Shown: in pieces, positions 1-64,000 of the stretch | Position numbering within the stretch: position 1 is the first letter of the stretch | Layout of the letters: the number at the start of each line of letters is the position of its first letter | DNA from: a virus | Lineage: Duplodnaviria > Heunggongvirae > Uroviricota > Caudoviricetes | Strand: one strand, 5' to 3' | Virus record (IMG/VR): IMGVR_UViG_3300049215_000070 | DNA: 64,000 bases | The notes under the pieces: generated by a model | What the model was told of the DNA's origin: nothing | Database searches by the model: none | What the model saw: the letters and a program-made list of their open reading frames with translations, nothing else | Translations under genes and position numbers: made by a program

Positions 1-115
1 GGTTGAGAACGTCTGGCAGGCTATTCCTACGGCGGCGCGTGGCAAGATGGTGCGCGCGGACGTTCACGCGGTGCTAGATGCAATCAACCAGCTGGCAATC
101 AAAGAGATTCAATGA
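1..115 (+). CDS. 3' fragment of hypothetical protein (complete copy at 58740..59108)
   Basis: Reads in frame to TGA at 113-115. Identical to the C-terminus ...AINQLAIKEIQ of ORF 58740..59108. Confidence 0.7.
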   Translation, partial: VENVWQAIPTAARGKMVRADVHAVLDAINQLAIKEIQ

Positions 116-594
116 TACTTCAGGATGTCATAGACTTCGCCGCGGGAAGCTTCGACTGCGTTATGGGTTACCCGGGCCGGTACGCCGACGGCAGCAAGGA
201 AAAGCCGCGCACCGGCAGCCGTGAGTACGTCACCTTGCGTCACAGCGCGCCAACGTATGACGCCGCATTTGGCTGGTACCAGGGCAACAACGGCGAGCAC
301 GAGCTGAGCTGCAAAATGATCGCCACGTTAGAAATGGCACGCCGAAGCGTAGGCAAGATCTCGTACAAGCCTAAGCTGTACTGGCGCCATGTTGACAAGG
401 TCGAGATGTATAAGGACGCGTGGAGGGTCGCGCACATCCGCACCCGGCTGTACATCGATGGCGTACGCAGTTACGGCGTCGCGCAAATCAAGGAAGGCCC
501 GCGCGCATACATGCAGCTGGTTGTCGACAACGCCCCTAATGTGGCACTATTGACGCTTCAGGATTATGAGCAGCACACAGGAGAGACAGCATGA
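112..594 (+). CDS. hypothetical protein (160 aa)
   Basis: ATGA start/stop coupling with upstream ORF. GC-rich ORF. No motif recognised. Confidence 0.6.
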   Translation: MILQDVIDFAAGSFDCVMGYPGRYADGSKEKPRTGSREYVTLRHSAPTYDAAFGWYQGNNGEHELSCKMIATLEMARRSVGKISYKPKLYWRHVDKVEMYKDAWRVAHIRTRLYIDGVRSYGVAQIKEGPRAYMQLVVDNAPNVALLTLQDYEQHTGETA

Positions 595-767
595 TTAGGA
601 TTGTGGATGAGAAGATTTTCAGCTTAACTAAAAATCAGTACCGGGATCTTAGATTCGAGTTTGATCAAGACCCAATTTACTGGTACTCGACCGATAAAGA
701 CTTCGAGTATTGGCTGGAAACCGTGAAAAAGATCCAGCACACCACTTACCGCGAAGAGAACCCATGA
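591..767 (+). CDS. small hypothetical protein (58 aa)
   Basis: AGGAGA RBS 8 nt upstream of ATG. ATGA overlap with neighbours on both sides. Confidence 0.5.
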   Translation: MIRIVDEKIFSLTKNQYRDLRFEFDQDPIYWYSTDKDFEYWLETVKKIQHTTYREENP

Positions 768-874
768 AGTACTCCTGGTACGTGATGATGCTGACCTGCG
801 TTTCGTTCGCGCTGGCGGGTGCAATTATCTACTTTGGCGGGCTATTGATGCTTGCGGCGTTTGGTGAGCTATGA
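764..874 (+). CDS. small hydrophobic membrane peptide (36 aa)
   Basis: MKYSWYVMMLTCVSFALAGAIIYFGGLLMLAAFGEL. ATGA coupling at both ends. Confidence 0.45.
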   Translation: MKYSWYVMMLTCVSFALAGAIIYFGGLLMLAAFGEL

Positions 875-1425
875 CAGACCGAGAGATCCTTTTGGTGGTA
901 ATGAAAAGATTGCGCAAATACGCCGAAAGCAAAACTCCTGCAAGCCCAAGATTTTTGAGCATGGAGGCCGACTGGATCGAGCGCAAGATGGGAGAGCAGG
1001 AAATCGAGCGCAATACCGTTAGCGGCTTGTGCGCGCCATTTGTTCCGGGTGATGTCCCAGGTAACGCCGTAGATTTAAAGCCCGTATACTCCGAGCCAGG
1101 AGCCATCAAGCCCGTAGACCCCAAGTTTGAATGCGATTGCGGCGCCAAGGAGTGGGGCACGGAGCATCGCTATTGGTGCCAAACCAATCCTCGTGCAAAC
1201 CATATGCACGCGTGGGTGCGTTTCAATAAGTTCCCGGGGCTGATGAGGTGCATACATGGCGCGTGCCTGGCTGTGTGGGACGATGGGCAGATTTACCCGA
1301 GCTTTGATGCATACCTCAAGTGTCAGGCTTTTCTGGAATCTTGCGAGAAAGAGTCAAAACCAGATCCCTTGCTAGAGCGTCGAGCCGCCGAAGACAAATA
1401 TCTGAACTGGGACTGGGGCTATTGA
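871..1425 (+). CDS. hypothetical protein, Cys/His-rich C-terminal half (possible Zn-binding)
   Basis: 184-aa ORF translationally coupled. Contains CDCG...C..H.H...C.HGAC pattern. Confidence 0.6.
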   Translation: MTDREILLVVMKRLRKYAESKTPASPRFLSMEADWIERKMGEQEIERNTVSGLCAPFVPGDVPGNAVDLKPVYSEPGAIKPVDPKFECDCGAKEWGTEHRYWCQTNPRANHMHAWVRFNKFPGLMRCIHGACLAVWDDGQIYPSFDAYLKCQAFLESCEKESKPDPLLERRAAEDKYLNWDWGY

Positions 1426-1643
1426 TGGCGGACGAGGTATCCCCGGTAATACGCCTTAGGCAGAGGAACTGCATTGGCAGCCGCGGCGCCGAGGATCACG
1501 GCTGGATCAAGGGCTTGGCCGACAAGACCCATCACTGCGCCTTCTGTGGCGTAAGCAAGCCCGACTGGGAGCAGATGATGAATGAGATGTGGTACAGCCC
1601 GGGGATCAACAGCGCGCAGTCTGGGCCAACGGGATACCCATGA
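1425..1643 (+). CDS. small Cys/His-containing protein (72 aa)
   Basis: ATGA overlap with upstream stop. HHCAFCG motif. Confidence 0.45.
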   Translation: MADEVSPVIRLRQRNCIGSRGAEDHGWIKGLADKTHHCAFCGVSKPDWEQMMNEMWYSPGINSAQSGPTGYP

Positions 1644-1684
1644 GCGAAGATTACAAAAATCTGGGAATTATATACTTAACCCCC

Positions 1685-1713
1685 TTGACATCCTTAAGGG
1701 AGTCATCTACACT
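1685..1713 (+). promoter_or_regulatory. sigma70-like promoter: TTGACA - 17 nt - TACACT
   Basis: Perfect -35 TTGACA (1685-1690), 17-nt spacer, -10 TACACT (1708-1713), in an AT-rich gap upstream of the ATG at 1752. Confidence 0.55.
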
Positions 1714-1741
1714 ATCAGCACTGGTTAGATTATTCTTAAGG
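1692..1741. promoter_or_regulatory. pair of palindromic operator-like sites CCTTAAGG (1692-1699) and CTTAAGG (1735-1741) bracketing the -10
   Basis: ATCCTTAAG at 1690-1698 is the exact reverse complement of CTTAAGGAT at 1733-1741. The first site lies in the promoter spacer, the second at about +20. Confidence 0.45.
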
Positions 1742-1751
1742 ATCAGCGCAG

Positions 1752-2009
1752 ATGGCCGAAGTGACACAGTTTGAGCAGGCAATTGACGAAGCCGGGTATG
1801 GTTTTTCCCAAAAAAATCTGACCGAAACCCACGAGACAATTGAGCATTTTGTTGCGGCGCGAGGCAGGCCACTGGTCGTAGATACCGAAAATGGTACTTT
1901 GCACATTTGGGAGAATGTGCAGCAGGCGAAGGGGCTGGTGCGCGGCAGCTTGATTGTGATGGATGCCGGAGATACCCGGTTTGCACATTTCGATGGTGAG
2001 AAGATTTGA
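1752..2009 (+). CDS. hypothetical protein (85 aa)
   Basis: First ORF downstream of the predicted promoter. No motif recognised. Confidence 0.55.
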   Translation: MAEVTQFEQAIDEAGYGFSQKNLTETHETIEHFVAARGRPLVVDTENGTLHIWENVQQAKGLVRGSLIVMDAGDTRFAHFDGEKI

Positions 2010-2042
2010 AATGAACGTCAAGCACCACAATCAGCCAGCTCA

Positions 2043-2276
2043 ATGAATATGAAGTCAGCAGCGCGGACAGTGGCGCGCCAGGAATATCCGGCCAGCCGAC
2101 AGCATCCCGATTGCCACCGTATGGTGGACTGGGAAAAGCCGGTTCTACCCGTTTTGTCACCGGGGATGGCGGCGAAAAGTGGAGGCGTCGTGTCCTCCAT
2201 GCTGCCCCGACATGGGAAGCCGGTGCAATTCCGGCCTGACTTCACTTCCATAAAAGAGGTGCCCCATGGTGACTGA
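2043..2276 (+). CDS. hypothetical protein (77 aa)
   Basis: ORF fills the gap between neighbouring genes. Weak call. Confidence 0.3.
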   Translation: MNMKSAARTVARQEYPASRQHPDCHRMVDWEKPVLPVLSPGMAAKSGGVVSSMLPRHGKPVQFRPDFTSIKEVPHGD

Positions 2277-2526
2277 CGCCGACCCGCCACCGATGCCGAC
2301 CGCCGAGGAAGCATTGCCGGTAGCAACGGCAAGCATTATGACTAAAAAGAAGTTGCAAGAAATGGGCGTCCCCCTTGAGGTCTCAGCATATATTTTGAAG
2401 CTCGAAACAGCTCTCAGGGAAGTTCTTTGGCAATGCCAGCATGGCCGCGCAGGGTCCGCTCCGAGTGACGGAATTGAGCGGCGCATTGAATCGCCAGAGT
2501 TCACAGCAACACAGGGTGACGGGTAA
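2266..2526 (+). CDS. hypothetical protein (86 aa)
   Basis: ORF in the co-directional gene train. No motif. Confidence 0.45.
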   Translation: MVTDADPPPMPTAEEALPVATASIMTKKKLQEMGVPLEVSAYILKLETALREVLWQCQHGRAGSAPSDGIERRIESPEFTATQGDG

Positions 2527-2529
2527 ATC

Positions 2530-2925
2530 GTGGATAGGTTCGAAGCGTTTACGGCGTATTTGATCTCTCTTGCGAAAGAGCGCCCTTACAAAATAGCTGG
2601 TGACGCTGCATGCGGATATTGGATGGCAATAGAATCAATGGCGCGCGCCGCTGAACTTGCAATGCATCAGCCAGCAACATCGAGTGACGGAGTAGAGCAT
2701 GGGAAACCTAAAGTAAAAGCGACGTTGCAAAGTGATGGGGTGTTATACAACACTAAAACACCCTCAGCCACTCCCACGCACGCGCCCGACCCGGAGCGCA
2801 TCGCCAGCCACGCCTGCGGCTACGGCTGCATCGAGCGTGGGCATCCTGAGCCTGACTGCCCCAAGCACGGCTGGGTGGTATCCGAGTGCCCTAGTAACTA
2901 CCTGACGTCGCGTGATACGTGGTAG
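2530..2925 (+). CDS. hypothetical protein immediately upstream of terminase large subunit (candidate small terminase subunit, speculative)
   Basis: GTG start. 131 aa. Sits where a small terminase subunit gene usually sits. C-terminal Cys/His cluster. Confidence 0.4.
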   Translation: MDRFEAFTAYLISLAKERPYKIAGDAACGYWMAIESMARAAELAMHQPATSSDGVEHGKPKVKATLQSDGVLYNTKTPSATPTHAPDPERIASHACGYGCIERGHPEPDCPKHGWVVSECPSNYLTSRDTW

Positions 2926-2982
2926 ATCAAGAAATGACCTACAACCGCCTGAGGGCCTCTGAGCGCCGCGAGACCGAAATGG

Positions 2983-4587
2983 GTGCCACAACCATCTGAC
3001 ATACTGGAGATCGGCCTTCGGCAGGGCTTTACGAAAGCTCAAACTGCAGCAGCGCTTCGCTCTCTTGACGACTTCGAGGTCGAACGTCTGGCGTGGATGT
3101 GCCGCTGGGTTGACGCGCGTCACGCTTTCCAGGTTGTTCCCGACGGGCAATGGTCCAACTGGGTAATCCTGGCCGGGAGAGGCAGCGGCAAGACCCGCGT
3201 AGGCGCCGAGTGGTCTGGCATGCGCTGCGCCATGGGCGAGAAGGGTCACCGTCACCTGGTAGTCGCGCCAACGAAAGCAGACTTGAGGGCGGTGTGCTTT
3301 GAGGGCGACTCTGGGTTGCTACGCGTGATACCGCCCAGCCTTATCAAGTACTACCACAAAACGCCCGCTCCTGAGATCGTGCTGCATAACGGCGCGCTGA
3401 TTGGCGGGATCGCTGCTGAGGCGTTCGAGCGTACCCGAGGCCCGCAGTGGCATGGCGCCTGGTGTGACGAGGTAGCGGCCTGGGGTGAGGGCGGCAAGGC
3501 TGATCCCGAAGAGGTGTGGGACACGATGGTGATGTCCATCCGGTTAGGTCAAGACACCCGCATCCTGGTGACCACGACGCCCAAGAACCGGCCACTGGTG
3601 AAGCGCCTGGTGGCGGATGAAGACAGCGTTATGACGTCCGCTAGCACGCACGTCAACACCTCGAACCTGTCCCCTGAGTTCGCGCGCCGAATCCTCAAGT
3701 ACGACGGCACCAAGATCGGACGGCAGGAGGTCTACGCGGAGCTGATTGACGCCGAGGAAGGCGGCATCATCAGCCGCAGCTGGCTGCGCCATTGGCCCGC
3801 CAACAAGCCGCTGCCTGAGTTCCATTTTATCGTGATGAGCCTGGATACCGCGTTTAGCGAGTCCGACCACGACAAGAAAAAGCAGACCACCGACCCGAGC
3901 GCGTGCAGCGTCTGGGGGTGCTTTAAGTACGAGCGTACGCTGCCCAGCGGGGAAAAGATCGAGAAGCCGGGGATTATTCTGCTGGATTGCTGGGCCGAGC
4001 ACCTTGGTTTTCCGGACCTGGTGGACAAGGTCAAGAACGAGTCAGACCCGGACAAGATCCGCTACGGCAGGAACCTGAGCGCCAAGCCCGTCATCACCCC
4101 AAGCAACGTGCCCAAGGCGTACAGGCGCATGGCACCGCCCAAGATGGGGGGGAGGGCCATTGACCTGATCGTTATCGAGGGCAAGGCCAGCGGCAAGAGC
4201 CTGCGTCAAACGCTGATGAAGGCCGAGATCAACAGCGTGGAGTTTAACCCGGGGAACGCGGACAAGCTCAGCCGGGGCCATTTCATCAGCCCAATCATCA
4301 AAGATGGTATCCTATGGGTACCCGATTCGCCCACCCCGGACAAGAACGGCAACCCCAAGTTCAGGAGCTGGGCCGAGCCATTGGTGGAGCAGCTGTGCAG
4401 CTACAGCGGCGAAGGTTCAGTGGTTCACGACGACTTGTACGACACCGCGACGCAGGGGTTGCGCGTGATCGACTGGTACTGGCTGCACCACCTAGAGCAA
4501 AAAGCCAAGAAAGCTAAAGGCGGCACCGGCATCCACGAGGACCGGCAGCCCGACAAGCGCATCATCACCAACCCGTACGCCGAGTAA
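2983..4587 (+). CDS. terL: terminase large subunit (ATPase + nuclease)
   Basis: Walker A VILAGRGSGKT. Length 534 aa. Followed by the portal gene. N-terminus uncertain: GTG at 2983, or first in-frame ATG at 3097. Confidence 0.85.
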   Translation: MPQPSDILEIGLRQGFTKAQTAAALRSLDDFEVERLAWMCRWVDARHAFQVVPDGQWSNWVILAGRGSGKTRVGAEWSGMRCAMGEKGHRHLVVAPTKADLRAVCFEGDSGLLRVIPPSLIKYYHKTPAPEIVLHNGALIGGIAAEAFERTRGPQWHGAWCDEVAAWGEGGKADPEEVWDTMVMSIRLGQDTRILVTTTPKNRPLVKRLVADEDSVMTSASTHVNTSNLSPEFARRILKYDGTKIGRQEVYAELIDAEEGGIISRSWLRHWPANKPLPEFHFIVMSLDTAFSESDHDKKKQTTDPSACSVWGCFKYERTLPSGEKIEKPGIILLDCWAEHLGFPDLVDKVKNESDPDKIRYGRNLSAKPVITPSNVPKAYRRMAPPKMGGRAIDLIVIEGKASGKSLRQTLMKAEINSVEFNPGNADKLSRGHFISPIIKDGILWVPDSPTPDKNGNPKFRSWAEPLVEQLCSYSGEGSVVHDDLYDTATQGLRVIDWYWLHHLEQKAKKAKGGTGIHEDRQPDKRIITNPYAE

Positions 4588-4589
4588 CT

Positions 4590-4907
4590 ATGGCAACCGA
4601 ACTAAGCTTTAACGCAGTCACGACCAACGCCGACGGAAGCGCGTTGACCCTGCCGGTGACCTACACCGCCCTGATCGACACCGTCAACCCGCCCGTGAAA
4701 GCGTACCCCATCCAGGCGAACATAGCCCCGGTGGCTGGTTTGATTATCGTGACCTTTGCCGAGCTGGGCTTCGTGCCTGCCGCGAACCAGAAGTACTTCG
4801 TTGAGGTGACCGCTACCGACAGCGCCGGAACTTCTGGACCCTCCAACGAGGCGACGTTCACCAACACGGTCGTGCTCAGCGAGCCGACGGGTTTAAAGGT
4901 TGGCTGA
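4590..4907 (+). CDS. hypothetical protein between terminase and portal (105 aa; carries a polymorphic residue, L vs P, between the two copies)
   Basis: ATG 2 nt after the terminase stop. The two sequence copies differ at 4893. Confidence 0.55.
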   Translation: MATELSFNAVTTNADGSALTLPVTYTALIDTVNPPVKAYPIQANIAPVAGLIIVTFAELGFVPAANQKYFVEVTATDSAGTSGPSNEATFTNTVVLSEPTGLKVG

Positions 4908-4962
4908 TCCGGTTATGGAACTGGATCAAGGAACTATTCAAGCCCTACTGAGCCGCTAAACT

Positions 4963-7635
4963 ATGTCGTCAGAATCCCAAATCCTGCAGAGCTTCGACGT
5001 CGAATCCCCCGAGGACGACCCAAACACCGACATCGCCACGGATGCCGCGGAGCGTAGCCAGGGCAAGGTGCCTGATGACGCCGACACCAAAGAGCTAGAC
5101 GACGGCTCAGCGATTCTGGCGCTGCATGACAACCGTGAGGTGGCTAAGGCCAAAGAGTTCTACGTCAACCTTGCCGAAGATATCCCAGAGGATCAGCTGC
5201 GTGACATCAGCACCAAGCTTCTTGACTTGTTTGATAAGGATGTTCAGGCGCGCGAAGACCGCGACAAGCAGTACGCCGAGGGGCTGCGTCGAACTGGGTT
5301 TTCTCAGGATGCACCTGGCGGCGCTAATTTCGATGGAGCTTCTAAGGTAGTTCACCCGCTGGTAGCGGAGGTAGCCATAGACTTCAGCGCGCGAGCGATC
5401 AAGGAACTGTGGCCCGCTGGTGGACCGTGCAAGGACAAGATCGTCGGCGAGCCTGACAACAAAAAGGAAGAGAAAGCCAAGCGAAAGGTGCGATGGCTCA
5501 ACTGGCAGATGACCGAGGGCATGCCGAGCATGCGCTACGAGATGGAGCAGATCCTGACGCAGGTGCCCATGGGCGGCGTGCAGTACTCCAAGCTCTGGTG
5601 GGACGTTAAGCGCAAGACGCCCGTGCATGAGGCGGTGTGGGTTGACGAGATCGTGCTGCCGTTTGCGGCGACTGATTTTTACTCAAGCCCGCGCAAGGCT
5701 CATATCCAGAAACTGGACGAGTTCACATTCCAAGACCGGGTGCGCAAGGGAATCTACCGTGACGTTGACACCATTGCGCTGGTTACTCAGCCGGATGAGA
5801 CGAAGGCTGAGCAGGCCAACAACCGCATCGAGGGAAAGTCGCAGACCAACTACAACGAGGACGGTCAGCGGGTTGTCATTGAGTTCGACGTGCAGTACGT
5901 GGTGCCTGACAGCGAGCGCGGCGTGGATGACCTCGATGATGCCGACGATATAGGTCCGGCGCCTTACCTGATTACGATTGACAAGGAGACGCGCAGTGTC
6001 CTCAGCATCTACCGAAACTGGGACGAGGACGACGAGAACATGGACGCCCTGGTCCATATCATCGAGTGGCCGTTCTTGCCGTGGCGCGGTGCTATGCCCA
6101 TTGGAGCGCCGCAAGTACTGGGAGGGATTGCGGCTGCTGCCACAGGAGCGCTCCGCGCCCTTCTGGATTCAGCCCTCATCAACAATTTTCCCGGCGGCGT
6201 CAGGCTCAAGTCAGGTCCAGTCGGTGGTCAATCTGTCACCGTAAGCGCCGGTCAGACTGCGGAGATTGACGGCGGGATCATGCAGGATGATATCCGCAAA
6301 ACCTTCATGCCGACGCCCGCGAACCCCACCAGTGCGGTGCTTCTGCAGCTGCTTGAGTTCCTGGTCGACAGCGGGCACGAGGTCGTCAAGACCACGCTGG
6401 ATGAGGCTAACGATAACGCCAATGTTCCCGTCGGGACCATCATGGCGCGCATCGAGCAGCAGATGGTGGTGTTCAGCGCCATCCACAGCCGACTCCACAA
6501 TGCGATGGGCAAGCTGCTGAAGGTGCTGCACCGTCTCAACGCCACCTACCTTGAGGACGATGACGTCGTATCCAAGACCGGCGAAAAGATGGTATTCAAG
6601 GCCGACTTTGACGCCCCGGATGATGTGATACCGGTATCAGACCCGGAGATATTCAGCGAGCTTCAGCGCATCGCCCAGGTGCAGACGGTAGCGCAGCGTG
6701 CGCAGCTGTTCCCGCAGCTGTACGACCAGCGCAAGGTTGAGCAGTCGATTCTCAAGATGATGAAGCTAACCGACCCGGAGCAGTACCTGCTGCCCAAGCC
6801 AGAACCGAAGCCGCTCAACGCGGTCAACGAAAACATCGCCGCCAGCCTTGGGCAGCCCATTACCGCGTTCCCAGACCAGGATCACCTTGCGCACATTCAA
6901 TCGCATATGTCGTTCATTGAAGACCCGCTATTCGGGGCAAACCCCCTCATGGCAGCTCAGGCGATTGGTGGCATACTCCAGAACGTCAAGGAGCACATGC
7001 TATTTTGGTACGGCACTGAGATACACCGCATCGCCTCTGAGGCCGCGGGTACTGACATATCTGAGTTCATGACCATAAAGGATGCCGAGGTGCAGACCAA
7101 GTTCGACGGCATGCTGGCCGCGGCAACGAACAATGTCCATGCGCAGAGCATGGCGGTGTTTGGCAAGCTCCCACCGGCTATCGCGAAAGCGCAGGCCATG
7201 CTGAAGCAGTTCAGCCAGCCGCCGCCGATGGACCCGAGCCAGGTCGCACTCCAGAAGGTTCAGGCAGACACCCAGCTTAAGCAGCAGCAGCTGCAGCAGC
7301 AGGCTCAGACTGATGCCCAGAACGCCGCGCTCAAGAACGCCGAAATCGCGCTTGAAGGTAAGACCCAAGAGGCGCAAATGACTGCCGACCAGCAAAGCGA
7401 CCAACTGGATGCCCAGAACAATCAGCTGAACAACCAAACCAAACAGCAAATTGCGGCGCACTCTGACCAGACCAAGCAGTCTGTTGCTCAATCTGAAAAC
7501 GCGACGAAGCTTACCGTTACCGCTCAGGACAACGAGGTGGCGCTGGAGATCGCGGGCGCGGAGCTGGCCGCTGGCAAGCACACCAACATCAAGAACGGAC
7601 AAGCAGTCGGCAAAGAAGACGGCGCCGCCAAGTAA
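4963..7635 (+). CDS. portal protein (890 aa) with Gln-rich coiled-coil C-terminal extension
   Basis: Large ORF directly after the terminase large subunit and before the scaffold and capsid genes. C-terminal QLKQQQLQQQAQ... low-complexity tail. Assignment by position and size. Confidence 0.65.
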   Translation: MSSESQILQSFDVESPEDDPNTDIATDAAERSQGKVPDDADTKELDDGSAILALHDNREVAKAKEFYVNLAEDIPEDQLRDISTKLLDLFDKDVQAREDRDKQYAEGLRRTGFSQDAPGGANFDGASKVVHPLVAEVAIDFSARAIKELWPAGGPCKDKIVGEPDNKKEEKAKRKVRWLNWQMTEGMPSMRYEMEQILTQVPMGGVQYSKLWWDVKRKTPVHEAVWVDEIVLPFAATDFYSSPRKAHIQKLDEFTFQDRVRKGIYRDVDTIALVTQPDETKAEQANNRIEGKSQTNYNEDGQRVVIEFDVQYVVPDSERGVDDLDDADDIGPAPYLITIDKETRSVLSIYRNWDEDDENMDALVHIIEWPFLPWRGAMPIGAPQVLGGIAAAATGALRALLDSALINNFPGGVRLKSGPVGGQSVTVSAGQTAEIDGGIMQDDIRKTFMPTPANPTSAVLLQLLEFLVDSGHEVVKTTLDEANDNANVPVGTIMARIEQQMVVFSAIHSRLHNAMGKLLKVLHRLNATYLEDDDVVSKTGEKMVFKADFDAPDDVIPVSDPEIFSELQRIAQVQTVAQRAQLFPQLYDQRKVEQSILKMMKLTDPEQYLLPKPEPKPLNAVNENIAASLGQPITAFPDQDHLAHIQSHMSFIEDPLFGANPLMAAQAIGGILQNVKEHMLFWYGTEIHRIASEAAGTDISEFMTIKDAEVQTKFDGMLAAATNNVHAQSMAVFGKLPPAIAKAQAMLKQFSQPPPMDPSQVALQKVQADTQLKQQQLQQQAQTDAQNAALKNAEIALEGKTQEAQMTADQQSDQLDAQNNQLNNQTKQQIAAHSDQTKQSVAQSENATKLTVTAQDNEVALEIAGAELAAGKHTNIKNGQAVGKEDGAAK

Positions 7636-7669
7636 CGTATAATGGGATCACAGCATCCAAGGAATCATC

Positions 7670-7843
7670 ATGAGCAACAAATCCGACCGCGAGAACAACA
7701 CCGGGCCAAAGAGCGAGGGAACCGATAGCAAGCAGATCGGCCCGCGCCAGGAGTACCGTCGCACCGGCACCGCGCCGAACGACGCCGACGCTAAATCCAA
7801 GGACAAAGGATTCGGCAAGCCGTCGACCCCGCAGCCTTGGTAG
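7670..7843 (+). CDS. small basic hypothetical protein (57 aa)
   Basis: ATG ORF MSNKSDRENNTGPK... in the gap after the portal. Below the ORF-track size threshold. Confidence 0.35.
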   Translation: MSNKSDRENNTGPKSEGTDSKQIGPRQEYRRTGTAPNDADAKSKDKGFGKPSTPQPW

Positions 7844-7884
7844 TGTGAGCATAGTGAATCTTTTGCGCCGATACAATCGTCAGC

Positions 7885-8094
7885 ATGAAAGCTAGCGGCA
7901 TTGAGCAGAAGCTGATACAGCACATGGAGCGGCTCGCTCACAGCACCAAGCTGAACGGCTGGACACCAATGAACGTGCCGGACATTGCTTATGAGGCTGG
8001 CAGGCGAATTGGGGTGAATCAGGGCATGGACATGATGCTGAAAGCCGCCATAGAATTTTTCACTGATGCAGAAGCAAAGGACACCGAACTGTGA
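7885..8094 (+). CDS. hypothetical protein (69 aa)
   Basis: ORF in the head-module gene train. Confidence 0.45.
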   Translation: MKASGIEQKLIQHMERLAHSTKLNGWTPMNVPDIAYEAGRRIGVNQGMDMMLKAAIEFFTDAEAKDTEL

Positions 8095-8549
8095 CCAGTA
8101 TCTCGAATATCAAAAGACCATCGATCCTCGCGCAAACACTGGACGAGGCGTTCCCAGCTGTCGACCCGGGCGTCACGCCGTTTGGCAGCCTGGTGCTGAT
8201 CCAAGTCAAAGCCGCGGCAACGCGCACCAAGTCAGGCCTGATCCTTACCAAGGACACCGTCGAGACCGAAAGCGACAACACCCGCATCGCCAAAGTGATT
8301 GCTCTGGGGCCGCTGGCGTTCCATACCCGCGACACTCAGCAGCCATGGCCTGAGGGCGCATGGGCAAACCCAGGCGACTACGTACGCATCCCGATTTACG
8401 GTGGCGACCGCTGGCGCGTGCTGCTGAGCAGCGGCAAGGATGCGCGCGGCGTCGAGCAGAAAGTGTTCGCCGAGTTCGCGCTCATAGAAGACCTGACGCT
8501 CAAGGGAAAAGTTACGGGCGACCCGCTTGCTCAATTGGCGTTCCTGTGA
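8091..8549 (+). CDS. GroES-like co-chaperonin (Cpn10 fold) with N-terminal extension
   Basis: LVLIQVKAAATRTKSGLILTKDT...IAKVIALGP...PGDYVRIPIYGGD parallels GroES [22 protein letters not shown]...VLAVGNG...VGDIVIF..YG. Confidence 0.5.
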   Translation: MTSISNIKRPSILAQTLDEAFPAVDPGVTPFGSLVLIQVKAAATRTKSGLILTKDTVETESDNTRIAKVIALGPLAFHTRDTQQPWPEGAWANPGDYVRIPIYGGDRWRVLLSSGKDARGVEQKVFAEFALIEDLTLKGKVTGDPLAQLAFL

Positions 8550-8682
8550 AGCGCCTGCACTACGTGTTGATTCATTTGTACGCCATCGCCGCGCTTGGCC
8601 TTGGGTTCCTTGGGGTTGGCTCGTTGCTGGCTCAGGCTCAGTGGCTGCGCGAGATAGCAATCATCTTGCACGGAACCCAGGT

Positions 8683-8868
8683 ATGAGCGACGCCTTAGCC
8701 AAGTACATCGGCGCTGACATGCACACCGCGCACGCCATAGCTTTCAGGGACGGCGAGCAGCTGCGGGTGCTGTCTCAGGACGGGCGCCAGTACAGGTACG
8801 CTGAGGAGCCTGCTCAGGAGCATATCCAGGTAGAGATCAGCAAGGGCATTATTACGAGGGTTGTATGA
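8683..8868 (+). CDS. small hypothetical protein (61 aa)
   Basis: ATGA-coupled internal start of ORF 8527..8868. Confidence 0.4.
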   Translation: MSDALAKYIGADMHTAHAIAFRDGEQLRVLSQDGRQYRYAEEPAQEHIQVEISKGIITRVV

Positions 8869-9032
8869 GCGAAGACAATAGACGCACAGCGAGCCGCTGG
8901 GGCGACGAAGCCAAGCAGGTGAAGCGCCGAGACCTTACCGAGGAAGCCGCCAAGAGGGCTGGCTATCCTGGGGCGTTGCGTGAGGAGCACGGCTGGCGCA
9001 ACGGCGCGCGTGTCACCAAACGCCCGCAATAG
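8865..9032 (+). CDS. small basic hypothetical protein (55 aa)
   Basis: ATGA coupling with upstream ORF. MSEDNRRTASRWGDEAKQ... Confidence 0.35.
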   Translation: MSEDNRRTASRWGDEAKQVKRRDLTEEAAKRAGYPGALREEHGWRNGARVTKRPQ

Positions 9033-9238
9033 CGTGCTAGAATACTTGCGAAGGGGTTGGATGTTCTATATCAGGAGTTGGCCGCTAAACCAGGCGTCAT
9101 CACTCCAATGGTGCAATACGCGGTGATGAACCGCCGACGCTGGGAAGAGCAGCGCTCTATGGTGACGTTCGACTAAGTAAGTCACGGGGGTTATTCCCTG
9201 GCGATGCCGGAATACCCGGCACGTCACCGTACCTTTTC

Positions 9239-9314
9239 TGCGGGATAGTTCAGTTAGCAGAACAGGCGGCTCATACCCGCTACGTCGCAGGTGCAACTCC
9301 TGTTCCCGCATCCA
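9239..9314 (+). tRNA. tRNA-Met (or Ile2) anticodon CAT, 76 nt with encoded CCA
   Basis: Hand-folded cloverleaf. Acceptor TGCGGGA/TCCCGCA 7 bp. U8, A14. D-stem GTTC/GAAC. Anticodon stem GGCGG/CCGCT. Loop CTCATAC (U33, CAU, A37). T-stem GCAGG/CCTGT. T-loop TGCAACT (G55 atypical). Discriminator U, then CCA. Confidence 0.7.
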
Positions 9315-9590
9315 TTTTGTCGTGCAGCGGACTGCAGGCAAGAGCGCTGAATGCCAACGTAAGGGTTTCGAGTGCCGAGTCCAAAGGGCTGTGTCACGGC
9401 CAGCCACGGCAGATAGAAAACCCAGTCAACACCGTCGCTTTGTAACGGGGATCAAATCAGATTCGGTCTTAAGTGACACGACGCAATGCGCGGAGCATCG
9501 AGCGGGTGAGAGGCCCTGCATTCCATTCATGCCGCCCACACCGGGCGCCCTGCTGACCATTCGGCCAGCTGAAGCAACCAGGAAACCACG

Positions 9591-10583
9591 ATGAGTAAAT
9601 TAGGACACGAGGACGACAACGAGGAGATCACCTCACAGGTGGTTGATAACCCGAGCGATGACACGGATGACAGCCCGCAGGCTGAATCAGACGATCCCAA
9701 GGTTCCACAAGTAGTCGAGGCATCAGATGAGCGACTTACCACCTCTGACGAGGGAGAGAGCGATGATGCTGAGGAAGACACTGGGCGATCCCGTAAGCGA
9801 GAGTCTGCAAAGGAGCGCCGCGAGCGCGCCCGCAAAGCCAAAGAAGCAGACAAGCAAGAAATTGAAATCCTCCGTCGCACCGTCGCCAAGCAAGACCAGC
9901 GTTTCAAAGAGATCGAGCAGCGACTGACCGTTAACCGCGTCACAGAAATTGATGAACGCCTGGCGACGGTTACAGCTGAGGCTGAAAACTTCGACCGCAT
10001 TTTTGGGATGGCGATCAGCAAGAACAACGGCGAGGACGCGCGCAAGGCGGCGCAGCTTCGTGACGAGGCAAAGCAGAAAGCCTGGGCACTTTACAACGAG
10101 AAGCAGCAGATCATCACTCAGTCTCAGCAGCCGCGCGCCGCCGAGACGCCAGCGTACGCCGACAAGGCGGTCAGGTTCCTTGCTGACAAACCGTGGTACA
10201 ATCCAGCAAGCGGCGACGAAGACAGTCTCGTGGTTGAGGCGCTAGACAAGGCGCTCACCAAAACGATGAACCCCAACGACCCGCTCTACTGGGAAACTCT
10301 GGACCGTAAAGTGAAAGAGAAACTCCCGCACAGATTTAGCGACGCACAAGACGACGACGACAGCGACGGCACGCCGCCGCCTCGTGATACGCAGCGACGC
10401 AAAGGACCGCCTACCGGCGGAACCAACCGGTCATCCAGCAACGGCAACCGCAACCCGGGCCAGATCGTTCTTCCCAAGGAGATGGTCGAGGCCATGAAGG
10501 AAGCAGGTAAGTGGGATGACCCCGTAGTCCGAGCACGAGTAGCCAAGCGCTACCATGACGGACTCAAGAATCGCAACGGCTAA
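9591..10583 (+). CDS. scaffolding protein (acidic N-terminus, coiled-coil core)
   Basis: 330 aa, very acidic N-terminus (DDNEE...DDTDDSPQAESDD). KERRERARKAKEADKQEIEILRR coiled coil. Located between the portal and the major capsid gene. Confidence 0.6.
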   Translation: MSKLGHEDDNEEITSQVVDNPSDDTDDSPQAESDDPKVPQVVEASDERLTTSDEGESDDAEEDTGRSRKRESAKERRERARKAKEADKQEIEILRRTVAKQDQRFKEIEQRLTVNRVTEIDERLATVTAEAENFDRIFGMAISKNNGEDARKAAQLRDEAKQKAWALYNEKQQIITQSQQPRAAETPAYADKAVRFLADKPWYNPASGDEDSLVVEALDKALTKTMNPNDPLYWETLDRKVKEKLPHRFSDAQDDDDSDGTPPPRDTQRRKGPPTGGTNRSSSNGNRNPGQIVLPKEMVEAMKEAGKWDDPVVRARVAKRYHDGLKNRNG

Positions 10584-10599
10584 CCTTTAGGAGTCAGCC

Positions 10600-11148
10600 A
10601 TGGCAGACGCACGTTTAAGTAAGCAGACCGTCAACCGACGCCCTCAGCGAGCCGCCCAGAACCGGGCAGTAACCGAGAATCGTCAATCTACGGACGCAGA
10701 TAGATTGGCATTGTTCCGAATGGCGCACGCGCAAGCGGCGTTGCCGGACTTGCCGCCCATCCCTGGGTACCATGTTTGTTGGTTGACCTCGACCAACTCA
10801 AAGGACTCACTGGCCTTTCGCCGACGACTTGGGTACGAACCCATCAAACCGGAAGAGCTGGTAGGTTTTGGAGAGTTCGCTGTAGGTCAAGGTGGCACGG
10901 TAGATGGATTGGTTCACGTCAACGAGATGGTCGCTTTTAAGCTACCGCTCGATGTCTACAACCAGTACATGCAAGAGAACCACCACTACGCACCCGCCCG
11001 AGAAGACGAAAAGCTGACCGACACGGCACAGCAAACCGCGCAGACTCTGGCACGCAAAACCGGCAAAGAGGTTGAGCTTGGGGACGGAATCGAAGGTCTC
11101 GAACACATGGCCTCCATTCCGGTACCGGACTTCATCGATAACGCATAA
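10600..11148 (+). CDS. hypothetical head-module protein (182 aa)
   Basis: GGAG RBS. ORF between the scaffold and the capsid genes. Confidence 0.5.
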   Translation: MADARLSKQTVNRRPQRAAQNRAVTENRQSTDADRLALFRMAHAQAALPDLPPIPGYHVCWLTSTNSKDSLAFRRRLGYEPIKPEELVGFGEFAVGQGGTVDGLVHVNEMVAFKLPLDVYNQYMQENHHYAPAREDEKLTDTAQQTAQTLARKTGKEVELGDGIEGLEHMASIPVPDFIDNA

Positions 11149-11208
11149 CCGCGACCGATTCCTTCCGTGACCGAATGGAGCAGTTAATAAGCTCCATAGG
11201 ACACATAC

Positions 11209-11865
11209 ATGTCTCTTACTGCACTTCCTTCTGGTCTGGTACCCGCGTACCACCCGACGGGTGAGATCCGCAGCATAGCGCACACCGGCATCCTTTTGCC
11301 GGGAACCAACGTCAACATCTTCAAGGGCCAACCGGTCAAGGTGTTGATTGGTACGGGCGCCGCTGTCAACGGTGTCACAATTCCCGCCGGTCAATCTTAC
11401 CTCGCGCCCTGCACCGCCACCACGGACAAGATCTACGGTGTTTTCGCTGGCTGCGAGTACTTCGACGCAACCAACACGCCGCAAGAATCCAACTTCTGGC
11501 CCGCGTCTCAGGTTTGCTTCGCCGGTACGGCTGTCACCGCCTTCATCTGGCACGACCCGCTCATCGAGTACACGATCCAAACCGACGGCACCGCGTCAGG
11601 CGTCACCACGACCCTGGCTGACGGATTCGTTCGCTTTGACGGTCGCGAGCTGAACATCACCAACTTCGCCGCAGGTTCCGCCACGGTTGGTTTGTCTCAG
11701 TGTACCGCCGGGTTGTCGACTCTCGTTGCCACCGCCACCCAGGGTCAGCTGTTTATCACCAAGACAGACCCGACCATCCTCAATCAAACCGCGGGCGACA
11801 CGTACCTGCAGCTACAGGTTCGCATTGCGAACACGCAGACTGCGGCTCCGTTCGTTTCCGTCTAA
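11209..11865 (+). CDS. hypothetical structural protein (218 aa), possibly capsid decoration or accessory
   Basis: Gly/Thr/Ala-rich ORF immediately upstream of the major capsid gene. Confidence 0.5.
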   Translation: MSLTALPSGLVPAYHPTGEIRSIAHTGILLPGTNVNIFKGQPVKVLIGTGAAVNGVTIPAGQSYLAPCTATTDKIYGVFAGCEYFDATNTPQESNFWPASQVCFAGTAVTAFIWHDPLIEYTIQTDGTASGVTTTLADGFVRFDGRELNITNFAAGSATVGLSQCTAGLSTLVATATQGQLFITKTDPTILNQTAGDTYLQLQVRIANTQTAAPFVSV

Positions 11866-11877
11866 GGAGTCATGTAA

Positions 11878-12795
11878 ATGGCAGTCCCAATGCGCAGTAC
11901 AGACTTCCGCAACATCGTTGAGCCGATTCTCAACGAAGAGTTCGACGGAGTCTACGAGCAACGCGCCGACGAGTGGAACCAGGTATTCAAGCAGATTACC
12001 GGTATCCCCCGCTCATACCATGAAGAGCCTGTGCTGTTCGGCTTTAGCGCCGCGCCCTTGCTCCCCGACGGTCAGCCCGTCACCTACCAGGCTGGCGGAC
12101 AATTGTTCGTCTACCGGTACTTCTATCAGGTCTACGGCTTGGCGTTCGCGCTGACCAAGGTCCTCGTGGAAGACGGCGACCACATCCGCATCGGCCAGAC
12201 GTACTCGCGCCATCTCGCGCAGTCGCTGATCGAAACCAAAGAGACGCTCTGCGCCAACGTGATCAACCGCGCTTTCAACAGCTCGTTTGTCGGCGGCGAT
12301 GGTGTCTCGCTCATTAACGCGGCTCACCCGATTCAGAACGCGGGAAGCTTCAGCAACATCCTGGGCACGGCGGCTGCGCTGTCTCAGACGTCGCTTGAGC
12401 AGATCCTGATTCAGATTCGCGGCGCGGTTGACAATAACGGTAAGAAAATCCGCCTGGAGCCGAAGAAGCTCGTGGTGGCCCCGTCGAACGTGTTCCAAGC
12501 GGAAGTGCTCCTAAAGAGCGTGCTCCGTACCGGCACCACGAACAATGACATTAACCCGATCAAGTCCATGGGCTTGCTCAGCGGTGGTCAAGCGAACCTG
12601 TCGCGTCTGACCAGCAACACGGCCTGGTTCGTCCAGACCGACGCCCCCGAGGGCTTGAAGCTGGTGAATCGTCGGTCCTTGCAAAAAAGCATGGAGGGGG
12701 ATTTTGAAACGGATTCAATACGTTACAAAGCAACGGAGCGCTATGCCGTCGGCTTCACGGACCCTCGATGTCTTTTCGGTACGCCTGGGTTATGA
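11878..12795 (+). CDS. major capsid protein (HK97 fold)
   Basis: AAGGAG RBS. 305 aa. Sequence character typical of HK97-fold major capsid proteins. Position after the scaffold. Followed by a strong terminator. Confidence 0.75.
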   Translation: MAVPMRSTDFRNIVEPILNEEFDGVYEQRADEWNQVFKQITGIPRSYHEEPVLFGFSAAPLLPDGQPVTYQAGGQLFVYRYFYQVYGLAFALTKVLVEDGDHIRIGQTYSRHLAQSLIETKETLCANVINRAFNSSFVGGDGVSLINAAHPIQNAGSFSNILGTAAALSQTSLEQILIQIRGAVDNNGKKIRLEPKKLVVAPSNVFQAEVLLKSVLRTGTTNNDINPIKSMGLLSGGQANLSRLTSNTAWFVQTDAPEGLKLVNRRSLQKSMEGDFETDSIRYKATERYAVGFTDPRCLFGTPGL

Positions 12796-12801
12796 GTAAC
12801 G

Positions 12802-12833
12802 CGGGTCAGTAAAATGACCCGTATCCTTTAAAA
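12802..12833 (+). terminator. rho-independent terminator after the major capsid gene
   Basis: CGGGTCA gtaaaa TGACCCG (7-bp perfect stem) followed by TATCCTTTAAAA. Confidence 0.6.
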
Positions 12834-12840
12834 CCATGTT

Positions 12841-12876
12841 AGACTCTCTTCTGGAGTAATAACCAGGAGAGAGTCT
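12841..12876 (+). promoter_or_regulatory. RBS-sequestering hairpin in front of the endonuclease VII gene
   Basis: AGACTCTCTTCTGG agtaataa CCAGGAGAGAGTCT: 14-bp stem with one mismatch. The 3' arm contains the AGGAGA RBS and abuts the TTG start at 12876. Confidence 0.5.
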
Positions 12877-13364
12877 TGAAACTCTGTACAATCGATGGGT
12901 GCGGCAACAAGCACCAAGCCAAAGGCATGTGTAACAAGCACTACATGCGCCAATGGTATCTCGATCACCCTGAAGGCAAGATTGCCGCCAAGGTGAGAAT
13001 GAGTCAGGTTCCGCGTGCGATAATGCGGGACAGGGCGCTGCGATACGCTTACGGGGTTGACTCGAAGTGGTACGCAGAGCAACTGGCAAAACAGAACGGC
13101 GTGTGCGCCATCTGTCACAAGCCAGAAACGAAGTTCATGAAGGGCACGCTAATGCGGCTCGCAGTGGACCACTGCCACGACACCGGCAAGGTGCGCGGCC
13201 TCTTATGCCAGGCGTGCAATCGCGGCATAGGCTGTTTCAATCATGACCCGATGTTGCTACGCAGCGCCATCGAGTATCTTTCACCTACGGTCAGCCCAAC
13301 ACCGACCCCTGAAGGCTGGCCTCTGATCCGCTGCCGGGGTAGCGCCTCTACGACACACGCCTGA
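12876..13364 (+). CDS. endonuclease VII-type HNH (homing) endonuclease
   Basis: AVDHCHDTGKVRGLLCQACNRGIG motif. N-terminal CxxC...C..H Zn motif. TTG start with AGGAGA RBS. Confidence 0.8.
   Translation: MKLCTIDGCGNKHQAKGMCNKHYMRQWYLDHPEGKIAAKVRMSQVPRAIMRDRALRYAYGVDSKWYAEQLAKQNGVCAICHKPETKFMKGTLMRLAVDHCHDTGKVRGLLCQACNRGIGCFNHDPMLLRSAIEYLSPTVSPTPTPEGWPLIRCRGSASTTHA
13289..13315 (+). repeat. 27-bp direct repeat, copy A (GTCAGCCCAACACCGACCCCTGAAGGC)
   Basis: Matches 13440..13466 with one mismatch. Lies inside the 3' end of the endonuclease VII ORF. Confidence 0.8.
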
Positions 13365-13439
13365 AAAACGTTCTTGTCGCAAGCGCCCCCGGCATTTTGA
13401 TTTCTTCTCTCAAACCGTAGCCACGCTACGATAACCAGC

Positions 13440-13466
13440 GTCAGCCCAAAACCGACCCCTGAAGGC
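13440..13466 (+). repeat. 27-bp direct repeat, copy B (GTCAGCCCAAAACCGACCCCTGAAGGC)
   Basis: Lies in the intergenic region 33 nt upstream of the next gene start (13499). Confidence 0.8.
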
Positions 13467-13498
13467 GGCGAGAAAGCACGAGGCGCAAAGGTGCAATA

Positions 13499-14743
13499 AT
13501 GCGTACATCCCTATCCGGTCCTGTAATCCTTTACGGGAACGACAATCCCCAGCAGATCAGCGAAACTGACTCTGGTCCGAACATCGACTACCAGGCCAAT
13601 GCCGTACTCGACTCTCGCTACGTTTCGCAGGTAACTGCGGCTGGCGAAGGAGCACAAGCAGGCATCCTTTGCTGGTCAAACCCTGTTGAGATGGAGCTTC
13701 TGAGCTACGTCCCGGCAGCGGCCAACGCCGCCAACATCGCCGCCGCTCAGTCGCCGACAGTGGGCGGATTCTTCACGCTCGCGACAAGCAGCACCAACGC
13801 AGTCTGCGCGAACATCCCGCTGGTCCCTCAAGGTACCGCGATTCAGCCGACGGCGACCACAATCCCTGTCCTGGCTTTGGACTTTGGCTTTGCTCAGGTC
13901 ACCACGACCACGGCGGCGGGCACGGCGAACATTCTCACGATTACTGGTCCTTCTCCGACCGGTTACACCTCGACCGCCACCTACGGTTCGCGTTTTTTCT
14001 ACCCGGGTCAGCGCATCCTGGTAGGCGGCGCGGGCAACGCCGCGGGCACGGTTCCGCTGTCCACCATCGTTCTAGCGACCGACCGTTACGCAGCCCCGGG
14101 CTACGCGGTGCAGGCCGCTGGCACGGTACTGATTGCAAACAACGCGCTCTTCGCGGGCACCAACCTTCCGGTCGGCACCAGCGATCAAGAGTACGGCGTC
14201 GCCGTCAAGCCGGTCGTCAAAGCTGGCGCGGCTCGCGTCTATGATCCGGCGCAGATGGGCACACGTCAGGTTATCGTCACCGCATCCGGCGCCTCCACGG
14301 GCACTGTTACCATTCGCGGTTACGACATATACGAGCAGCCGATGTCTGAAACACAGACCATTGTCGGCTCGGGTGTGACGGTTCCGAAAAAGGCTTTCGG
14401 CTACGTCTCCAGCGTCCAGCTGAACGTTGGCTCGACGCTGACGGGCACGCTTTCGGTGGGAACAAACAGCACCATCGGTCTACCGATCCGTGTTGACGAG
14501 TTTGAGTACGCCGGGATATTCGTCAGCGGCGCTCAGATTTTTTCAGCAACCGGACTCACGTTTGCCGACCAAACCCCGACGGCCACCTCTACCACGGGCG
14601 ACGTGCGTGGAACCTACACGATGCAGACGGCGCCGAACGGCACCACGAACCGTGTGGTGCTCTTCTACCAGAAGCCCATCGCGACAGCCAAGGTATCCAG
14701 CAACATCGACTTCCGTGGCTTCACGGGCGTCACCAACGCTTAA
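13499..14743 (+). CDS. virion structural protein (414 aa, Thr/Ala/Gly-rich)
   Basis: Large ORF in the structural block. No specific motif. Confidence 0.55.
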   Translation: MRTSLSGPVILYGNDNPQQISETDSGPNIDYQANAVLDSRYVSQVTAAGEGAQAGILCWSNPVEMELLSYVPAAANAANIAAAQSPTVGGFFTLATSSTNAVCANIPLVPQGTAIQPTATTIPVLALDFGFAQVTTTTAAGTANILTITGPSPTGYTSTATYGSRFFYPGQRILVGGAGNAAGTVPLSTIVLATDRYAAPGYAVQAAGTVLIANNALFAGTNLPVGTSDQEYGVAVKPVVKAGAARVYDPAQMGTRQVIVTASGASTGTVTIRGYDIYEQPMSETQTIVGSGVTVPKKAFGYVSSVQLNVGSTLTGTLSVGTNSTIGLPIRVDEFEYAGIFVSGAQIFSATGLTFADQTPTATSTTGDVRGTYTMQTAPNGTTNRVVLFYQKPIATAKVSSNIDFRGFTGVTNA

Positions 14744-14756
14744 TACGGAGAACATC

Positions 14757-14912
14757 ATGTCCTTAGTATTTAATTTCCCTGTCGGTTTGGTTTTCGGCGC
14801 GGTCGCCGCGGTTGTCTCTTCCAAGGTCTACTCCTGGGTAAAATCCAAGGTAGTCGCCCCGGTGGAGACGAAAGTCGCCTCAGTGGAGAGCGCCGTCGAA
14901 AAGAAGGCGTAA
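14757..14912 (+). CDS. small membrane protein (51 aa)
   Basis: GGAGAACATC ATG. MSLVFNFPVGLVFGAVAAVVSS hydrophobic N-terminus. Confidence 0.45.
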   Translation: MSLVFNFPVGLVFGAVAAVVSSKVYSWVKSKVVAPVETKVASVESAVEKKA

Positions 14913-14915
14913 GCC

Positions 14916-15263
14916 GTGAAGCTTACCCAGAACAGCTACGTCATCACTGGGGTAGGCAACTCCCCGCTGATACCTCTCGACACGCACGTCAACCCGGTCG
15001 AGGTGTTTGGCTCGATCATCGACGGTGGCGCTTCTACGTATGCGGTTCATTACACCACCGCTGATGTATTTGCGCCAGGATACAGCGCAGCGGCTGATGC
15101 GATTCTTAACTCAAGCACCATCCCTACCGGGCCGACGACCGGCAGCAAGCCGTTCAATTTCAGCGCCGCTGGCGCCACCGCGATCCAACTCCAGGTCACC
15201 GTAGGTCCCGCAACGGTCACGCTTGGCCCAGTATTCCAGTCTGACAACACTTTGGGCGCATAA
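14916..15263 (+). CDS. small structural protein (115 aa)
   Basis: GTG start 3 nt after the upstream stop. Thr/Gly/Ala-rich. Confidence 0.45.
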   Translation: MKLTQNSYVITGVGNSPLIPLDTHVNPVEVFGSIIDGGASTYAVHYTTADVFAPGYSAAADAILNSSTIPTGPTTGSKPFNFSAAGATAIQLQVTVGPATVTLGPVFQSDNTLGA

Positions 15264-15298
15264 GCGGCAGTTAAAAGGCAGTATGATAAAATTGACGT

Positions 15299-15736
15299 AT
15301 GCCAAAAGCCAAGGATGCGTCAAAGAGATTTTTCACCGGGGTACCATGTAAGCATGGTCACATATCGGAGCGATGGACCAACAATGGACGTTGCATCGAA
15401 TGCCGGATGAATTATCAGGGAACCAGGAAAGACTACTATCGGCGCAAGGGTCGAGAGGCTTACTGGAATGATCCAGACAGAAAACAAAAAACCCTGGACA
15501 ACACCAGGAAGCAGCGCGGACTACCACAGCCGGAAAGACCGCCGCCAGCACACTGCGAATTGTGCGGCAAAAAATCAACCAGGAATTTATGCCTGGATCA
15601 CGACCACCAAAACGGCAGGTTTCGCGGCTGGCTATGCGGCAATTGCAATAGCGGTCTCGGTAAGCTTGGCGACACATCGGAAGCACTAATGAAAGCACTC
15701 GCTTACTTGGACAGGGCGTCACAGTCATGGCGGTGA
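15299..15736 (+). CDS. endonuclease VII-type HNH (homing) endonuclease, second copy
   Basis: LCLDHDHQNGRFRGWLCGNCNSGLGKLGD plus N-terminal C..H...C..C Zn motif. Lower GC than its flanks. Confidence 0.8.
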   Translation: MPKAKDASKRFFTGVPCKHGHISERWTNNGRCIECRMNYQGTRKDYYRRKGREAYWNDPDRKQKTLDNTRKQRGLPQPERPPPAHCELCGKKSTRNLCLDHDHQNGRFRGWLCGNCNSGLGKLGDTSEALMKALAYLDRASQSWR

Positions 15737-16968
15737 CCTATGTGAAAGACTTCTCCTTCCCCTCCGACTTTGGATTTTCCAAGAACGGCAGCGCTAGCGT
15801 CCCAGGAAAAGCCAAAGGGGGCCGCGCAACGACCCCACAAGCTTACCGCGAGGGCGGCAAGGTCCAGCCTGCGCAGTCGAAGTACTCCGGTCACGTCGCC
15901 AAGTCTGACGCCAAGCCGATGTCGGGTGCCGGGGCCAAGAATCTCTCCTACGGCAAAGCTTCGATGCCCGCCAAGACCACGATGGAAAAGAGCAGCGGCA
16001 TGCAGTCCCCGGCATTCAAGTCGGGCGGCAAGGCAGAGCGCAATGCGTCGATGATGAAGTCGCACATGGCGCGCCGCGCGAACGGTGGCGCGGCAACTGC
16101 CGAAGCCCCGGTTCCCATGGGCAAGAAATCCAGCTGGAACAAAGACGACGCCGTCAGCCCGGGAAGCTTCAAACGCACCCCGCCGAAGCAAGGCGCCAAG
16201 AACCCTGAATCCGCACGCGACAAGTTCGCCGCGAAGACCGCAGAGCCTGCCACCAAGCAAGAGGGCGACGTTGAGCGCATGAGCGGCTGGTCCGACTTCA
16301 AGAAGGGCGGCAAGGTAACGAAAAAGAAAATGGGCGGCGGTGTTCAAGACCGTTACGAGTCCAGCGACGGCTCAGGCTCTATGTCCAAGGACAAGACCGG
16401 CACCTCGAAGAAGATCAAAGGCACCCCAGCGTACAATTCGGGTGGTCGCATCAAGAGCATGGGCAAGTACGCGCACGGCGGCAAGGTCTGGAAAGACGGC
16501 AGTACTCAGAAACCCGGCGGCGACGCCAAGTACGAAAAGGCCGCGGGAACTCCGAAGCGGGACCACTTGTCGACCAAGGGCGAAGTCGAATCCGGCAAAG
16601 CAACCGGCAAGAGCACCGCACCCGCGCAGGGCGAGAAGCGCATGGCCCAAGGTGGCCTAAGCCGCGCCACCAGCCCGAAGCGAAACGCCGCGATTCACGC
16701 GAAGTCTCGCAAAGTATCTCCTGGCGCCTCGCTGGGCGCATTGGCGAGCGTTCTGGGCGGCGCGGGCGTACCGCATCAGCCGAGCGCACCGGGCATGGGT
16801 CCGTCGCCTCCTGGGATGGCACCTGGGATGGCACCTGGGATGGGTTCCCCTCCGGGTGGGCAAATGGGTGCAATGCGGCCTCAGGCGCCTGGCCCTGGCG
16901 CTCCTGCGATGGCTGGCGGTGGTTCCGTAAAACATGTAATGGTTCACCATATCTCGTACAAGAAGTAA
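15727..16968 (+). CDS. lysine-rich, highly basic low-complexity virion protein with ~8 GG[KR][VA] motifs and a Pro/Gly/Met-rich C-terminus
   Basis: 413 aa. Contains REGGKVQ, KSGGKAE, KKGGKVT, NSGGRIK, AHGGKVW, PGMAPGMAPGMG. No enzymatic motif. Confidence 0.6.
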   Translation: MAVTYVKDFSFPSDFGFSKNGSASVPGKAKGGRATTPQAYREGGKVQPAQSKYSGHVAKSDAKPMSGAGAKNLSYGKASMPAKTTMEKSSGMQSPAFKSGGKAERNASMMKSHMARRANGGAATAEAPVPMGKKSSWNKDDAVSPGSFKRTPPKQGAKNPESARDKFAAKTAEPATKQEGDVERMSGWSDFKKGGKVTKKKMGGGVQDRYESSDGSGSMSKDKTGTSKKIKGTPAYNSGGRIKSMGKYAHGGKVWKDGSTQKPGGDAKYEKAAGTPKRDHLSTKGEVESGKATGKSTAPAQGEKRMAQGGLSRATSPKRNAAIHAKSRKVSPGASLGALASVLGGAGVPHQPSAPGMGPSPPGMAPGMAPGMGSPPGGQMGAMRPQAPGPGAPAMAGGGSVKHVMVHHISYKK

Positions 16969-17038
16969 TTCCGGGATATTCGATATTCGCGAATCGCGAA
17001 CTCCCTGATTCGCATAAGATTCTAGGAAGTAATCGCTG

Positions 17039-18094
17039 ATGGCGTCTACCAATCAGGGCACGGTCAACCCGCTACTCACGACCGGCACCTACAACAACAT
17101 AGCGATTGACAACCGCACGTTCATTGACCGTGTGTACGGCGCGTTGAAGCTGCGCCCGCAGCAGATCACCGCCGAGATGATTTTGATTGGCCTGGACATG
17201 ATAAACCTCGTGCAGCTCGACATGCTGAACGACGCCGCGCCGCTTTGGACCCTTCGCAAGTACATCCAGCCCCTGTACCAGGGTCAGCAGCAGTACGTGC
17301 TCCCGCCGAGCACAAACGACGTCACGAAGGCGTTTTACCGGACGATGTCGAACCTGACCAGCTCCGCGACAATCACAAACTCGACCGCGTACTACCAGTG
17401 GAGCTTCACGCAGCCTACGCAGGTCACCACAATCAATCTGAACTGGCCGTCCGCGAGCTTCCCGGTGCAGTACCAGTACAGCCTTGACAACGTCAACTGG
17501 AGCACCGCGGCAAACTCAAGCAGCACTCACAACGGCATTGTTGGGTACAGCGCGCAAGACATCGACAACGCCAGCGCGTACCAGTACTGGCGCGTCATCC
17601 CGGCCACCAGCCAAAACGGGGTGCCGATTACGGTGCCCAATACTTTGCCGCTGACGCTGAGCGGGCAGGTGTACAATACCCCTGCGGACATAGAAATGTA
17701 CCGCATGAACCGGGACGATTACTGGAACCTGACCAACAAGACCTTCCAGGGGAGACCGCTGCAGTGGTGGATGGATCGTCAAATATACCCGCAGATGGAT
17801 CTCTGGCCCGCGCCAGACGCCACCGCGGCTCAGAATTTCATGGTGGTCTGGCGGCAGCGCATGATCGCCGACGCAGGCAGCCTGCAGAACACGCTAGAGA
17901 TCCCGCCGCGCTGGTACCTGGCGTTTTTTTATCGTGTCGCCGCCGAGCTGGCTTTTTGCACACCAGAGGTTGACCCCGAGGTCACCGGGCAGATTCAGGC
18001 CAAGTCGGATGCTCACTGGAAACGCGCCTGGGGTGAGGAGCGCGACAAGTCCCCAATCAAGTTCCAGACGCAGATCGGGGTTTATACTCGATGA
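17039..18094 (+). CDS. virion or tail structural protein (351 aa)
   Basis: ORF in the structural block. Asn/Thr/Gln-rich. Confidence 0.5.
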   Translation: MASTNQGTVNPLLTTGTYNNIAIDNRTFIDRVYGALKLRPQQITAEMILIGLDMINLVQLDMLNDAAPLWTLRKYIQPLYQGQQQYVLPPSTNDVTKAFYRTMSNLTSSATITNSTAYYQWSFTQPTQVTTINLNWPSASFPVQYQYSLDNVNWSTAANSSSTHNGIVGYSAQDIDNASAYQYWRVIPATSQNGVPITVPNTLPLTLSGQVYNTPADIEMYRMNRDDYWNLTNKTFQGRPLQWWMDRQIYPQMDLWPAPDATAAQNFMVVWRQRMIADAGSLQNTLEIPPRWYLAFFYRVAAELAFCTPEVDPEVTGQIQAKSDAHWKRAWGEERDKSPIKFQTQIGVYTR

Positions 18095-18468
18095 GCTTGT
18101 ATCTCGACACGCGCGGAAACGCAAACGTCGCCATCGGTATATGCGGCAGATGCTCGCTGAAGTACCCGCTGGTGGACTTGCATCCTGATCCAAACAGCCC
18201 CGGCCTGATGGTGTGCGGCACCCCGGGGGCGATGACCGGCAAAGGGACATGGGTTGGCGGCTGGGGATGCGCGGACATGCTCGACCCGTACCGTTTGCGG
18301 ACTCACGAGACCGAGAACATCACGCTTGAGTACCCACGCCCTGACGTCAAGCTTCCGGTGCCTGGGTACGTCACGGTCGCTCCCGGGGACGCCAACTGGC
18401 CCCCATCACAATTTCCTGACGACGGCCTTCAAGCCGCGCAGCTTCCTTCAACTGGGAATAGTTCGTAA
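18091..18468 (+). CDS. hypothetical structural protein (125 aa)
   Basis: ATGA coupling. Confidence 0.45.
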   Translation: MSLYLDTRGNANVAIGICGRCSLKYPLVDLHPDPNSPGLMVCGTPGAMTGKGTWVGGWGCADMLDPYRLRTHETENITLEYPRPDVKLPVPGYVTVAPGDANWPPSQFPDDGLQAAQLPSTGNSS

Positions 18469-18806
18469 TGCAGACAGCAACGATCATCGGCATAGAAGCG
18501 ACATCCGGCCTCACGACCAGCCTCGCAAACATCGGCAACTACGTGGTACCGGTATCAACCAGCGCCGTCATCAGCCATCTATTCGTCGCCAACAAGTCTG
18601 GCTCTCCAATTACCGCTAGCGTTTACGTCTACAACGGCAGCACGGGATATTACCTAGCGTACCAGGCCCCGATTGCGGTAAATGACACGCTGAATTTGCT
18701 TGGAGAGAACGGCAAGATCACGCTCGCGACTGGATGGAGCATCCAAGCCAGCGCAAGCTCTGCGTCTGTTGCTGACGCATCCATGTCAGTCACTCAGTTC
18801 GTGTAA
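18468..18806 (+). CDS. hypothetical structural protein (112 aa)
   Basis: TAATG coupling. Confidence 0.45.
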   Translation: MQTATIIGIEATSGLTTSLANIGNYVVPVSTSAVISHLFVANKSGSPITASVYVYNGSTGYYLAYQAPIAVNDTLNLLGENGKITLATGWSIQASASSASVADASMSVTQFV

Positions 18807-18809
18807 TCC

Positions 18810-19754
18810 ATGCGCAGTCTCGGAAACGGCATTAGAAACTTTTACGGTCAGCTGACCATAAACGCGGCCTCAGGTGAGGCTTCCGGCGGACTTATTGTCA
18901 ATGCAATCGCAGCCTTGAACGTACCCGCAGTTACGATCAACGGATCAAGTACCGCAGGACAGTCAAATGGTTTATTTGTGCTTGCTGGAGCTAACTCCGC
19001 AGACAGATCTTTAGATGTGCTAAATTCTGCTGGTTCATCGCGATTGTTTGGTATATTTGGCGACGGTCATTTCGCGCTCGGCTACAACGGCACGGCAAAC
19101 GTAATCACCGGAACGGCGGCGGGCAACATCACGATCAACGCACCGAGCAGCGGAACAGCACTTGTGACGACTGCCGGGACCGGCGGGTACGCGATTCAAG
19201 GTACCGGCGCCACCGGGGCAATTACCGCGCTATTTACTGGCGCATCAGGAGACGCGGGCAGACTGGCGGTGCAAGACGGCCAGTCCGGAAACCGCGCCTG
19301 GGAAATGCGTTCGGGCGGTGTCTCGGTGGGTGTTTTCGATATCTACGACCTGACGGCGGCAACCTCGCGGTTGCAGATCGACACATCAGGCAATGTCAGC
19401 GTGCCGAATGGCACCGGGTCGCTTAGCCCGGTCTATGCTGGCATCCCGGTTAACACGCAGGCTGGTAGCTACACGACGGTATTGTCTGATGCCAACAAAT
19501 GCATCAAGTTTACCGGCGCGTCCGCAGGCACGCTCACTATTGCCGCAAACTCCAGCGTCGCTTACCCGGTAGGCACGGCGATCACGTTCGTCAACAGAAC
19601 CACCAATACCTTGACCATATCAATCAACAGCGACTCCCTTGTGTATTCAAACACGGGCGCTGTCGGATCCAGAACGCTGGGCACTAACGCGATGGCAACG
19701 GCAATCAAGACCGACGCGACCATTTGGCTCATATCTGGTGCGGGTATCTCGTAA
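18810..19754 (+). CDS. tail fibre or tail spike-like protein (314 aa, Gly/Thr/Ala/Ser-rich)
   Basis: Composition and repeats of the TGTAAGNITINA type, typical of fibre shafts. Confidence 0.5.
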   Translation: MRSLGNGIRNFYGQLTINAASGEASGGLIVNAIAALNVPAVTINGSSTAGQSNGLFVLAGANSADRSLDVLNSAGSSRLFGIFGDGHFALGYNGTANVITGTAAGNITINAPSSGTALVTTAGTGGYAIQGTGATGAITALFTGASGDAGRLAVQDGQSGNRAWEMRSGGVSVGVFDIYDLTAATSRLQIDTSGNVSVPNGTGSLSPVYAGIPVNTQAGSYTTVLSDANKCIKFTGASAGTLTIAANSSVAYPVGTAITFVNRTTNTLTISINSDSLVYSNTGAVGSRTLGTNAMATAIKTDATIWLISGAGIS

Positions 19755-20329
19755 TGGGCATTCAGCAAATGCTGCTGGCGGCTGGCGGATTCGTCCCGGT
19801 CACGCGCACGTACACCACCGGAAATTCAGCAACTGAAACCCCTCCGGTCGGCGCAACGCATGTGCAAATTTCAGCGTGGGGTGGTGGCGGAAGCGGAGCG
19901 TACAATTCCGGAGCATACACGTATGGCGGCGGCGGCGGCGCTTACGTTCAAACCGCAGTTATATCGCTTTCCGGCATATCCACATTTACATACACAGTCG
20001 GCGTAGGTAGCACTACCCCAGGAACTAGTCCGCAAAACGGTACTGCAGGCACGGCTACCAGTTGCACAGCTACTGGTGTTTCGATTTCCGCAGGCGCTGG
20101 TAGCGGCGGAAATTACGCTGGGCCAGGAGGCTCAGGCGGCACAGGCAGCGGCGGAACAATCAACGCATCAGGAAGCGCAGGATCTAACGGTGGTGTTGGC
20201 GGCAACAACGGACAAGGCGTAAACGGCGGCAACCAGTTACCCGGAACCGCGCCTGGTGGCGGCGGCGGAACAAGTACCAGTCAGGGATATGCGGGCGCTG
20301 CTGGTCAAATTAGTTTTGCTTACACTTAA
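19754..20329 (+). CDS. glycine-rich fibre or collar-like protein
   Basis: TAATG coupling. Poly-Gly tracts GGGGSGAYNSGAYTYGGGGGAY. Confidence 0.45.
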   Translation: MGIQQMLLAAGGFVPVTRTYTTGNSATETPPVGATHVQISAWGGGGSGAYNSGAYTYGGGGGAYVQTAVISLSGISTFTYTVGVGSTTPGTSPQNGTAGTATSCTATGVSISAGAGSGGNYAGPGGSGGTGSGGTINASGSAGSNGGVGGNNGQGVNGGNQLPGTAPGGGGGTSTSQGYAGAAGQISFAYT

Positions 20330-20346
20330 ACTCACAAGGAAATCAC

Positions 20347-20628
20347 ATGTCAGACTCGAAAGAAAACGTCATCACATTGCTCGATTCAGATTTACTTGAA
20401 ATCGAGACCGCGCTCAAAGATCGCCCGCTGCGCATCGCGTTGCCTTTGTTACAAAAAATCGACTCGCAACTAAGGGCTGCGGCGGCTAAAGCTGACTCGG
20501 AAGCGGCGAAAATCAAAGCTGAAGCAGAAAGCGAGCTGGAGACGCTGAGAAAAAAGCTGGAATCTTACGAGGCATCTGCAAAGGCGGGAATAGTTCACGT
20601 ATGGGAAGAAGTCAAGGCAGCGGTATGA
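20347..20628 (+). CDS. coiled-coil hypothetical protein (93 aa)
   Basis: AAGGAA RBS. Heptad-rich Ala/Lys/Glu sequence. Confidence 0.45.
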   Translation: MSDSKENVITLLDSDLLEIETALKDRPLRIALPLLQKIDSQLRAAAAKADSEAAKIKAEAESELETLRKKLESYEASAKAGIVHVWEEVKAAV

Positions 20629-20813
20629 ACGAGCAGCACCCGCACCAGGCCTACCTGGCGCTCACAAGTTTTACGGTATCGGTTGGTGGAGCAACAGTGG
20701 CCTGGTTATCTCAAGTCGAGCAATTTTTGCGTATAGGATCAAGCATGATTGCCATTGTTGCGGGTATCACCTCGATCGTCTACTACGGCAAGCAGAACAA
20801 ATGGTGGAGGTAG
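20625..20813 (+). CDS. holin-like small membrane protein (2 predicted TM, 62 aa)
   Basis: ATGA coupling. Hydrophobic stretches AYLALTSFTVSVGGATVAWL and IGSSMIAIVAGITSIVYYG. Sits directly upstream of the endolysin. Confidence 0.5.
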   Translation: MNEQHPHQAYLALTSFTVSVGGATVAWLSQVEQFLRIGSSMIAIVAGITSIVYYGKQNKWWR

Positions 20814-20814
20814 T

Positions 20815-21357
20815 ATGTCAGCCTTCGACGTTGCATTTGAACAGCTCATCGGCATTGAAGGAAGATACTCCAGCGACGAGTCCGACCCGGGCAACTGGAC
20901 ATCAGGCAAGGTTGGAACCGGAGAGTGTCGTGGCACTATGTACGGGATCTCTGCAGCAGCGTACCCAAACCTGGATATTGCGGGGCTTAGTCTCGCCAAA
21001 GCCAAGTCAATCTATTTCACTGACTACTGGAGCAGGCTCCGGTGCTCAAACTTTCCCGATGCCATAGCGATTGCGCTTTTCAAGGAAGGCGTAAATCTTG
21101 GGGTTGAGGGCGCAGCGAAAGCGCTCCAGCGCAGCTTAAAAGCCACCGTCGACGGCAACATCGGGCAGCTGACAATTGGCCTTGCCACGTCCAAGGCACC
21201 GAAAGACTGCCTCACCGATTTCCTGACGCAGTGCGCTTACGATTACACGCAAATGGAAAATTTCAAGATTGACGGCAAGGGCTGGCTGTCGCGCGTCATC
21301 AAGACCGCGGTTGAGTCTACGCTTACCGGCAACGAGCTTATGGAGCTTAAAGCGTAA
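20815..21357 (+). CDS. endolysin, glycoside hydrolase family 108-like with C-terminal peptidoglycan-binding region
   Basis: AFEQLIGIEGRYSSDESDPGNWTSGKVGTGECRGTMYGIS matches the GH108 N-terminal signature. GGAGG RBS. Confidence 0.7.
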   Translation: MSAFDVAFEQLIGIEGRYSSDESDPGNWTSGKVGTGECRGTMYGISAAAYPNLDIAGLSLAKAKSIYFTDYWSRLRCSNFPDAIAIALFKEGVNLGVEGAAKALQRSLKATVDGNIGQLTIGLATSKAPKDCLTDFLTQCAYDYTQMENFKIDGKGWLSRVIKTAVESTLTGNELMELKA

Positions 21358-21757
21358 ATCTCAGCAAGTACGCCTTCATCGAATCCAGAATCTCTGGTCG
21401 ATCCCTGGTTGCGCCAAGAACCAGGCTGCACTGCGAACAAAGCAGCCCACGGATAACACCGCTGGCGTGGAAATGGTCCACATGGGGCGTATCGTCCTCA
21501 GTGGTAAAATGGTTGGGGCAGATGGCGCATTTCCCCCCTTGGGATTGGAGCATGTCATTGTACTGCTCAGGGGTGATGCCCCACTTCCTGCGCCTGTGAG
21601 CCGCACTGAAGAACTCGGGTCCTTTTCTTGCGCGGTAAGCAAAATCCCAGGCTTTCCTGCACTTTTTACATGCGGTCTGAAGCCCGTCTTTCATTTTTTT
21701 GGCGCGGTTAAATTCAGAATGCGGCAGATCACTCTTACACCCAGAGCAGTATTTCAT
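21347..21757 (-). CDS. endonuclease VII-type HNH (homing) endonuclease, third copy
   Basis: KCAICPNHFTTEDDTPHVDHFHASGVIRGLLCSQCSLVLG. Start taken at MKYCSGCKS. Convergent with the endolysin (11-bp overlap), divergent with the holin. Confidence 0.75.
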   Translation of the reverse strand: MKYCSGCKSDLPHSEFNRAKKMKDGLQTACKKCRKAWDFAYRARKGPEFFSAAHRRRKWGITPEQYNDMLQSQGGKCAICPNHFTTEDDTPHVDHFHASGVIRGLLCSQCSLVLGATRDRPEILDSMKAYLLRFTL

Positions 21758-22205
21758 GGGAATTTTCGACACAGTTATCGCTCCAATTGCCAGTATAATA
21801 AATCGTATTATACCTGACAAAGCAGCCGCAGCCGCTGCAATTGCACAACTCAATCAATTGACCCTGCAAGGCCAACTCCAAGAGGAACTGGTCCAGCTGC
21901 AGTCTGTCACGGTCAATCAAACCGACGTCAACAAAGTAGAGGCTGCTAGTCCTAGCATGTTTGTCGCTGGTCCTCGCCCCGCTATAATGTGGGTGTGCGC
22001 ACTTGCTCTGTTTTACCAGTACCTAGTGAGGCCAATAGCCACTGGATTGGCGTTAATTGCATCGCATCCAATTCCCGCGCCAGGGCTCCCAGGAATAGAC
22101 GACAACCTGTACCAACTTATGTTCGCGTTGCTTGGCATTGGAGCGATGCGTTCTTACGACAAAACAAAAGGAACAGAAACAAAATCAGTTTCTTTTTTTA
22201 AATAG
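21747..22205 (+). CDS. holin (3-TM type; MGIFDTVIAPIA... N-terminus)
   Basis: Three hydrophobic segments. N-terminal motif recalled from 3-TM holins of Gram-negative phages. Adjacent to the endolysin. Confidence 0.5.
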   Translation, partial: QYFMGIFDTVIAPIASIINRIIPDKAAAAAAIAQLNQLTLQGQLQEELVQLQSVTVNQTDVNKVEAASPSMFVAGPRPAIMWVCALALFYQYLVRPIATGLALIASHPIPAPGLPGIDDNLYQLMFALLGIGAMRSYDKTKGTETKSVSFFK

Positions 22206-22220
22206 GCTAGGTTAAATCAA

Positions 22221-22895
22221 ATGCCAACCTCGATGACATTCACCAGCTTGCAGTCAGACGTCCAGACGTACATGGAGCGCGGCACCGTGCTCGATCCAAT
22301 CGTGTACGCGCAGCTGCCGGAACTCATCAATTTCGCTGAGCGTCGAATCTCGCGCGAGCTTAAGGTGCTTGGGTTCGTCGTCGCCGCCACATTTACTCTG
22401 CAGCCCGGTTTGGCGGTTTACGCCAAGCCAGACCGATGGAGAAAGCTCATATCCGTAAACGTGGGACAGTCTGCCACCGGCAACAGCGTACGGTCTCAGG
22501 TGCTTCCGCGCAGCTACGAGTACATTCGCGCTTACTGGCCGGATGACAGCCAAACGCTGACGACCACGTACGGAATTGCCGGACCACCCAAATTCTACGC
22601 GGAGTATAATTACCAGAACATCATCGTCGCGCCGACGCCAGACGCCGCGTACCCTGCGGAGATCGTGTACTACGAGGAGCCTGCGCTGCTCGACGCCACG
22701 AACACCACCAACTGGATCACGCAGTACGCCCCGAACCTGCTGCTGTACTCCACCTTGTTGGAGTGCGCCCCGTTTCTGAAGAACGACTCCCGCATAGCGA
22801 CCTGGCAGGCGCTCTACGACCGCGCCGCGGCAACCCTCGACAGCGAATCCAAGGCCGGTATCTTGGATCGTAATCCAACAAGGCAAGAAACGTGA
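22221..22895 (+). CDS. hypothetical tail or baseplate-associated protein (224 aa)
   Basis: ORF between the lysis genes and the tail fibre. Confidence 0.45.
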   Translation: MPTSMTFTSLQSDVQTYMERGTVLDPIVYAQLPELINFAERRISRELKVLGFVVAATFTLQPGLAVYAKPDRWRKLISVNVGQSATGNSVRSQVLPRSYEYIRAYWPDDSQTLTTTYGIAGPPKFYAEYNYQNIIVAPTPDAAYPAEIVYYEEPALLDATNTTNWITQYAPNLLLYSTLLECAPFLKNDSRIATWQALYDRAAATLDSESKAGILDRNPTRQET

Positions 22896-24133
22896 CCACG
22901 TACACAAATATATTTACAGGCGCTTTGGTTGCGCCCGCTCTTGCTGCGTACAATTCGATTACGCTTACGGCGAACCTGCAGCTGCAATGGCCGCTGGAAA
23001 CCGCGCCCAACTCCAACCTTTGCACGCCGCTAATCGACATCAATAGCTCGACCTCGGGATCGTATGGGCTAATTCTTCCGCCTGCGACTTCCGTAGGAGT
23101 CGGCACGTTCATCATCGTAAACAACCTGAGCGCGTACCCGCAGGCAGTTTACAACAACAGCGGCGCCATTATTGTGGCATCTCAGGCCTCAGGATCTGTT
23201 TTCTTTTACTACCTTCAGAACAACACCACCGCCGCGGGCACATGGTTTGCTTTCCAGTACGGCTCTGCAGTATCGACACCCTCAGTAGCCGCCATCGCTG
23301 GCCCAGGATTGGTTGCCTTAGGGTCGCAGCTGGGGCAGAACATGAGCGTTACGACGCTTTCTTCGCCATACACCATAGGTGTCAACGACCGAGATAAGTT
23401 TTTCAACTGGAACGCAGGCGCTGGAACCGTAACGTTGCCGCAGGCCGCGACCGCTGGTGGCGGGTACTATGTGCAACTGCGCAACTCTGGTAGCTCAATC
23501 CTATCCATCGCGCCCGTAGCGTCTGACACCATTAACGGCGGTTACAACAGCGCGACCCCGCTGCCGCTAAACCCTGGTGACAGTTGTTTCATTGTGACTG
23601 ACGGCACGGTTTGGTACACCATTGGCCTTGGCCCATCCATTCAGGCGGCGTTCAATTTCGTCACCATCAGCGTGACCGGGTTGTCCGGCACGTACACCCT
23701 AAGCGGCACGCAGCTGAACCAGGTCGGGTACCGATTCACAGGCACCAAATCTGGCAACCTTGAGATCATCGTACCCTCGACCAAGCAAGAGTACTGGGTC
23801 AACAACCAGACCGACAACACATACACGCTCACCATAGGAACCGCCAGCCAAACGTCCCCAACGCCGCCGACCATTGCTTACAACGGCAGCTCGATTTTCT
23901 ATTGTGACGGATCTAACGTTTACAACGCCACCCCGTCGAGCGCCATCACCTCGATACCGATTCCGATTGCGCAGGGTGGCACCAACTCGACCACCGCCGC
24001 TGGGGCGCTTACCAACCTTGGCGGAACCTCCATCGGCACCTCGTTGTTTACTGCCGTAAGCAACGCCGCCGCGCAGCAGGCTATCGGCGCACCGTCGACC
24101 GCTGACATGTTCCTCTGGGCTATGGTCCTGTAA
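22892..24133 (+). CDS. tail fibre protein with three internal ~100-aa repeats and a C-terminal PIAQGGTNSTTAAGALTNLG motif
   Basis: Conserved fibre motif (I/L)PIxxGGTGATTAAGARxNLG near the C-terminus. Confidence 0.65.
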   Translation: MTTYTNIFTGALVAPALAAYNSITLTANLQLQWPLETAPNSNLCTPLIDINSSTSGSYGLILPPATSVGVGTFIIVNNLSAYPQAVYNNSGAIIVASQASGSVFFYYLQNNTTAAGTWFAFQYGSAVSTPSVAAIAGPGLVALGSQLGQNMSVTTLSSPYTIGVNDRDKFFNWNAGAGTVTLPQAATAGGGYYVQLRNSGSSILSIAPVASDTINGGYNSATPLPLNPGDSCFIVTDGTVWYTIGLGPSIQAAFNFVTISVTGLSGTYTLSGTQLNQVGYRFTGTKSGNLEIIVPSTKQEYWVNNQTDNTYTLTIGTASQTSPTPPTIAYNGSSIFYCDGSNVYNATPSSAITSIPIPIAQGGTNSTTAAGALTNLGGTSIGTSLFTAVSNAAAQQAIGAPSTADMFLWAMVL

Positions 24134-25998
24134 TGGCGCTGATCCCCCTTGCATCCGCTCCTGGGATACAGCGAGATGGAACATTTTTGGCATCTACCGC
24201 GCACACGGACGGGCAGTGGTGCCGCTGGCAGCGCGGGCTGCCGCGAAAGATCGGCGGGTACAAGGTCATTCAGCCGTACCTGACGGGCATCGAGAGACTG
24301 TTTTTTACCCAGGCGCAAAGCGGTTACCGGTACCTTGCCGCGGGAAATGCGAACGGCATCGATACTTTTACCGTTGACAACTTTGGCGTCTGCTCAAGCG
24401 TTCAGAATCCGAAGTTTCCTGCGACCACCAACCCGACGACCACGGGCCTGCCGACGAACACGGTGAACCTGCAGCCGTACACTCAGATCAACAGCTGGCA
24501 GATGGAGTCGCAGTTCGACAACGCCACCAACCAAACGCTGCTGTTTCTATTCGCCAATCAGAACCTACTGGACCCCGCAAACGGAGAAAACTTTCCGCTG
24601 TACTCGACGCCGATCTACAGCCCAAACGGCAACGGTAACTTTGCAACGTTTACTGGCTCCGTGAGCGGGACCACGCTGACCGTATCTGGCGTTACCGGCA
24701 CAATATCAATAGGACAATACCTGACTGGATTTGGCATTCCTTCCGGCACGCTCATTACTGGCGGCAGCGGCACATCGTGGACGCTGGGTGCCAACTTAGG
24801 GACAATCGGCGCAGAGGCCATGTCGTCCGGTTCGATCTTCCAGGTGCAGGGGTACGGCACCGGCAGCGACGGTCACGGCGGGACTCAGCAGGCATTATTT
24901 CCCAACGGCATCAGCGGGGGCATGGTCAGCCTTGCACCGTACATGATCGTCTACGGGAACAACGGTTTTTTCGCGTGGAGCAGCCCCGGTTACCCTACCG
25001 ACTTTGTGGGCACTTCCTTGGGATCATTGTACGTTGGCGCTACCGAGATTACCAACCAGAAAATAATAAAAGGTTTCCCGCTTAGGGGTGGTGGAGGCTA
25101 TTCGCCCGCCGGTATCTTCTGGAGCGTAGACAGCGTCGTCCGCGCGACCTTTATTGGTGTCACAAATGGCACATGGCAATTCGACCAGCTCACGACGCAG
25201 TCGAGTCTGCTCAGCGACCGGTGCATTGTTGAGCACGACGGCGCGTTCTACTGGGCCGGTGTGGATCGATTTTTGATGTACAACGGCGTGGTTGGAGAAA
25301 TACCAAACTCGATGAACCTTAACTGGTTTTTTGACGGCATCAATACCACGTACGCCAGCAAGTCTTTCGCGATGAAAGTGCCAAGGTACGGCGAGATCTG
25401 GTGGTGCTACCCGCGCGGTAACAACACCGAGTGCAGCCACGCGGTGATATACAACTACCGAGAAAAGTCTTGGTACGACACACCGCTGCCAAACACCGGG
25501 CGCAGCGCGGGATTGCACGCCGACAACCTGGTAGGAAACCTGATGGCAGGTATTTTGCCGTACACGTCGAGCGTCAGCGGCACAACGCAAACGTACTACA
25601 ATATGTGGGATCACGAAATCGGCACCGACGAGATTAACGGCGTATTTCAAAATGCCGTAAACTCGTATTTTACGACCGCGCCCATTACGAATTACAACGC
25701 GCAGCCTCCGAACGCCGCGACCACGAGCGTTGAGCTGCTTGAGCCAGATTTTATCCAATCGCAGAACATGACCGTCAGCGTTTTGAAGCAGAACAACGCG
25801 AACGCCCCGGTAGTTACAGGGTCGGTGGTCACGCTTGAGCCAGATCCCACTAGCACCGGCACATTGAATCAGATAGTGCCGCTCAAAGACACCGCCAAGA
25901 TCATTCGTATTCAGGTACAGAGCAACGTCGTCGGTGGGAACTTTCAGGCCGGTAAGTCGATGCTCACGATCAACGCGGACGGCGAGCGGAGCACGTAA
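24133..25998 (+). CDS. large tail or virion structural protein (621 aa)
   Basis: TAATG coupling to the fibre gene. Asn/Gly/Thr-rich. Confidence 0.5.
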   Translation: MALIPLASAPGIQRDGTFLASTAHTDGQWCRWQRGLPRKIGGYKVIQPYLTGIERLFFTQAQSGYRYLAAGNANGIDTFTVDNFGVCSSVQNPKFPATTNPTTTGLPTNTVNLQPYTQINSWQMESQFDNATNQTLLFLFANQNLLDPANGENFPLYSTPIYSPNGNGNFATFTGSVSGTTLTVSGVTGTISIGQYLTGFGIPSGTLITGGSGTSWTLGANLGTIGAEAMSSGSIFQVQGYGTGSDGHGGTQQALFPNGISGGMVSLAPYMIVYGNNGFFAWSSPGYPTDFVGTSLGSLYVGATEITNQKIIKGFPLRGGGGYSPAGIFWSVDSVVRATFIGVTNGTWQFDQLTTQSSLLSDRCIVEHDGAFYWAGVDRFLMYNGVVGEIPNSMNLNWFFDGINTTYASKSFAMKVPRYGEIWWCYPRGNNTECSHAVIYNYREKSWYDTPLPNTGRSAGLHADNLVGNLMAGILPYTSSVSGTTQTYYNMWDHEIGTDEINGVFQNAVNSYFTTAPITNYNAQPPNAATTSVELLEPDFIQSQNMTVSVLKQNNANAPVVTGSVVTLEPDPTSTGTLNQIVPLKDTAKIIRIQVQSNVVGGNFQAGKSMLTINADGERST

Positions 25999-26265
25999 AT
26001 GCAGATACCAGATCCCAACGGCATGGATCTGGATCAGTGGGTATACGGGACACTGTCCGTGCTGACCAATTACCCGAACCCGCGCACCATGGTCAATGAC
26101 GACTGGCGGCAGTGGGGTATGATGTTTTTTGACACCCCTTCGCTGTCTACGCTAGGTCCGCCAAACCCGTACGATTACGCGGAATGGCGACCATGGGCAG
26201 AGCGACTAGCCGAGAGCCTTGGCAACGCCCCGGGGTCTCCAACGCCTATCACGAAGACAGCATAA
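25999..26265 (+). CDS. hypothetical protein (88 aa, Trp/Pro-rich)
   Basis: TAAATG coupling. Confidence 0.45.
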   Translation: MQIPDPNGMDLDQWVYGTLSVLTNYPNPRTMVNDDWRQWGMMFFDTPSLSTLGPPNPYDYAEWRPWAERLAESLGNAPGSPTPITKTA

Positions 26266-26282
26266 TGCCTATAGGATAAAAA

Positions 26283-27710
26283 ATGAAATTAAACATAGAT
26301 GGAGACCCAACAACAGGAAAATCTGCTGCTGCATTGGAAAATTCCAAAGCCAATCAAGAAGCAGCTGCTCAAGCCAAACTTAACGCAGAGCTTCAGCCAT
26401 ATGCTCAGCAAACTATTGCAGATTTAAATAGCGGAAATTATTCTGGCGCATGGAACGAGGCTTTGCAATCATCGCCGCTGTACAACACGAATTACAGCTC
26501 ACAGACAACAGATCCTTTGCTTGCCGATATGGAGTCTGCACAAGGTCTGCAGGAGCTTGATCCAAGCATTCAGTGGAACGCTACAAATACGGCTGCGTAT
26601 TACAATGCTCTAGGTCAAAATCCTGTTTACAGCGGGCAAACGGTCAAGGGGGCGAATGGCGGCACAGAAAGCTTAGGTCAAAATCCGTACGGGGACTGGG
26701 GAGCTGGGGCTGCCGTTACCAATGGAACAGACGCAAAAGCAAATCTAACGCAGGACCCCAATTCATCCCCCAATGTTTCGCAGTTCGCTGGGGCGAGACC
26801 TCGCGCTTCATTTCTTGATAAATACGGCGCCGATATTGCGGCAATTGTTGCCACGGTGGCAACCGCTGGGGCTGGAGCACCGGCTCTTGGAGCGGCCCTT
26901 GCTGGGTCAGCGGCATCGGACCTAGTCAATGGTGCAGAAGGTAAATTAACCCTGAGCGGCGCCCTTGAGGGAGCCGGGATGGCGGCTCTTGGAGCCGCGG
27001 TTCCAGGCGCAAGTAGCGCTTTAAATTCCGCCACAGGAAACGCGCTAGGCACAGTCGGTTCGAACGCGTTAGTGGGCGCCGGGGTTGGTGCGCTTGGGTC
27101 AAAGCTAACCGGAGGCAATCCATTGGTTGGAGCCATAGGAGGCGGCGCGGGGGGTGCTATACAAGCATCCGGGATAAACAATACAGTCGGGCAGCAAATT
27201 AATAGCGCCACCGGACTCCCTGTATCTGTTGGGGCTGGTTTATCTGGCGGTGCATTAGGCGCAGGGGTTGGCGCTATCACGGGCAGCTTGAGCGGCCAGG
27301 GGGCAGCAAATGGCGCCTTAATGGGTGGAGTTGGGGGCGCTCTAAGGGCTGGCGTTGGATCGGCAACTGGAAACCAGACCATAGGTAACGTTGCTGGTAC
27401 AATAGGCAGTGCCCTAGCGGGCAAATACTTGACGTCTTCCCCGGCGGCTGCTACCGCAGCAGCCGCACCGGCTACTGCTACCGTTGCGGCGGCAAAAACA
27501 CCTACGCCTGCTGCAACAACTGCCGCGCAAACAGCACCTGCGCCGACGCCTCTTTTCCAGCAGCCAACCAATATTGGCACGTACAACTTCAACAGCACCG
27601 GATTGGGTTACCAGCCAATGAGCCAGGTTAATCCAGGAATTACCAATTACGCGACTTACGGGCAAGGACCAGAAGCAAACTTCTTTGCCCCCACGCCAGG
27701 AACAACATGA
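26283..27710 (+). CDS. internal virion (ejection) protein, Gly/Ala-rich with glycine-zipper-like segments
   Basis: Long GxxxG-type runs. C-terminal NYATYGQGPEANFF motif shared with the next gene. Confidence 0.5.
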   Translation: MKLNIDGDPTTGKSAAALENSKANQEAAAQAKLNAELQPYAQQTIADLNSGNYSGAWNEALQSSPLYNTNYSSQTTDPLLADMESAQGLQELDPSIQWNATNTAAYYNALGQNPVYSGQTVKGANGGTESLGQNPYGDWGAGAAVTNGTDAKANLTQDPNSSPNVSQFAGARPRASFLDKYGADIAAIVATVATAGAGAPALGAALAGSAASDLVNGAEGKLTLSGALEGAGMAALGAAVPGASSALNSATGNALGTVGSNALVGAGVGALGSKLTGGNPLVGAIGGGAGGAIQASGINNTVGQQINSATGLPVSVGAGLSGGALGAGVGAITGSLSGQGAANGALMGGVGGALRAGVGSATGNQTIGNVAGTIGSALAGKYLTSSPAAATAAAAPATATVAAAKTPTPAATTAAQTAPAPTPLFQQPTNIGTYNFNSTGLGYQPMSQVNPGITNYATYGQGPEANFFAPTPGTT

Positions 27711-27807
27711 GAGAAACGTCCGGTATAAGGCAACTTGGCGCACTAGGCGACAACATCGAAGGGCTGGAAAAGCTCATTTCTTACCTCCGTCGAGCGGAAT
27801 CACATTA

Positions 27808-29265
27808 ATGTCGAAACTCAGAGAAATCTACAAGGGCTCATTCAAAGGGCGTCGTAACAAGCACGACGTGGTAACGGCGTACGACGGCGGATACATGGAT
27901 TTTTCCACGTCCTCTTTCGATCCGAGCACGGTTGTTCCCACGGCGGTTGACACCGGGTACGGCAGCGGCTACAACCCCAGCACCGACCCCAATGTCGCCG
28001 GTTACACGGGATCACAAGACAGCAGCCTTGCGGCGCCCGCGGCCACGGGGCTGGATCAAAATTACCTGTCGACAATCAACGCCGAGCTTGCCGCCGACCC
28101 TACCGGAGAAAACGCCGCCGCCAGTTTTGATAGCAGCAAATCAAAATCTGGCTCATCTTCTGGCTCATCTGCCGCGTCAAGCGCCGCAGGTGGTGCGCTT
28201 GGTACGCTACTCAAGGCGCTGGGTCTTGGGAGCGGAAACACCAGCGCGCAAGGTATCACCGCGCTGGCCGGGCTGCTCTCTGCCGCTGGGCAGTACAAGC
28301 AAAACTCCGCGTACGCGCCGACGTTTGCGCCGCCCGCGTTATTTGGCGGGACCTCAGGGACCACATCCGGCAACACCGCAGGCATCGCGTCGACCGGGTA
28401 CGGACCCGCTGGCGGCTACAACTACGCCAACTACAAAGGCCTGGTAGCGGGCGCCCCCGGGCTGGGTTACGCGCCGCAGACCGCGACCACGCCCACGATC
28501 CCAAATTACTACACCTACGGTCAGGGTCCGCAGCAGAGCTTTTTCACCACGACGCCGTCGAGCGCCACGCAGCCCACCGCAATGAAAAAAGGCGGCAAGG
28601 TCAGCACGCCGCAGCGTTTTGCCATGGGCGGGTTCAACACCGGCATGATGCCGCCCGTCCACCCCAACATGGGCACGATCACCCCCAGTATGGGGGTGCC
28701 TAGCGCCAATCCAATGGCGGGCGGTATTACGACCAGCGGCCCGTCAAACCCGACCGGCACGCCATCCTTTGGCGCAATGCCCGCGCAACGCGGCGCGCAA
28801 GTGCGCCCGGCGGTCCCGGCCACAATGCCTCCGCAGCAGACCCACACGCAGCCCATGCCGGGTCGAGCCTTTGCGAATGGCGGCAGCGCCGCGCCTCAAG
28901 CGTCGTCCTCGTCGTTTACCAGCCAGGTGCCTCAAAACCTGTCTGGGGTGCTCTCAGGGATGCGCAAAGCCTCTACCCCTAGTCACGCACCCCCGCTGGC
29001 TACGGGCGGCGCCTTGGCCTCCGTAAGCCGTCACGTCAAGGGTCCGGGGGATGGTACTAATGACAAAATTCCGGCACGCCTATCGCCCGGAGAATTCGTA
29101 ATTTCTGCGGATGTTGTAAGCGGCATCGGTAATGGTGACAATGGTGCAGGCGCCAGAAAACTCGATGCGTTTATGAAAAACGTCAGGAAGCACAAAGCAG
29201 AAAATGGATCTAAGGGTAAATTGCCAGCCAATGCTAGGCCAGTGGCAAGTTATCTAGGGAAGTAG
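27808..29265 (+). CDS. internal virion (ejection) protein, paralogous to upstream gene
   Basis: Shares NYYTYGQGPQQSFF. Contains KKGGKVS and FANGGSA motifs. Confidence 0.5.
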   Translation: MSKLREIYKGSFKGRRNKHDVVTAYDGGYMDFSTSSFDPSTVVPTAVDTGYGSGYNPSTDPNVAGYTGSQDSSLAAPAATGLDQNYLSTINAELAADPTGENAAASFDSSKSKSGSSSGSSAASSAAGGALGTLLKALGLGSGNTSAQGITALAGLLSAAGQYKQNSAYAPTFAPPALFGGTSGTTSGNTAGIASTGYGPAGGYNYANYKGLVAGAPGLGYAPQTATTPTIPNYYTYGQGPQQSFFTTTPSSATQPTAMKKGGKVSTPQRFAMGGFNTGMMPPVHPNMGTITPSMGVPSANPMAGGITTSGPSNPTGTPSFGAMPAQRGAQVRPAVPATMPPQQTHTQPMPGRAFANGGSAAPQASSSSFTSQVPQNLSGVLSGMRKASTPSHAPPLATGGALASVSRHVKGPGDGTNDKIPARLSPGEFVISADVVSGIGNGDNGAGARKLDAFMKNVRKHKAENGSKGKLPANARPVASYLGK

Positions 29266-29267
29266 CT

Positions 29268-29375
29268 ATGTATCGCGTTTACCAAATTATCAATGCTGAG
29301 TCTAAAAAAAGATACATCGGAATGACCAGAATGTCAGGACGCGAGCACTTCGGACACGCGTCAGTGGTGGCGTAA
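29268..29375 (+). pseudogene. GIY-YIG homing endonuclease N-terminal remnant (35 codons)
   Basis: MYRVYQIINAESKKRYIGMTRMSGREHFGH aligns with GIYxIxN...YIGS..R..H of I-TevI-like enzymes. AT-richer island. TAATG overlap with the next gene. Confidence 0.55.
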
Positions 29376-30472
29376 TGGGCGCACTCAGCTTTCTCAATCA
29401 GGGCACGGCGCCGAGCGCCAGCTCAAACTACAGCCAAAGCTCGACCCAGCTTCCCAGCTGGTACACGGACTACACGCAGCAAATCCTGAACACCGCGGCG
29501 CAGTTTGCCGCGCAACCGTATCAAACGTATCAGGGTCCGCGCATAGCCGCTCAAGACCAGAACACGGAAAACGCTTATTCCGCGGCCCCCGGCATCGCGA
29601 ACACCGCGAGCGGCACGAACACCACCGCGCAGAATTTGATTCAGCAGGGCGCGAATCAGAACAACCCCTTAGGGGCGGCGCAGCCGTACCTCAATCAGGG
29701 CACAGACCCGACGTACAACACGGTTCAGAATTACATGAACCCGTACAACACGGATGTCACGAATGCCATCGCGACCGCGGGCAACACAAATTTCAATCAG
29801 AACACGCTCCCGGCGCTGCAGTCGTCTATCATTGGTGCGGGCAACATCACCGGCAGCTCGACGGAGGGAACAAACCTCATCGAGAACGCGGAACAACAAA
29901 ACAACCAGAACATCACAAACGCGCAAGCCGCGGCGCTGCAGTCTGGGTACACGGGATCTTTGAACGCCGCGCAACAAGGCAACGCAAACGCGCTCACCGC
30001 CGGTCAAACCGCCGCCAACGCAAACACCGCGCAAGCCAACACCTCAATCAACGCCGGGACCGCGGCGTCGAACGCAGGCACTCAAGCCACCGCGAACGAG
30101 CTTGCCGCGTCGAACAATGAAAACACTCTGGGTCAGCAAAATCAGGGGTATAATCAATCCAATTTGAACCTGGCGTACCAGGACTACCTGAACCAGCTCA
30201 ATTACCCGCTCACTCGGGTCAGCGAGATGCAGGGCGCGCTATCAGGGATTCAGGTGCCGTCCGCCACCGTGAACTACAACTACGGTACCGGCGTCGGCGG
30301 CGGCAACGGCAGCGCGCAGGGCAGCACAACGTCGCCGCTTGCGAGCTTGTTCGGCACCGGAGTTGGCGCCGCGGCAGGCGCGGCTGGCAGCACGACCCCA
30401 ACCACAACCAACACCGCAGCCGGGCCGTCAAATGTCGGCGGGTTTGTCAACGGCGTCTGGCAAGGGAGTTAG
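29375..30472 (+). CDS. internal virion protein, Asn/Gln/Thr-rich (365 aa)
   Basis: Low-complexity ORF in the ejection-protein block. Confidence 0.5.
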   Translation: MGALSFLNQGTAPSASSNYSQSSTQLPSWYTDYTQQILNTAAQFAAQPYQTYQGPRIAAQDQNTENAYSAAPGIANTASGTNTTAQNLIQQGANQNNPLGAAQPYLNQGTDPTYNTVQNYMNPYNTDVTNAIATAGNTNFNQNTLPALQSSIIGAGNITGSSTEGTNLIENAEQQNNQNITNAQAAALQSGYTGSLNAAQQGNANALTAGQTAANANTAQANTSINAGTAASNAGTQATANELAASNNENTLGQQNQGYNQSNLNLAYQDYLNQLNYPLTRVSEMQGALSGIQVPSATVNYNYGTGVGGGNGSAQGSTTSPLASLFGTGVGAAAGAAGSTTPTTTNTAAGPSNVGGFVNGVWQGS

Positions 30473-30473
30473 C

Positions 30474-32291
30474 ATGGCTGAGCAAGTCAACAGCATGGGC
30501 ATTCCACTTGAAGATGCCGAGCTGGACGATCCAAGTAGCAACATAGACGCCCCTGACCCGTTGCTTGACGAGTCCCCTCGAAGCGGCGCGCTTGCGGCTG
30601 TCACTCAAGGTGGCGCACGCCGAGCGGCCAAAGATCGCTACGACGAGAACAACGCCGAGATGGACGATTTGCGTCAGCAGTACGCAAGCACCGCCAAACA
30701 GCAAGCGGACGCGTACGCTCAGCAGAAAGCGCAAATTGACGCAGCGACCGCGCGCCTCCAGGGCATGCAGGTTGGCCCCAGCGACCAGGAGAAGCTGTAC
30801 CGTATCGCGGCGGCTGGCGCCACACCAAACCACAACGGCGTCGACATCGCCGGGATCAACGCCACGCAGGCCGACGTACTCAAAGAACGGCGCGAAGCGG
30901 AGCTGCAAAAGCAAAACCTTCTCGCTCAGTACGGATTTCAGGGTCCGCAGGCCACCATTGGCGCAACCAATGCAAAGTTGAATCAGCTCACGCAGCAGCA
31001 GCGCATCGTCGCCGGTCAGCTCAACAGCGCAGGCAACCAGCAATTCCGTGGGCAAGCCAACATGCCGTTTGGGTTAACCCAGAACGCCGACGGCTCCGTT
31101 TCTGTCGCCCCTGGCATGGAGCAGTACTGGAACGAAAAATCACTGGCTGCCATGTACGGCAAAGGCTACATGAAGCCGAACCCGGACGGATCTAAGTCCT
31201 GGATATCGCTCGCGCCTTTGGCCGCATCTTTGCAGCGCGGGCAGCAACCGCCTCAGCAAGCGCCGCAACAGGCACCGCAACAGGCACCGCAAACGCCGCC
31301 ACAGCAAGGTGGGGGAGCAATAACTCCTCAAGCACCTCGTCCAGTCGCGGCTGCGGCACCTTCTGCGGCACCGGCAGCAACAGCCCCGCAAATCCCATCC
31401 GCACCTACGGCACTCCAAGCGCCAGCAAAGCCTCTGCCCAGCCCGTATGACGATTTGTTCATACCGTCCACGGTGCTAGACCCGAAATACGGCGCGCTTA
31501 CGCCTGCAACCAAGCCCGCGTACGTTGCCACCGCGGCGCAGGCTTTCGATCCCGCGTACTTCAAAGAGTACCAGTTTCAGGCGAACAATTTTGGCGACAT
31601 GGATGTTCGCAAAAAAAACCTGGAGAAAGAAGCCGCCGAGCTTGCGGAAGCGGGCAACAGCGCAAAAAGCGTCATCTACAATTACGGTCAGGCGCTGCAT
31701 CAAATGGACCAATTGAACGACCCGCAGCTTCTCAGCGGACCCGCGGGCGCAAAAATTGGCGCGTTCGAGAACACGCTTCGCGGCGTGCTGCCAGATACCG
31801 TAACGCAGCAGCTTTTTAGCGACCCAAACCTGAAAAAACTCGCCACTCAACAGGACACAGACAAGTACTTTTTGAACGCGGCGACAACCGGCCTAAAAGC
31901 TATTTACGGTGGCCGCATCACGAACATGGAAGTGCAGCAACGACTCAAGAGCCTGCCCAGCAATAACCTGCTCCCGGCGGTGACGCGCATGCTAGCCGCG
32001 GCGCAGGCCGAGGTCGCTCAAGATACGGTCAACAAGGGCAAGCTATTTGGCGCTTACGTGCGCAAAGGTGGAGATCCCGCACCGGGAACTTTCAACACCT
32101 GGTACGAGGCAAACTTTGACCCGTTTGGTGAAAGCCGTCTCAAGCAAAATTTGAATCAGCTGCAAACCGTTGCCCCTGCAAAAACCGCCGCACCCGCTGC
32201 GCAAAACCCGCTGGTTGCTTACTACAGCGGCCCGTACGCCGCCTGGGTTGCTGGCGGTAAAAAAGGCCCGCAACCCCCGAGACCTCGGTAA
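30474..32291 (+). CDS. internal virion protein (605 aa) with QQAPQQAPQQAPQ repeat
   Basis: ATG 2 nt after the upstream stop. Gln-rich. Confidence 0.5.
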   Translation: MAEQVNSMGIPLEDAELDDPSSNIDAPDPLLDESPRSGALAAVTQGGARRAAKDRYDENNAEMDDLRQQYASTAKQQADAYAQQKAQIDAATARLQGMQVGPSDQEKLYRIAAAGATPNHNGVDIAGINATQADVLKERREAELQKQNLLAQYGFQGPQATIGATNAKLNQLTQQQRIVAGQLNSAGNQQFRGQANMPFGLTQNADGSVSVAPGMEQYWNEKSLAAMYGKGYMKPNPDGSKSWISLAPLAASLQRGQQPPQQAPQQAPQQAPQTPPQQGGGAITPQAPRPVAAAAPSAAPAATAPQIPSAPTALQAPAKPLPSPYDDLFIPSTVLDPKYGALTPATKPAYVATAAQAFDPAYFKEYQFQANNFGDMDVRKKNLEKEAAELAEAGNSAKSVIYNYGQALHQMDQLNDPQLLSGPAGAKIGAFENTLRGVLPDTVTQQLFSDPNLKKLATQQDTDKYFLNAATTGLKAIYGGRITNMEVQQRLKSLPSNNLLPAVTRMLAAAQAEVAQDTVNKGKLFGAYVRKGGDPAPGTFNTWYEANFDPFGESRLKQNLNQLQTVAPAKTAAPAAQNPLVAYYSGPYAAWVAGGKKGPQPPRPR

Positions 32292-34255
32292 TGGCAAACG
32301 ATACGGACTTACTTGCGGCCTTAAAGGCCGCGCATGACGCCGGGGATGACGAGGCGGCGGCGGCTATTGCCGCGCAAATGTCGGCGCAACCGGTGACGCA
32401 TGAACCGGTCAAACAACCGGACACGTTGACCATTACTCCATCAGATCCATCAGAGCAACCAGGTGGCGAGCACTGGATGGAAAAATACGGCCCGACGTCA
32501 GGTATGAGCGGGCTGGATAAATTTCGTGCGGGAATTGGTCAATCTTTTGTTGACACCGGGCGAGGAATATCGCAATTATTTGGTGGTCAATCCAAGTCGG
32601 ACACCGACGAGCAGCGCCGATTAGACGCGCCCCTCGACAGGACCGGCGCTGGATTGGCCGGTAACATCCTGGGAGGCGTGGCGCAATCCGCGTTGCCCGG
32701 GTTGGGCGCCGAGGCAGCAGGCGCAAAGATCGCCTCAGGGCTTGCGACAAGTCCCGGCGCGCTGCAGGCCGCGCAGGCCATTTACCGCATCGCGCGTCCC
32801 GCCGCAACCGGCGCCGCGTACGGAGCGTTAGCACCAGTCGGAAGCAATGAGACGCGCGCAGGGAACGCCGGTCTGGGCGCCGCTGCGGGTGAGGTCGGTC
32901 AGGTGCTGGGTAACGCGGGCGCGAATGTGCTGCGCTCCGGTGAGGATGCGCTTACAGCTGGCGCTCGCAAAGGCGCCGACATCGCCCGCAAGTACGGCAT
33001 TCCGTTAAGTATGCCGCAGCTCGCAGGCAAATTTACCGGTTTCGTTGGGGACACGCTTGATAAACTGCCGTTCAGCGGTGCGAGCGACCGACGAGACGCG
33101 CAGCGAAGCGCATTCAATGACGCGCTGGGTCGTACCGCCGGAATACCAAACGCGCAAGGCGCGATCAACACCGACATGGTTGACCACGCGCGAGACACCG
33201 TAGGCAGCGCCATTGGCAACATGGCGAGCAACCGTGTCGCGCTTGTTACCCCGAAACAAGTTCAAGGTGTCACGCAGCTTCTGCAGGACGTGAATGACGT
33301 CTCGACGCCTGAGACGGCGCGCGTAGTCAACAACTACGCCAACAAAATGTTCGGTATGGGCGCGTCCGGTCCTTCCAAAGTCATCCCCATCAACAATGCG
33401 CTTCCCGGCGGACCCATCGCGCAAATACCTGGCGACGCTTGGCGCGAACAGAACACACAAATCGGGAACCACATCCGCAGGCTTGGGCCAAACGACGGCG
33501 ACCTGAAGTACTACCTGGGCGAGCTGCAAGACCATTACATGGATACTATGCAGAACGCGATGTCGCCCGAAGAATTCAATCAATTCCAAAGTTTGCGCGG
33601 GCAATACCGCAACAATCGAACCATCGCCCCGCTTGCTGAAAAAGCAGGCGACGAAGGTATCAACCCGTTGCTGGTGCAAGCGAGAGCTATTTCGGCCAAA
33701 AACAACCGCGGCGACGTTGGAGAGCTTGGGGATTTTGCCAAGTCAATGCTCGCCAAAAAATACCCGGACAGCGGCACCGCGCAACGCGCGCTGATGTACT
33801 CCGCGATTACCGGCGGATTGGGCGCTGGGGCTGGCGCGTTACTAGACGACGAAAATCACGGCACGGGCGCGGCATATGGAGCGCTCCCTGGCGCGGCGAT
33901 GATCGCTGGCGGGTTGGCCGGTCGAGGTCTGAATTCTCAGGCGCTCAGTCGGTTGTATCAGGCGCGCATGCCGGAGCCTGTTGCGGGCACGATTCGAGAC
34001 CTGGCGGCTCGTAGCCCGGTTGCGGCGCAGCGCGCGGAGCAAGTAATCGCGCCACAGGAAGGATACGCAGACGGCGGCGAAGTCAAAAAATCAACCTTCT
34101 GGGATCTTGTGCAGCAAGCTGTCAAAGAGCTAGCTTCACCCAGCACCAATGCACCGCCCACGCCGACACCAGCACCCGGCACAGTAGCATCAGGCAGTGT
34201 AGGCCAAGACTTTGACAATAAGGTGAACCAAGCCGTGCAAGGCGCCGGTGGTTAG
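32291..34255 (+). CDS. internal virion (ejection) protein (654 aa) with C-terminal YADGGEV motif
   Basis: TAATG coupling. Gly/Ala-rich. Confidence 0.5.
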   Translation: MANDTDLLAALKAAHDAGDDEAAAAIAAQMSAQPVTHEPVKQPDTLTITPSDPSEQPGGEHWMEKYGPTSGMSGLDKFRAGIGQSFVDTGRGISQLFGGQSKSDTDEQRRLDAPLDRTGAGLAGNILGGVAQSALPGLGAEAAGAKIASGLATSPGALQAAQAIYRIARPAATGAAYGALAPVGSNETRAGNAGLGAAAGEVGQVLGNAGANVLRSGEDALTAGARKGADIARKYGIPLSMPQLAGKFTGFVGDTLDKLPFSGASDRRDAQRSAFNDALGRTAGIPNAQGAINTDMVDHARDTVGSAIGNMASNRVALVTPKQVQGVTQLLQDVNDVSTPETARVVNNYANKMFGMGASGPSKVIPINNALPGGPIAQIPGDAWREQNTQIGNHIRRLGPNDGDLKYYLGELQDHYMDTMQNAMSPEEFNQFQSLRGQYRNNRTIAPLAEKAGDEGINPLLVQARAISAKNNRGDVGELGDFAKSMLAKKYPDSGTAQRALMYSAITGGLGAGAGALLDDENHGTGAAYGALPGAAMIAGGLAGRGLNSQALSRLYQARMPEPVAGTIRDLAARSPVAAQRAEQVIAPQEGYADGGEVKKSTFWDLVQQAVKELASPSTNAPPTPTPAPGTVASGSVGQDFDNKVNQAVQGAGG

Positions 34256-34371
34256 CGGCGGCTTGATCCCAGGCGTCTGAGAGCGCGTACGCAGCCAGGC
34301 ACCCAAAAAACCCAATCAGCATCAAAATTAGCATGGTCATCTCCTGTTAAGATGACCCAATCTACTGCGTC

Positions 34372-34908
34372 TTGAAGGTAAAGTCAATGTTTGACCGCAT
34401 AATCGACTTCTTCTTCCAGTTCGCAAGTTTGTTTCAATTTTGGGTGATTTTGGAGCCGTATGACGAAGGCGTGCGCCTGAGGCTAGGAAAGCAGCACGGT
34501 GGCCCGCTGAGATGCGGGTTGCACTGGAAAATACCGTTCAAGGTCGACCAAATCCTGACGCTGCAGGTGGTCCCTTCGACGCACAGCCTGGGCGACGAAA
34601 GCGTGATGACAAAAGATGGGAAGTCCATCACGTTTCACGCGATTATAACTTTTCAGATCAGCGACATCGAGAAAGCTCTTCTCAAAGTTCATGACGTAGA
34701 TCACGCTGTGAGAGATAGCTGCTCCGGTGAGGTGGGTCGCGTATTGCGCGAAAGCACATGGGATGAGATATTGAAAGATGACATTCTCGATAAGCTGACC
34801 GCGGCCTGCCGAAAAAAGGGCTGGCGCTGGGGGTTGGAGATCATGTCGGTGCAGCTTGCCGGGTTGTCTATCGCGCGCAATATTCGTCTCATGAACAGTA
34901 GCAGGTAA
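34372..34908 (+). CDS. SPFH/band-7 (stomatin/HflK/C-like) domain protein with N-terminal hydrophobic anchor
   Basis: GLHWKIPF..VDQI..LQVVP...DESVMTKDGKSITFHAIITFQISD...VGRVLRESTWDEIL...WGLEIMSVQLAGLSI follows the SPFH consensus. Alternative ATG start at 34387. Confidence 0.65.
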   Translation: MKVKSMFDRIIDFFFQFASLFQFWVILEPYDEGVRLRLGKQHGGPLRCGLHWKIPFKVDQILTLQVVPSTHSLGDESVMTKDGKSITFHAIITFQISDIEKALLKVHDVDHAVRDSCSGEVGRVLRESTWDEILKDDILDKLTAACRKKGWRWGLEIMSVQLAGLSIARNIRLMNSSR

Positions 34909-34909
34909 A

Positions 34910-36040
34910 ATGTCAAACACACCCGATGAACGTTCAGTCAAGATCGCTAAACTCCACGCCAAGGGCCTTTCCCAAAGGGAAATAGCCAAAAAACTCGGCA
35001 TCGCGCAAAGCACCGTCTCGGAGCGCCTCAAAAAAGTAGGCGGCTCATTCCCCGCACCAGACGGGCATTACGTCAAAGCAACCTCCACCCTTTACAGCCC
35101 AGACGGCGAGATCAAGCTTCAGTGGGTGAAATCTAGCCTAGATGAAGAGGCGCGTCAAGCAGCAGAGAAGGCCGCATTTGCGGCACTGTGCGAGACGCTG
35201 CCACGGTATGTGCCGACCAACGGCCCCGGGCACACCGACGCGGAGCTTGCGAACCTGTACGTGTTTACAGATTGTCACGTAGGCATGCTGGCATGGGGCA
35301 AGGAAACCGGGGACGACTGGGACACGGGAATCGCTGAGCGCACGCTGATTCGAACTTTCGAGGCAATGATCGCGGGCAGCCCCAAGGCGCGGGTTGCTAT
35401 AATTGGGCAGATGGGGGATTTTTTGCATTTTGACGGTTTACTGGCCGTTACCCCCACATCCAAGCACGTACTTGACGCCGACAGCCGATTCTCAAAAATT
35501 GTCAAGATCGCGATACGGGTGCTGCGGTACATCATCGACATGGCGCTTCTCAATCACGAGGAGGTCCACGTCGTCATGGCGGACGCGAATCACGACCCGG
35601 CGAGCCAGGTTTGGCTGCGGCACATGTTCACCGCGCTGTACGAGAACGAGCCGCGCGTCAAGGTCAACGACAGCGAAAAGCCTTTCTATGCGTACCAGCA
35701 CGGCGAAACCATGATCGGGTTTCACCACGGGCACACGCTGAAAAAAGAAAAGCTCCCGCTGCTGCTTGCCACGCTGTACCCCAAGATGTGGGGCAACACG
35801 CTCAAGCGATACTGCCACACCGGTCATCTGCACACGGTGGACGAGGTCGAGGCCAACGGCATGAAGATCGTGCAGCATCCCACTATTGCCGCCAAGGACG
35901 CGTACGCGGTTCGTAACGGCTGGGTAAGTCAGCGACAAGCATCATGCATTACCTATCACCAGTCTTATGGCGAAGTCGGTCGCACCGTCGTCTGCCCCGA
36001 GATGTTCGAGACAATTAATGGACCCACAAACCCTCATTGA
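34910..36040 (+). CDS. HTH (sigma70 region-4/LuxR-like) fused to a calcineurin-like metallophosphoesterase domain
   Basis: GLSQREIAKKLGIAQSTVSERLKK helix-turn-helix. Phosphoesterase motifs DCHVG, GDFLHFDG, ANHD, HHGH, GHLH in canonical order. Confidence 0.6.
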   Translation: MSNTPDERSVKIAKLHAKGLSQREIAKKLGIAQSTVSERLKKVGGSFPAPDGHYVKATSTLYSPDGEIKLQWVKSSLDEEARQAAEKAAFAALCETLPRYVPTNGPGHTDAELANLYVFTDCHVGMLAWGKETGDDWDTGIAERTLIRTFEAMIAGSPKARVAIIGQMGDFLHFDGLLAVTPTSKHVLDADSRFSKIVKIAIRVLRYIIDMALLNHEEVHVVMADANHDPASQVWLRHMFTALYENEPRVKVNDSEKPFYAYQHGETMIGFHHGHTLKKEKLPLLLATLYPKMWGNTLKRYCHTGHLHTVDEVEANGMKIVQHPTIAAKDAYAVRNGWVSQRQASCITYHQSYGEVGRTVVCPEMFETINGPTNPH

Positions 36041-39000
36041 CAAATACCGCGGCGTTCTTGGGCTTACCGGGCACGCCGCTCAGTCCACCGCAGCGAACAT
36101 CGCGGGCGGACTTGTGGGCCTTGGAAACCTTCCCAGAGGCATAGACGCCGCTGAGTCTGCCCGTCAGCTGATTACCGACAAGCTTTCCCCAGGAGAACCC
36201 GACTCGCAAACCATTGGCCTGATACGGGACATCGCCCCGGCCTACCTGGCCGCGGCGCGCAGCCCGGTCGCCAAGGCGGCGCACGCCGTCGGGGACGCGT
36301 ACGACAAAAGCGTCGACACCTACGCCGACTTAGCGTCGCGCTACCTGGGCGCCCCGGCTGGGGGTGAGGTGGCCGCATTGGGCGCCGCGCTGCCAAACGC
36401 CGCCTTTCCTGAATCAAAAGCCGCCAAAGCCACCGAGTACGCCGCCCCCGCCGCCGAATTGCTGAGCAAGTACCCGGCGACCCCGGTGCTGCCAGACGGC
36501 TCGACCCTGCGCACGCTGGCCCGTGAGGGCGCCGCAAACGCCCGCAGAGCCGACGAAGGCTTACCCCCTCCCGATGTGCTCGCAAGCGATTTCGCAGGCA
36601 GGCAGGCCGCGCACGAGGGCGCCGTGGCGCAACGTAACGCGGACCCGGCGTACATCAAGGCCAAGGTACCGGCCACGAGCGTAGACCCGTCATTGTACCC
36701 ATCTAGTTTTAGCCCGCCGGACAACGCGGAGGCGTACGTCGCCATGGATCCGCAAACCGGGCAGCACATCGGGCATGTGACGTTCGTCAAGCGCGGTGAC
36801 GGCGTATCCAGCTTGCGCATGGACGTCGCCCCCACTTATCAGGGGCAGGGCATCGGCAGCGACTTGCTGAATGACGCCATTGCAAACGCGCACGACCAGG
36901 GCCTGCCGTACCGGTCAGACACTCAGGTAAGTGTTCCGGCAGCCAAAACTTACAGCAAGCTTCCCGGGGCGATCCGCAACGAGGACGTGGATCACATGAT
37001 TGACCCGAATGACGGTCACGTCGGGGTATCCAGCAACGGTCGCGCGGTGTTTGAGATTCCGCCGAGTGCGGATGCGGACGACGCGACACCGGACGAGATG
37101 CCGCACTTCAACCCGAACAGCTACATCGGCAGCCAGGCGTACGCCGAGGGCGGTGAGGTTGCGCCTGCATTGGGGGACATTGGCGACCTGATTGCGCGCT
37201 ACGCAACCAAACCGCTGCCCGGGTTACCTGCCAAGGTGCAGGTGCCGGGAGTTGGCGGACTAGAGGTTGGTCCAAACCCCAAAATCCGCCAGGTAGCGCA
37301 AAATTACATGGACGAGGTCGGAATCAAAAACCCGCCTCAGCCCATTTACGCCAAGGCCGACCCGGTGCGCGGTAAAGCGATTGCCGCCGCCTACGACGCC
37401 GCGCAGCACAACCCCAGCGACCCGGACGTCAAGGCCTCGTACGACGCGCTTATCAAGGAAACCTTGGCGCAGTATCAGCACATCAAAAACGCAGGACTTA
37501 AGGTAGATCTTATTCAGCCCGGTCAGGCTGACCCGTACGCCGCCTCGCCGCGACTCGCGGTAGAGGATATCAACCGCAACAACCACATGTGGGTATTCCC
37601 GACGTCAAGCGGATTCGGTACCGAGGGCGCGGCGCCGATGGATCACCCACTGCTGGCGGATAGCGGCGAAACAATTAGCGGGCAACCCGCAACCGCGAAC
37701 GACATTTTTCGGGTAGTTCACGATTATTTTGGGCACGCCAAGGAAGGAGTCGGATTTCGCGCCGATGGCGAAGAGAACGCCTGGAATCAGCACGCGCGCA
37801 TGTACTCGGATCTAGCCAAACCGGCGATGACCGCAGAGACGCGCGGGCAGAACAGCTGGGTGAACTTTGGTCCTCACGCCGACGCGAACAAAGGCGCGAG
37901 CGCCGCCAGCACCGTGTACGCACCGCAGAAGGCTGTCATTTTGCCGGATGTTTACAATGATCCCGACGCCGGACGGACGATGGATTTTTTGCACATGTCC
38001 AACCTGACAGACCCGCAGGTTACGCTTGACCCTGCGGCGTACGGCACAGGCATGAAAGGCGCTGAGGCGCGCAGGGGCGGAACCAAAACCATCAGCCTGT
38101 ACCCTGCGAACATAGACCCCAAGGATATCGAGCTGCCGCTGCAAGGAAAAACACCGTACCGTGTCTCGGTTCCCGCGAGCCAGATGTACGACATGTCGAA
38201 CGATCCGCTAGGATACCGCTCGATAACGCCCAGCTACAGCGACGCCGAGGACGCCATCAGGGGTGCGGGATGGGCCGGGTATTACACACCGGATCACGAA
38301 GACCCAAGACAGCGCGGGCAGGCGCGGCTGTTTGTGCCGACGACCGCGACACGCCTTGACCCCATTGACGCGCCCGGGCCAACGAAAGCCGCCGCAGCGA
38401 AAAGCAGCGGCTTGTACGACGACACACTGGACACCTCAGATTTCTCTACCGGTGGCCTGGTTCAAAAATACGCCGACGGAGGTGAGGCAGCGGTCGCGCT
38501 CGATGATGTCGCAAACCTTATCGCCAAGTACGGCAAAGATGCCGCCCCAGCGCAAGCGGAGCATCTCGCGAATGCGGTCTCCGAGAACGGCTCCGCTACC
38601 TACAACCCAACCACCGGAGACGTCCACAGCAGCGGCTACGCCGTTCCGCACGATATTAGCCGCAGTGTCGCCCTAGACGCGCCGCCTACCGCGGGCGACA
38701 TCCATGACTTCATGCTGCAAAACCAGGACGCATTCGACAACCCGAAGGCGGCAGTTCACGTCGAGAGCGACGGTAACGGCAATCACTTCATCCACGTCGC
38801 TCACGTCGAGCCAGATTTTGATAGCGCAATGGCTGCCGCCAAGGCATTCGACGCGCCGGGAGTACGCGAGCTTCATACTGGCAACAATTTTCCTGCTGAT
38901 GGTCCCGCCGGGATCAGCGATGATGCGGATACGGGGATAGAGGATTACTTGGCGGGATCAAAGATACCAGAGACAAACCTACCGGCGGAACTGGACACAG

Positions 39001-40127
39001 AGCGCAATCAGAGACCAAGGACGGCGTGGAAATATGGGAAGCCAACGGTTGATCCTGCGCAACGGGTGGCTTTTCCGGGGATCTACAATGATCCTCGTCA
39101 GGTGATTCAGGATGCGAATTCAATGGTTGGTCCAGAAGAACCTCTGCTTGAGAGATTATTCGGCGTAAATCGTCAAGATCTATCCGACATCGCATTAGGT
39201 CGGCAAGGAAACGAAATCGGGACTCTTCCTGGGGCAAAGCCTGGATCGACTGGAGCCGCCTCAGCGCGAGCAGTAATGACTCCGCAGAACGAGCAGCGTC
39301 TGATAGACGTTCTGAACGAAGCTCGTGGAACGCCGTTACACACGGGTATGACTGGTTGGTATTCAATGGACCCTCTCTATGAAAGATTTAGGCAAATATT
39401 TGGTGACGAGGACGCGCCAGCTAAGTACCAGCAATTCAATACTCTTTCTGGAATGGCGTCTCCGGGGTCAGACGTGGGAACTGAGATTGCGCGGGGGACA
39501 TCTGCAAATTGGCTGCAAAACCAGGGACGCTTTGCTGATTTCCTAAAGTACTCTGGGGTTGCAAACGATGAGCGGGCAGGGATTCGCGATTACCCTCAGG
39601 ATATTCTCGATGTTCCTGGGCATGCGTACCACAAGACGGCGCATGCTCTGCCAATGAGCCAGTACCTGTCTTCTGGTGAGATCCAGATGAAGTCCCCGAA
39701 GGTTCCAATGTACATTGGGGCATCAGGGGTACCAGAGACTGGATTTCAATCAGATATGCCAGTAGGCGACGCCCACTGGGCGCGCGGAGTAGGTCTAGCC
39801 GATACCCGGAACCCTCGCACTTTGAAAGGAGAAAGCATCGTCCCGGGTTCGTCGGCATCGACTCCAGAAATGCAGACACTTGGTCCTTGGTGGCGAGATC
39901 GGGTGGCAGCTCAAGCCGGATATGGAGCCGTTCCAGCTCAGGCGACCGCTTGGGGGGTTTTCGCGCCGTATACAGGCGTAACATCCAACATAGGGGCGCC
40001 GAAACTAGAGATACTATCGACTCAGATAGGAAAACTAGCCCAACGGCTAGGGGTATCACCAGAAACAGCCAGGGATCTTGTGATCCAGGGTAAAGCAGGG
40101 GCGTACTCATCAGGAGGCTCCGTCTAG
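36018..40127 (+). CDS. giant virion protein (1369 aa) containing a GNAT acetyltransferase motif and an internal duplicated YA(D/E)GGE(V/A)..L.D...LIA(R/K)Y segment
   Basis: VAPTYQGQGIGSDLLNDAI is GNAT motif A (about 36820-36880). Duplicated segments at about 37139 and about 38469. First ATG at 36018. The ORF extends upstream to 35967 with no ATG. Confidence 0.6.
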   Translation: MDPQTLIDKYRGVLGLTGHAAQSTAANIAGGLVGLGNLPRGIDAAESARQLITDKLSPGEPDSQTIGLIRDIAPAYLAAARSPVAKAAHAVGDAYDKSVDTYADLASRYLGAPAGGEVAALGAALPNAAFPESKAAKATEYAAPAAELLSKYPATPVLPDGSTLRTLAREGAANARRADEGLPPPDVLASDFAGRQAAHEGAVAQRNADPAYIKAKVPATSVDPSLYPSSFSPPDNAEAYVAMDPQTGQHIGHVTFVKRGDGVSSLRMDVAPTYQGQGIGSDLLNDAIANAHDQGLPYRSDTQVSVPAAKTYSKLPGAIRNEDVDHMIDPNDGHVGVSSNGRAVFEIPPSADADDATPDEMPHFNPNSYIGSQAYAEGGEVAPALGDIGDLIARYATKPLPGLPAKVQVPGVGGLEVGPNPKIRQVAQNYMDEVGIKNPPQPIYAKADPVRGKAIAAAYDAAQHNPSDPDVKASYDALIKETLAQYQHIKNAGLKVDLIQPGQADPYAASPRLAVEDINRNNHMWVFPTSSGFGTEGAAPMDHPLLADSGETISGQPATANDIFRVVHDYFGHAKEGVGFRADGEENAWNQHARMYSDLAKPAMTAETRGQNSWVNFGPHADANKGASAASTVYAPQKAVILPDVYNDPDAGRTMDFLHMSNLTDPQVTLDPAAYGTGMKGAEARRGGTKTISLYPANIDPKDIELPLQGKTPYRVSVPASQMYDMSNDPLGYRSITPSYSDAEDAIRGAGWAGYYTPDHEDPRQRGQARLFVPTTATRLDPIDAPGPTKAAAAKSSGLYDDTLDTSDFSTGGLVQKYADGGEAAVALDDVANLIAKYGKDAAPAQAEHLANAVSENGSATYNPTTGDVHSSGYAVPHDISRSVALDAPPTAGDIHDFMLQNQDAFDNPKAAVHVESDGNGNHFIHVAHVEPDFDSAMAAAKAFDAPGVRELHTGNNFPADGPAGISDDADTGIEDYLAGSKIPETNLPAELDTERNQRPRTAWKYGKPTVDPAQRVAFPGIYNDPRQVIQDANSMVGPEEPLLERLFGVNRQDLSDIALGRQGNEIGTLPGAKPGSTGAASARAVMTPQNEQRLIDVLNEARGTPLHTGMTGWYSMDPLYERFRQIFGDEDAPAKYQQFNTLSGMASPGSDVGTEIARGTSANWLQNQGRFADFLKYSGVANDERAGIRDYPQDILDVPGHAYHKTAHALPMSQYLSSGEIQMKSPKVPMYIGASGVPETGFQSDMPVGDAHWARGVGLADTRNPRTLKGESIVPGSSASTPEMQTLGPWWRDRVAAQAGYGAVPAQATAWGVFAPYTGVTSNIGAPKLEILSTQIGKLAQRLGVSPETARDLVIQGKAGAYSSGGSV

Positions 40128-40340
40128 CTTATCTGTGGTATCAGACTGTGATCGCAATTTAAGCGAAGCCGATTTGACTTTCTCTTTCGTGACCCCGGCA
40201 CCGTCATGCCAAACATCAATGCAGACCGGCAAGTCAACCCGCTAAACATTAATCGACACCGAGATACCGGACCTGGCGTGTCGCACACGTCACATACTGG
40301 CGACTGATACAAGCCAGCCCATACTGCCTCTCTCATGGCT

Positions 40341-40553
40341 TCACTTCTCCGCTCCGGGGTTGGCCTTAGAGCGCGACTGAACCGCATCTGCAGCCGCGTC
40401 ATTAATCATATCTAGCATCATGTCGTCAGACTGATTTACAAGCTTCGACCAGCGTCGGTATTGACACATACAAAAAAAAGAAAACGCCACAAAATACGCG
40501 GCGTGAAAAGCCACTACGCCGCACCAAAAACCGACCCAAAACAAATCATGCAT
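40341..40553 (-). CDS. small membrane protein (70 aa)
   Basis: AGGAG RBS before ATG (MHDLFWVGFWCGVVAF...). Confidence 0.45.
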   Translation of the reverse strand: MHDLFWVGFWCGVVAFHAAYFVAFSFFCMCQYRRWSKLVNQSDDMMLDMINDAAADAVQSRSKANPGAEK

Positions 40554-40554
40554 A

Positions 40555-40812
40555 TCAATCTCCTGTTGACTCATCCCTCACCGCAATTGGATTTATGTAT
40601 CGAAACTCGTACTCTTGCGTGGCCCGGTTAAAGCTGAAATCTACGCTTGCGCCTCTGATTTGCTCGATAACCGCCACGGGTACGGAGAATAACCGATCCG
40701 GCTGGGTAAAAGCAATAGCGGCCATGATTGACATCATGTCGCGAAGGCGCACCTCCATCTCGACCACGCTCTGCGTCAGCTCGCCCGCGGTCGGGAATTT
40801 TGTTTTTTCCAT
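40555..40812 (-). CDS. hypothetical protein (85 aa)
   Basis: Minus-strand gene train. Confidence 0.45.
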   Translation of the reverse strand: MEKTKFPTAGELTQSVVEMEVRLRDMMSIMAAIAFTQPDRLFSVPVAVIEQIRGASVDFSFNRATQEYEFRYINPIAVRDESTGD

Positions 40813-40981
40813 TACGGGGTACCTACCGCAGGGTCGGTGTCATCTACGGTGGGATCTTCATCAATAAACCACATGTCGCAAAAAAGGCACGGAATCATGC
40901 CGTTTTCATTTGGCTTACCGGCTAAAAATCGAGGGCACGGGCTGGCGCACACGTTATCCGCGAACACGATAAATACCCCAA

Positions 40982-41224
40982 TTATTCATACCTTGCCCCT
41001 TTGAATTTGCATGCTTTGCATTTTACGCGCAGTTTTGTAGGGCTGACGGACTCAACCTGCCCCGTATCATAAAGCATCCCGCCGCACTCTGGGCACAGCA
41101 GCCCGTTTGTGTAGGCCTCTGGTCTTGACACCCTGTCGCGCACATCGTGCCAGTAAGCTTCTCTGCGCGCGTTCCAGTGGTTGAGGTTGGTCTTTGTGTC
41201 TACGACGGCAAATCTCCAGTTCAT
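40982..41224 (-). CDS. zinc-ribbon protein (80 aa)
   Basis: CPECGG...CKACKF motif. ATGA coupling with the upstream gene. Confidence 0.45.
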   Translation of the reverse strand: MNWRFAVVDTKTNLNHWNARREAYWHDVRDRVSRPEAYTNGLLCPECGGMLYDTGQVESVSPTKLRVKCKACKFKGARYE

Positions 41225-41319
41225 TTGGCCGCACCAATCGCCAATCCCATTACCAGACCGCACGCGACCGCGGCAATGTAAAACAGCCACAGCAGCGTCG
41301 TCTTCATGAATGGCGTCAT
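41221..41319 (-). CDS. tiny membrane peptide (32 aa)
   Basis: Perfect GGAGGA RBS 4 nt before ATG. MTPFMKTTLLWLFYIAAVACGLVMGLAIGAAK. Confidence 0.5.
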   Translation of the reverse strand: MTPFMKTTLLWLFYIAAVACGLVMGLAIGAAK

Positions 41320-41327
41320 ATTTCCTC

Positions 41328-41753
41328 CTAAAATTTGAAGCGTAGACCCACCGACAAGTTGTGAGCGACGTATCCGGTCTCGACCCCGATGCTTATTGCC
41401 TCCCATCCGGTAATGACCGCAGAGGGCACGTCGTTTGATACCATTTCATAAGTAATCGCGGCATGAAGCCCCGCCACCGCCAACCCGTAGGCGGCAATCG
41501 TACCGGCGCTGGGGCGCGACCCTAGCAGCGGATTGTACTCGACAAACTGCGTCGCCGGACGGTACCTGATGTCGTTCGTGGTCAACATGTCCGCCAGAAG
41601 CGCGGCGTCGAAAGCGTACTCCAGCTTGGGCTGCGTCTCAAAAAAATTCCCGTAGTGATCGTCGGCCTTAGCCTGACCGCAAAGAAACACAAGCAGCAAA
41701 ATCATCGCACCCATGGCGATCACGTTTTCGATAAAAGTATCACGGCTATTCAT
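41328..41753 (-). CDS. secreted or outer-membrane-like small protein with signal peptide and C-terminal aromatic (…GLRFKF)
   Basis: N-terminal MNSRDTFIENVIAMGAMILLLVFLCGQAKA signal-like sequence. C-terminal Phe is typical of OM beta-barrels. Confidence 0.4.
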   Translation of the reverse strand: MNSRDTFIENVIAMGAMILLLVFLCGQAKADDHYGNFFETQPKLEYAFDAALLADMLTTNDIRYRPATQFVEYNPLLGSRPSAGTIAAYGLAVAGLHAAITYEMVSNDVPSAVITGWEAISIGVETGYVAHNLSVGLRFKF

Positions 41754-41934
41754 GTCATCTCTCCTTGGTTATTACGCACATATATCCTAACACAGTGGCT
41801 GGAGAAGGCCTTAAACGAGCACAAGCTACCCCAGACCCATACCGGCATCGCCTGGGATGCCAGGGCTGAGAAAAGGCCTGCAGCAAGCGGCCTAAGGGTA
41901 CCGGCGGTGAAATGTTATGAGCGCTCAACGCCGA

Positions 41935-42405
41935 CTATCCAATCAAGCCCTTGGGCCGGTCATCACCTTCAGTGTACGTTTTCGAGTATAGCTGCAGCAT
42001 TCGCACGTTACAGGCGACATGCGCCAGGTGAGGCAAACCAGACTCAGGGTCCAGTTCTTCGCCGCGCTGCCACGCCGCCAAATGCCGCTGGATGCACGCA
42101 AAAGGAATCGACCAGGCCATACCTTTTGTCCAGTTCCAGGCGGCGTATTTTTTCTTTCCGTACTCCCACACCCGGGCTTCATCTTCGAGCGTCACCAAAG
42201 GGATCAGGCTAAAATCAGGCTTGCCAGCGTTGTAGCGGGCGCCGCTTCCTTTCTCTTTGCTGTTGACGTCACCGACACCCGCAACCTGCGACTGAGAAAT
42301 CAATGTAGGCGATAGCGCCTCAATCGCAATCACACCGGGAATTACCGTGGTTGATTTCAGCGCCTCTTTGTAGGCGTCGTATCCGGCGTCTCCTGCTATG
42401 CTCAT
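41935..42405 (-). CDS. dATP/dGTP pyrophosphohydrolase-like (DUF5664-type) protein
   Basis: KPDFSLIP...KKKYAAWNWTKG...C..RHL..W..GE motifs recalled from the phage dGTP_diPhyd_N family. Confidence 0.45.
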   Translation of the reverse strand: MSIAGDAGYDAYKEALKSTTVIPGVIAIEALSPTLISQSQVAGVGDVNSKEKGSGARYNAGKPDFSLIPLVTLEDEARVWEYGKKKYAAWNWTKGMAWSIPFACIQRHLAAWQRGEELDPESGLPHLAHVACNVRMLQLYSKTYTEGDDRPKGLIG

Positions 42406-42629
42406 TTTGCCTCGAATATTTTGAGTTTGTTGAAAGCACGCCGGATCACGTACTGCCGCGCCACGCTAACCAGGGTGAATAATACCCCAATCTCGGCATT
42501 TTTTGTGAGCGACAGCGTGTTGAATCCGAACAGCGGGAGGATGCACAGGTTGGCAATGAAGTTCACCGTGTAGCCTATAGCCAGGTTGACTGCCACTTCA
42601 GTAACGCTGCCTCTTTTGGTCTGGCTCAT
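42402..42629 (-). CDS. small membrane protein (75 aa)
   Basis: ATGA coupling. Two hydrophobic segments. Confidence 0.45.
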   Translation of the reverse strand: MSQTKRGSVTEVAVNLAIGYTVNFIANLCILPLFGFNTLSLTKNAEIGVLFTLVSVARQYVIRRAFNKLKIFEAK

Positions 42630-42964
42630 GCGGTTTCCCGTTTGCGGGTGCCGCGGCGCGTCTCGATCTTAGCGATGTTGGCGCGCATAATGTCCCCTAG
42701 TTCAATCTGGTACGTGCGAGCGATGCGGCACAGGTAGTGCAAAACGTCCCCAAGTTCCAGGGTCAGCGCGGCCCGATCAACCGGCCCGTCGCCGCGAATG
42801 TTTTTCTTGATATGCTCGCTCACTTCGCCAGCCTCACCCACAAGCCCCAGCGTCATGATTGCTAGCTCGCGCAGCGAATCTTCAGCGGTCGCGACCTTAC
42901 GAGTCCATCCCGCTTCGACCCAGTCGCAGAAGTTTTCAACAGTTATGTCCTGATAGGGTTGCAT
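42626..42964 (-). CDS. mazG: MazG-like nucleoside triphosphate pyrophosphohydrolase
   Basis: LGLVGEAGEVSEHIKK and ELGDVLHYL, the hallmark MazG EEXX(E/D) motifs. Confidence 0.7.
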   Translation of the reverse strand: MQPYQDITVENFCDWVEAGWTRKVATAEDSLRELAIMTLGLVGEAGEVSEHIKKNIRGDGPVDRAALTLELGDVLHYLCRIARTYQIELGDIMRANIAKIETRRGTRKRETA

Positions 42965-43348
42965 TCAAATCTCCGTATTGAGCAGCTCTCGGTCGAGATC
43001 CACGCCAGCGAACTGCGGCAACAACCGTGGAATTGCGGCAAGCGCCGCATTGTAGAATTCGTTGAATTCGTTCTGGTCCATCTTGGCCCAGCTTATTGAC
43101 ACCGGCTTGAAAGCTACCTTGTCACCTTCAAGCTGTATGCTGTCGACGTACCCGGCCTGCACCATTACCGCAAACCTCAGCGCCTCTTGACTGAGATACT
43201 TGTCCTGGTTGGAAAACACCAACCGAAGGAGACCAAAAAACTTGCGATGATGGCCGGGGTTGCGATCCTTCTTGCACGTGGCACGAACCACCTCCCCGGT
43301 CCCCAGCGCCGCTATGTACTCCTCGCCAACGCCGTCAATCGGCTTCAA
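42965..43348 (-). CDS. phage protein of unknown function (DUF1367-like)
   Basis: NPGHHRKFFGLLRLVFSNQ resembles a family recalled from lambdoid phages. Confidence 0.4.
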   Translation of the reverse strand: MKPIDGVGEEYIAALGTGEVVRATCKKDRNPGHHRKFFGLLRLVFSNQDKYLSQEALRFAVMVQAGYVDSIQLEGDKVAFKPVSISWAKMDQNEFNEFYNAALAAIPRLLPQFAGVDLDRELLNTEI

Positions 43349-43368
43349 TGTGCCGCCGAGCGTTTTTG

Positions 43369-43587
43369 TCAGGTAGATGTCGATGGCGTCACCTCGTACG
43401 TGCCAATTTCAGTGACGCGCACCTCGCGATTTCGGTTGTCGATAAACGCGTCGCATTCTTGCGCGCCATCAAACTCATACGGTGGCTCGTGAAAATAAAT
43501 CTGCAATACTCCTGGTTTCGCGGTATGCCGGTAGCAATCCAGCTTGCGCGGGCACATTCCACCAAAGCACATCGAGATGTCAGGCAT
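43369..43587 (-). CDS. small Cys-containing hypothetical protein (72 aa)
   Basis: ORF in the gene train. Confidence 0.4.
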   Translation of the reverse strand: MPDISMCFGGMCPRKLDCYRHTAKPGVLQIYFHEPPYEFDGAQECDAFIDNRNREVRVTEIGTYEVTPSTST

Positions 43588-43757
43588 TACAGCACCAAAC
43601 CTGAGGCCACGCCTTCCGCTTCTAAGACGCGAAGGTCATTTGCGGCATCAGACACACCGTGCCAGTCGGCCACCTCGGTCTTGTGCTTAAGGTATTCGAT
43701 CAAAGCGTCTCGGGCGGCAAAGTACTTGTCGACGTTGGTAAACACGTTAGATGCCAT
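43587..43757 (-). CDS. small hypothetical protein (56 aa)
   Basis: Internal ATG (MASNVFTNVDKYF...) of ORF 43587..44021. Confidence 0.35.
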   Translation of the reverse strand: MASNVFTNVDKYFAARDALIEYLKHKTEVADWHGVSDAANDLRVLEAEGVASGLVL

Positions 43758-44034
43758 CGGTGGCCTCCGTTTGCTTTTGGAGTGCGGCCCAGGCTGCTGC
43801 CTCTTTTCGCTGCTCTGCGCCACGTTGCTGTCGCTCGCGCAGTCGGATATACCAAAAAGCTCCCCAGGAGTTTCGACCTTTGGCGCGTGCCTTAGGGGTT
43901 GGTCGGCGATAGGTGTGCCCTTCGCGGTCGACCACGTAATCGAACTGGCCCTCGGCAGGAGTTGGTTTGCCGTCGGTCCCGAGAGCCATTCTTGGCACCA
44001 CAACGAGTTCTTTGGAGACATGCAGATAATTCAC
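43747..44034 (-). CDS. basic hypothetical protein (95 aa)
   Basis: First gene after the predicted minus-strand terminator. Confidence 0.4.
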   Translation of the reverse strand: MNYLHVSKELVVVPRMALGTDGKPTPAEGQFDYVVDREGHTYRRPTPKARAKGRNSWGAFWYIRLRERQQRGAEQRKEAAAWAALQKQTEATDGI

Positions 44035-44059
44035 AAACGCGCCTCGATAAATTTAGCAA

Positions 44060-44102
44060 TTTGCGCAAAAGACAAGCCGCTGTCGTTTTTTATTGCCAGC
44101 GG
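44060..44102 (-). terminator. candidate rho-independent terminator (minus strand) after the SSB-like gene
   Basis: Minus-strand read CCGCTG-(15-nt loop)-CAGCGG followed by CTTGTCTTTTGCG. The loop is long. Confidence 0.3.
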
Positions 44103-44116
44103 TACAGGACGCTATA

Positions 44117-44848
44117 TCAAAACGGTATACTGGGATGACCAAACGCCGGGTCATCATCGCCAAAATCGTCATCGCTTCCCGGCTCCCGAGCGCCAGGCTT
44201 TTTCGCGTCGAGCGGCTTGCCGTTTTTCTTTGTCGTGATCCGGTTGTCGATCTTTTCGCGAAGAAACTTGGGCAGCTTCTGGTAGACGCTGTCGTCCGGC
44301 TCGTCCGCGTTGAACGTCAGCAACGGGTTGTGAGGCTCAGCGGATATCGTTCCCGCAACGATTCCATCCTGCTGAATCTTCAGGATCTTGCCAGCGCTGG
44401 AGATGTTGGCGTAGGTTTTGTCGCCCTTCGTCTTGTGGATCACGCCAAGGTTGCACACCTTGCCCAGCAGCGAGGTAACGTCAAACTCCTCGCCCTCTTC
44501 CTTGGTAAATTCCTTGCCGCGCCAATTCGATATAAACGGCCCCAGGTTCGACTTATCGCCAATGTTGAGCGTAAACTCGCGCCCAATAATGGCAGGTCCC
44601 TTGACCTTCTCGCCGTTCTTTTCGTACTCGATCTGAATGTCGGGTATCTCAAAGCGTAAGTAAACCTTTGGCTGCTCCTTGGTCTCGCCGTCGAATGTCA
44701 CGGCCTGAATGCCGAGGTAGTAAACGCCCACGCAGATCGCGAAGTGCGTGCCAGCGGGGACCAGTTCGAAATCTTTCCCGCTGCTTTTTGAAGATGCTTT
44801 GATCGGTGCGTGTGCCACTATGGTTGTTCCTCGTATGTTCGTAGCCAT
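44117..44848 (-). CDS. ssDNA-binding-like protein (DUF669-like) with acidic C-terminal tail ending ...DDDPAFGHPSIPF
   Basis: C-terminal acidic tail ending IPF mimics the bacterial SSB DDDIPF tip. N-terminal region resembles the phage DUF669 family. Confidence 0.5.
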   Translation of the reverse strand: MATNIRGTTIVAHAPIKASSKSSGKDFELVPAGTHFAICVGVYYLGIQAVTFDGETKEQPKVYLRFEIPDIQIEYEKNGEKVKGPAIIGREFTLNIGDKSNLGPFISNWRGKEFTKEEGEEFDVTSLLGKVCNLGVIHKTKGDKTYANISSAGKILKIQQDGIVAGTISAEPHNPLLTFNADEPDDSVYQKLPKFLREKIDNRITTKKNGKPLDAKKPGAREPGSDDDFGDDDPAFGHPSIPF

Positions 44849-44923
44849 GTAAAATATTCGGGATCATCTGCGAGCATGCGCTGCTCGTCTTTTTCTGCCT
44901 GATGCCAGGTCGCGTCGTTGTAA

Positions 44924-45192
44924 TCATCCATCGGGTCCATTGCCTTTCACTCCTGCCCATCGGCGTGTTACGCCATCGTACTTACTAGCAGTCTCAGATA
45001 TAGGACCAAACTGCAACTCCATTTCTGTGATGAGTTTCGCTTTTTTTGCTGACTCCTTTTCTTTGGAGTGAGATTTACGCTGGCTGGTTATGGTCGTCGG
45101 TATCAAGCTGGTGCCGTCCGGTACCCATAGTGACGCAAAATGGCCGCGGCACTGACTGACGGTTTTCTTGTGAAAGTCTGTGCGTGCCATTA
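44924..45192 (-). CDS. hypothetical protein (88 aa)
   Basis: TAATG coupling to the upstream gene. Confidence 0.4.
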
Positions 45193-45720
45193 GATTTCCG
45201 TCATGTGCGCGTAAAGTTTGGCGGCGTGCTGCCGAGGGAATTTCTTGTTGCGGGCCGCAAATATTGTCACACCGGCCTCCTTGCACATGTTGACTTTCGC
45301 GAGCAGACTGAACTGACCCCAAGAGTAATGGATTGACTTCCTGTCCACCTTGACCTCGTTTTCGGGGTCTAGGCTGCCTTTCGCCGCAATTCGCTTGGCA
45401 AACATGTCAGCCATTCGCAGCGACCTATCAGCTTCGCGATGAACCATTACGTAGTACCTAAATCCCATAACCTCATCGCTAAAAGTCGGCGTAATTACCA
45501 CTTTTTCGTTAACGATAACGCTGTCTAGCAGGTGCTCTCGGATGTACTCGTGATTTGATTTTTCGACAGGAGAGCACCTGAAAAATCTCCATGATGCGAC
45601 GTAGTACTCAGAAAAATCTTCCCCGGTGTAATTGATTTGCTCAATCCAGGGTTTGATGTGCGTTGGTGTGTATGCCAATTCGTTTACCTCATGTGGTCCA
45701 TAATCAGCCTCGCACAGCAA
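45190..45720 (-). CDS. hypothetical protein (176 aa), first gene of the leftward operon
   Basis: Starts adjacent to the divergent regulatory region. Confidence 0.5.
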   Translation of the reverse strand: MLCEADYGPHEVNELAYTPTHIKPWIEQINYTGEDFSEYYVASWRFFRCSPVEKSNHEYIREHLLDSVIVNEKVVITPTFSDEVMGFRYYVMVHREADRSLRMADMFAKRIAAKGSLDPENEVKVDRKSIHYSWGQFSLLAKVNMCKEAGVTIFAARNKKFPRQHAAKLYAHMTEI

Positions 45721-45977
45721 CGTGCAAAGTCAAGCCTCGCGCGCACGCGCGTAATACCAATATTTGATATAATTTTGTTATTCAGCTGATTGCAGGGTAC
45801 GCTCACTTCGTTCGCTGCTTTAAGAGGAGATCAAGAATTTGACAAGAGTTCACAAGGCAGTAAGAGATTGAACCGGAATTCAGAATCGCTCCGCTAGGAT
45901 TATAACAATAAATCGAGTCAAAAAGTCAACACTTGCATTTATGAAAGTTTTGGTGTTAGCGTGATTGAGGAGGGCAA
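45721..45977. promoter_or_regulatory. divergent intergenic control region (AT-richer), with extended -10 TGATATAAT near 45765-45775 on the plus strand
   Basis: 257-bp gap between oppositely oriented operons. TTTGATATAATTTTG. Alternating-GC tract CTCGCGCGCACGCGCG. Confidence 0.45.
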
Positions 45978-46268
45978 ATGACACGAAAACCGATTTTAAC
46001 CGTTGAGGCAGCCAATGAAATGGCAAAGAACACGACCGGCCTCGATTTTGAGGCTTTTACCGACTGGGTTGATTACCGAAAGGCAACCGGAAAGCCAATC
46101 AAACCGGCAATGTACCCTTGGCTGATATCGCGCATGGTCAAGATGGGAAATCGTCAAAAAGAAGCAGTAGATCACAGTTCTGGCAACGGGTACCAGGGAT
46201 TGTTTTTGCCATCTGGTCGAGCGCCTAAGCACTCTGGCCTCAAGGCAACACTGGAGGATTTCAAATGA
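45978..46268 (+). CDS. hypothetical protein (96 aa), first gene of the rightward operon
   Basis: GAGGAGGG RBS. Confidence 0.55.
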   Translation: MTRKPILTVEAANEMAKNTTGLDFEAFTDWVDYRKATGKPIKPAMYPWLISRMVKMGNRQKEAVDHSSGNGYQGLFLPSGRAPKHSGLKATLEDFK

Positions 46269-46513
46269 GCAAACCAGAGCTGAAAGAAGCAGACAAGCAG
46301 GCGTTTATTGATGCGCTGAATGATTTTGGTGTAATTTTTGGCCGCGACATCACGCCCGAGCTGCTGAATGTTTACTGGCGACACCTGTCCAAGAAAATGG
46401 ACCGCATGGGATTTGATTTTGCGGTTGGCTGGATACACGACCACGAGAGGTATTTTCCTGCTCCGAGCGCCTTTATTCGTGGTGAGCGGGCGCGCTGGGG
46501 CGTTGCGGGTTGA
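46265..46513 (+). CDS. hypothetical protein (82 aa)
   Basis: ATGA coupling. Confidence 0.45.
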   Translation: MSKPELKEADKQAFIDALNDFGVIFGRDITPELLNVYWRHLSKKMDRMGFDFAVGWIHDHERYFPAPSAFIRGERARWGVAG

Positions 46514-46944
46514 GCGTCGAAAACCTACTCAACAACCTGCAGAAGGTCAAAAAGGTAGGCCCCGACAAGTGGATCGCGCGCTGCCCTGCGCACGACGACA
46601 AGAACCCCAGCCTGTCCATCAAGGACAGCGGCGGCACGGTACTGCTCAAGTGCTGGTCCGCCGGGTGCGGCGCGATGGACATCGTAGGCGCGCTGGGGCT
46701 GGACCCGTCAGAGCTGTTCCCTCCCAATGACGGCAGCTGGCAGCCTGACGAGAAACGTCACGCCGGTTTTGCAAAGTTTACCGCTATGGACGGGCTGAGG
46801 TGCCTGTCCCACGAGGGCGGGTTGATTTCTATCATGGCCGCGGACATGGCCGAGGGCAAAGTATTGAGCATCAAAGAACGCGAGCGGCTAGAGGTGGCGT
46901 GCGGCAGAATCGCCGCCGCGCTGGAGTATCTCGATGGCAATTAA
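46510..46944 (+). CDS. DNA primase zinc-binding (CHC2-type) domain protein lacking a TOPRIM domain
   Basis: WIARCPAHDDKNPSLSI...GGTVLLKCWSAGCG matches the CHC2 zinc-finger consensus. TTG start overlapping the upstream TGA. Confidence 0.6.
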   Translation: MSVENLLNNLQKVKKVGPDKWIARCPAHDDKNPSLSIKDSGGTVLLKCWSAGCGAMDIVGALGLDPSELFPPNDGSWQPDEKRHAGFAKFTAMDGLRCLSHEGGLISIMAADMAEGKVLSIKERERLEVACGRIAAALEYLDGN

Positions 46945-48013
46945 CCTGAAGCGCAACATCGAGGATATTGACGAGAGTCTGCGCCGCGCCGACGCGGTAA
47001 GCGCCGCCCGAAAGATCGGCAAGATGCTGGTCACCGAGGAATCCGAGGGCGCGGACGACCCTCCAGAAAAGATCCTGCTCGACGTGGCCTCCATGTCACC
47101 CCTTGAGATGCTGGCAAAGTACAAGGCGTACATGGCCGACTTTGACACGCTTCCCATAGACCCCGCCGGGGATCATGTCCGCATATTCCGGGGCGAATGG
47201 AGCATATGGTCCGGGTACCCGGGCAACGGCAAGACCACGTTCTTGAGGCAGATGTGCCTGCATTTTCTTAAGTGCATGAAGAATGGCGAGTGCGTTTTTG
47301 TGGCGACCTTGGAACAAGACCCTACCTGGTACATCATCGAGATGGCCGGTACCGCGGCGGGCGTGGAGACGCCTACTGAGGAGCATGTGACCGCGTTCTT
47401 GGATACCTATGGCGACAAGCTCAAGGTTTGGGGTATGATCGGCGTCGCGGAGCATCGCAAGATATTCGCAACGGTACGAGAACTGGCTGAGAAACACGGT
47501 TGCAAGCATGCCATCATTGATTCACTCATGGCCCTGGATATCGACAGCGGCGACTACGAAGCGCAGCGCAAGTTCGCTAACATGGTGTCTGCCACTGCGA
47601 GAGCAAAAGGCGTCCACATCCATCTTGTCGCGCATCCCCGGAAGCCGATTGCTGCGGATCAGGCTCCAAACACCTGGGACGTGGCGGGTTCCTCTGATCT
47701 TGGGCGTCTGGCTTTTAACGTGTTTTTTGTTCGCCGTGGGCCTCAGGTCGCTGGCTTTGAGGATATCAGCGCTATGTTATTTTATACACTTAAGCAACGT
47801 ACGCGCGGCACGGTTGGCGAGCAGACGGCTTACTTTTACCGGAAGCACCGGCAGTTCCACATCGATCAATTTGCGACGGAGCCGACGCATTACCTGCCGG
47901 ATTCGTCGTACCCTCCGACTGGTATGAGCGAAGAGATACCGGCGCACCTGATGAATCCTGGCGCGTTTAAAGTCGAGCCGCAGCCATACGGATCAAACCC
48001 CTGGGATGTCTAG
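46934..48013 (+). CDS. DnaB-like replicative helicase (RecA-fold ATPase domain)
   Basis: Walker A GYPGNGKTTF. Walker B-like IIDSLMALD. DnaB/gp4-type arrangement. Confidence 0.65.
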   Translation: MAINLKRNIEDIDESLRRADAVSAARKIGKMLVTEESEGADDPPEKILLDVASMSPLEMLAKYKAYMADFDTLPIDPAGDHVRIFRGEWSIWSGYPGNGKTTFLRQMCLHFLKCMKNGECVFVATLEQDPTWYIIEMAGTAAGVETPTEEHVTAFLDTYGDKLKVWGMIGVAEHRKIFATVRELAEKHGCKHAIIDSLMALDIDSGDYEAQRKFANMVSATARAKGVHIHLVAHPRKPIAADQAPNTWDVAGSSDLGRLAFNVFFVRRGPQVAGFEDISAMLFYTLKQRTRGTVGEQTAYFYRKHRQFHIDQFATEPTHYLPDSSYPPTGMSEEIPAHLMNPGAFKVEPQPYGSNPWDV

Positions 48014-48291
48014 TGAGACGACGAACACGCACCGAGGGTATACGCAGGCGGCGAACTTTGGCGTATTACGAGCAAAACGGCAAGTGCTATTATTGCGGCT
48101 GCCAGATGACGCTTGAGAGTGTTACGCTCGATCACCGCTACCCGGTAGGAAACGTGCTTAGAACAGCCAACCCTGCTGACATGAAGAGAAACGTTGCCAG
48201 CTGCAGATTGTGCAACCAATGGCTCGGTGTTGCGTGGGCGAAAATCAAACAACTTTGGGGAAATGCTCGTGTCCAAGAAACCGCCAACTAA
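48013..48291 (+). CDS. HNH endonuclease (92 aa)
   Basis: CYYCGCQ...DHRYPV...N....CRLCN HNH core. GTG start overlapping the helicase TAG. Confidence 0.65.
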   Translation: MRRRTRTEGIRRRRTLAYYEQNGKCYYCGCQMTLESVTLDHRYPVGNVLRTANPADMKRNVASCRLCNQWLGVAWAKIKQLWGNARVQETAN

Positions 48292-48643
48292 AGCTGAATC
48301 CGAGCGCATGGAGAAATTGTCTCGCATGGGCTGCATCGTGACCCGCTTGTGCTTTGGTGCGTACAAGGACGCTGACGTGCATCACATCACCAGCGGCGGT
48401 CGACGCCTGGGGCATATGAGCACGATCCCGCTCAGCCCCTGGTATCATAGGGCGGTTCCGGATAGCAACATGACGCCGCAGCTGATGCGCGAGTTTTATG
48501 GTCCGTCGCTGGCGGAAAGTAAGGCAGAGTTTGAGGCGCGGTTTGGCACCGAGGCGTACCTGCTAGAGCAAACCAACAAATGGCTGGGACAAGTTCCCGT
48601 CGAGAACACAAGCAAACATGGCGTGGATATCGAAACAACCTAG
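48263..48643 (+). CDS. HNH-type nuclease related to Ref/DUF968-like proteins
   Basis: C..C...DVHHITSGGRRLGHMSTIPLSPWYHR resembles the recombination-enhancement (Ref) HNH family. Confidence 0.45.
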   Translation: MLVSKKPPTKAESERMEKLSRMGCIVTRLCFGAYKDADVHHITSGGRRLGHMSTIPLSPWYHRAVPDSNMTPQLMREFYGPSLAESKAEFEARFGTEAYLLEQTNKWLGQVPVENTSKHGVDIETT

Positions 48644-48854
48644 GTTGACGCAAACTTATTGCGTCGTCGTTGCGCAACTGAATGACATTGGGATACGCCC
48701 CGGCGGCGCGGAGATTAAACCTTGGATACGACAAGAGATAGCGGACCACGAGATAACGGCAGACCCACAGGAGATCGCGGTGATACTGAGCGGGCTCCTG
48801 TCGGAGAAAGCCATATCGCAGGCGGACATCGGGCGCCTGAAGAAAAATGCCTAA
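48618..48854 (+). CDS. hypothetical protein (78 aa)
   Basis: ORF spanning the hairpin and palindrome region. Weak call. Confidence 0.3.
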   Translation: MAWISKQPRLTQTYCVVVAQLNDIGIRPGGAEIKPWIRQEIADHEITADPQEIAVILSGLLSEKAISQADIGRLKKNA

Positions 48855-49230
48855 GTACGCCGAGCACGACGAGCAAGTTGAATTTTTCCGACGCCTTGCG
48901 CGCTTTCCGTACCGTGACGGAACGCTCACCGACTATTGTTTCGCCGTTCCTAACGGAGGCACAGCTGGAGGGCGCCGCGCAATGCTTGCTGGGGCACGCC
49001 GACAAGCAGAGGGTGTTAAAGCGGGAGTACCTGATGTCGAGTGCGTTCTACCGGCCAAGGGATTCACGGGACTGCATATCGAATTCAAGCGAGCTGATGG
49101 CGTGCCGAGTGACGTATCAGCCAAGCAACGAGAATGGTTGGAGCGACTGCGAAAATGCGGACGCAAGGCCGAGGTCGCATTTGGCGCTGAGCAGGCGTGG
49201 CAGATAATCACCAGCTATCTGGGGATATGA
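48847..49230 (+). CDS. VRR-NUC domain nuclease
   Basis: AVPNGGTAGG...GVKAGVPDVECVL...LHIEFKRADGVPSDVSAKQREWLERL matches the VRR-NUC PD-(D/E)xK pattern. Confidence 0.65.
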   Translation: MPKYAEHDEQVEFFRRLARFPYRDGTLTDYCFAVPNGGTAGGRRAMLAGARRQAEGVKAGVPDVECVLPAKGFTGLHIEFKRADGVPSDVSAKQREWLERLRKCGRKAEVAFGAEQAWQIITSYLGI

Positions 49231-49463
49231 TGCACTCACGGCACCCGGCGCTTGACTGCTACATTGAGGCGATGAGGGTGGTGAACGCGCTGAAGCAGTT
49301 TCGCAAGGAGCAGCGAATACCGCGCAAGATTTGGGACCGAATATTTAGCCGCCAGGTGCAGCACTTGCTATTGGCGCATTTTTATACGAAGGTAGATGGA
49401 GATTACGTTTTTTTGACACATGAAGTTCTAGAGATTCTAGAATTAACACTTGCCGGAGGTTAA
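49227..49463 (+). CDS. hypothetical protein (78 aa)
   Basis: ATGA coupling. Confidence 0.45.
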   Translation: MMHSRHPALDCYIEAMRVVNALKQFRKEQRIPRKIWDRIFSRQVQHLLLAHFYTKVDGDYVFLTHEVLEILELTLAGG

Positions 49464-49464
49464 T

Positions 49465-49722
49465 ATGGCAAAAGCAACAGTTATTGAGATTCCCTATGCG
49501 CCGGTAAAACCGATCAAACAGGTTACGCTGATTCTAACCGATGCCGAGGCGCAGACGCTGGCCGACATTCTGGGAATGATCGGTGGTAATCCGGTAACGA
49601 CGCGCCGCAAGCACGCCGACAGCATTGACAACGCACTAAGCAGTGTTGGCTTCGATAGTCAACCCCCGTCCGATGTGTGCGATGAGCTTCGCCGCATCTA
49701 TTTCACCGAGGCGCAAGAATGA
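49465..49722 (+). CDS. hypothetical protein (85 aa)
   Basis: GGAGG RBS. Confidence 0.5.
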   Translation: MAKATVIEIPYAPVKPIKQVTLILTDAEAQTLADILGMIGGNPVTTRRKHADSIDNALSSVGFDSQPPSDVCDELRRIYFTEAQE

Positions 49723-50363
49723 TCGAGTTCCGCGAGTGGCCGAAGATCCCCCGCTATCGTCGCGAGATCGCGGTGACCGAGAAGCTTGACGGCACCAACG
49801 CCGCCGTCGTGTGGGTGTCAGCTGAGAAGAACGAGGATGTTCCCGGCGTCGAGCCTGTGGTCATTGCGACGCGCAACCTGGTCGACCAGCACGGCAACGA
49901 CAATGGGCCTCATGTGCTGTTGGCTCAGTCGCGTCAGAGATTCATCACGCCCGCCAGCATCAAACCGAAGAACGACAACTACGGTTTCGCGCAGTGGGTA
50001 AGCGATCACGCTGACGAGTTGACGAAGCTTGGGCCTGGGTACCATTACGGTGAGTGGTGGGGCTATGGCATTCAACGCGGCTACGGTGTGCCCGAGAAGC
50101 GCTTCAGTTTGTTCAACGTAAAACGTTGGAGTGAAGGCAACCTTCCGCCAGGATGCTGCCGAGTTGTGCCGCTGCTAGGGTATTTCACCCCCGACAAGAT
50201 AGAGGGTGTGGTCGAAAGCTTGAGAGCGAACGGCAGCGTCGCCGCGCCGGGGTATCAACGCCCCGAGGGTGTGGTGCTTTGGCACTCGCAGAGCAAGAGA
50301 TACTACAAGATCCTGCTCGACGGGGACGACGTGCCGAAAGGCTTACAGAAGGGTGCGGCATGA
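49719..50363 (+). CDS. RNA-ligase-family nucleotidyltransferase (KxDG motif I)
   Basis: VTEKLDGTNA is ligase/RNA-ligase motif I. 214 aa. Confidence 0.5.
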   Translation: MIEFREWPKIPRYRREIAVTEKLDGTNAAVVWVSAEKNEDVPGVEPVVIATRNLVDQHGNDNGPHVLLAQSRQRFITPASIKPKNDNYGFAQWVSDHADELTKLGPGYHYGEWWGYGIQRGYGVPEKRFSLFNVKRWSEGNLPPGCCRVVPLLGYFTPDKIEGVVESLRANGSVAAPGYQRPEGVVLWHSQSKRYYKILLDGDDVPKGLQKGAA

Positions 50364-51166
50364 CAACGATTATTGCGACTAAGAATGACTTTGCTGATTC
50401 TGCTGGACACTGGTATTGCGCCAAGACAGGCGAGCCTCGATACACCGTCGTTGGCGCTAACGGCAAAGTCAGGAACACCACCCTGGCCGACGCCCGCAAA
50501 CTGAATTTTTTTCCCAGCGTGACAACCATCGCCAAGGTTGAGGCCAAGCCAGCCTTGACGAATTGGTTGGTACAACAAGGCATGATGGCGTGCCTGACGC
50601 TGCCGCGCCTCGCGGGCGAGGACGACACGCAGTTCATCAAGCGTGCGCTCGAAGACTCCAAGCAGCAGGTGTACAAGGCCGCAGAGCGCGGCACCTACCT
50701 GCACGGGCTGATGGAGAAGTCCATGGAGATCGGACTGCTGACGTGCGACGCCAGCGCTGAGGGTGCCGAGTACGTGCTGCCGCTGCTGCAGTGGATCTGG
50801 GACAACTTCCCGGGCTACCGGTGGCACACCGAGAAAAGTTTCGCGCATCCTGAGCTAAAGTTTGGCGGCAAGGTCGACTTGCATGGTACGCATGAGACGC
50901 TTCCTCCGGTGGTGCTGGACTACAAGTTCAAAGATTTCAAGGATGCCGACAAGAAACTGGCCTACCCTGAGCATTGCAGCCAGCTGTGCGCCTATGCTGT
51001 GGGGTTGGATTTTCCGGTCGTTCCGTCGCGGCTCATTAACATCTTCGCGTCCTCGACTAAGCCTGGGATGTTCACCATCAAGGAATGGGACCGCGAAGAT
51101 AAAGAGTACGCATGGCGCGCATTCCGTGCGATGCTGGATCTGTGGCAGGCCAGGAGCAAATTTTGA
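50360..51166 (+). CDS. PD-(D/E)xK family nuclease (RecB/Cas4-like fold)
   Basis: GTYLHGLME ... KVDLHG ... VVLDYKFK, the canonical motif order. ATGA coupling. Confidence 0.5.
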   Translation: MTTIIATKNDFADSAGHWYCAKTGEPRYTVVGANGKVRNTTLADARKLNFFPSVTTIAKVEAKPALTNWLVQQGMMACLTLPRLAGEDDTQFIKRALEDSKQQVYKAAERGTYLHGLMEKSMEIGLLTCDASAEGAEYVLPLLQWIWDNFPGYRWHTEKSFAHPELKFGGKVDLHGTHETLPPVVLDYKFKDFKDADKKLAYPEHCSQLCAYAVGLDFPVVPSRLINIFASSTKPGMFTIKEWDREDKEYAWRAFRAMLDLWQARSKF

Positions 51167-51411
51167 CCGACGTCATCTATATCGAGAGAAACGGCGGCTG
51201 GATGTTCAAGGGAATGACCGACAAAGGAAAGCACGAGATGTGCGTCATGCTTGGAGTTCCCGCCGGATTGCAGGCCGAGGTGTTTCTTGAGGCAAAAAAC
51301 CTGGGCGCAACCGTCGAGCGGATGACCGGTATGGGTTTGAAGGTTGAGGTTCACGGCGCGAAGCCAAAAGAGAGGCCAAGGATTGATTTGTCAAAATACA
51401 TGGAGATCTGA
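51163..51411 (+). CDS. hypothetical protein (83 aa)
   Basis: TTGA coupling. Alternative ATG at 51205. Confidence 0.4.
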   Translation: MTDVIYIERNGGWMFKGMTDKGKHEMCVMLGVPAGLQAEVFLEAKNLGATVERMTGMGLKVEVHGAKPKERPRIDLSKYMEI

Positions 51412-51594
51412 ATGCTACAATACGATATGAACGGAGCAATCGACATCCTCAAAGAACAACCCTCGCAAGGTCAGCGGGTGCTCGTGGAGATGCTTGACGG
51501 AAAAGTTAGGATCGCTACCTACGACAAGTATGATTACCAATTGTGGCCGGTGAAAGAGTGGAAGCCAATTCCTAGTGAGCAACGACAACCATAA
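51412..51594 (+). CDS. hypothetical protein (60 aa)
   Basis: TGAATG junction. Confidence 0.4.
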   Translation: MLQYDMNGAIDILKEQPSQGQRVLVEMLDGKVRIATYDKYDYQLWPVKEWKPIPSEQRQP

Positions 51595-51907
51595 GATTTT
51601 CCGAGAGTGCGGAACCGGCTGGGAGAGACTAATAGCGCCGCTCATCAAGAGATGCACGGAGCTTGGCGGCACGGTCGAGCAGGTGAAGGAAAAGTTTGGT
51701 CGCCTGAGGTTCTACTACTACCCTGGTGAACCGGGCACAGACGCGCAATGGGAGGCGTTCGAGGATGCCGTCAACCAGGCATGCACCGACAGCGGTCACA
51801 CCTGTGAGATGTGCGGCAAACGAGGGCTGCTGATGATAAAAGGGCGCTGGTACAAGACACTTTGCGCTGAGCATTCAAAAGATCTGGGCTACAAGGACAA
51901 AGCATAA
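51575..51907 (+). CDS. hypothetical protein with C-terminal Cys cluster (110 aa)
   Basis: CEMCGKRG...LCAEH. Confidence 0.45.
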   Translation: MSNDNHKIFRECGTGWERLIAPLIKRCTELGGTVEQVKEKFGRLRFYYYPGEPGTDAQWEAFEDAVNQACTDSGHTCEMCGKRGLLMIKGRWYKTLCAEHSKDLGYKDKA

Positions 51908-52317
51908 TGATTACGATTGAGCAACATATTCAGACGCTGTATGACGGGAAATTTGCGGGCGACGCCCGGCACCCACTGAAAACCGGTGAAAAGGGTTTTC
52001 TGCTCGAATTGACTCCAGTCTCAAACAATCCGAATTTTGCGCCGCGCCGTCGACTGGAGCTGCGCCCTCATCCGGTGCGCAAAGCCGGTACGCTGGAAGA
52101 GCTTTTGTTCGGCACCGTATTCGGTGATAGAACCGACGTAGAGGCTCTAGGCGTGGCGATTGTGACGGACGCCGCCGCCAATGGCCGGGGAAAAATAAAG
52201 ACGCTCTGGGGCGACGAGGCGCGGCAGGCGCTCGAAGAATTGGGCTACCCCGAGCTGACCATGGACCTGGAAGGCTCCGACGAGGAATACATCAAGCCGG
52301 TATACGAAGGTGCCTGA
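51907..52317 (+). CDS. hypothetical protein (136 aa)
   Basis: TAATG coupling. Confidence 0.45.
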   Translation: MITIEQHIQTLYDGKFAGDARHPLKTGEKGFLLELTPVSNNPNFAPRRRLELRPHPVRKAGTLEELLFGTVFGDRTDVEALGVAIVTDAAANGRGKIKTLWGDEARQALEELGYPELTMDLEGSDEEYIKPVYEGA

Positions 52318-52436
52318 GTGGCCCCAGGACTCCTGGGAGTGGTGGTGCGTTTCACGATTGGCTTGCATTGCAACCCTGGTCGCGTTAGGGTACGTAGTGT
52401 GGTACATCGTGGACGCATTCAACGAGGATTAGATCA

Positions 52437-52613
52437 TGAAAAATGAGGTGATATACAGCACATGGAAGATTAGCCGGTTACCGGGTAACATCAAGATGCA
52501 AACCCGGCAGCGGTTTATTCCGTTGCGCGATCCGTTGCTGATCGAGGAAATTGTGCTCGAATCCATGCCGCTGGAGCTGGAGCAGCCCGAGCGACTGATG
52601 CGGCGGCGCTGAT
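52437..52613 (+). CDS. small hypothetical protein (58 aa)
   Basis: ATG ORF below the ORF-track size threshold. Confidence 0.3.
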
Positions 52614-52814
52614 GCTGCGCGTGATCGCTGTCTGTCTTTGGTTTACGGGCAATCCCCAGGCCGCGCTGTGGTGCTTTTTGTTGCAATGGGTCTGATGGGG
52701 ATAAAAGAAAACCCGGGTCCATGGGGAAATGGCCCGGGTTATTCGTACCGCTCGACTGGCGGCGTCTCAGGTGGGATGCTGCAGCGAGTACCATTGTATC
52801 ACAAGGGGAATTTG

Positions 52815-54467
52815 ATGACGATTACAATTGGCGCCGCCGACCTGGCCGCATTGAACGCCGGGCAGCCCGTTACGCTGCAGGGCGCCACGGTTCCGAAGCC
52901 AAACCCGCTTACTATATCGGGATTTTCACCAAATACGGGCGGCATCGGCACGCAGTTCGTCATTAACGGCACCGGATTTACGGGTGCCACGGGCGTCAAG
53001 ATCGGCGGATTGACTTTCCCGCCTACCAAGATCGTCTCGGATTCGCAACTAGTAGCCACCGTCCCCGCGGGCGCGGTAACCGGCAACATCGCGGTTTTGA
53101 ACGCGACCACCACGGCATTCGATAACAGCCTGTTTGCGGTGACCGCAGTGGCTGCGCCGCCGCCGGTCACGACGCCTCCTGTAACAACGCCGCCGGTCAT
53201 CCCGGGCAGCGGATTGACGCCGAGCACCAGCGTCCCGGCGCGCACGATTACGCCGCTGACGCCGCCCGCTGGCATGAAGTCGATTACTGTCAAGGGCAAG
53301 GATTTTGTCGACGGCAACGGCAACGTCGTGGTGCTGAATGGCGTGAACCTTACGGGCTTAGAGAACACCGCGATCCAGGGCTGGGACGGCTCGAATTATT
53401 GGGGTGATTCAGGATTCCCCGGTCTGCCGCCGGTTGCGCTTTTGAAACTGTGGAACGTCAACTTTGTGCGCGTGCCGTACAACAGCTCAAGCGTGCTTGG
53501 AACGGTGTGCGTCGACGGCACCGGCAAGAAAATCATACCCGCCGACCCTGCAGGCATTTACTTCAGCATCATGGACCAGATGATGATGACGTACACCGCC
53601 GCCGGTCTGTACATCGAGTTGGAGGAGCACTGGAACGCGCCGTTTCTGAAGACCATTCCTGGCTACCCCAATGGGGCGTTTCTTGCTCCCGAGGGGCAGG
53701 GGCAGTTTTCCGACGCGCAAACAAGTGCGCCCGCGGCGGCTCAGCTCGCGCAGCGATACAAGAATTTCAAGAACCTTTTGATGGGCTGCTTCAACGAGCC
53801 TGACCTGGACGGCTTTGGTCCGACGGTTCCGGCGGACGTAGGAGTTTGCCAGCGGGACGGCGGCACCTGCGCGCGGTTCATCAATAACACCGACGCCGGG
53901 GCGGATTACACCATCACCGAGACCTGGGAGGTGTGCGGGTTCCAGACAAAAATCAACGCGATACGGAACGCCGGGTTCACTGGGCCGATATCGGTATCAG
54001 ACCGCAACTGGGCGCAAGACTTGTCCGCGTGGCTTAAGTACAAGCCCACCGACCCATTGAACAACATATTCGCCGACTGGCATTTTTACCCGGACAACGG
54101 GCAGCCGTTCAACTCCGCGGCGTACGCTCTCGGTAACTTTGGCGCGCCAGGGTCACAGAGCGCGACATCCGGCGTCACCGGTACGTGTTACGAGTGGGCG
54201 CAAAACATCCTGGCCGCTGGGTACCCTGTGTTCATCACCGAATACGGTGGTCAGAACAGCGCGGGCAGCCCGCCGGATAACTTCGTGGCCGGGGCGCTGG
54301 CGTTTGCCAAGGCAAACGGCATCAGCACCGCCGCCTGGGCGTTCTGCGTCACCGGCTCGGCGAACAACAACCTGCTGAAGAACACCAACGGCGACCCGTG
54401 CGACGGCTTCCCGCTTCAGGTAAAGGCCTACCTGACCAGTTTGCCGCCCGTAGCATATAGCAGTTGA
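52815..54467 (+). CDS. IPT/TIG domain + Pro/Thr linker + glycoside hydrolase family 5 domain: putative polysaccharide depolymerase
   Basis: N-terminal Ig-like region (ISGFSPNTGGIGTQFVINGTGF). PPPVTTPPVTTPPV linker. GH5 catalytic motifs GCFNEPDLDG (acid/base NEP) and FITEYGG (nucleophile). AAGGGG RBS. No signal peptide. Confidence 0.65.
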   Translation: MTITIGAADLAALNAGQPVTLQGATVPKPNPLTISGFSPNTGGIGTQFVINGTGFTGATGVKIGGLTFPPTKIVSDSQLVATVPAGAVTGNIAVLNATTTAFDNSLFAVTAVAAPPPVTTPPVTTPPVIPGSGLTPSTSVPARTITPLTPPAGMKSITVKGKDFVDGNGNVVVLNGVNLTGLENTAIQGWDGSNYWGDSGFPGLPPVALLKLWNVNFVRVPYNSSSVLGTVCVDGTGKKIIPADPAGIYFSIMDQMMMTYTAAGLYIELEEHWNAPFLKTIPGYPNGAFLAPEGQGQFSDAQTSAPAAAQLAQRYKNFKNLLMGCFNEPDLDGFGPTVPADVGVCQRDGGTCARFINNTDAGADYTITETWEVCGFQTKINAIRNAGFTGPISVSDRNWAQDLSAWLKYKPTDPLNNIFADWHFYPDNGQPFNSAAYALGNFGAPGSQSATSGVTGTCYEWAQNILAAGYPVFITEYGGQNSAGSPPDNFVAGALAFAKANGISTAAWAFCVTGSANNNLLKNTNGDPCDGFPLQVKAYLTSLPPVAYSS

Positions 54468-54520
54468 CCCTGCTACTTGGGCGTGCCATGATCCGTCCCA
54501 GGTAACCACTGGAGACGGAC

Positions 54521-54904
54521 ATGACAAATCAGGATCAGGTTAATTTTTTCAAAGAAATTTTTAATCATGCGTACGCTGCCGGTGTATCAGCCGCTGACGC
54601 CGCCCAAGTCGATACCATGCGCGTTATCGAGACAGACGTTCTGGGAAGGACTCTCCCGGGTGCGGTGCCGTCCGCCCCTTTCGAGCCGTGCGGATTTGCC
54701 TGGGTGAACATCAAAGGCACCACCGCCTTCGCTCGCTGGGTCAAAAAGGAAGGCTACTTCCGCAAGGCGTACGGCCCCGGGCTGCAGTACTGGGTGAGCT
54801 ACGGTGAGCAGTCGATGGGCCGGAAAGAGGCGTTTGCTGAGGCGTTTGCCAAGATTCTGCGCGATAACGGGATCGAGGCCAGCACGGGCAGCAGGATGGA
54901 TTGA
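54521..54904 (+). CDS. hypothetical protein (127 aa)
   Basis: ORF with upstream GGAGACGGAC. Confidence 0.45.
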   Translation: MTNQDQVNFFKEIFNHAYAAGVSAADAAQVDTMRVIETDVLGRTLPGAVPSAPFEPCGFAWVNIKGTTAFARWVKKEGYFRKAYGPGLQYWVSYGEQSMGRKEAFAEAFAKILRDNGIEASTGSRMD

Positions 54905-54973
54905 AAAAAAGCTTGCAAGGATCATGGGGGTGTGCAATGATACACCCACTGATCAAACCAACTGGAGAATGAG

Positions 54974-55216
54974 ATGAGCGACCAGAACCGAATCGAAGAA
55001 CTACAGCAAGCCCTTGAAGCCGAACTTGCCGCCAAAGTTGTGCAGGTGAGCGTCAAGAACGTCTACGGCAACCTGATGGTGTACCCCGCCAACCAGGTCG
55101 CGCATGACTTGGCCGACCTGCTGGGGGTCAAAACCTTCACCAACAAGGCTCGCGACCAGCTGAAGAAACTGGGCTACGAGTTTGTGAGAGTAAACAACGA
55201 CGGGGTGAAATTATGA
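54974..55216 (+). CDS. hypothetical protein (80 aa)
   Basis: GGAG RBS. Confidence 0.45.
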   Translation: MSDQNRIEELQQALEAELAAKVVQVSVKNVYGNLMVYPANQVAHDLADLLGVKTFTNKARDQLKKLGYEFVRVNNDGVKL

Positions 55217-55331
55217 AAAAATACATTTTTTTGCCAACGGTCGCGCCTATAGCCGCGCCGTTTGGATGCCGGGTGTTGAGCGTACTTGCGAGCGCAAACG
55301 ATAATACATCAAAGGAAAATGAGACAAACAC

Positions 55332-55892
55332 ATGAAATACGAATTTACTGGTGAGACGAAAGATTTTAACGGCATCACGCTGAAACGTATTCGCGCGGTA
55401 ACCGCCTTTGGCGCTATCGCGGTGGGTACCGTTGGCGGATGGATTCAAAGCGAAAATAACCTGGAGCAGGTCTGCGGCAATGCGTGGGTCTACGGCGATG
55501 CGTGGGTCTACGGCGATGCGCGGGTCTACGGCGATGCGCAGGTCTGCGGCGATGCGCAGGTCTACGGCGATGCGCAGGTCTGCGGCGATGCGCAGGTCTA
55601 CGGCAATGCGTGCGTCTACGGCAATGCGCGGGTCTACGGCAATGCGGATTTGCTGCTTATTGGACCTATTGGATCGCGCCGCGCGTACCTTACGGTGCAC
55701 GCCGATTCAAAGCTGTCGGTACGCTACTCGACCGGATGCTTTAGCGGCACTAGAGCGCAGCTTGTGGCAGCGGTTAAGAAAACCCACAAGCCGTCGACGC
55801 TGTACGCCAAACAATATGCGGCGGCGCTGGCAGCGGCCAAGATTTGCGTCAATGGATTGAAAATCCCTAAGCAAGTGAAGGATGAAAAATGA
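55332..55892 (+). CDS. protein with ~10 perfect tandem hexapeptide repeats ([WRQC]VYG[DN]A): predicted beta-helix repeat protein
   Basis: NAWVYGDAWVYGDARVYGDAQVCGDAQVYGDAQVCGDAQVYGNACVYGNARVYGNA. The repeats are highly regular. Confidence 0.6.
   Translation: MKYEFTGETKDFNGITLKRIRAVTAFGAIAVGTVGGWIQSENNLEQVCGNAWVYGDAWVYGDARVYGDAQVCGDAQVYGDAQVCGDAQVYGNACVYGNARVYGNADLLLIGPIGSRRAYLTVHADSKLSVRYSTGCFSGTRAQLVAAVKKTHKPSTLYAKQYAAALAAAKICVNGLKIPKQVKDEK
55478..55648 (+). repeat. 18-bp tandem repeat array (~9.5 units, consensus GCGTGGGTCTACGGCGAT) inside the CDS
   Basis: Directly visible periodicity. Minus-strand and alternate-frame ORFs here are artefacts of the repeat. Confidence 0.85.
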
Positions 55893-56002
55893 AAAACAAA
55901 GACATCATCGATTACATGCGCCCTGCAGAATGGGTAGTCGCCTTGTCGGTTTTCGGTATTATTATAATGTGGGTTGTCATAGGGAGCGTGGTGTTGCGAT
56001 GA
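55889..56002 (+). CDS. small membrane peptide (37 aa)
   Basis: ATGA coupling into the next gene. VVALSVFGIIIMWVVIGSVVL. Confidence 0.35.
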   Translation: MKNKDIIDYMRPAEWVVALSVFGIIIMWVVIGSVVLR

Positions 56003-56223
56003 GGTACGCCTACAAGGCCGGACCAGACGTAATTGCCAAGGTGCAGGCCTGGGACGCGGAGCGCCGCAAGCTAGGTAAAGTGGACGACGCCGTCACCCGT
56101 TGGCGAGCCGAGCGCAGGCGCATCGGTATGCCCAAAAAGGTCGCATCTGAACTTGGCGTGTCATTGACCACGTTATACTCGATACTCAAAAACGGAAGCA
56201 CGCTGAAAAAGGACAGAAGGTAA
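56000..56223 (+). CDS. HTH DNA-binding protein (74 aa)
   Basis: MPKKVASELGVSLTTLYSILKNG helix-turn-helix. Confidence 0.5.
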
Positions 56224-56227
56224 TCCA

Positions 56228-56434
56228 ATGGACCCGGTTCCAGAGATCGACCCCAAAAAGCTATTCGAGCAAGCCGACAAGGTTCTTAACCAGCTGGCTA
56301 GGCTTACGGACGCGGTGCTGCAGTCCATGAAATCCTATCACTGCGACCCGGCGGTTAGGATTCAAGCCGGGAACGCGGTGCAGCTGATAGTGAGCCTGAG
56401 AAAAAGTGTTGACACAGCCAATCAGGGCGCGTAA
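56228..56434 (+). CDS. hypothetical protein (68 aa)
   Basis: ORF in the gene train. Confidence 0.4.
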   Translation: MDPVPEIDPKKLFEQADKVLNQLARLTDAVLQSMKSYHCDPAVRIQAGNAVQLIVSLRKSVDTANQGA

Positions 56435-56469
56435 GGTACGCACATCGAAAACTGACTGGAGATGAAATC

Positions 56470-56688
56470 ATGAAGTTCCACGGCGACGTTCGTCCCTTGA
56501 GTCACGACGACCAATACATGGGCGTGGTCTTCGAGGGCGACATTGACGACGCGATACAGCAGGCGAAGCAATCGCCCAACCACGGCACCATGCCGCTGCA
56601 CGGTGAAGCTGCCAAATTTTTTTGGCTCAACCGCATGAGCCGCGACCGCATCGCGCTGCTGCAGCACCTAAACCTGATGCCGTCATGA
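56470..56688 (+). CDS. hypothetical protein (72 aa)
   Basis: GGAG RBS. Confidence 0.4.
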   Translation: MKFHGDVRPLSHDDQYMGVVFEGDIDDAIQQAKQSPNHGTMPLHGEAAKFFWLNRMSRDRIALLQHLNLMPS

Positions 56689-56960
56689 TAAGCGACCCTG
56701 GATTCTGGGGTCTTGAGTACGCCCAACGCCGGGGCTGGGTACCGGCCAAACCAAAGGAAAATGAAGTGAAATATCAGATCAGAAAAGAAAACAACAGCGT
56801 AGACCCATCGATGGTTATGTTTAACATTTACAAACTAAGCCCGAAGCCGCTTTACCTGACCGGCTTTGGTACACTTGAAGCGGCCATGAAAAATCTTGAA
56901 AAAATCATAAAACCCGCCAGCGAGGTAGTGTACGAGATCGAGGTGCCAGATGTTACCTAA
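56685..56960 (+). CDS. hypothetical protein (91 aa)
   Basis: ATGA coupling. Confidence 0.4.
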   Translation: MISDPGFWGLEYAQRRGWVPAKPKENEVKYQIRKENNSVDPSMVMFNIYKLSPKPLYLTGFGTLEAAMKNLEKIIKPASEVVYEIEVPDVT

Positions 56961-57195
56961 GGAGTGCGCGGGCGTTCAGCTTTCGGGAAAGCGCCGCGGG
57001 GCGCCTTGCCAGGCTCGACCGGTGTACCAGGTGAGAAACAAGCATTACTGCGTCCCTCACAGCGCCATAGCCGCCAAGGAGCCGCACAAGTTCCGCGAGG
57101 CTATAGAGACCAGCGTCCGGCGCATCGCCCGCCAGGTAGCCTCTGAGCGCGCCATGGCACGGCAGATCGACGCGTTTGAAGAGGCGTCACCATGA
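56950..57195 (+). CDS. Cys-containing hypothetical protein (81 aa)
   Basis: C..C....C..H pattern. Confidence 0.4.
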   Translation: MLPKECAGVQLSGKRRGAPCQARPVYQVRNKHYCVPHSAIAAKEPHKFREAIETSVRRIARQVASERAMARQIDAFEEASP

Positions 57196-57536
57196 GCGCC
57201 ATCATTTGGCGATATCTGCCCAGGTTTTTCGCTCGAAAGCGTAGCCTGTCGGGACCGGAGACTATTGAGGTTTGCGCGCAGGCAGACCTAAAGCCCCACG
57301 TCGGTATGCCCGCCACGCACCACATCGGCAGCGACAGCTACGGCGGAGAAATCATCGCGGTCAGCACGACCGGGCACCGCGTGACCTGGCAACGGATCGA
57401 CGCCAACGGCAACTCCAATCGCGTTTTTGTCAAGGAGTACTCACGCCGCCGCGACGGCAGTTACGTGGCTATCGGCAGTAAGTACGGCACCCTGGAACTG
57501 GGGATTGCCCGCACCGTGTTGGACGAGGGGTTTTAA
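57192..57536 (+). CDS. hypothetical protein (114 aa)
   Basis: ATGA coupling. Confidence 0.45.
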   Translation: MSAIIWRYLPRFFARKRSLSGPETIEVCAQADLKPHVGMPATHHIGSDSYGGEIIAVSTTGHRVTWQRIDANGNSNRVFVKEYSRRRDGSYVAIGSKYGTLELGIARTVLDEGF

Positions 57537-57613
57537 AATTGTGACAACTATTGTTATGAGGCGACGGCATCGCGTGGATACTACGTGTTCACGCCGCAAT
57601 GAACAGCAAGATA

Positions 57614-57638
57614 TTGAGCTGGATCAACGTGCTATAAT
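57614..57638 (+). promoter_or_regulatory. candidate promoter with extended -10 (TGcTATAAT)
   Basis: Perfect TATAAT at 57633-57638 preceded by TG at 57630-57631. Weak -35 TTGAGC with a short spacer. About 35 nt upstream of the ATG at 57671. Confidence 0.45.
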
Positions 57639-57670
57639 GGCGCTCCCTCATCAGCATAAGGCTAGCCTTC

Positions 57671-58309
57671 ATGGCAAGCGACAACACCCCTGGCAACGAT
57701 TCAACCAGTTCAAGCGCCCCGATCAGTTACGTGGAGGAGCTGAACCAGCGGCATCAGCGGTTCATAGCTCTGGGTGGAAAGCGCGACCTGCAGATGGACA
57801 TGAAGGGCTGGACCCCGCTCAAGGATCTGGTCACGGACCTGCACCGCAAAATCGTATTCGACCTGTCAGCGTCCGGCCTCAGCAACGAGGACGTGGCCGC
57901 GGTCGTCGGGATATCGAAGGAGAGGCTTCAGGAGCTGTTCAAGGTCGAGATCGCGACAGCGTACCAGCTGTGCCACGCGAGCCTGTCACGGAGCCTGTAC
58001 TACCAGGGAATCGCCGGGGACGAGAAGGCCGCGACAAATTGGCTGAAGTATCACAACCGCTCGAAGTGGGCGGCGAAGCAGCAGGTGTCCGGCGACCCAG
58101 ACGGCGCGCCAATAAAGACCGAGGACGCGTCATCCAAGACGCTGCTGAACGCGCTGCTTCAGGGTATGATGACGGACCCCGATCTTAAGGGCGCAAACAA
58201 GGAGGTAAAACGACCAGAATCTCATGAAAAAACCGCTCCTGTCAAGAGCGCGAAAAAAACTGGCAAGACCAAGATCGTGAAAAAGGTAAGGAAGGAAATT
58301 AATGAATAG
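57671..58309 (+). CDS. HTH-containing DNA-binding protein with Lys-rich C-terminal tail (212 aa); small terminase role possible but unsupported
   Basis: LSNEDVAAVVGISKERLQELF helix-turn-helix. Tail KTGKTKIVKKVRKE. Confidence 0.45.
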   Translation: MASDNTPGNDSTSSSAPISYVEELNQRHQRFIALGGKRDLQMDMKGWTPLKDLVTDLHRKIVFDLSASGLSNEDVAAVVGISKERLQELFKVEIATAYQLCHASLSRSLYYQGIAGDEKAATNWLKYHNRSKWAAKQQVSGDPDGAPIKTEDASSKTLLNALLQGMMTDPDLKGANKEVKRPESHEKTAPVKSAKKTGKTKIVKKVRKEINE

Positions 58310-58490
58310 CTTGCATCATCCGTGGCGCAAAAACTCGCCCAACTTTATTGTCCCGTCGAAGAAATCTAAGTCCGACAAAGTCGGCGTTACGATTCCGATA
58401 GAGTCAGTAACCCCTGAGGAATTTACCTGTATAATCCACGGTGTTCCCGCGCTCGCGGATCACAATTTGAGGAGAATGTCAGATGTTTAA
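58302..58490 (+). CDS. hypothetical protein (62 aa)
   Basis: ORF overlapping the upstream stop. Confidence 0.35.
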   Translation: MNSLHHPWRKNSPNFIVPSKKSKSDKVGVTIPIESVTPEEFTCIIHGVPALADHNLRRMSDV

Positions 58491-58743
58491 TTACACTCAA
58501 GATTTTAATTACACGCAAGATGACCCGCGAGACACCAACGGCGACCCAAAATTAAGCGAGAGCAAGCTCGACGTCCGCACCTCACAGCTTATCAACCAGC
58601 TGTATCACGAAATCGCGCGCCTGGAGCGTGCGGTAGACGATAGCTGTGAGCTGCTCGTGGAAGTTTTAGACGCGGAGGGTGAAGATCTCAACACGCTGCT
58701 TGGCAGAGTTCATCAGCACCTGGCTATCCATTTCCTGAAATGA
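58483..58743 (+). CDS. hypothetical protein (86 aa)
   Basis: ATG ORF. Confidence 0.4.
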   Translation: MFNYTQDFNYTQDDPRDTNGDPKLSESKLDVRTSQLINQLYHEIARLERAVDDSCELLVEVLDAEGEDLNTLLGRVHQHLAIHFLK

Positions 58744-59108
58744 CCCAGGTAAAGTGCCATCAGAAGGAGTCCGGCCCATCCTTGCGCATCGAGGAAAGGC
58801 CGGACGGCCCTGTCGTTGAGATCGACCAGAACGGCGGCATCACGCTGCACCGTGCCCCGCCGGATGAGGCCGGACGGTTGTTCTGGGAGGCGGTCAACTT
58901 CAACGGGATAACGTACCGGGAAATCATCGAGAAACTCAACCAAAAAATCGACACGCTGATGCTGGACCCGTTTCGGTCCATAGTTCACGGCCCGGTTGAG
59001 AACGTCTGGCAGGCTATTCCTACGGCGGCGCGTGGCAAGATGGTGCGCGCGGACGTTCACGCGGTGCTAGATGCAATCAACCAGCTGGCAATCAAAGAGA
59101 TTCAATGA
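58740..59108 (+). CDS. hypothetical protein (122 aa)
   Basis: ATGA coupling. Its 3' end equals window positions 1..115. Confidence 0.5.
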   Translation: MTQVKCHQKESGPSLRIEERPDGPVVEIDQNGGITLHRAPPDEAGRLFWEAVNFNGITYREIIEKLNQKIDTLMLDPFRSIVHGPVENVWQAIPTAARGKMVRADVHAVLDAINQLAIKEIQ

Positions 59109-59587
59109 TACTTCAGGATGTCATAGACTTCGCCGCGGGAAGCTTCGACTGCGTTATGGGTTACCCGGGCCGGTACGCCGACGGCAGCAAGGAAAAGCCG
59201 CGCACCGGCAGCCGTGAGTACGTCACCTTGCGTCACAGCGCGCCAACGTATGACGCCGCATTTGGCTGGTACCAGGGCAACAACGGCGAGCACGAGCTGA
59301 GCTGCAAAATGATCGCCACGTTAGAAATGGCACGCCGAAGCGTAGGCAAGATCTCGTACAAGCCTAAGCTGTACTGGCGCCATGTTGACAAGGTCGAGAT
59401 GTATAAGGACGCGTGGAGGGTCGCGCACATCCGCACCCGGCTGTACATCGATGGCGTACGCAGTTACGGCGTCGCGCAAATCAAGGAAGGCCCGCGCGCA
59501 TACATGCAGCTGGTTGTCGACAACGCCCCTAATGTGGCACTATTGACGCTTCAGGATTATGAGCAGCACACAGGAGAGACAGCATGA
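59105..59587 (+). CDS. hypothetical protein (second copy of 112..594)
   Basis: Identical translation. Confidence 0.6.
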   Translation: MILQDVIDFAAGSFDCVMGYPGRYADGSKEKPRTGSREYVTLRHSAPTYDAAFGWYQGNNGEHELSCKMIATLEMARRSVGKISYKPKLYWRHVDKVEMYKDAWRVAHIRTRLYIDGVRSYGVAQIKEGPRAYMQLVVDNAPNVALLTLQDYEQHTGETA

Positions 59588-59863
59588 TTAGGATTGTGGA
59601 TGAGAAGATTTTCAGCTTAACTAAAAATCAGTACCGGGATCTTAGATTCGAGTTTGATCAAGACCCAATTTACTGGTACTCGACCGATAAAGACTTCGAG
59701 TATTGGCTGGAAACCGTGAAAAAGATCCAGCACACCACTTACCGCGAAGAGAACCCATGAAGTACTCCTGGTACGTGATGATGCTGACCTGCGTTTCGTT
59801 CGCGCTGGCGGGTGCAATTATCTACTTTGGCGGGCTATTGATGCTTGCGGCGTTTGGTGAGCT

Positions 59864-60418
59864 ATGACAGACCGAGAGATCCTTTTGGTGGTAATGAAAA
59901 GATTGCGCAAATACGCCGAAAGCAAAACTCCTGCAAGCCCAAGATTTTTGAGCATGGAGGCCGACTGGATCGAGCGCAAGATGGGAGAGCAGGAAATCGA
60001 GCGCAATACCGTTAGCGGCTTGTGCGCGCCATTTGTTCCGGGTGATGTCCCAGGTAACGCCGTAGATTTAAAGCCCGTATACTCCGAGCCAGGAGCCATC
60101 AAGCCCGTAGACCCCAAGTTTGAATGCGATTGCGGCGCCAAGGAGTGGGGCACGGAGCATCGCTATTGGTGCCAAACCAATCCTCGTGCAAACCATATGC
60201 ACGCGTGGGTGCGTTTCAATAAGTTCCCGGGGCTGATGAGGTGCATACATGGCGCGTGCCTGGCTGTGTGGGACGATGGGCAGATTTACCCGAGCTTTGA
60301 TGCATACCTCAAGTGTCAGGCTTTTCTGGAATCTTGCGAGAAAGAGTCAAAACCAGATCCCTTGCTAGAGCGTCGAGCCGCCGAAGACAAATATCTGAAC
60401 TGGGACTGGGGCTATTGA
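59864..60418 (+). CDS. hypothetical Cys/His-rich protein (second copy of 871..1425)
   Basis: Identical translation. Confidence 0.6.
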   Translation: MTDREILLVVMKRLRKYAESKTPASPRFLSMEADWIERKMGEQEIERNTVSGLCAPFVPGDVPGNAVDLKPVYSEPGAIKPVDPKFECDCGAKEWGTEHRYWCQTNPRANHMHAWVRFNKFPGLMRCIHGACLAVWDDGQIYPSFDAYLKCQAFLESCEKESKPDPLLERRAAEDKYLNWDWGY

Positions 60419-60677
60419 TGGCGGACGAGGTATCCCCGGTAATACGCCTTAGGCAGAGGAACTGCATTGGCAGCCGCGGCGCCGAGGATCACGGCTGGAT
60501 CAAGGGCTTGGCCGACAAGACCCATCACTGCGCCTTCTGTGGCGTAAGCAAGCCCGACTGGGAGCAGATGATGAATGAGATGTGGTACAGCCCGGGGATC
60601 AACAGCGCGCAGTCTGGGCCAACGGGATACCCATGAGCGAAGATTACAAAAATCTGGGAATTATATACTTAACCCCC

Positions 60678-60706
60678 TTGACATCCTTAAGGGAGTCATC
60701 TACACT
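60678..60706 (+). promoter_or_regulatory. second copy of the TTGACA-17-TACACT promoter with CCTTAAGG operators
   Basis: Identical to 1685..1713. Confidence 0.55.
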
Positions 60707-61975
60707 ATCAGCACTGGTTAGATTATTCTTAAGGATCAGCGCAGATGGCCGAAGTGACACAGTTTGAGCAGGCAATTGACGAAGCCGGGTATGGTTTTTC
60801 CCAAAAAAATCTGACCGAAACCCACGAGACAATTGAGCATTTTGTTGCGGCGCGAGGCAGGCCACTGGTCGTAGATACCGAAAATGGTACTTTGCACATT
60901 TGGGAGAATGTGCAGCAGGCGAAGGGGCTGGTGCGCGGCAGCTTGATTGTGATGGATGCCGGAGATACCCGGTTTGCACATTTCGATGGTGAGAAGATTT
61001 GAAATGAACGTCAAGCACCACAATCAGCCAGCTCAATGAATATGAAGTCAGCAGCGCGGACAGTGGCGCGCCAGGAATATCCGGCCAGCCGACAGCATCC
61101 CGATTGCCACCGTATGGTGGACTGGGAAAAGCCGGTTCTACCCGTTTTGTCACCGGGGATGGCGGCGAAAAGTGGAGGCGTCGTGTCCTCCATGCTGCCC
61201 CGACATGGGAAGCCGGTGCAATTCCGGCCTGACTTCACTTCCATAAAAGAGGTGCCCCATGGTGACTGACGCCGACCCGCCACCGATGCCGACCGCCGAG
61301 GAAGCATTGCCGGTAGCAACGGCAAGCATTATGACTAAAAAGAAGTTGCAAGAAATGGGCGTCCCCCTTGAGGTCTCAGCATATATTTTGAAGCTCGAAA
61401 CAGCTCTCAGGGAAGTTCTTTGGCAATGCCAGCATGGCCGCGCAGGGTCCGCTCCGAGTGACGGAATTGAGCGGCGCATTGAATCGCCAGAGTTCACAGC
61501 AACACAGGGTGACGGGTAAATCGTGGATAGGTTCGAAGCGTTTACGGCGTATTTGATCTCTCTTGCGAAAGAGCGCCCTTACAAAATAGCTGGTGACGCT
61601 GCATGCGGATATTGGATGGCAATAGAATCAATGGCGCGCGCCGCTGAACTTGCAATGCATCAGCCAGCAACATCGAGTGACGGAGTAGAGCATGGGAAAC
61701 CTAAAGTAAAAGCGACGTTGCAAAGTGATGGGGTGTTATACAACACTAAAACACCCTCAGCCACTCCCACGCACGCGCCCGACCCGGAGCGCATCGCCAG
61801 CCACGCCTGCGGCTACGGCTGCATCGAGCGTGGGCATCCTGAGCCTGACTGCCCCAAGCACGGCTGGGTGGTATCCGAGTGCCCTAGTAACTACCTGACG
61901 TCGCGTGATACGTGGTAGATCAAGAAATGACCTACAACCGCCTGAGGGCCTCTGAGCGCCGCGAGACCGAAATGG

Positions 61976-63580
61976 GTGCCACAACCATCTGACATACTGG
62001 AGATCGGCCTTCGGCAGGGCTTTACGAAAGCTCAAACTGCAGCAGCGCTTCGCTCTCTTGACGACTTCGAGGTCGAACGTCTGGCGTGGATGTGCCGCTG
62101 GGTTGACGCGCGTCACGCTTTCCAGGTTGTTCCCGACGGGCAATGGTCCAACTGGGTAATCCTGGCCGGGAGAGGCAGCGGCAAGACCCGCGTAGGCGCC
62201 GAGTGGTCTGGCATGCGCTGCGCCATGGGCGAGAAGGGTCACCGTCACCTGGTAGTCGCGCCAACGAAAGCAGACTTGAGGGCGGTGTGCTTTGAGGGCG
62301 ACTCTGGGTTGCTACGCGTGATACCGCCCAGCCTTATCAAGTACTACCACAAAACGCCCGCTCCTGAGATCGTGCTGCATAACGGCGCGCTGATTGGCGG
62401 GATCGCTGCTGAGGCGTTCGAGCGTACCCGAGGCCCGCAGTGGCATGGCGCCTGGTGTGACGAGGTAGCGGCCTGGGGTGAGGGCGGCAAGGCTGATCCC
62501 GAAGAGGTGTGGGACACGATGGTGATGTCCATCCGGTTAGGTCAAGACACCCGCATCCTGGTGACCACGACGCCCAAGAACCGGCCACTGGTGAAGCGCC
62601 TGGTGGCGGATGAAGACAGCGTTATGACGTCCGCTAGCACGCACGTCAACACCTCGAACCTGTCCCCTGAGTTCGCGCGCCGAATCCTCAAGTACGACGG
62701 CACCAAGATCGGACGGCAGGAGGTCTACGCGGAGCTGATTGACGCCGAGGAAGGCGGCATCATCAGCCGCAGCTGGCTGCGCCATTGGCCCGCCAACAAG
62801 CCGCTGCCTGAGTTCCATTTTATCGTGATGAGCCTGGATACCGCGTTTAGCGAGTCCGACCACGACAAGAAAAAGCAGACCACCGACCCGAGCGCGTGCA
62901 GCGTCTGGGGGTGCTTTAAGTACGAGCGTACGCTGCCCAGCGGGGAAAAGATCGAGAAGCCGGGGATTATTCTGCTGGATTGCTGGGCCGAGCACCTTGG
63001 TTTTCCGGACCTGGTGGACAAGGTCAAGAACGAGTCAGACCCGGACAAGATCCGCTACGGCAGGAACCTGAGCGCCAAGCCCGTCATCACCCCAAGCAAC
63101 GTGCCCAAGGCGTACAGGCGCATGGCACCGCCCAAGATGGGGGGGAGGGCCATTGACCTGATCGTTATCGAGGGCAAGGCCAGCGGCAAGAGCCTGCGTC
63201 AAACGCTGATGAAGGCCGAGATCAACAGCGTGGAGTTTAACCCGGGGAACGCGGACAAGCTCAGCCGGGGCCATTTCATCAGCCCAATCATCAAAGATGG
63301 TATCCTATGGGTACCCGATTCGCCCACCCCGGACAAGAACGGCAACCCCAAGTTCAGGAGCTGGGCCGAGCCATTGGTGGAGCAGCTGTGCAGCTACAGC
63401 GGCGAAGGTTCAGTGGTTCACGACGACTTGTACGACACCGCGACGCAGGGGTTGCGCGTGATCGACTGGTACTGGCTGCACCACCTAGAGCAAAAAGCCA
63501 AGAAAGCTAAAGGCGGCACCGGCATCCACGAGGACCGGCAGCCCGACAAGCGCATCATCACCAACCCGTACGCCGAGTAA
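61976..63580 (+). CDS. terL: terminase large subunit (second copy)
   Basis: Identical translation to 2983..4587. Confidence 0.85.
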   Translation: MPQPSDILEIGLRQGFTKAQTAAALRSLDDFEVERLAWMCRWVDARHAFQVVPDGQWSNWVILAGRGSGKTRVGAEWSGMRCAMGEKGHRHLVVAPTKADLRAVCFEGDSGLLRVIPPSLIKYYHKTPAPEIVLHNGALIGGIAAEAFERTRGPQWHGAWCDEVAAWGEGGKADPEEVWDTMVMSIRLGQDTRILVTTTPKNRPLVKRLVADEDSVMTSASTHVNTSNLSPEFARRILKYDGTKIGRQEVYAELIDAEEGGIISRSWLRHWPANKPLPEFHFIVMSLDTAFSESDHDKKKQTTDPSACSVWGCFKYERTLPSGEKIEKPGIILLDCWAEHLGFPDLVDKVKNESDPDKIRYGRNLSAKPVITPSNVPKAYRRMAPPKMGGRAIDLIVIEGKASGKSLRQTLMKAEINSVEFNPGNADKLSRGHFISPIIKDGILWVPDSPTPDKNGNPKFRSWAEPLVEQLCSYSGEGSVVHDDLYDTATQGLRVIDWYWLHHLEQKAKKAKGGTGIHEDRQPDKRIITNPYAE

Positions 63581-63582
63581 CT

Positions 63583-63900
63583 ATGGCAACCGAACTAAGC
63601 TTTAACGCAGTCACGACCAACGCCGACGGAAGCGCGTTGACCCTGCCGGTGACCTACACCGCCCTGATCGACACCGTCAACCCGCCCGTGAAAGCGTACC
63701 CCATCCAGGCGAACATAGCCCCGGTGGCTGGTTTGATTATCGTGACCTTTGCCGAGCTGGGCTTCGTGCCTGCCGCGAACCAGAAGTACTTCGTTGAGGT
63801 GACCGCTACCGACAGCGCCGGAACTTCTGGACCCTCCAACGAGGCGACGTTCACCAACACGGTCGTGCCCAGCGAGCCGACTGGTTTAAAGGTTGGCTGA
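63583..63900 (+). CDS. hypothetical protein, variant copy (Pro instead of Leu vs 4590..4907)
   Basis: Translation differs at one residue (…TNTVVPSEPTG vs …TNTVVLSEPTG). Confidence 0.55.
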   Translation: MATELSFNAVTTNADGSALTLPVTYTALIDTVNPPVKAYPIQANIAPVAGLIIVTFAELGFVPAANQKYFVEVTATDSAGTSGPSNEATFTNTVVPSEPTGLKVG

Positions 63901-63955
63901 TCCGGTTATGGAACTGGATCAAGGAACTATTCAAGACCTACTGAGCCGCTAAACT

Positions 63956-64000
63956 ATGTCGTCAGAATCCCAAATCCTGCAGAGCTTCGACGTCGAATCC
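63956..64000 (+). CDS. portal protein, 5' fragment of second copy
   Basis: Same start context as 4963. Confidence 0.6.
   Translation, partial: MSSESQILQSFDVES

Follow-up and report, generated by a model that had tools for sequence, protein, structure and literature searches.

A recurrent Phi-AxGG motif in four virion-module proteins of a tailed phage and beside a tape-measure-type cassette

The motif and the four genes that carry it

The window, that is, the whole stretch of 64,000 nucleotides that was analysed, represents a phage with a genome of about 59 kb, and a seven-residue motif, aromatic-Ala-x-Gly-Gly-x-Val, recurs across four of its proteins (413, 485, 654 and 1386 aa). As a short linear element the motif can be written Phi-A-x-G-G-x-Phi, where the first Phi is Y, F, M or H and the last is V, A or I, and its copies reside in disordered linkers, at domain junctions or at C-termini. 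The genes and features concerned are the following.

15727-16968, + strand: gene of the 413-aa Lys/Gly/Pro-rich protein, between the head and neck genes, with about 10 motif copies
15844-15864, 16015-16035, 16297-16317, 16432-16452 and 16468-16488: strict copies in the 413-aa gene (YREGGKV, FKSGGKA, FKKGGKV, YNSGGRI, YAHGGKV)
15808-15828, 16075-16095, 16324-16344, 16642-16662 and about 16906-16926: looser copies in the 413-aa gene, about five
27808-29265, + strand: gene of the 485-aa Gly/Ser/Pro/Met-rich protein
28582-28602, 28618-28638, 28870-28890 and 28996-29016: copies in the 485-aa gene (MKKGGKV, FAMGGFN, FANGGSA and LATGGAL, respectively)
28996-29265, + strand: tape-measure-C-like domain or cassette that closes the 485-aa protein (aa 397-485), LATGG...GPGDGTNDKIPARLSPGEFVISADVVSGIGNG...GARKLDAFM, the motif forming its N-terminal edge
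32291-34255, + strand: gene of the 654-aa all-alpha 'DNA ejection protein' (phrog_26400), with a single motif and a C-terminal end in -GG
34064-34084: YADGGEV of the 654-aa protein, followed by the helix KSTFWDLVQQAVKEL at about 34097-34135
35967-40127, + strand: gene of the giant 1386-aa multidomain protein
36723-36962: GNAT domain of the giant protein (aa 253-332)
37140-37202: motif-plus-helix unit 1 of the giant protein, with YAEGGEV at 37140-37160
38442-38531: unit 2 of the giant protein, a double motif plus helix, with FSTGGLV at 38442-38462 and YADGGEA at 38469-38489
40104-40124: C-terminal copy of the giant protein, AYSSGGSV, directly before the stop

The motif is real and is found in four virion-module proteins, not in five as a preliminary description of this DNA had counted, although all instances quoted there (YAEGGEV, YADGGEA, YADGGEV, KKGGKV, FANGGSA and the Lys-rich copies) are in place. 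Their status as virion proteins we infer from synteny and PHROG matches. Across the 2,938 aa of the four proteins the pattern [FY]xxGGx[VAI] is matched 11 times, whereas shuffling within each protein yields 0.50 ± 0.69 (0/5000); the narrower pattern of the preliminary description has 5 matches against 0.006 expected. In the remaining proteome (75 ORFs, 15,106 aa) there is one match, in a Gly-rich tail protein, against 1.8 expected (Fisher p = 2e-8 for the four proteins versus the rest), and 11 of the 17 strict matches across all six reading frames of the genome fall within the four genes. A similar frequency elsewhere or in shuffled sequence had been named as grounds for abandoning the motif, and these counts provide none. 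An artefact of Gly/Lys-rich, GC-rich sequence might be suspected from the composition of the Lys-rich protein (15.5% Gly, 12.8% Lys) and from the recurrent DNA string GGCGGCAAGGT, which does occur five times exactly, as had been reported, but merely spells GGKV in preferred codons and has one copy within a non-virion ORF. This explanation is refuted by the shuffles and by the conserved positions in homologues, and Gly-rich proteins at 19724-20329, 26283-27710 and 24133-25998 show the motif no more than expected, leaving it with a negligible probability.

Homologues keep the copies at matching positions, the best-conserved core being A-x-G-G with its preceding hydrophobic residue (Y/F/M/H) instead of the K, E or S at +2 that had been stressed earlier. 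For the 413-aa protein, which has no match in Pfam, PHROGs or NCBIfam, 81 homologues were found, and at least six copies are position-conserved in the 63 full-length ones, for example F100-K90-K-G100-G100-K-V and Y100-A90-H96-G100-G98-K-V. The GGK sites of this protein were also considered as candidate substrates of the virion GNAT domain. The 654-aa protein matches phrog_26400 (E 2.4e-29, residues 11-564) and the Xfas53 'DNA injection protein' (E 1e-7) and lies downstream of the adaptor and tail genes, with synteny kept in the relatives L004 and L005, and is thus a putative podophage ejection-type protein by homology and position; like P22 gp7/gp20/gp16 and the Xfas53 injection protein, it belongs to a gene block after the adaptor and nozzle genes. 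Its AF2 model is all-alpha (pLDDT 73) and places the motif in a linker (residues 563-600, pLDDT<50) ahead of a helix at 603-615; a Foldseek search of the model against the PDB returned nothing below E 0.1. Almost every homologue with more than about 37% identity has xADGG together with KS[ST]FWDLV at the matching position. In the giant protein, the internal duplication proposed in the preliminary description is borne out (YAEGGEVAPALGDIGDLIARY versus YADGGEAAVALDDVANLIAKY), and it is old, since the copies share only 39/63 nucleotides. Orthologues in L002, L004 and L005 keep [FYH]A[DE]GG plus helix at domain junctions, and the domains behind the motif are reordered or duplicated.

Across these three syntenic relatives, motif positions are conserved in all three ejection-type proteins, and in the distant Synechococcus cyanophage MinM2 the motif is again present in four virion-module proteins. 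Together with the enrichment and the positional conservation, this recurrence supports the idea of a real, selected and shared signal. Further copies at the extreme C-terminus are found in phage RW (RYMDGGRV) and in L002 (KYMGGN), and L006, a distant SU10/P22-like relative, has no copies. A nucleotide search of the region against phage genomes gave no match, a literature search with motif strings returned only noise, and papers on cyanophage A4, JBD30, ejection proteins and Riverwalk-cluster Caulobacter phages do not mention the motif.

A tape-measure-type cassette in the 485-aa protein

The C-terminus of the 485-aa protein matches tape-measure PHROGs 6090, 25241 and 5448 (E 2e-5 to 3.5e-4) and, judged by sequence, belongs to a tape-measure cassette of the form Phi-AxGG / GPGxGxSDxIPAxLSxGE[FYH]V / ... 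/ Phi-AxGG, whose alignment (A1) has invariant G-G, GPGDG, GE.V and GA.KL positions. LATGG sits 11 residues ahead of GPGDG, and in MP22, phi1026b, Orchid, Kukla and Jflix2, too, a Phi-AxGG immediately precedes the GPG...GE[FY]V core. The domain profile matches the tape-measure proteins of phi1026b (6.5e-6) and MP22 (1.2e-4, both at Z=1e5), and tblastn with the cassette finds annotated tape-measure proteins of Burkholderia, Pseudomonas, Gordonia, Rhodococcus and Arthrobacter phages. The domain family, for which there is no Pfam model, comprises 17,468 cluster representatives at E<=1e-3; the match is C-terminal in 150 of the 150 representatives listed, and among 149 representatives [FYM]AxGG was counted 270 times, with 17.6 expected. 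Lambda, phi1026b, MP22 and Gordonia, Arthrobacter and Rhodococcus phages have the cassette, with motifs at its flanks, in their tape-measure proteins; in two of the actinophages an SLT lysin domain lies downstream of it. The cassette appears to be common to the tape-measure proteins of long-tailed phages and the tape-measure-like protein of podophages with an SU10-type adaptor.

A true tail-length ruler the 485-aa protein does not seem to be. Unlike the T5 and lambda tape measures it is not a long helical ruler but a Gly/Ser/Pro/Met-rich protein with a predicted disordered C-terminus, its cassette closes the protein and is not followed by a hub-binding coiled coil, and the genome has no tail-tube, sheath or (frameshifted) chaperone genes by Pfam, PHROGs and NCBIfam, the neighbours being the SU10-type adaptor and ejection-type genes. 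The AF2 model of the C-terminal 149 residues as a monomer was disordered (pLDDT 57); a PDB sequence search gave a lone lectin match (E 0.7), which we take as chance. SDSIPAxLSxGEFV also resembles GDSMxPxLxxGDxV, the Ser-Lys nucleophile region of S24/S26 peptidases, but this likeness was set aside as well: Pfam gives no S24/S26 match at E<=0.1, the Ser is missing in lambda and T5, and the tape-measure versions are without a conserved Lys.

The cassette also qualifies the earlier view of the carriers as otherwise unrelated. This does not hold entirely, as the 485-aa protein has a tape-measure-type cassette that includes the motif and the copies of the giant protein are part of a duplicated 'motif plus helix' unit. 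The Lys-rich and 485-aa proteins are both Met/Pro/Gly-rich with the double-motif spacing (..NLGxYxxGG[KR][VL]..) of the cassette family. In the tape-measure proteins examined no more than three copies occur, almost all of them next to the cassette; here they are distributed across four proteins.

Comparison with T5, lambda and other systems

The T5 tape-measure protein pb2 has a cut after R1127 that was mapped by mass spectrometry (PMC10038345), and its context, ...SFVPR↓AEGGMMYPG...GEHGTEVVTP (the arrow marking the cut), places it directly before AxGG; R-A-x-G-G is kept in T5-like phages down to 37% identity. In lambda, gpH is cut at a site that is not located, in the neighbourhood of FATGG, and fifty years after the discovery of the cleavage neither site nor protease has been identified (PMC12617516). 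A cut before A734 would yield fragments of 79.8 and 12.5 kDa, and gpH* is reported at about 78 kDa. Both proteins exit through the tail and are cut at (T5) or near (lambda) the motif, and T5 pb2C and lambda gpHC share the cassette order of a hydrophobic or Gly-rich stretch, Phi-AxGG and GE[FH].., lambda having a second Phi-AxGG. The C-termini of lambda and phi1026b align colinearly (E 9e-4), and the domain profile has no direct match to the lambda or T5 tape-measure proteins. As BLASTP finds no similarity between pb2C and gpHC, the link to T5 is one of pattern and position, and the apparent tie of both cassettes to the podophage domain consists of the pattern and the phi1026b bridge. No catalytic role for the cassette is deduced from the 'metallopeptidase motif' of T5 pb2C, whose single His gives way to Lys or Asn in the Proteus and Vibrio (70E37.6) relatives.

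With regard to P22, gp7 is processed at SYPE↓KGGKGG, adjoining Gly-Gly, by the host protease OpdA (RefSeq note), but this site was rejected as an instance of the motif since register and residues differ, and gp7, gp20, gp14 and gp16 contain zero Phi-AxGGxPhi copies. Short signals that several unrelated packaged proteins have in common, some of these proteins being very basic and DNA-associated, are familiar from T4 internal proteins and gp21, phiKZ and SPN3US, and the adenovirus protease consensus, (M/I/L)XGG↓X, is centred on Gly-Gly. The present motif resembles such capsid-targeting and prohead-protease systems in being one short signal across several packaged proteins. It differs from capsid-targeting leaders in that the copies are internal or C-terminal, the only N-proximal one being YDGG at residues 25-28 of the 485-aa protein, and from prohead-protease sites in that the T5 analogue, the sole one mapped, is cut before Ala, not after Gly-Gly, and in a tail protein, not a head protein. 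With the double-glycine leaders of bacteriocins (C39 peptidase ABC exporters) the Gly-Gly dipeptide is the sole likeness: the motif is not part of an N-terminal leader and lacks the LSxxELxxIxGG consensus, and neither a C39 peptidase nor an ABC transporter is found in the window.

Possible roles of the motif

We tentatively favour the motif as a junction or processing signal of tail-ejected proteins, cut before Ala, because the T5 protein is cut after the residue preceding AEGG and because the cassette is flanked by the motif. Solitary copies may have spread into flexible linkers, domain junctions and termini of the three other virion-module proteins, marking junctions in proteins that would be stored unfolded in the particle and threaded out via the tail. 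A common factor, we infer, recognises the motif, and accessible copies would be cut as x↓AxGG, as mapped in T5 pb2. Such cutting could free modules, dividing the giant protein into a GNAT part, a middle part and a C-terminal part, releasing the tape-measure-like C-fragment and perhaps turning the Lys-rich protein into basic peptides, with a protease that might be host-encoded, autocatalytic or an unrecognised phage protein. Of the three roles suggested in the preliminary description, namely capsid targeting, a double-Gly cleavage site and a common binding module, the cleavage site gains indirect support from the T5 cut and from the AxGG conserved around it, but the cut precedes Ala, and no phage protease was found: Pfam, PHROGs and NCBIfam reveal none in the window, with no prohead or maturation protease at 9591-15263 or elsewhere, and the precomputed Pfam matches of the relatives contain none, although a remote homologue could escape such searches. 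That the proteases acting on T5 pb2 and lambda gpH are likewise not identified also counts against cleavage. A single shared specificity is doubtful because the residue before Ala is R in T5 and Y/F/M/H/K here, and the extreme C-terminal copies in the giant protein, phage RW and L002 would be pointless as cleavage sites.

These C-terminal copies fit better with an uncleaved docking peptide for one common partner, a possibility that we regard as nearly as likely as the junction or processing signal. Candidate partners are the lumen of the portal or tail, the GEFV-type domain of the 485-aa protein and other internal proteins. The peptide might bind by extending an existing sheet with a further strand. 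Docking would bring the ejection proteins together in the head and set the sequence in which they leave, and the Lys-rich protein, with its many copies, would be a multivalent glue. The motif has the traits of short linear motifs, being short, in disordered regions, in several copies and with a conserved core between variable flanks; the motif-domain-motif layout of tape-measure proteins suggests that the flanks pack on the cassette, and the four carriers both here and in MinM2 suggest one partner. The lack of a protease gene points the same way. Against docking, no partner is identified, the cassette region is not resolved in the lambda and T5 virion structures (PMC12617516, PMC10038345), and the T5 cut falling exactly at the motif is left unexplained. 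Linker accessibility would account for that cut if the motif were instead a structural hinge or module boundary without a specific reader, a Gly-Gly turn between two short strands that is merely the preferred beginning or end of a small fold-on-assembly element and spread as 'motif plus helix plus domain' units and tape-measure-like segments were duplicated and shuffled. The duplicated and reordered domains in relatives of the giant protein, the cassette-like composition and spacing of the Lys-rich and 485-aa proteins and the difference between T5 and this phage in the residue before Ala are compatible with such a hinge. It is nevertheless unlikely, since the position of A-x-G-G is kept over deep divergence while the surrounding linker drifts, which argues for direct selection on the motif, and the 15-fold enrichment in the cassette family is hard to obtain from hinges alone.

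Extending the junction or processing signal further, Phi-AxGG could be a general and hitherto unrecognised 'junction code' of tail-ejected proteins, from siphophage tape measures in Gram-negative and Gram-positive hosts to podophage ejection proteins, with host or autocatalytic cutting at x↓AxGG into envelope-acting pieces; this broader proposal is speculative and rather improbable. If it were true, the gpH*/gpHC boundary of lambda would be F733↓A734, the 1386-aa protein would be a polyprotein and the Lys-rich protein a precursor of basic internal peptides.

The motif bears on the selection of ejection proteins for packaging, on how they stay unfolded and leave in order, and on how and where tape-measure proteins are processed. 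Its presence at the T5 cut, at the cassette flanks of lambda-like, Mu-like and actinophages and in four ejection-type proteins of a podophage clade represents a concrete mutable target in each of these systems. Further, the analysis defines a very large domain family (>17,000 cluster representatives) and a conserved Lys-rich family of no known role. Even if the motif is only a hinge, annotation would still gain. In several records, the cassette-bearing protein is labelled 'calcium-binding protein', 'extracellular solute-binding protein' or 'tape measure protein'.

The Gly-Gly motif and the proteins that carry it

The preliminary description had reported a short Gly-Gly motif in five virion proteins. 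All of the instances quoted there were recovered at their positions, and the motif, here written Phi-A-x-G-G-x-Phi (Phi-AxGG; Phi is Y, F, M or H before the Gly pair and V, A or I after it), is carried by four proteins only:

15727-16968 (+), Lys-rich 413-aa protein
27808-29265 (+), 485-aa protein
32291-34255 (+), 654-aa protein
35967-40127 (+), giant 1386-aa protein

Two copies had been overlooked in the giant protein: FSTGGLV, a short way ahead of YADGGEA, and AYSSGGSV, with which the chain ends. Neither in shuffled sequence nor in the rest of the proteome did the motif occur at similar frequency (Fisher's test for enrichment, p = 2e-8), and 11 of the 17 strict hits in a six-frame scan of the genome fall within the four genes. 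The observation is thus solid, and chance, to which we give virtually no weight, is excluded. The recurrent DNA string GGCGGCAAGGT is only GGKV in preferred codons.

Observed and expected motif counts
[FY]xxGGx[VAI], four proteins (2,938 aa): observed 11, expected 0.5 (0 of 5000 shuffles reach 11)
Pattern of the preliminary description, four proteins: observed 5, expected 0.006
Other 75 ORFs (15,106 aa): observed 1, expected 1.8

The copies occupy flexible regions and junctions. AF2 modelling of the 654-aa protein (pLDDT 73) places the motif within a linker (residues 563-600, pLDDT < 50) just ahead of a short helix. In the 485-aa protein, two copies (FANGGSA and LATGGAL) fall within the last 149 residues, for which disorder is predicted. 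The internal duplication proposed for the giant protein was borne out: each [FY]A[DE]GGE[VA] stands at the head of a domain, with a helix (..AL.D...LIA[KR]Y) after it, and since the two units share only 39 of 63 nucleotides, the duplication is old. Relatives of this protein keep the motif and helix unit, while the domains behind the units are reordered or duplicated. The motif also forms the very C-terminus of the giant protein (AYSSGGSV*), of a protein of phage RW (RYMDGGRV*) and of one in the syntenic relative L002 (KYMGGN*). The giant protein, presumed to be ejected, contains a GNAT acetyltransferase domain (aa 253-332; 36723-36962), flagged also in the orthologue of the syntenic relative L005, and its counterpart in Synechococcus phage MinM2 has 2803 aa and is annotated as RelA/SpoT; the giant proteins seem to carry exchangeable enzymatic cargo.

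The motif is conserved in homologues. The Lys-rich protein has 81 metagenomic homologues with about 14 Gly-Gly pairs per protein. Around these pairs, Y, F or M fill position -3 in 49% of cases (background about 8%), Ala fills position -2 in 36%, and V, A or I fill position +3 in 51%. Across 63 full-length homologues, six or more copies keep their position, for example F(100%)-K-K-G-G-K-V and Y(100%)-A(90%)-H(96%)-G-G-K-V. In the 654-aa family, nearly all homologues above about 37% identity have a C-terminal extension reading [Y/M/H/L]-A-[D/E]-G-G and then KS[ST]FWDLV, and in more distant ones the entire extension is absent. In the syntenic relatives L002, L004 and L005 the motif stands at corresponding places in the 485-like, 654-like and giant proteins while the surrounding sequence drifts, and MinM2 (portal 29% identical) has four virion-module proteins with the motif. 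No copies were found in the distant SU10/P22-like phage L006 or in the P22 ejection proteins.

Further features were seen in these families. Many Lys-rich homologues (e.g. P0046, P0047, P0052 and P0063) contain a cluster of Cys residues (KGCSCKMCSGG) and FAKGGHATTPQRYADGG double motifs in tandem, both absent from the protein in the window, and all have a Met/Pro-rich tract (PGMAPGMG) and a His-rich C-terminus (VKHVxVHHxSH); such features may point to metal binding. Many members of the 654-aa family (34238-34252 in the window; homologues P0124-P0157) end in -GG or -GGR (VQGAGG*, VANSGG*, ...SGGR*), and lambda gpH ends in -GGGR. Members of the 485-aa family open with some 20-25 residues of basic character, then YDGG or [F]DDGG (27808-27900 in the window; 5223-7181 in L004; 5482-7341 in L005), which recalls the propeptide of P22 gp7 that is removed by host OpdA at SYPE|KGGKGG.

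A tape-measure-type cassette, and tape-measure processing in model phages

LATGG, the most C-terminal copy of the 485-aa protein, marks the start of a conserved domain at its C-terminus (28996-29265; AxGG...GPGDGxSDxIPAxLxxGEFVxxAxxVSxxGNG...GAxKL), here called the cassette, for which there is no Pfam or NCBIfam model. Its profile matched 17,468 cluster representatives (E<=1e-3). The match was C-terminal in all 150 representatives listed, in proteins of 150-1400 aa, and [FYM]AxGG was found 270 times in 149 of those listed (17.6 expected). PHROGs and tblastn tie the domain to tape-measure proteins, and the profile hits those of Burkholderia phage phi1026b and Pseudomonas phage MP22, which, as read from their sequences, have one architecture in common with lambda gpH; lambda and phi1026b align colinearly over the cassette stretch (E 9e-4). 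The tape-measure proteins of actinophages, Orchid and Jflix2 among them, carry the unit as well, in these two with an SLT lysin domain downstream of it. As the same unit occurs in MP22, phi1026b, lambda and the actinophages, the motif first noticed in this phage is a flanking element of a widespread unnamed cassette. GenBank labels of cassette orthologues (OQ594354.1 13026-13292, OL906435.1, OR260089.1) are inconsistent ('calcium-binding protein', 'extracellular solute-binding protein', 'tail length tape measure protein'), and none is backed by evidence in this analysis.

Tape-measure architectures at the cassette
MP22: FGFASGGHVRGPGTSTSDSIPARLSDWEYV...RHATGG
phi1026b: FHLATGGAVWGPGTSTSDSIPAQLSNGEFVV...ARFAAGG
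Lambda gpH: same layout, ending ...RGYATGG
Gordonia phage Orchid: NFATGGPVKGPGTETSDSIPARLSRNEYV...KLATGG
Rhodococcus phage Jflix2: GFATGGAVDGPGTGTSDSIPARLSAGEHV...AFAAGG

In T5, mass spectrometry has placed a cut in pb2 after R1127; the resulting pb2C, 92 residues long, is retained in the tail (PMC10038345). The T5 sequence there is ...NSFVPR|AEGGMMYPGVSYQMGEHGTEVVTP, and the bond cut is therefore directly before A-E-G-G, which a GE.G.E motif follows; R-A-x-G-G and GE[HKN]G.E..P persist at identities as low as 37% in T5-like phages of Klebsiella, Proteus and Vibrio. A comparison of T5 pb2 (L009) with L012, L014, L015 and L016 showed that the single His of the 'metallopeptidase motif' in pb2C (residues 1128-1219; GEHGTEVV) is replaced by Lys in Proteus phage M4H10_20 and by Asn in Vibrio phage 70E37.6, so that, judging from these sequences, a conserved zinc-binding role is doubtful. 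Lambda gpH is likewise cleaved, in the neighbourhood of its cassette, and residues ~690-817 of gpHC, cassette included, are unresolved (PMC12617516). A hypothetical cut before A734 would give computed products of 79.8 and 12.5 kDa, which is compatible with, but not decisive for, the ~78 kDa reported for gpH*. BLAST found no similarity between T5 pb2C and lambda gpHC, and the podophage cassette profile hits neither T5 pb2 nor lambda gpH; the T5 link thus rests on position and pattern only. According to its RefSeq note, P22 gp7 loses its first 20 residues to host OpdA (site SYPE|KGGKGG), so that there is a precedent for an ejection protein being trimmed with the help of the host; the site is not an instance of the motif.

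Possible roles of the motif

The motif proteins fall into familiar classes, one resembling a tape-measure protein and others being podophage ejection proteins; the function of the motif is inferred. Tentatively, and with less than even confidence, we read Phi-AxGG as a signal marking junctions or processing sites in proteins that exit the particle by way of the tail: it would have been inherited along with the tape-measure-type cassette, multiplied in the ejection-type proteins of this phage's clade, and be cut before Ala in accessible copies. This reading draws on the T5 map, the lambda cleavage position, the placement of copies in linkers and at junctions, and a giant protein that resembles a polyprotein. 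Against cleavage, searches of the window with Pfam, PHROGs and NCBIfam, and the Pfam hits of relatives, showed no protease gene, the residue before Ala is not conserved, and the extreme C-terminal copies would be pointless as cut sites. With these C-terminal copies and other properties of the motif, a docking peptide for a common partner fits almost as well, and we consider it possible though somewhat less likely; in a merged view, one factor would bind the motif and cut some copies only. That the motif is a hinge recognised by nothing and carried along by module shuffling is possible but less likely still.

The open-access papers that were searched and read describe neither the motif nor how it flanks the cassette, nor that it coincides with the T5 cut. 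The finding invites incisive experiments in lambda, in T5 and in relatives that can be cultured, and it brings to light a very large domain family, the cassette, that is without annotation.

The phage genome and its setting

The window represents a single phage genome, 58,993 bp long, and a wrap that repeats 5,007 bp of it, with almost all genes on the + strand:

2983-4587, large terminase
4963-7635, portal, 890 aa
8091-8549, Cpn10/GroES-like gene (PF00166, E 3e-5), downstream of the portal gene
11878-12795, major capsid protein, Mu gpT / Phage_capsid_4
12876-13364 and 15299-15736, two Endonuclease_7 (HNH-type) genes within the head module
15727-16968, Lys-rich 413-aa protein, followed by neck and tail genes, a GH108 endolysin and a GTA-type holin
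22221-22895, SU10-type adaptor, followed by large proteins of 413, 621, 475, 485, 365, 650 and 654 aa
34372-34908, SPFH/Band_7 gene, between the 654-aa ejection gene and the giant gene
34910-36040, HTH and exonuclease gene (phrog_704), overlapping the giant ORF start by 74 nt and followed by the giant 1386-aa protein with a GNAT domain
49719-50363 and 52638-54467, RNA-ligase-like protein and 609-aa protein with a GH5 cellulase domain (E 5e-24), among replication/early genes

A nucleotide search against deposited phages gave no match. The portal is 49% identical to those of the Riverwalk cluster of Caulobacter phages (RW, KcrB, RLK, GB2A; PMC11053796) and 28-39% to those of roseophages, pelagiphages and freshwater cyanophages. 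As no tail-tube, sheath or chaperone genes were found in the genome, we treat the phage as podophage-like, judging from gene content. The repeat (1-5007 versus 58994-64000) has three mismatches, at 4876, 4889 and 4943 (63869, 63882 and 63936), which cluster around the 3' end of the ORF at 4590-4907, upstream of the portal gene, and could reflect terminal redundancy, a concatemer of variants or an assembly effect. Both Endonuclease_7 genes, the second directly upstream of the Lys-rich gene and overlapping it, are probably of the homing type; they look mobile, since the relative L018 has the gene at the first site and the relative L019 has neither. The Cpn10/GroES-like gene occurs in L019 too, and the SPFH and HTH/exonuclease pair is kept at the same place in L004 and L005.

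What the first reader, a model, noticed from the sequence alone, without database searches (positions are those of the whole stretch)
15727..16968. Extremely basic Lys/Gly-rich 413-aa protein in the structural block: candidate packaged DNA-binding or histone-like protein
The protein is low-complexity, about 20% Lys, with GG(K/R)V repeats and a PGMAPGMAPGMG tail. It has no enzymatic motif and is co-transcribed with structural genes. It could be a DNA-condensing protein co-injected with the genome, which might protect it or silence it early.
Basis: inference. Interest (0 to 1): 0.5.

Follow-up and report, generated by a model that had tools for sequence, protein, structure and literature searches.

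The report
Disordered lysine-rich phage head-module protein
This is a real but unnamed phage gene for a long, floppy, positively charged protein that most likely travels inside the virus head alongside the DNA, and it founds a fast-evolving family known only from environmental sequences.

Summary
The ORF at 15727-16968 (+) is a genuine gene: 413 aa, pI 10.3, net charge +42, dN/dS about 0.2. Lys is 12.8%, not about 20%. AlphaFold2 finds no fold (pLDDT 47), and Pfam, PHROGs and PDB sequences give no match.

It belongs to a family seen only in uncultured phage contigs. In all 41 viral loci examined the gene holds one slot, between the major capsid gene and a 351-aa SU10-type adaptor paralog.

Across the superfamily three things persist:
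- an N-terminal signature, (V/I)xYVxDFxFP;
- several copies of a short motif, [YFM]-x-x-G-G-x-[V/I/A] (5-8 per protein versus about 0.5 expected);
- a motif copy near the C-terminus.

Linkers and inserted modules vary freely.

The same motif occurs in the phage's putative internal/ejection proteins and at the C-terminal module of siphovirus tape-measure proteins. Caulobacter phages with a 79%-identical capsid protein lack the gene, so it is accessory.

Best reading (confidence about 0.45): an accessory internal head protein anchored by its N-terminus and the motifs, whose lysine-rich body lies on the packaged DNA and leaves with it. It is not homologous to any histone-like family. Virion location and DNA binding are untested.

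The parts
15727..16968 (+). Gene for the 413-aa basic, disordered protein (the finding)
   Evidence: ORF and translation. Composition. dN/dS 0.21-0.28. 81 homologs. AF2 mean pLDDT 47, pTM 0.15.
15727..15780 (+). N-terminal signature MAVTYVKDFSFPSDFGFS (aa 1-18). This is the only segment kept across the whole superfamily.
   Evidence: Invariant Y5, V6, F9, F11 in alignment A1. Distant relatives match only this region. In 132 sequences chosen by a pattern fixing only Y, V and the first F, the second F is kept in 129 and P in 103.
15808..15864 (+). First GG units: KAKGGRATTPQAYREGGKV (aa 28-46). This is the family's 'GG-x-x-STPQ-x-Y-x-x-GG' unit, which varies in copy number among homologs.
   Evidence: Alignment A1. 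The same unit occurs in the protein at 27808-29265.
16015..16035 (+). Motif FKSGGKA (aa 97-103)
   Evidence: G100/G101 nearly invariant. Motif statistics.
16135..16317 (+). Best-conserved central block WNKDDAVSPGSFKRTPP...VERMSGWSDFKKGGKV (aa 137-197), ending in a motif
   Evidence: Invariant D141, S144, P145, G146, S147, K149, N159, F167, R184, M185, S189, D190, F191, G194, G195.
16432..16488 (+). Motifs YNSGGRI and YAHGGKV (aa 236-254; family consensus RIKNLGHYAHGGKV)
   Evidence: Y248, A249, H250, K253 nearly invariant..
16642..16701 (+). MAQGGLSRATSPKRNAAIHA (aa 306-325): a motif followed by the single SPKR and a conserved AAIHA
   Evidence: Invariant G309, G310, R313, A322, I323, H324, A325. 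SPKR at aa 316.
16717..16965 (+). Uncharged Gly/Pro/Met/Ala-rich C-terminal tail (aa 331-413). It includes PGMAPGMAPGMG (nt 16810-16845) and the terminal motif MAGGGSVKHVMVHHISYKK.
   Evidence: Charge profile. Tandem repeat. 80 of 81 family members have GG within their last 20 residues, and 63 of 81 have at least 3 His in the last 15.
17039..18094 (+). Invariant downstream neighbour: a 351-aa SU10-type adaptor paralog with an inserted F5/8-type-C (CBM32-like) domain
   Evidence: Lies next to the target in 37 of the 41 loci; the other four contigs end before this gene. Pfam on 26 family members: SU10_adaptor in 10, F5_F8_type_C in 11. AF2 pLDDT 83. Best PDB fold match is the cyanophage A4 portal-tail complex chain 9k09_d, followed by CBM32 modules.
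11878..12795 (+). Major capsid protein (context)
   Evidence: Pfam Phage_capsid_4 at 6.5e-11. 79% identical to the Caulobacter RW/RLK phage capsid protein.
27808..29265 (+). Second protein carrying the unit (MKKGGKVSTPQRFAMGG) and a motif joined to a tape-measure-type C-terminal domain (LATGGALASVSRHVKGPGDG..IPARLSPGEFVI). Putative internal/ejection protein.
   Evidence: hhalign, 18 columns, E 2.7e-4; PHROG tape-measure families.
35967..40127 (+). 1,386-aa protein with a GNAT domain and four motifs. It ends exactly in a motif (...AYSSGGSV-COOH).
   Evidence: Pfam Acetyltransf_7/1 at aa 253-332. Motif contexts.

Best explanation
The gene encodes an accessory internal head ('cargo') protein.

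**Proposed mechanism**
1. The protein is made with the head proteins.
2. It is taken into the procapsid through its conserved N-terminal strand-like signature (YVxDFxFP). Its scattered [Y/F/M]-x-x-G-G-x-[V/I/A] motifs act as short docking 'stickers' on a repeated structural partner.
3. Candidate partners are the inner capsid surface, the portal/core, or the other internal proteins that carry the same motif.
4. The roughly 330-residue disordered body is lysine-rich, with about +42 charge spread evenly. It lies among the packaged DNA, neutralising part of the phosphate charge and tethering DNA to protein.
5. Because it is unfolded and held by weak, multivalent lysine contacts, it can leave through the portal with the DNA at infection.
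6. Its fast-changing linkers and swapped-in modules suggest a host-facing role after entry, such as coating or protecting the incoming DNA or countering a defence.

**Shown here**
- The gene is real and under purifying selection.
- The protein is predicted to be disordered.
- The family, its fixed gene slot and its conserved motifs.
- Motif sharing with putative internal proteins and with tape-measure proteins.
- Dispensability in close relatives.

**Inferred**
- Virion location, DNA contact, ejection and host-facing function.
For: 1. Fixed place in the head-neck module. In all 41 viral loci, and in L003-L005, the gene lies after the capsid gene (and p414/p115 where present) and directly before the adaptor paralog p351 wherever the contig extends that far, on the same strand.
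2. Disorder and no domain.
3. The charge is a specific lysine excess: 12.8% against 4.0% for the rest of the proteome, with Arg unchanged. The whole family has median net charge +33 and pI of at least 9.6. In T4, only lysines of the internal proteins contact the DNA phosphates (PMC3012670).
4. Conserved N-terminus on a hypervariable body. Relatives whose capsid protein is still 75-81% identical keep only about 38 N-terminal residues. [quoted passage not shown]
5. Motif statistics. Tyr is 11.5-fold and Phe 7.4-fold enriched at -3 of GG, and Val and Ile more than 5-fold at +3. There are 5-8 full motifs per protein against about 0.5 expected.
6. The motif is shared with the large proteins encoded downstream of the tail genes: p526, p654, and p1386, which ends in it. 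It is also shared with RLK gp066c (ends YMDGGRV) and with the C-terminal module of the phi1026b tape-measure protein. Such proteins lie in, or pass through, the DNA channel.
7. Accessory status. The gene is absent from the syntenic slot of Caulobacter phage RLK although the capsid protein is 79% identical. It is absent from all deposited phage genomes and from 185,579 species-representative bacterial and archaeal genomes.
8. Functional analogue. The phiX174 J protein has a basic body that binds DNA, ends ...WYVGGQQF, and binds the capsid protein F.
Against: - There is no direct evidence that the protein is in virions or binds DNA.
- The N-terminal signature is not shared by any other protein of this phage. 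The only other hit is marginal: E 0.0025, on the protein that also carries the GG unit. In T4, by contrast, several packaged proteins carry the targeting sequence.
- No head protease was found, so a T4-style processing route is unsupported.
- The gene lies between the capsid and adaptor-like genes. Podovirus internal/ejection protein genes usually lie downstream of the tail genes.
- The downstream neighbour carries an outward-facing sugar-binding module, which could equally suggest an external location.
- The motif partner is unknown.
Confidence: 0.45

Rival explanations
1. Ejectosome or DNA-conduit helper. The protein would be internal and ejected, but its main job would not be DNA condensation. 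It would act like a tape-measure or ejection protein that leaves ahead of, or with, the DNA and helps it cross the envelope. The GG motifs would be the same assembly elements used by tape-measure proteins.
For: The [FYLM]xxGGx[VA] motif immediately precedes the conserved GPGxGxxDxIPAxLSxGEFV domain in the phi1026b tape-measure protein, RLK gp066c, a Pag-Yong1 protein and the window's p526. The same 18-residue unit is in p526. An unfolded protein can pass the portal channel.
Against: The target lacks the GPG...SDxIPA domain itself. It has no predicted transmembrane or hydrophobic segment (17% ILVFWYM). It is encoded away from the putative ejection-protein genes. Close relatives do without it, whereas a conduit component should be essential.
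Confidence: 0.15
2. External polycationic 'brush' or adhesin. The N-terminal strand would fix the protein to the outside of the capsid or neck, perhaps to the CBM-bearing adaptor paralog. The cationic disordered chain would help first contact with anionic polysaccharides on the host.
For: It is always encoded directly before a neck protein with a carbohydrate-binding insertion. Rapid sequence and module turnover is also typical of host-surface-facing proteins.
Against: A 400-residue unfolded Lys-rich chain would be highly protease-sensitive and would bind any polyanion, including free DNA. Known capsid decoration proteins are folded domains (general knowledge). The motif is shared with proteins that are internal (tape-measure proteins), not external.
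Confidence: 0.12
3. Polyprotein or assembly factor processed at the GG sites. The conserved x-x-G-G|x sites would be cleavage sites, as with adenovirus protease sites (M/I/L)XGG-X in core protein precursors. Cleavage would release small basic peptides that stay with the DNA. Alternatively the protein is a transient assembly chaperone absent from mature virions.
For: The conservation pattern fits spaced recognition sites: short motifs with invariant GG and free linkers. The resemblance to adenoviral, ASFV and poxviral GG-X/AG-X processing sites is from my own knowledge, not tested here.
Against: No protease of any class was detected among about 30 head, neck, tail and internal proteins scanned, nor by profiles of the three unassigned head genes. 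The hydrophobic residue sits at P5 rather than P4. The motif also occurs at extreme C-termini (p1386, RLK gp066c, distant slot proteins), where cleavage would release only one to three residues.
Confidence: 0.1
4. Head-completion or DNA-end protein. A few copies would sit in or on the portal channel, hold the last-packaged DNA end and protect it, in the manner of T4 gp2.
For: The gene lies at the head/neck boundary, next to adaptor-like genes. The protein is basic and flexible.
Against: Multivalent motifs and a 400-residue polycation seem excessive for an end-cap. The gene is dispensable in close relatives. There is no similarity to known head-completion proteins.
Confidence: 0.07

Closest known systems
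Bacteriophage T4 internal proteins IPI, IPII, IPIII
   Same: Accessory, packaged with the DNA and injected. Lysines contact the DNA phosphates. Across related phages they are highly diverse and keep only a short N-terminal targeting sequence (PMC3012670). The target shows the same logic of a conserved N-terminus on a variable, basic, lysine-rich body.
   Different: No sequence similarity (PHROGs). T4 internal proteins are small and IPI* is folded, whereas this protein is 413 aa and predicted disordered. The T4 signal is shared by several proteins and removed by the prohead protease. Here the signature is unique to this protein and no protease was found. The gene location also differs.
phiX174 DNA-binding protein J
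   Same: A basic Gly/Pro-rich body binds the genome. The protein binds the capsid protein F during packaging, and its glycines are mutation-intolerant. It ends ...LWYVGGQQF (sequence verified), which fits aromatic-x-x-GG.
   Different: J is 38 aa, Arg/Lys-mixed, from an ssDNA microvirus, with a single anchor. It has no homology to the target. That the C-terminal residues form the capsid anchor is my recollection of the literature, not tested here.
Podovirus ejection/internal virion proteins (T7 gp14-16, cyanophage A4 pre-ejectosome)
   Same: Packaged inside the head and ejected. In A4, DNA runs along a positively charged cleft of the ejection proteins (PMC12002296). The target shares its short motif with this phage's putative counterparts.
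   Different: Those proteins are folded and form an ordered core on the portal, and are encoded after the tail genes. The target is disordered, is encoded between the capsid and adaptor-like genes, and is absent from close relatives.
C-terminal module of siphovirus tape-measure proteins (e.g. Burkholderia phage phi1026b gp14)
   Same: Contains [L/F/Y]AxGGxV directly before GPGTxTSDSIPAxLSxGEFV. The same junction occurs in the window's p526 and its orthologs.
   Different: The target has only the first, short element, repeated many times. It does not have the GPG...SDSIPA domain.
Linker-histone H1 tails, bacterial H1-like tails and protamines
   Same: Basic, low-complexity and disordered. There is one SPKR (aa 316) and one TPKR (aa 275).
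   Different: No globular H1 domain. No array of S/TPKK or AKP/PAKK repeats. Arg is 3.9%, so it is not protamine-like. The conserved positions are aromatic/Gly motifs rather than basic repeats.
Adenovirus core protein precursors (pVII, pre-mu) and their protease sites
   Same: Basic DNA-associated virion proteins with X-X-G-G|X sites. This comparison is from my own knowledge.
   Different: No adenain-like or other protease was detected. The hydrophobic residue is one position further from the GG. There is no homology.

Membership tests
Histone-like / nucleoid-associated DNA-binding families (histone fold, HU/IHF, H-NS, H1 winged helix) | A recognisable DNA-binding domain or fold | tested here: not met
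   No Pfam family at E<=0.01. No PDB sequence relative even with the family profile. The AF2 model has no folded domain: mean pLDDT 47, no residue >=70.
H1-type / bacterial H1-like basic tails | Arrays of S/TPKK, AKP or PAKK-type basic repeats | tested here: not met
   Only SPKR (aa 316) and TPKR (aa 275). The repeated element is aromatic-x-x-GG-x-V.
Protamine-like proteins | Short and Arg-dominated | tested here: not met
   413 aa, Arg 3.9%, Lys 12.8%.
Any DNA-condensing virion protein (functional class) | Binds DNA and is present in virions | not testable with these tools
   Requires virion proteomics and binding assays. Only composition and gene position bear on it.
T4-type internal proteins | Sequence homology to IPI/IPII/IPIII | tested here: not met
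   No PHROG hit. No tblastn hit in 50,697 phage records.
T4-type internal proteins | Short conserved N-terminal targeting sequence on otherwise diverse bodies | tested here: met
   Distant relatives keep only about 38 N-terminal residues, in the same gene slot.
T4-type internal proteins | Targeting sequence shared by several packaged proteins and removed by a prohead protease | tested here: not met
   The N-terminal profile finds only the target in the six-frame translation; one marginal hit at E 0.0025. No protease found.
Scaffolding proteins | Helical, usually acidic, encoded just upstream of the capsid gene | tested here: not met
   pI 10.3, almost no predicted helix, and encoded downstream of the capsid gene. 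A separate acidic protein with weak helical-bundle matches (9591-10583) sits upstream.
KGG stress-repeat proteins (Pfam PF10685) | Match to the KGG repeat model | tested here: not met
   No Pfam hit at E<=0.01 for the target, nor at E<=1 for three homologs.
Tape-measure protein C-terminal module | [FYL]AxGGxV followed by GPGxGxSDxIPAxLSxGEFV | tested here: inconclusive
   The first element is present 6-8 times. The second element is absent from the target but present in p526 of the same phage.
Podovirus ejection proteins | Encoded downstream of the tail tube genes; homology to T7 gp14-16 or P22 gp7/16/20 | tested here: not met
   The gene is between the capsid and adaptor-like genes. No PHROG or Pfam match.
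Protease-processed core polyproteins (adenovirus/ASFV type) | A cognate virion protease and cleavage at GG|X | tested here: inconclusive
   No protease was detected among the structural proteins scanned, but not every gene was scanned. Cleavage itself cannot be tested here.

The most novel reading that the evidence does not exclude
The protein could be a reversible, histone-like charge switch for a phage genome. Its lysine-rich disordered body and aromatic-GG 'stickers' would form a condensate with the DNA and the other motif-bearing internal proteins inside the head. After ejection, the GNAT acetyltransferase domain of the 1,386-aa protein would neutralise its lysines and release the DNA for expression. 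That protein also carries the motif and ends in it, and it would meet acetyl-CoA only in the host cytoplasm.

Nothing here excludes this reading. The only support is that both genes occur in this genome and share the motif. A distant relative (Alcaligenes phage QDWS535) has a GNAT gene without this protein, so the link is not obligatory.
Probability: 0.05. Interest if true: 0.85.

Novelty: new variant of a known kind. Interest (0 to 1): 0.5.

Why it matters
Internal 'cargo' proteins of phage heads are well understood only in a few model phages. This family comes from a podovirus lineage whose capsid module is related to Caulobacter phages and, more distantly, to the HTVC023P-type pelagiphages. 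Those pelagiphages have been reported as the most abundant known marine viral group (bioRxiv 10.1101/2019.12.14.876532), and their structural proteins are largely unassigned.

If the reading is right, it offers three things:
- a large disordered polycation as a packaged genome companion;
- a short docking motif shared by internal proteins and tape-measure proteins, which could be a general handle for how such proteins are recruited;
- a hypervariable, module-swapping locus that may mark host-phage conflict.

The N-terminal signature could also be tested as a tag for loading foreign proteins into capsids, as was done with the T4 targeting sequence.

Tried and rejected
- **Near-identical DNA in deposited phages:** none.
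- **tblastn of the target and of the N-terminal consensus against 50,697 phage records:** none.
- **Pfam and PHROGs on the target:** none. Pfam on insert-bearing homologs: none. The 'DUF3008-like' insert I recalled from memory was not confirmed. The DUF6496 module was confirmed in distant slot proteins only.
- **PDB sequence search with the family profile:** none.
- **Family profile against Caulobacter phage RLK and MW202545 loci:** no homolog. MW202545 has a compositional and motif analogue without detectable homology.
- **Bacterial and archaeal genomes:** none.
- **Paralogy between the target and p526:** rejected. Only an 18-residue unit is shared.
- **Search for p526 relatives in viral contigs:** nothing.
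- **Hidden head protease:** profiles of p182, p218 and p330 against PDB sequences gave nothing useful.
- **A CTS-like signal shared with other proteins:** not found.
- **The ORF as an artefact of GC-rich sequence:** rejected by dN/dS, by the homologs and by the conserved start.
- **Collagen-like or beta-solenoid fibre:** rejected. There is no G-X-Y periodicity, motif spacing is irregular and AF2 gives no structure.
- **Literature searches for a described packaged basic disordered phage protein of this type:** found only general precedents.
- **Genome-length comparison between phages with and without the gene:** considered but not used, because contig ends and terminal redundancy are unknown.
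Full report
**1. The observation**

The ORF is real and sits exactly where stated. It runs 15727..16968 on the + strand, starts with ATG and encodes 413 aa.

Composition: G 15.5%, A 12.8%, K 12.8%, S 11.4%, P 8.2%, M 5.3%, R 3.9%, no Cys. pI is 10.3 and net charge is +42. Even so, Lys is 3.2-fold above the other 34 proteins of the window (4.0%), while Arg is not enriched (3.9% vs 4.1%).

There are six GG[KR] sites, three of them GGKV. PGMAPGMAPGMG lies at aa 362-373 and is encoded by a perfect 12-nt x 2.8 repeat at 16810-16843. The positive charge is spread evenly over aa 1-330. The last 80 or so residues are uncharged and rich in Gly, Pro, Met and Ala.

The gene is genuine. GC3 is 73% against 57% for the window. 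dN/dS is 0.21-0.28 against three relatives, compared with 0.15 for the neighbouring gene. The start 'MAV' is conserved in homologs. The gene overlaps the upstream gene by 10 nt and ends 70 nt before the next one, and the consensus scan found no + strand terminator-like site at either gene boundary. Co-transcription with the structural genes is therefore plausible.

**2. Genomic setting**

The window is one 58,993-bp genome unit plus a 5,007-bp wrap-around with 3 mismatches. No deposited phage is close at the DNA level.

The head module reads as follows:

| Window coordinates | Assignment |
|---|---|
| 2983-4587 | Terminase large subunit |
| 4963-7635 | Portal |
| 8091-8549 | GroES-like |
| 9591-10583, 10600-11148, 11209-11865 | Three unassigned genes; the first is acidic and gives weak helical-bundle matches |
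| 11878-12795 | Major capsid protein (Phage_capsid_4) |
| 13499-14743 | 414-aa protein, unassigned |
| 14916-15263 | 115-aa protein, unassigned |
| 15727-16968 | The target |
| 17039-18094 | 351-aa protein (see below) |
| 20749-21357 | GH108 lysis gene |
| 22221-22895 | Canonical SU10-type adaptor |

Tail genes and several large low-complexity proteins follow.

The 351-aa neighbour is an adaptor paralog with an inserted F5/8-type-C (CBM32-like) domain. In a Pfam scan of 26 family members, 10 matched SU10_adaptor and 11 matched F5_F8_type_C. Its AF2 model has pLDDT 83. The best PDB fold match is chain 9k09_d of the cyanophage A4 portal-tail complex, followed by CBM32 modules.

The capsid protein is 79% identical to that of Caulobacter phages RW, RLK, GB2A and KcrB. 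It is about 40% identical to those of the roseophages CRP-901/902, the pelagiphage HTVC023P and the Planktothrix phages. HTVC023P-type phages are podoviruses by electron microscopy with largely unassigned structural proteins (bioRxiv 10.1101/2019.12.14.876532).

**3. The family**

A search of 5.8 billion proteins found 81 homologs. All are metagenomic, unnamed and without Pfam domains. A profile search of 1.84 billion representatives found only 47 clusters. About 25 are full-length relatives, and the rest match mainly the N-terminal region. No relative exists in 185,579 species-representative bacterial and archaeal genomes or in 50,697 deposited phage genomes.

Alignment A1 shows short, positionally conserved islands separated by linkers of very different length:
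- MAVKYVxDFSFP..FGF
- AKGGH(V/A)STPQxYxxGG, in variable copy number
- EKSSGVQKPAFKxGG
- WNxDDAVSPGSFKRTPP...VERMSGxSDFKKGG
- RIKNLGHYAHGGKV
- MAMGGLSRGTSPKKNAAIHAK
- a Gly/Pro/Met tail ending MAxGGxVxHVxxHHVxH

AlphaFold2 with this alignment gives mean pLDDT 47 and pTM 0.15, with no residue at or above 70. The protein is best described as intrinsically disordered with embedded short linear motifs.

**4. The motif**

Taking all 1,133 GG dipeptides in the family, Tyr is 11.5-fold and Phe 7.4-fold enriched three residues before the GG. Val and Ile are more than 5-fold enriched at the second residue after it. Each protein has 5-8 full motifs against about 0.5 expected, and shuffles almost never reach that number (at most 1 of 2000). 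GG lies within the last 20 residues in 80 of 81 members.

**5. A conserved slot with a hypervariable occupant**

In all 41 viral-contig loci the gene lies in the same place. That place is after the capsid gene, with p414 and p115 between them where present, and directly before the p351 homolog wherever the contig extends that far (37 of 41). Three further contigs agree.

In the more distant phages the capsid protein is still 75-81% identical to the window's. p351 has fallen to about 31%, and the slot protein keeps only about 38 N-terminal residues.

The 36 distinct slot proteins are 197-554 aa, with net charge +18 to +53 and 8-16% Lys. All start with (V/I)xYVxDFxFP. Most of the distant ones end in ...MMKKGGKV(K/G)C. 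Between the ends they carry different, shuffled modules. One of these is DUF6496, a family of unknown function.

The uncultured phage MW202545 has a protein in the same block with no detectable homology but the same character. It is 449 aa with pI 10.1, charge +44 and at least nine motifs, such as LKKGGKV, YAKGGKV and FKKGGKV.

The Caulobacter phage RLK lacks any such gene in the slot. The protein is therefore accessory, not part of the essential capsid architecture.

**6. The motif elsewhere in the phage and beyond**

A six-frame count finds 29 motifs in 48,909 residues. They are concentrated in a few proteins:
- the target, with 6;
- the 1,386-aa GNAT-domain protein, with 4, which ends exactly in ...AYSSGGSV;
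- the protein at 27808-29265, with 3;
- the 654-aa protein, which has YADGGEV.

The protein at 27808-29265 contains MKKGGKVSTPQRFAMGG, the family's unit almost verbatim. The hhalign match covers 18 columns at E 2.7e-4, and there is no other similarity. It also contains LATGGALASVSRHVKGPGDG..IPARLSPGEFVI.

That C-terminal domain is shared with RLK gp066c (MARGGYAVKGPGTG...; the protein ends YMDGGRV) and with a Pag-Yong1 protein (YAEGGAL...GPGDG). It is also shared with true siphovirus tape-measure proteins such as phi1026b gp14 (HLATGGAVWGPGTSTSDSIPAQLSNGEFVV, plus FAAGGLV).

The short motif is therefore a recurrent element of proteins that lie in, or move through, the DNA channel.

**7. Interpretation**

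The conserved positions are aromatic, glycine and valine residues, not basic ones. That argues for specific docking rather than mere polycation behaviour. The basic character is conserved as composition and is lysine-specific.

The closest functional precedents are these:
- **phiX174 protein J.** It has a basic body, binds capsid protein F during packaging and has mutation-intolerant glycines. Its sequence ends WYVGGQQF.

I therefore favour an accessory internal head protein. It would be anchored by its N-terminal signature and the motifs, lie on the packaged DNA and leave with it.

As a scale, 60-415 copies would neutralise 2-15% of the DNA charge. The copy number is unknown.

The analogy with T4 is incomplete. 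The N-terminal signature is unique to this protein in the genome, and no head protease was detected.

**8. Rivals**

- **Conduit or tape-measure-like helper.** Same location, different job.
- **External cationic brush next to the CBM-bearing neck protein.**
- **Precursor cleaved at the GG sites.** No protease was found, and the motif also occurs at extreme C-termini.
- **DNA-end or head-completion protein.**

None is excluded. Each is listed with its evidence and refutation test in the rival explanations.

**9. Comparison with known families and verdict**

The protein is not a member of any histone-like, H1-like or protamine family, nor of the KGG-repeat, scaffolding, T4 internal-protein or known ejection-protein families (see the membership tests).

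It works most like a packaged internal protein, which is a known kind. It is an unfamiliar form of that kind: a large disordered lysine-rich chain, with a private N-terminal signature and a multivalent motif shared with tape-measure and internal proteins. I rate it a new variant of a known kind and of moderate interest.

All functional statements are inference. Virion proteomics with protease shaving would settle the main question.

Noticed in passing
window 1-5007 vs 58994-64000: The window wraps around. It is a 58,993-bp genome unit followed by 5,007 bp of the next copy, with 3 mismatches between the copies. An identical copy of the 351-aa protein is on a 106-kb contig, which suggests a concatemeric or circularly permuted assembly.
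   Followed up: partly
window 12876-13364 and 15299-15736 (+): Two Endonuclease VII (PF02945) genes are inserted in the head module, one after the capsid gene and one overlapping the target's start by 10 nt. Both positions are empty in related contigs (L004, L010 and others), so they look like mobile homing-endonuclease insertions.
   Followed up: partly
window 17039-18094 (+): A second SU10-type adaptor-like protein carries an inserted F5/8-type-C/CBM32 sugar-binding domain, in addition to the canonical adaptor at 22221-22895. A neck ring with carbohydrate-binding modules may act in host-surface recognition.
   Followed up: yes
window 35967-40127 (+): A 1,386-aa protein has a GNAT acetyltransferase domain (aa 253-332) and repeated YA(D/E)GGE(V/A)..AL.D..(D/N)LIA(K/R)Y units, and it ends in the motif AYSSGGSV. 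It may be a packaged enzyme. HTVC023P-type pelagiphages are reported to carry a lysine-acyltransferase (HlyC-like) gene.
   Followed up: partly
window 27808-29265 (+): A Ser/Ala/Gly/Thr/Pro-rich basic protein has a tape-measure-type C-terminal domain (GPGDGTNDKIPARLSPGEFVI) in what appears to be a podovirus genome. The domain is shared with Caulobacter phage RLK gp066c, Planktothrix phages and Burkholderia siphovirus tape-measure proteins.
   Followed up: partly
homologs P0005, P0006, P0009, P0022, P0026, P0040 and others: 32 of 81 family members carry a Cys motif, (H)AKGCxCKMCxGG (CxCxxC). 63 of 81 have a His-rich C-terminus, and distant slot proteins end in Cys. This may indicate metal binding or disulfide formation. 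The window's protein has no Cys.
   Followed up: no
L002:6314-7663 and L002:8468-8983 (MW202545): An uncultured relative has a non-homologous 449-aa protein of the same character (pI 10.1, charge +44, at least 9 motifs). It also has a 171-aa Lys-rich protein ending PFKKGGKVNW, whose N-terminus matches phrog_2423 (unknown function).
   Followed up: partly
L006:4902-5507 and L006:7840-8577 (Pelagibacter phage HTVC023P gp30, gp32): Two very basic Lys-rich proteins (201 aa with 19% Lys; 245 aa) flank the portal gene, with single FKAYNSGG and FKKG elements. They may be analogous cargo proteins in a cultured, very abundant marine phage.
   Followed up: no
window 8091-8549 (+): A GroES-like co-chaperonin lies within the head module. 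It is conserved across the whole phage group (HTVC023P, CRP-901, Pag-Yong1, QDWS535).
   Followed up: no
window 19724-20329 (+): A 201-aa protein with 27% Gly matches Pfam Gly_rich_2, between the neck-region genes and the lysis genes.
   Followed up: no
L041, L043 and other distant slot proteins: Distant slot proteins contain a DUF6496 module (KVMHEFKxGxLHSGSKKGPKVxNPKQAxAIALSEA), which also exists as small stand-alone bacterial proteins of unknown function. They also carry other shuffled Lys/Glu/Met-rich helical modules.
   Followed up: partly

Follow-up and report, generated by a model that had tools for sequence, protein, structure and literature searches.

A 35-codon open reading frame between two virion-module genes of a tailed phage is very probably the remnant of a free-standing GIY-YIG homing endonuclease gene

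Two neighbouring genes of a tailed phage are separated by a gap that is completely filled by a very short open reading frame (ORF). This raises the question of what the ORF represents: the remains of a mobile element, a small protein in its own right, a bridge which carries ribosomes from one gene to the next, or a frame left open by chance. An earlier note on this DNA took it for a decayed homing endonuclease and named a stand-alone mini-domain as the alternative. We analysed the locus in the whole stretch of 64,000 nucleotides (the window) and conclude that the ORF is very probably a non-functional remnant of a free-standing GIY-YIG homing endonuclease gene, not of an intron-borne one. This reading is drawn from the homology of its N-terminal part, the identical position of intact genes in relatives, the empty sites in other relatives, the absence of all later parts of the gene, and the mosaic structure of the upstream flank.

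The window represents a tailed-phage genome of about 59 kb, which encodes a terminase, a portal, a major head protein and replication genes, as well as a protein matching the PHROG “DNA ejection protein”. Its first 5007 bases (1-5007) recur at 58994-64000 (offset 58,993) with three mismatches (4876/63869, 4889/63882 and 4943/63936); therefore the window either goes once round the ~59-kb genome and overlaps its own start, or runs through a terminal repeat or a concatemer with slight population variation. The longest contig carrying the protein of the downstream gene among the 120 matches listed of 204 measures 106 kb.

Both genes flanking the ORF (Table 1) are located in the virion/DNA-ejection module, and by this position they are plausible internal virion protein genes. 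Pfam and NCBIfam searches of the flanking proteins gave no family. The C-terminal motif of the upstream protein (GPGDGTSD.IPARLANGEYV...; residues 409-476, window 29029-29235) weakly matches internal segments of three PHROGs (E 2e-5 to 4e-4) annotated as tail length tape measure protein, which hints at a module that the upstream protein may share with tape-measure/ejection proteins. Further along the same strand, a gene at 34910-36040 (+) lies among ejection/virion genes and encodes a protein of 376 aa that has a helix-turn-helix at its N-terminus and strongly matches phrog_704 “DNA repair exonuclease” (E 1e-123). It was considered as a sporadic mobile insert and rejected as such, a 47%-identical copy being present in a related contig (L002) about 5 kb downstream of the homologue of our downstream gene. 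At 35967-40127 (+), a 1386-aa virion/ejection-module protein contains a GNAT acetyltransferase domain (residues 253-332, Pfam E 2e-7).

Table 1. Features of the junction, in coordinates of the window
Feature	Coordinates	Strand	Remarks
Upstream gene	27808..29265	+	485-aa low-complexity virion-module protein
LSPGEFV (CTA TCG CCC GGA GAA TTC GTA)	29080..29100	+	Variant of LANGEYV; proposed endonuclease target, putatively cleavage-resistant now
Upstream gene, 3' end	29103..29265	+	Foreign (other-clade), low GC3; putative co-conversion tract
Putative relic ORF	29268..29375	+	35 codons and TAA; fills the whole gap from the upstream stop (29263-29265) to the downstream start (29375)
Head of the ORF (residues 1-23)	29268..29336	+	Homologue of the GIY and YIG strands at the N-terminus of free-standing GIY-YIG homing endonucleases
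Tail of the ORF (residues 24-35, GREHFGHASVVA)	29337..29372	+	GGTGG Shine-Dalgarno-like element 4 nt 5' of the downstream ATG
Downstream gene	29375..30472	+	365-aa protein of no family; start overlapped by the stop of the ORF

The ORF opens with an ATG at 29268, 2 nt past the TAG of the upstream gene and near a weak GGGAAG Shine-Dalgarno-like element. After 35 sense codons it closes with a TAA (29373-29375) whose last A doubles as the A of the downstream ATG, and direct reading of these coordinates agrees with the earlier description of a 35-codon ORF running by TAATG into the next gene. The upstream gene, the ORF and the downstream gene use three different frames; thus the ORF is not produced by readthrough of the upstream TAG, nor is it a simple extension of either neighbour. 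The gene callers left the 109-nt gap unannotated, and the exact product is absent from the protein records looked up. Since the window is base-for-base identical over 3-5 kb spanning the ORF in three independent assemblies (two ENA/JGI/NCBI scaffolds and one Logan contig), an assembly artefact is excluded, although this identity reflects one population and not conservation. The ORF is free-standing, that is, located between two ORFs and outside an intron or intein: a search of 28500-30000 against Rfam with E up to 1 revealed no intron or other RNA family. The fold of the region gave no significant structure (z-score -0.24), no promoter or terminator was found on the + strand, and megablast of 28600-30100 against the GenBank phages returned zero matches.

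The origin of the ORF is indicated by its head. Over 22-23 residues it is 57-78% identical to three Pfam-positive GIY-YIG proteins, which argues for descent from this group: 18/23 residues (78%) are shared with P0003 (BLASTP E 6e-11), 16/22 (73%) with P0002 (tblastn against the window, E 7e-6) and 13/23 (57%) with P0001 (pairwise E 7e-7). The GIY element is represented by V4-Y5-Q6 and the YIG element by Y16-I17-G18, with an 11-residue spacing that corresponds to positions 2-21 of 78 in Pfam GIY-YIG (PF01541), and their register is the same as in P0001-P0003 and I-TevI. When all six frames of the 64-kb window were searched with P0002 and P0001, the top match of each was this ORF (E 7e-6 and 3e-3, respectively), and nothing besides it resembled either protein. 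None of 5000 shuffles of the head reached the observed score.

Taken alone, the ORF scores 16.2 bits against Pfam GIY-YIG (E 0.013), below the gathering cut-off of 22.6; the NCBIfam scan gave no family, and tblastn against phages gave a single match with E=9. With phmmer, nothing was found at E <= 0.001 among 1.84 billion representatives, a scale at which a 35-aa query is underpowered. A degenerate DNA pattern of the head had its sole IMG/VR match in the contig L007 described below, whose endonuclease gene is too diverged from the stub region at the DNA level for global alignment. The case therefore rests on targeted comparison and synteny. One can suppose that a short ORF with a sub-threshold Pfam score and no match in library-wide search is a chance frame in an intergenic spacer or an assembly error. 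We regard this as practically negligible, given that two bona fide endonucleases pick out this ORF from the whole window, that its head resembles P0003 far beyond what shuffling yields, that intact genes occupy the same position in relatives, and that the three assemblies coincide.

With each of the three full-length relatives, the similarity does not continue past residue 23. The tail compared with P0001-P0003 (the whole rest, the C-termini, or residues 22-40) scores no better than shuffles, and MAFFT sets it, weakly, on the C-terminal GRE...A of the full-length proteins. The family profile of the full-length relatives aligns to residues 1-92 of I-TevI (E 4e-4), by which the head corresponds to I-TevI residues 1-22, where GIY and YIG lie on two strands. 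Thus about 22 of the ~92 catalytic-domain residues are kept. The ORF contains R25, H27 and H30, all out of register with the catalytic Arg and His of the relatives: the G-to-R distance is 7 in the ORF, as against 9 for the relatives and 8 for I-TevI. No equivalents of I-TevI R27 and H31 are present; E75, N90 and the DNA-binding region are missing as well, the ORF ending at residue 35. The earlier proposal of an I-TevI-type GIY...YIG...R..H arrangement consequently holds for the GIY and YIG elements and their spacing; the R..H part is not confirmed, and the Pfam threshold is missed.

As the catalytic Glu and Asn and the DNA-binding domain are gone, the predicted product cannot cut DNA, and since catalytic features are lacking and the Pfam score falls below the threshold, the ORF should be called an endonuclease pseudogene remnant, not a GIY-YIG nuclease. 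A frameshifted continuation, which the earlier note had proposed to look for, is ruled out by the six-frame search: nothing nuclease-like is left beyond the ORF in any frame of the window. The loss was therefore a deletion, not a frameshift.

The same junction was examined in related loci, which were gathered from IMG/VR, JGI metagenomes and the Logan/ENA/JGI assembly collection through protein-database matches, using the downstream protein as a handle. In the IMG/VR contig L007, an intact GIY-YIG ORF of 183 aa (184 aa from an alternative ATG one codon upstream) is flanked by the same two genes; the TGA of the upstream gene overlaps with its start, and it reads GCGTAATG where it meets the downstream start. 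Its product scores 50.9 bits with Pfam GIY-YIG (E 2e-13, cut-off 22.6) and 47.6 bits with NCBIfam TIGR01453 “group I intron endonuclease”, the latter being below the cut-off of 56.05. In the Logan contig L010, an intact 183-aa gene occupies the same junction with the same TAATG end, and its product (P0002) is 58% identical to the L007 endonuclease. The search for full-length homologues at this locus, suggested together with the initial reading, thus gave a positive answer.

The third close member, P0003 (248 aa), came from a profile search; its gene lies on a 2162-nt contig of ERZ1426818 and is itself wedged between two genes with overlapping ends; among the 120 matches listed of 204, no fitting 200-aa neighbour places it at the junction of the window. 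By tblastn it matches genes annotated as Seg-like GIY-YIG with 27-41% identity. P0001-P0003 form a small and rare subgroup, with three close members among 5.8 billion proteins and no further ones in IMG/VR or in 185,579 species genomes.

The junction is empty in 12 distinct relatives (L001/L011; L002/3/13/14; L012; L004/16; L005; L006/20; L015/19; L017; L018; L021; L041-43; L044), where the flanking genes overlap directly (ATGA or TAATG) with no insert. It is empty also in the distant Caulobacter phage RLK. The relatives closest to the window, with downstream proteins of 78-81% identity, all have an empty junction. L005 represents the empty sibling of L007, to which it is 95% identical downstream. 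Two occupied junctions, 12 distinct empty ones and one relic constitute a presence/absence polymorphism, and such sporadic occupancy is the pattern expected for a homing endonuclease gene. The initial reading of the ORF as a decayed homing endonuclease is borne out by the L007 and L010 genes, the empty junctions and the match to P0003.

An additional trace of homing may be preserved in the upstream flank. The GC content drops to 0.40-0.49 (100-nt windows) from about 29050 to 29350 and is 0.6-0.7 on either side. The AT-richer island reported previously is therefore real, though it begins within the upstream gene, about 165-210 bp before its end, and not at the ORF. The DNA homology to the nearest relatives (L011, L041) extends up to 29102, is then lost, and returns at 29378, 3 nt past the start of the downstream gene. 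From about 29059 on, the upstream gene has substitutions at positions that are conserved elsewhere. Identity to the nearest clade (L001/L041) declines from 72-75% before 29056 to 67-71% in 29056-29102, 51-56% in 29103-29180 and 44-47% in 29181-29262, and identity to the other clade (the L017 group) peaks at 71% in 29103-29180. This 71% is the best nucleotide identity obtained, and the comparison gave no close donor for the foreign flank. In the upstream protein, the last ~60 residues are no longer of the MDAQTVSM type but of the SADVVSG type, and GC3 in the tract is 0.41 vs 0.58-0.84 in relatives.

Similar asymmetry is seen at the occupied junctions. Comparison of L007 with its empty sibling L005 reveals 38 nt of perfect identity followed by dense substitutions, mostly third-position and towards A/T, which extend from L007:3219 (homologous to window ~29055) to the endonuclease gene, while the first 60 nt after this gene are 100% identical. 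In L010 compared with L006, homology is present from TAATG onward only. All three endonuclease-associated alleles therefore have about 165-220 bp of foreign or divergent sequence, and only on the upstream side. Free-standing phage endonucleases cleave hundreds of bp away from their own gene and their flanks are co-converted (PMC2988022). From the one-sided mosaic tracts and this precedent we infer that the flank tracts arose by co-conversion during homing.

The tract also suggests where the endonuclease may have cut. It includes the motif IPARLANGEYV, of which the LANGEYV part is invariant in 12/12 empty alleles, and GEYV is kept in the Caulobacter phage RLK too. The window has LSPGEFV with TTC at the Tyr position, L010 has LSNGEFV with TTT, and L007 has LANGEWV with TGG. 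Hence the Tyr codon is altered in all three endonuclease-associated alleles and in none of the 12 empty ones (Fisher p = 0.0022, with n=3 associated alleles, of which the Phe alleles of the window and L010 possibly share tract ancestry). Based on this distribution, we infer a putative recognition/cleavage site at or near the LANGEYV DNA (window 29080-29100), which lies about 170-190 bp before the insertion point; in the carriers this site would be mutated.

These data can be combined into the following scenario. A full-length gene, most similar to that of the 248-aa P0003, would have homed into the junction of two translationally coupled virion-module genes: the enzyme of a carrier phage would have cut the empty allele of a co-infecting relative, and the carrier would have served as the repair template. 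Repair may have brought in the endonuclease gene together with about 165-210 bp of the carrier's upstream flank, represented now by the AT-richer other-clade tract 29103-29265 with codons changed from about 29059. The sequence after codon 23 or so was presumably lost later, or during abortive repair, and the leftover would be the present ORF, which still opens after the upstream stop and still closes on the downstream TAATG.

A one-step variant of this scenario is that abortive or partial homing copied the donor flank and the first ~70 nt of the gene and then switched back to the recipient, without any later deletion. It agrees with the foreign segment being uninterrupted (29103-29377) and ending sharply on the right, where the downstream gene starts, and with the rest of the endonuclease gene having left no remnant in the window. 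However, the 12-codon tail is neither recipient-like nor similar to a homing endonuclease gene, and a simple template switch leaves it unexplained; moreover, the intact genes at the same site show that complete insertion happens. We consider the one-step origin unlikely.

The stand-alone mini-domain would suppose a functional mini-protein, for example, a domesticated regulator or inhibitor of related endonucleases. In its favour, the frame is open over the entire gap, its start is beside the upstream stop with the weak GGGAAG element, and the same sequence recurs in the three assemblies. However, the recurrence stems from a single population, about a quarter of the catalytic domain remains (~22/92 residues, without Glu and Asn), no other copy or conserved family of such a peptide was found, and the ORF is wholly absent from all the closest relatives. 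Hence we consider a functional mini-protein highly improbable and retain the interpretation of the ORF as a dead remnant.

A second mini-ORF of 33 aa (MRETSGIRQLGALGDNIEGLEKLISYLRRAESH) occurs at the neighbouring junction (27707-27808, +), in a gap of ~97 nt between a 475-aa gene and the 485-aa gene, overlapping the upstream stop as ATGA and the downstream start as TAATG. This gap is absent in L005, L007, L011, L041, L044 and L017. The Pfam scan of the second mini-ORF gave zero matches; tblastn against phages gave weak matches (E 0.3-6), almost every one to a gene with the annotation endonuclease VII. In Pfam Endonuclease_7 proteins, the part to which the mini-ORF aligns is the C-terminal LG.LGDN[IV]EGL..L..YL (pairwise E 3e-8 and 1e-7), with a 9-residue gap at the expected CxxCN position. 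It is probably another decayed free-standing endonuclease gene, of the endonuclease VII type.

Why the frame of the remnant has stayed open may be a matter of translation and not of the peptide. Under this explanation the ORF is a translational-coupling linker, and selection acts on the passage of ribosomes across the gap. Where the site is empty, relatives have the two genes overlapping (ATGA or TAATG); with the relic, the chain is again unbroken (stop, 2 nt, ATG ... TAATG), and the mini-ORF of the neighbouring junction spans its gap in the same ATGA ... TAATG manner. However, two cases are weak statistics, an in-frame outcome being expected by chance in roughly 1 in 3 each, and the GGTGG of the tail could start downstream translation independently. 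We regard selection for coupling as quite possible, while leaning somewhat against it. It is compatible with the origin from an endonuclease gene: the open frame may persist by preserving translational coupling and the downstream ribosome-binding site, and deletions keeping the stop/start chain were likely favoured.

We suppose, with less confidence, a broader picture that we regard as rather doubtful. According to it, dead homing endonuclease genes are kept here as gap-spanning linker ORFs which carry the coupling of essential virion genes; separately, the subfamily targets the LANGEYV DNA, forcing the Tyr->Phe/Trp change in every occupied genome.

Among the known systems, the closest parallel is provided by the Seg-type genes (SegA-SegG) of T4-like phages: an intron-less intergenic gene between conserved phage genes, its sporadic presence among relatives, and a flank that is divergent or co-converted on one side, which points to a cut some hundreds of bp away (PMC2988022). 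By this analogy, the ancestor of the relic would have worked like the Seg-type free-standing GIY-YIG endonucleases. The differences are that the relic keeps a homologous head of 23 residues only, and that P0001-P0003 represent a rare subgroup from the virion/ejection-gene module of uncultured ~59-kb phages, known here from sequence alone. The profile of the relatives fits the catalytic domain of I-TevI (PDB 1MK0, 1LN0), the head comprising its GIY and YIG strands; however, I-TevI is intron-encoded, while the locus of the window is without an intron.

Homing endonuclease genes are subject to degeneration and deletion, which constitute a stage of their life cycle (PMC2988022), and decayed endonuclease genes are well known, e.g., the defunct I-TevIII of T4 (PMC2790892). 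As in I-TevIII, an endonuclease gene would have been fixed at its site and then inactivated, with a short remnant ORF staying behind. The remnant in the window differs in being much shorter, free-standing and gap-spanning between two coupled structural genes.

The relic leaves the known working of homing elements unchanged and represents an ordinary stage of their life cycle, which is well documented here by relatives. Its modest contribution is a full “empty/occupied/relic” series, together with conversion tracts that match and a target that can be predicted: one junction displays the whole homing cycle in natural relatives, including the empty, occupied and degenerate states together with the flank tracts. 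The proposed homing history explains why a conserved virion gene has an AT-rich mosaic 3' end, which would otherwise be puzzling. In annotation, mini-ORFs like this one are to be treated as endonuclease pseudogene remnants, not as small proteins. The LANGEYV DNA is a concrete candidate, open to testing, for the region that an uncharacterised GIY-YIG subfamily recognises and, if such targeting is true, a selfish element would drive amino-acid change at a conserved structural site.
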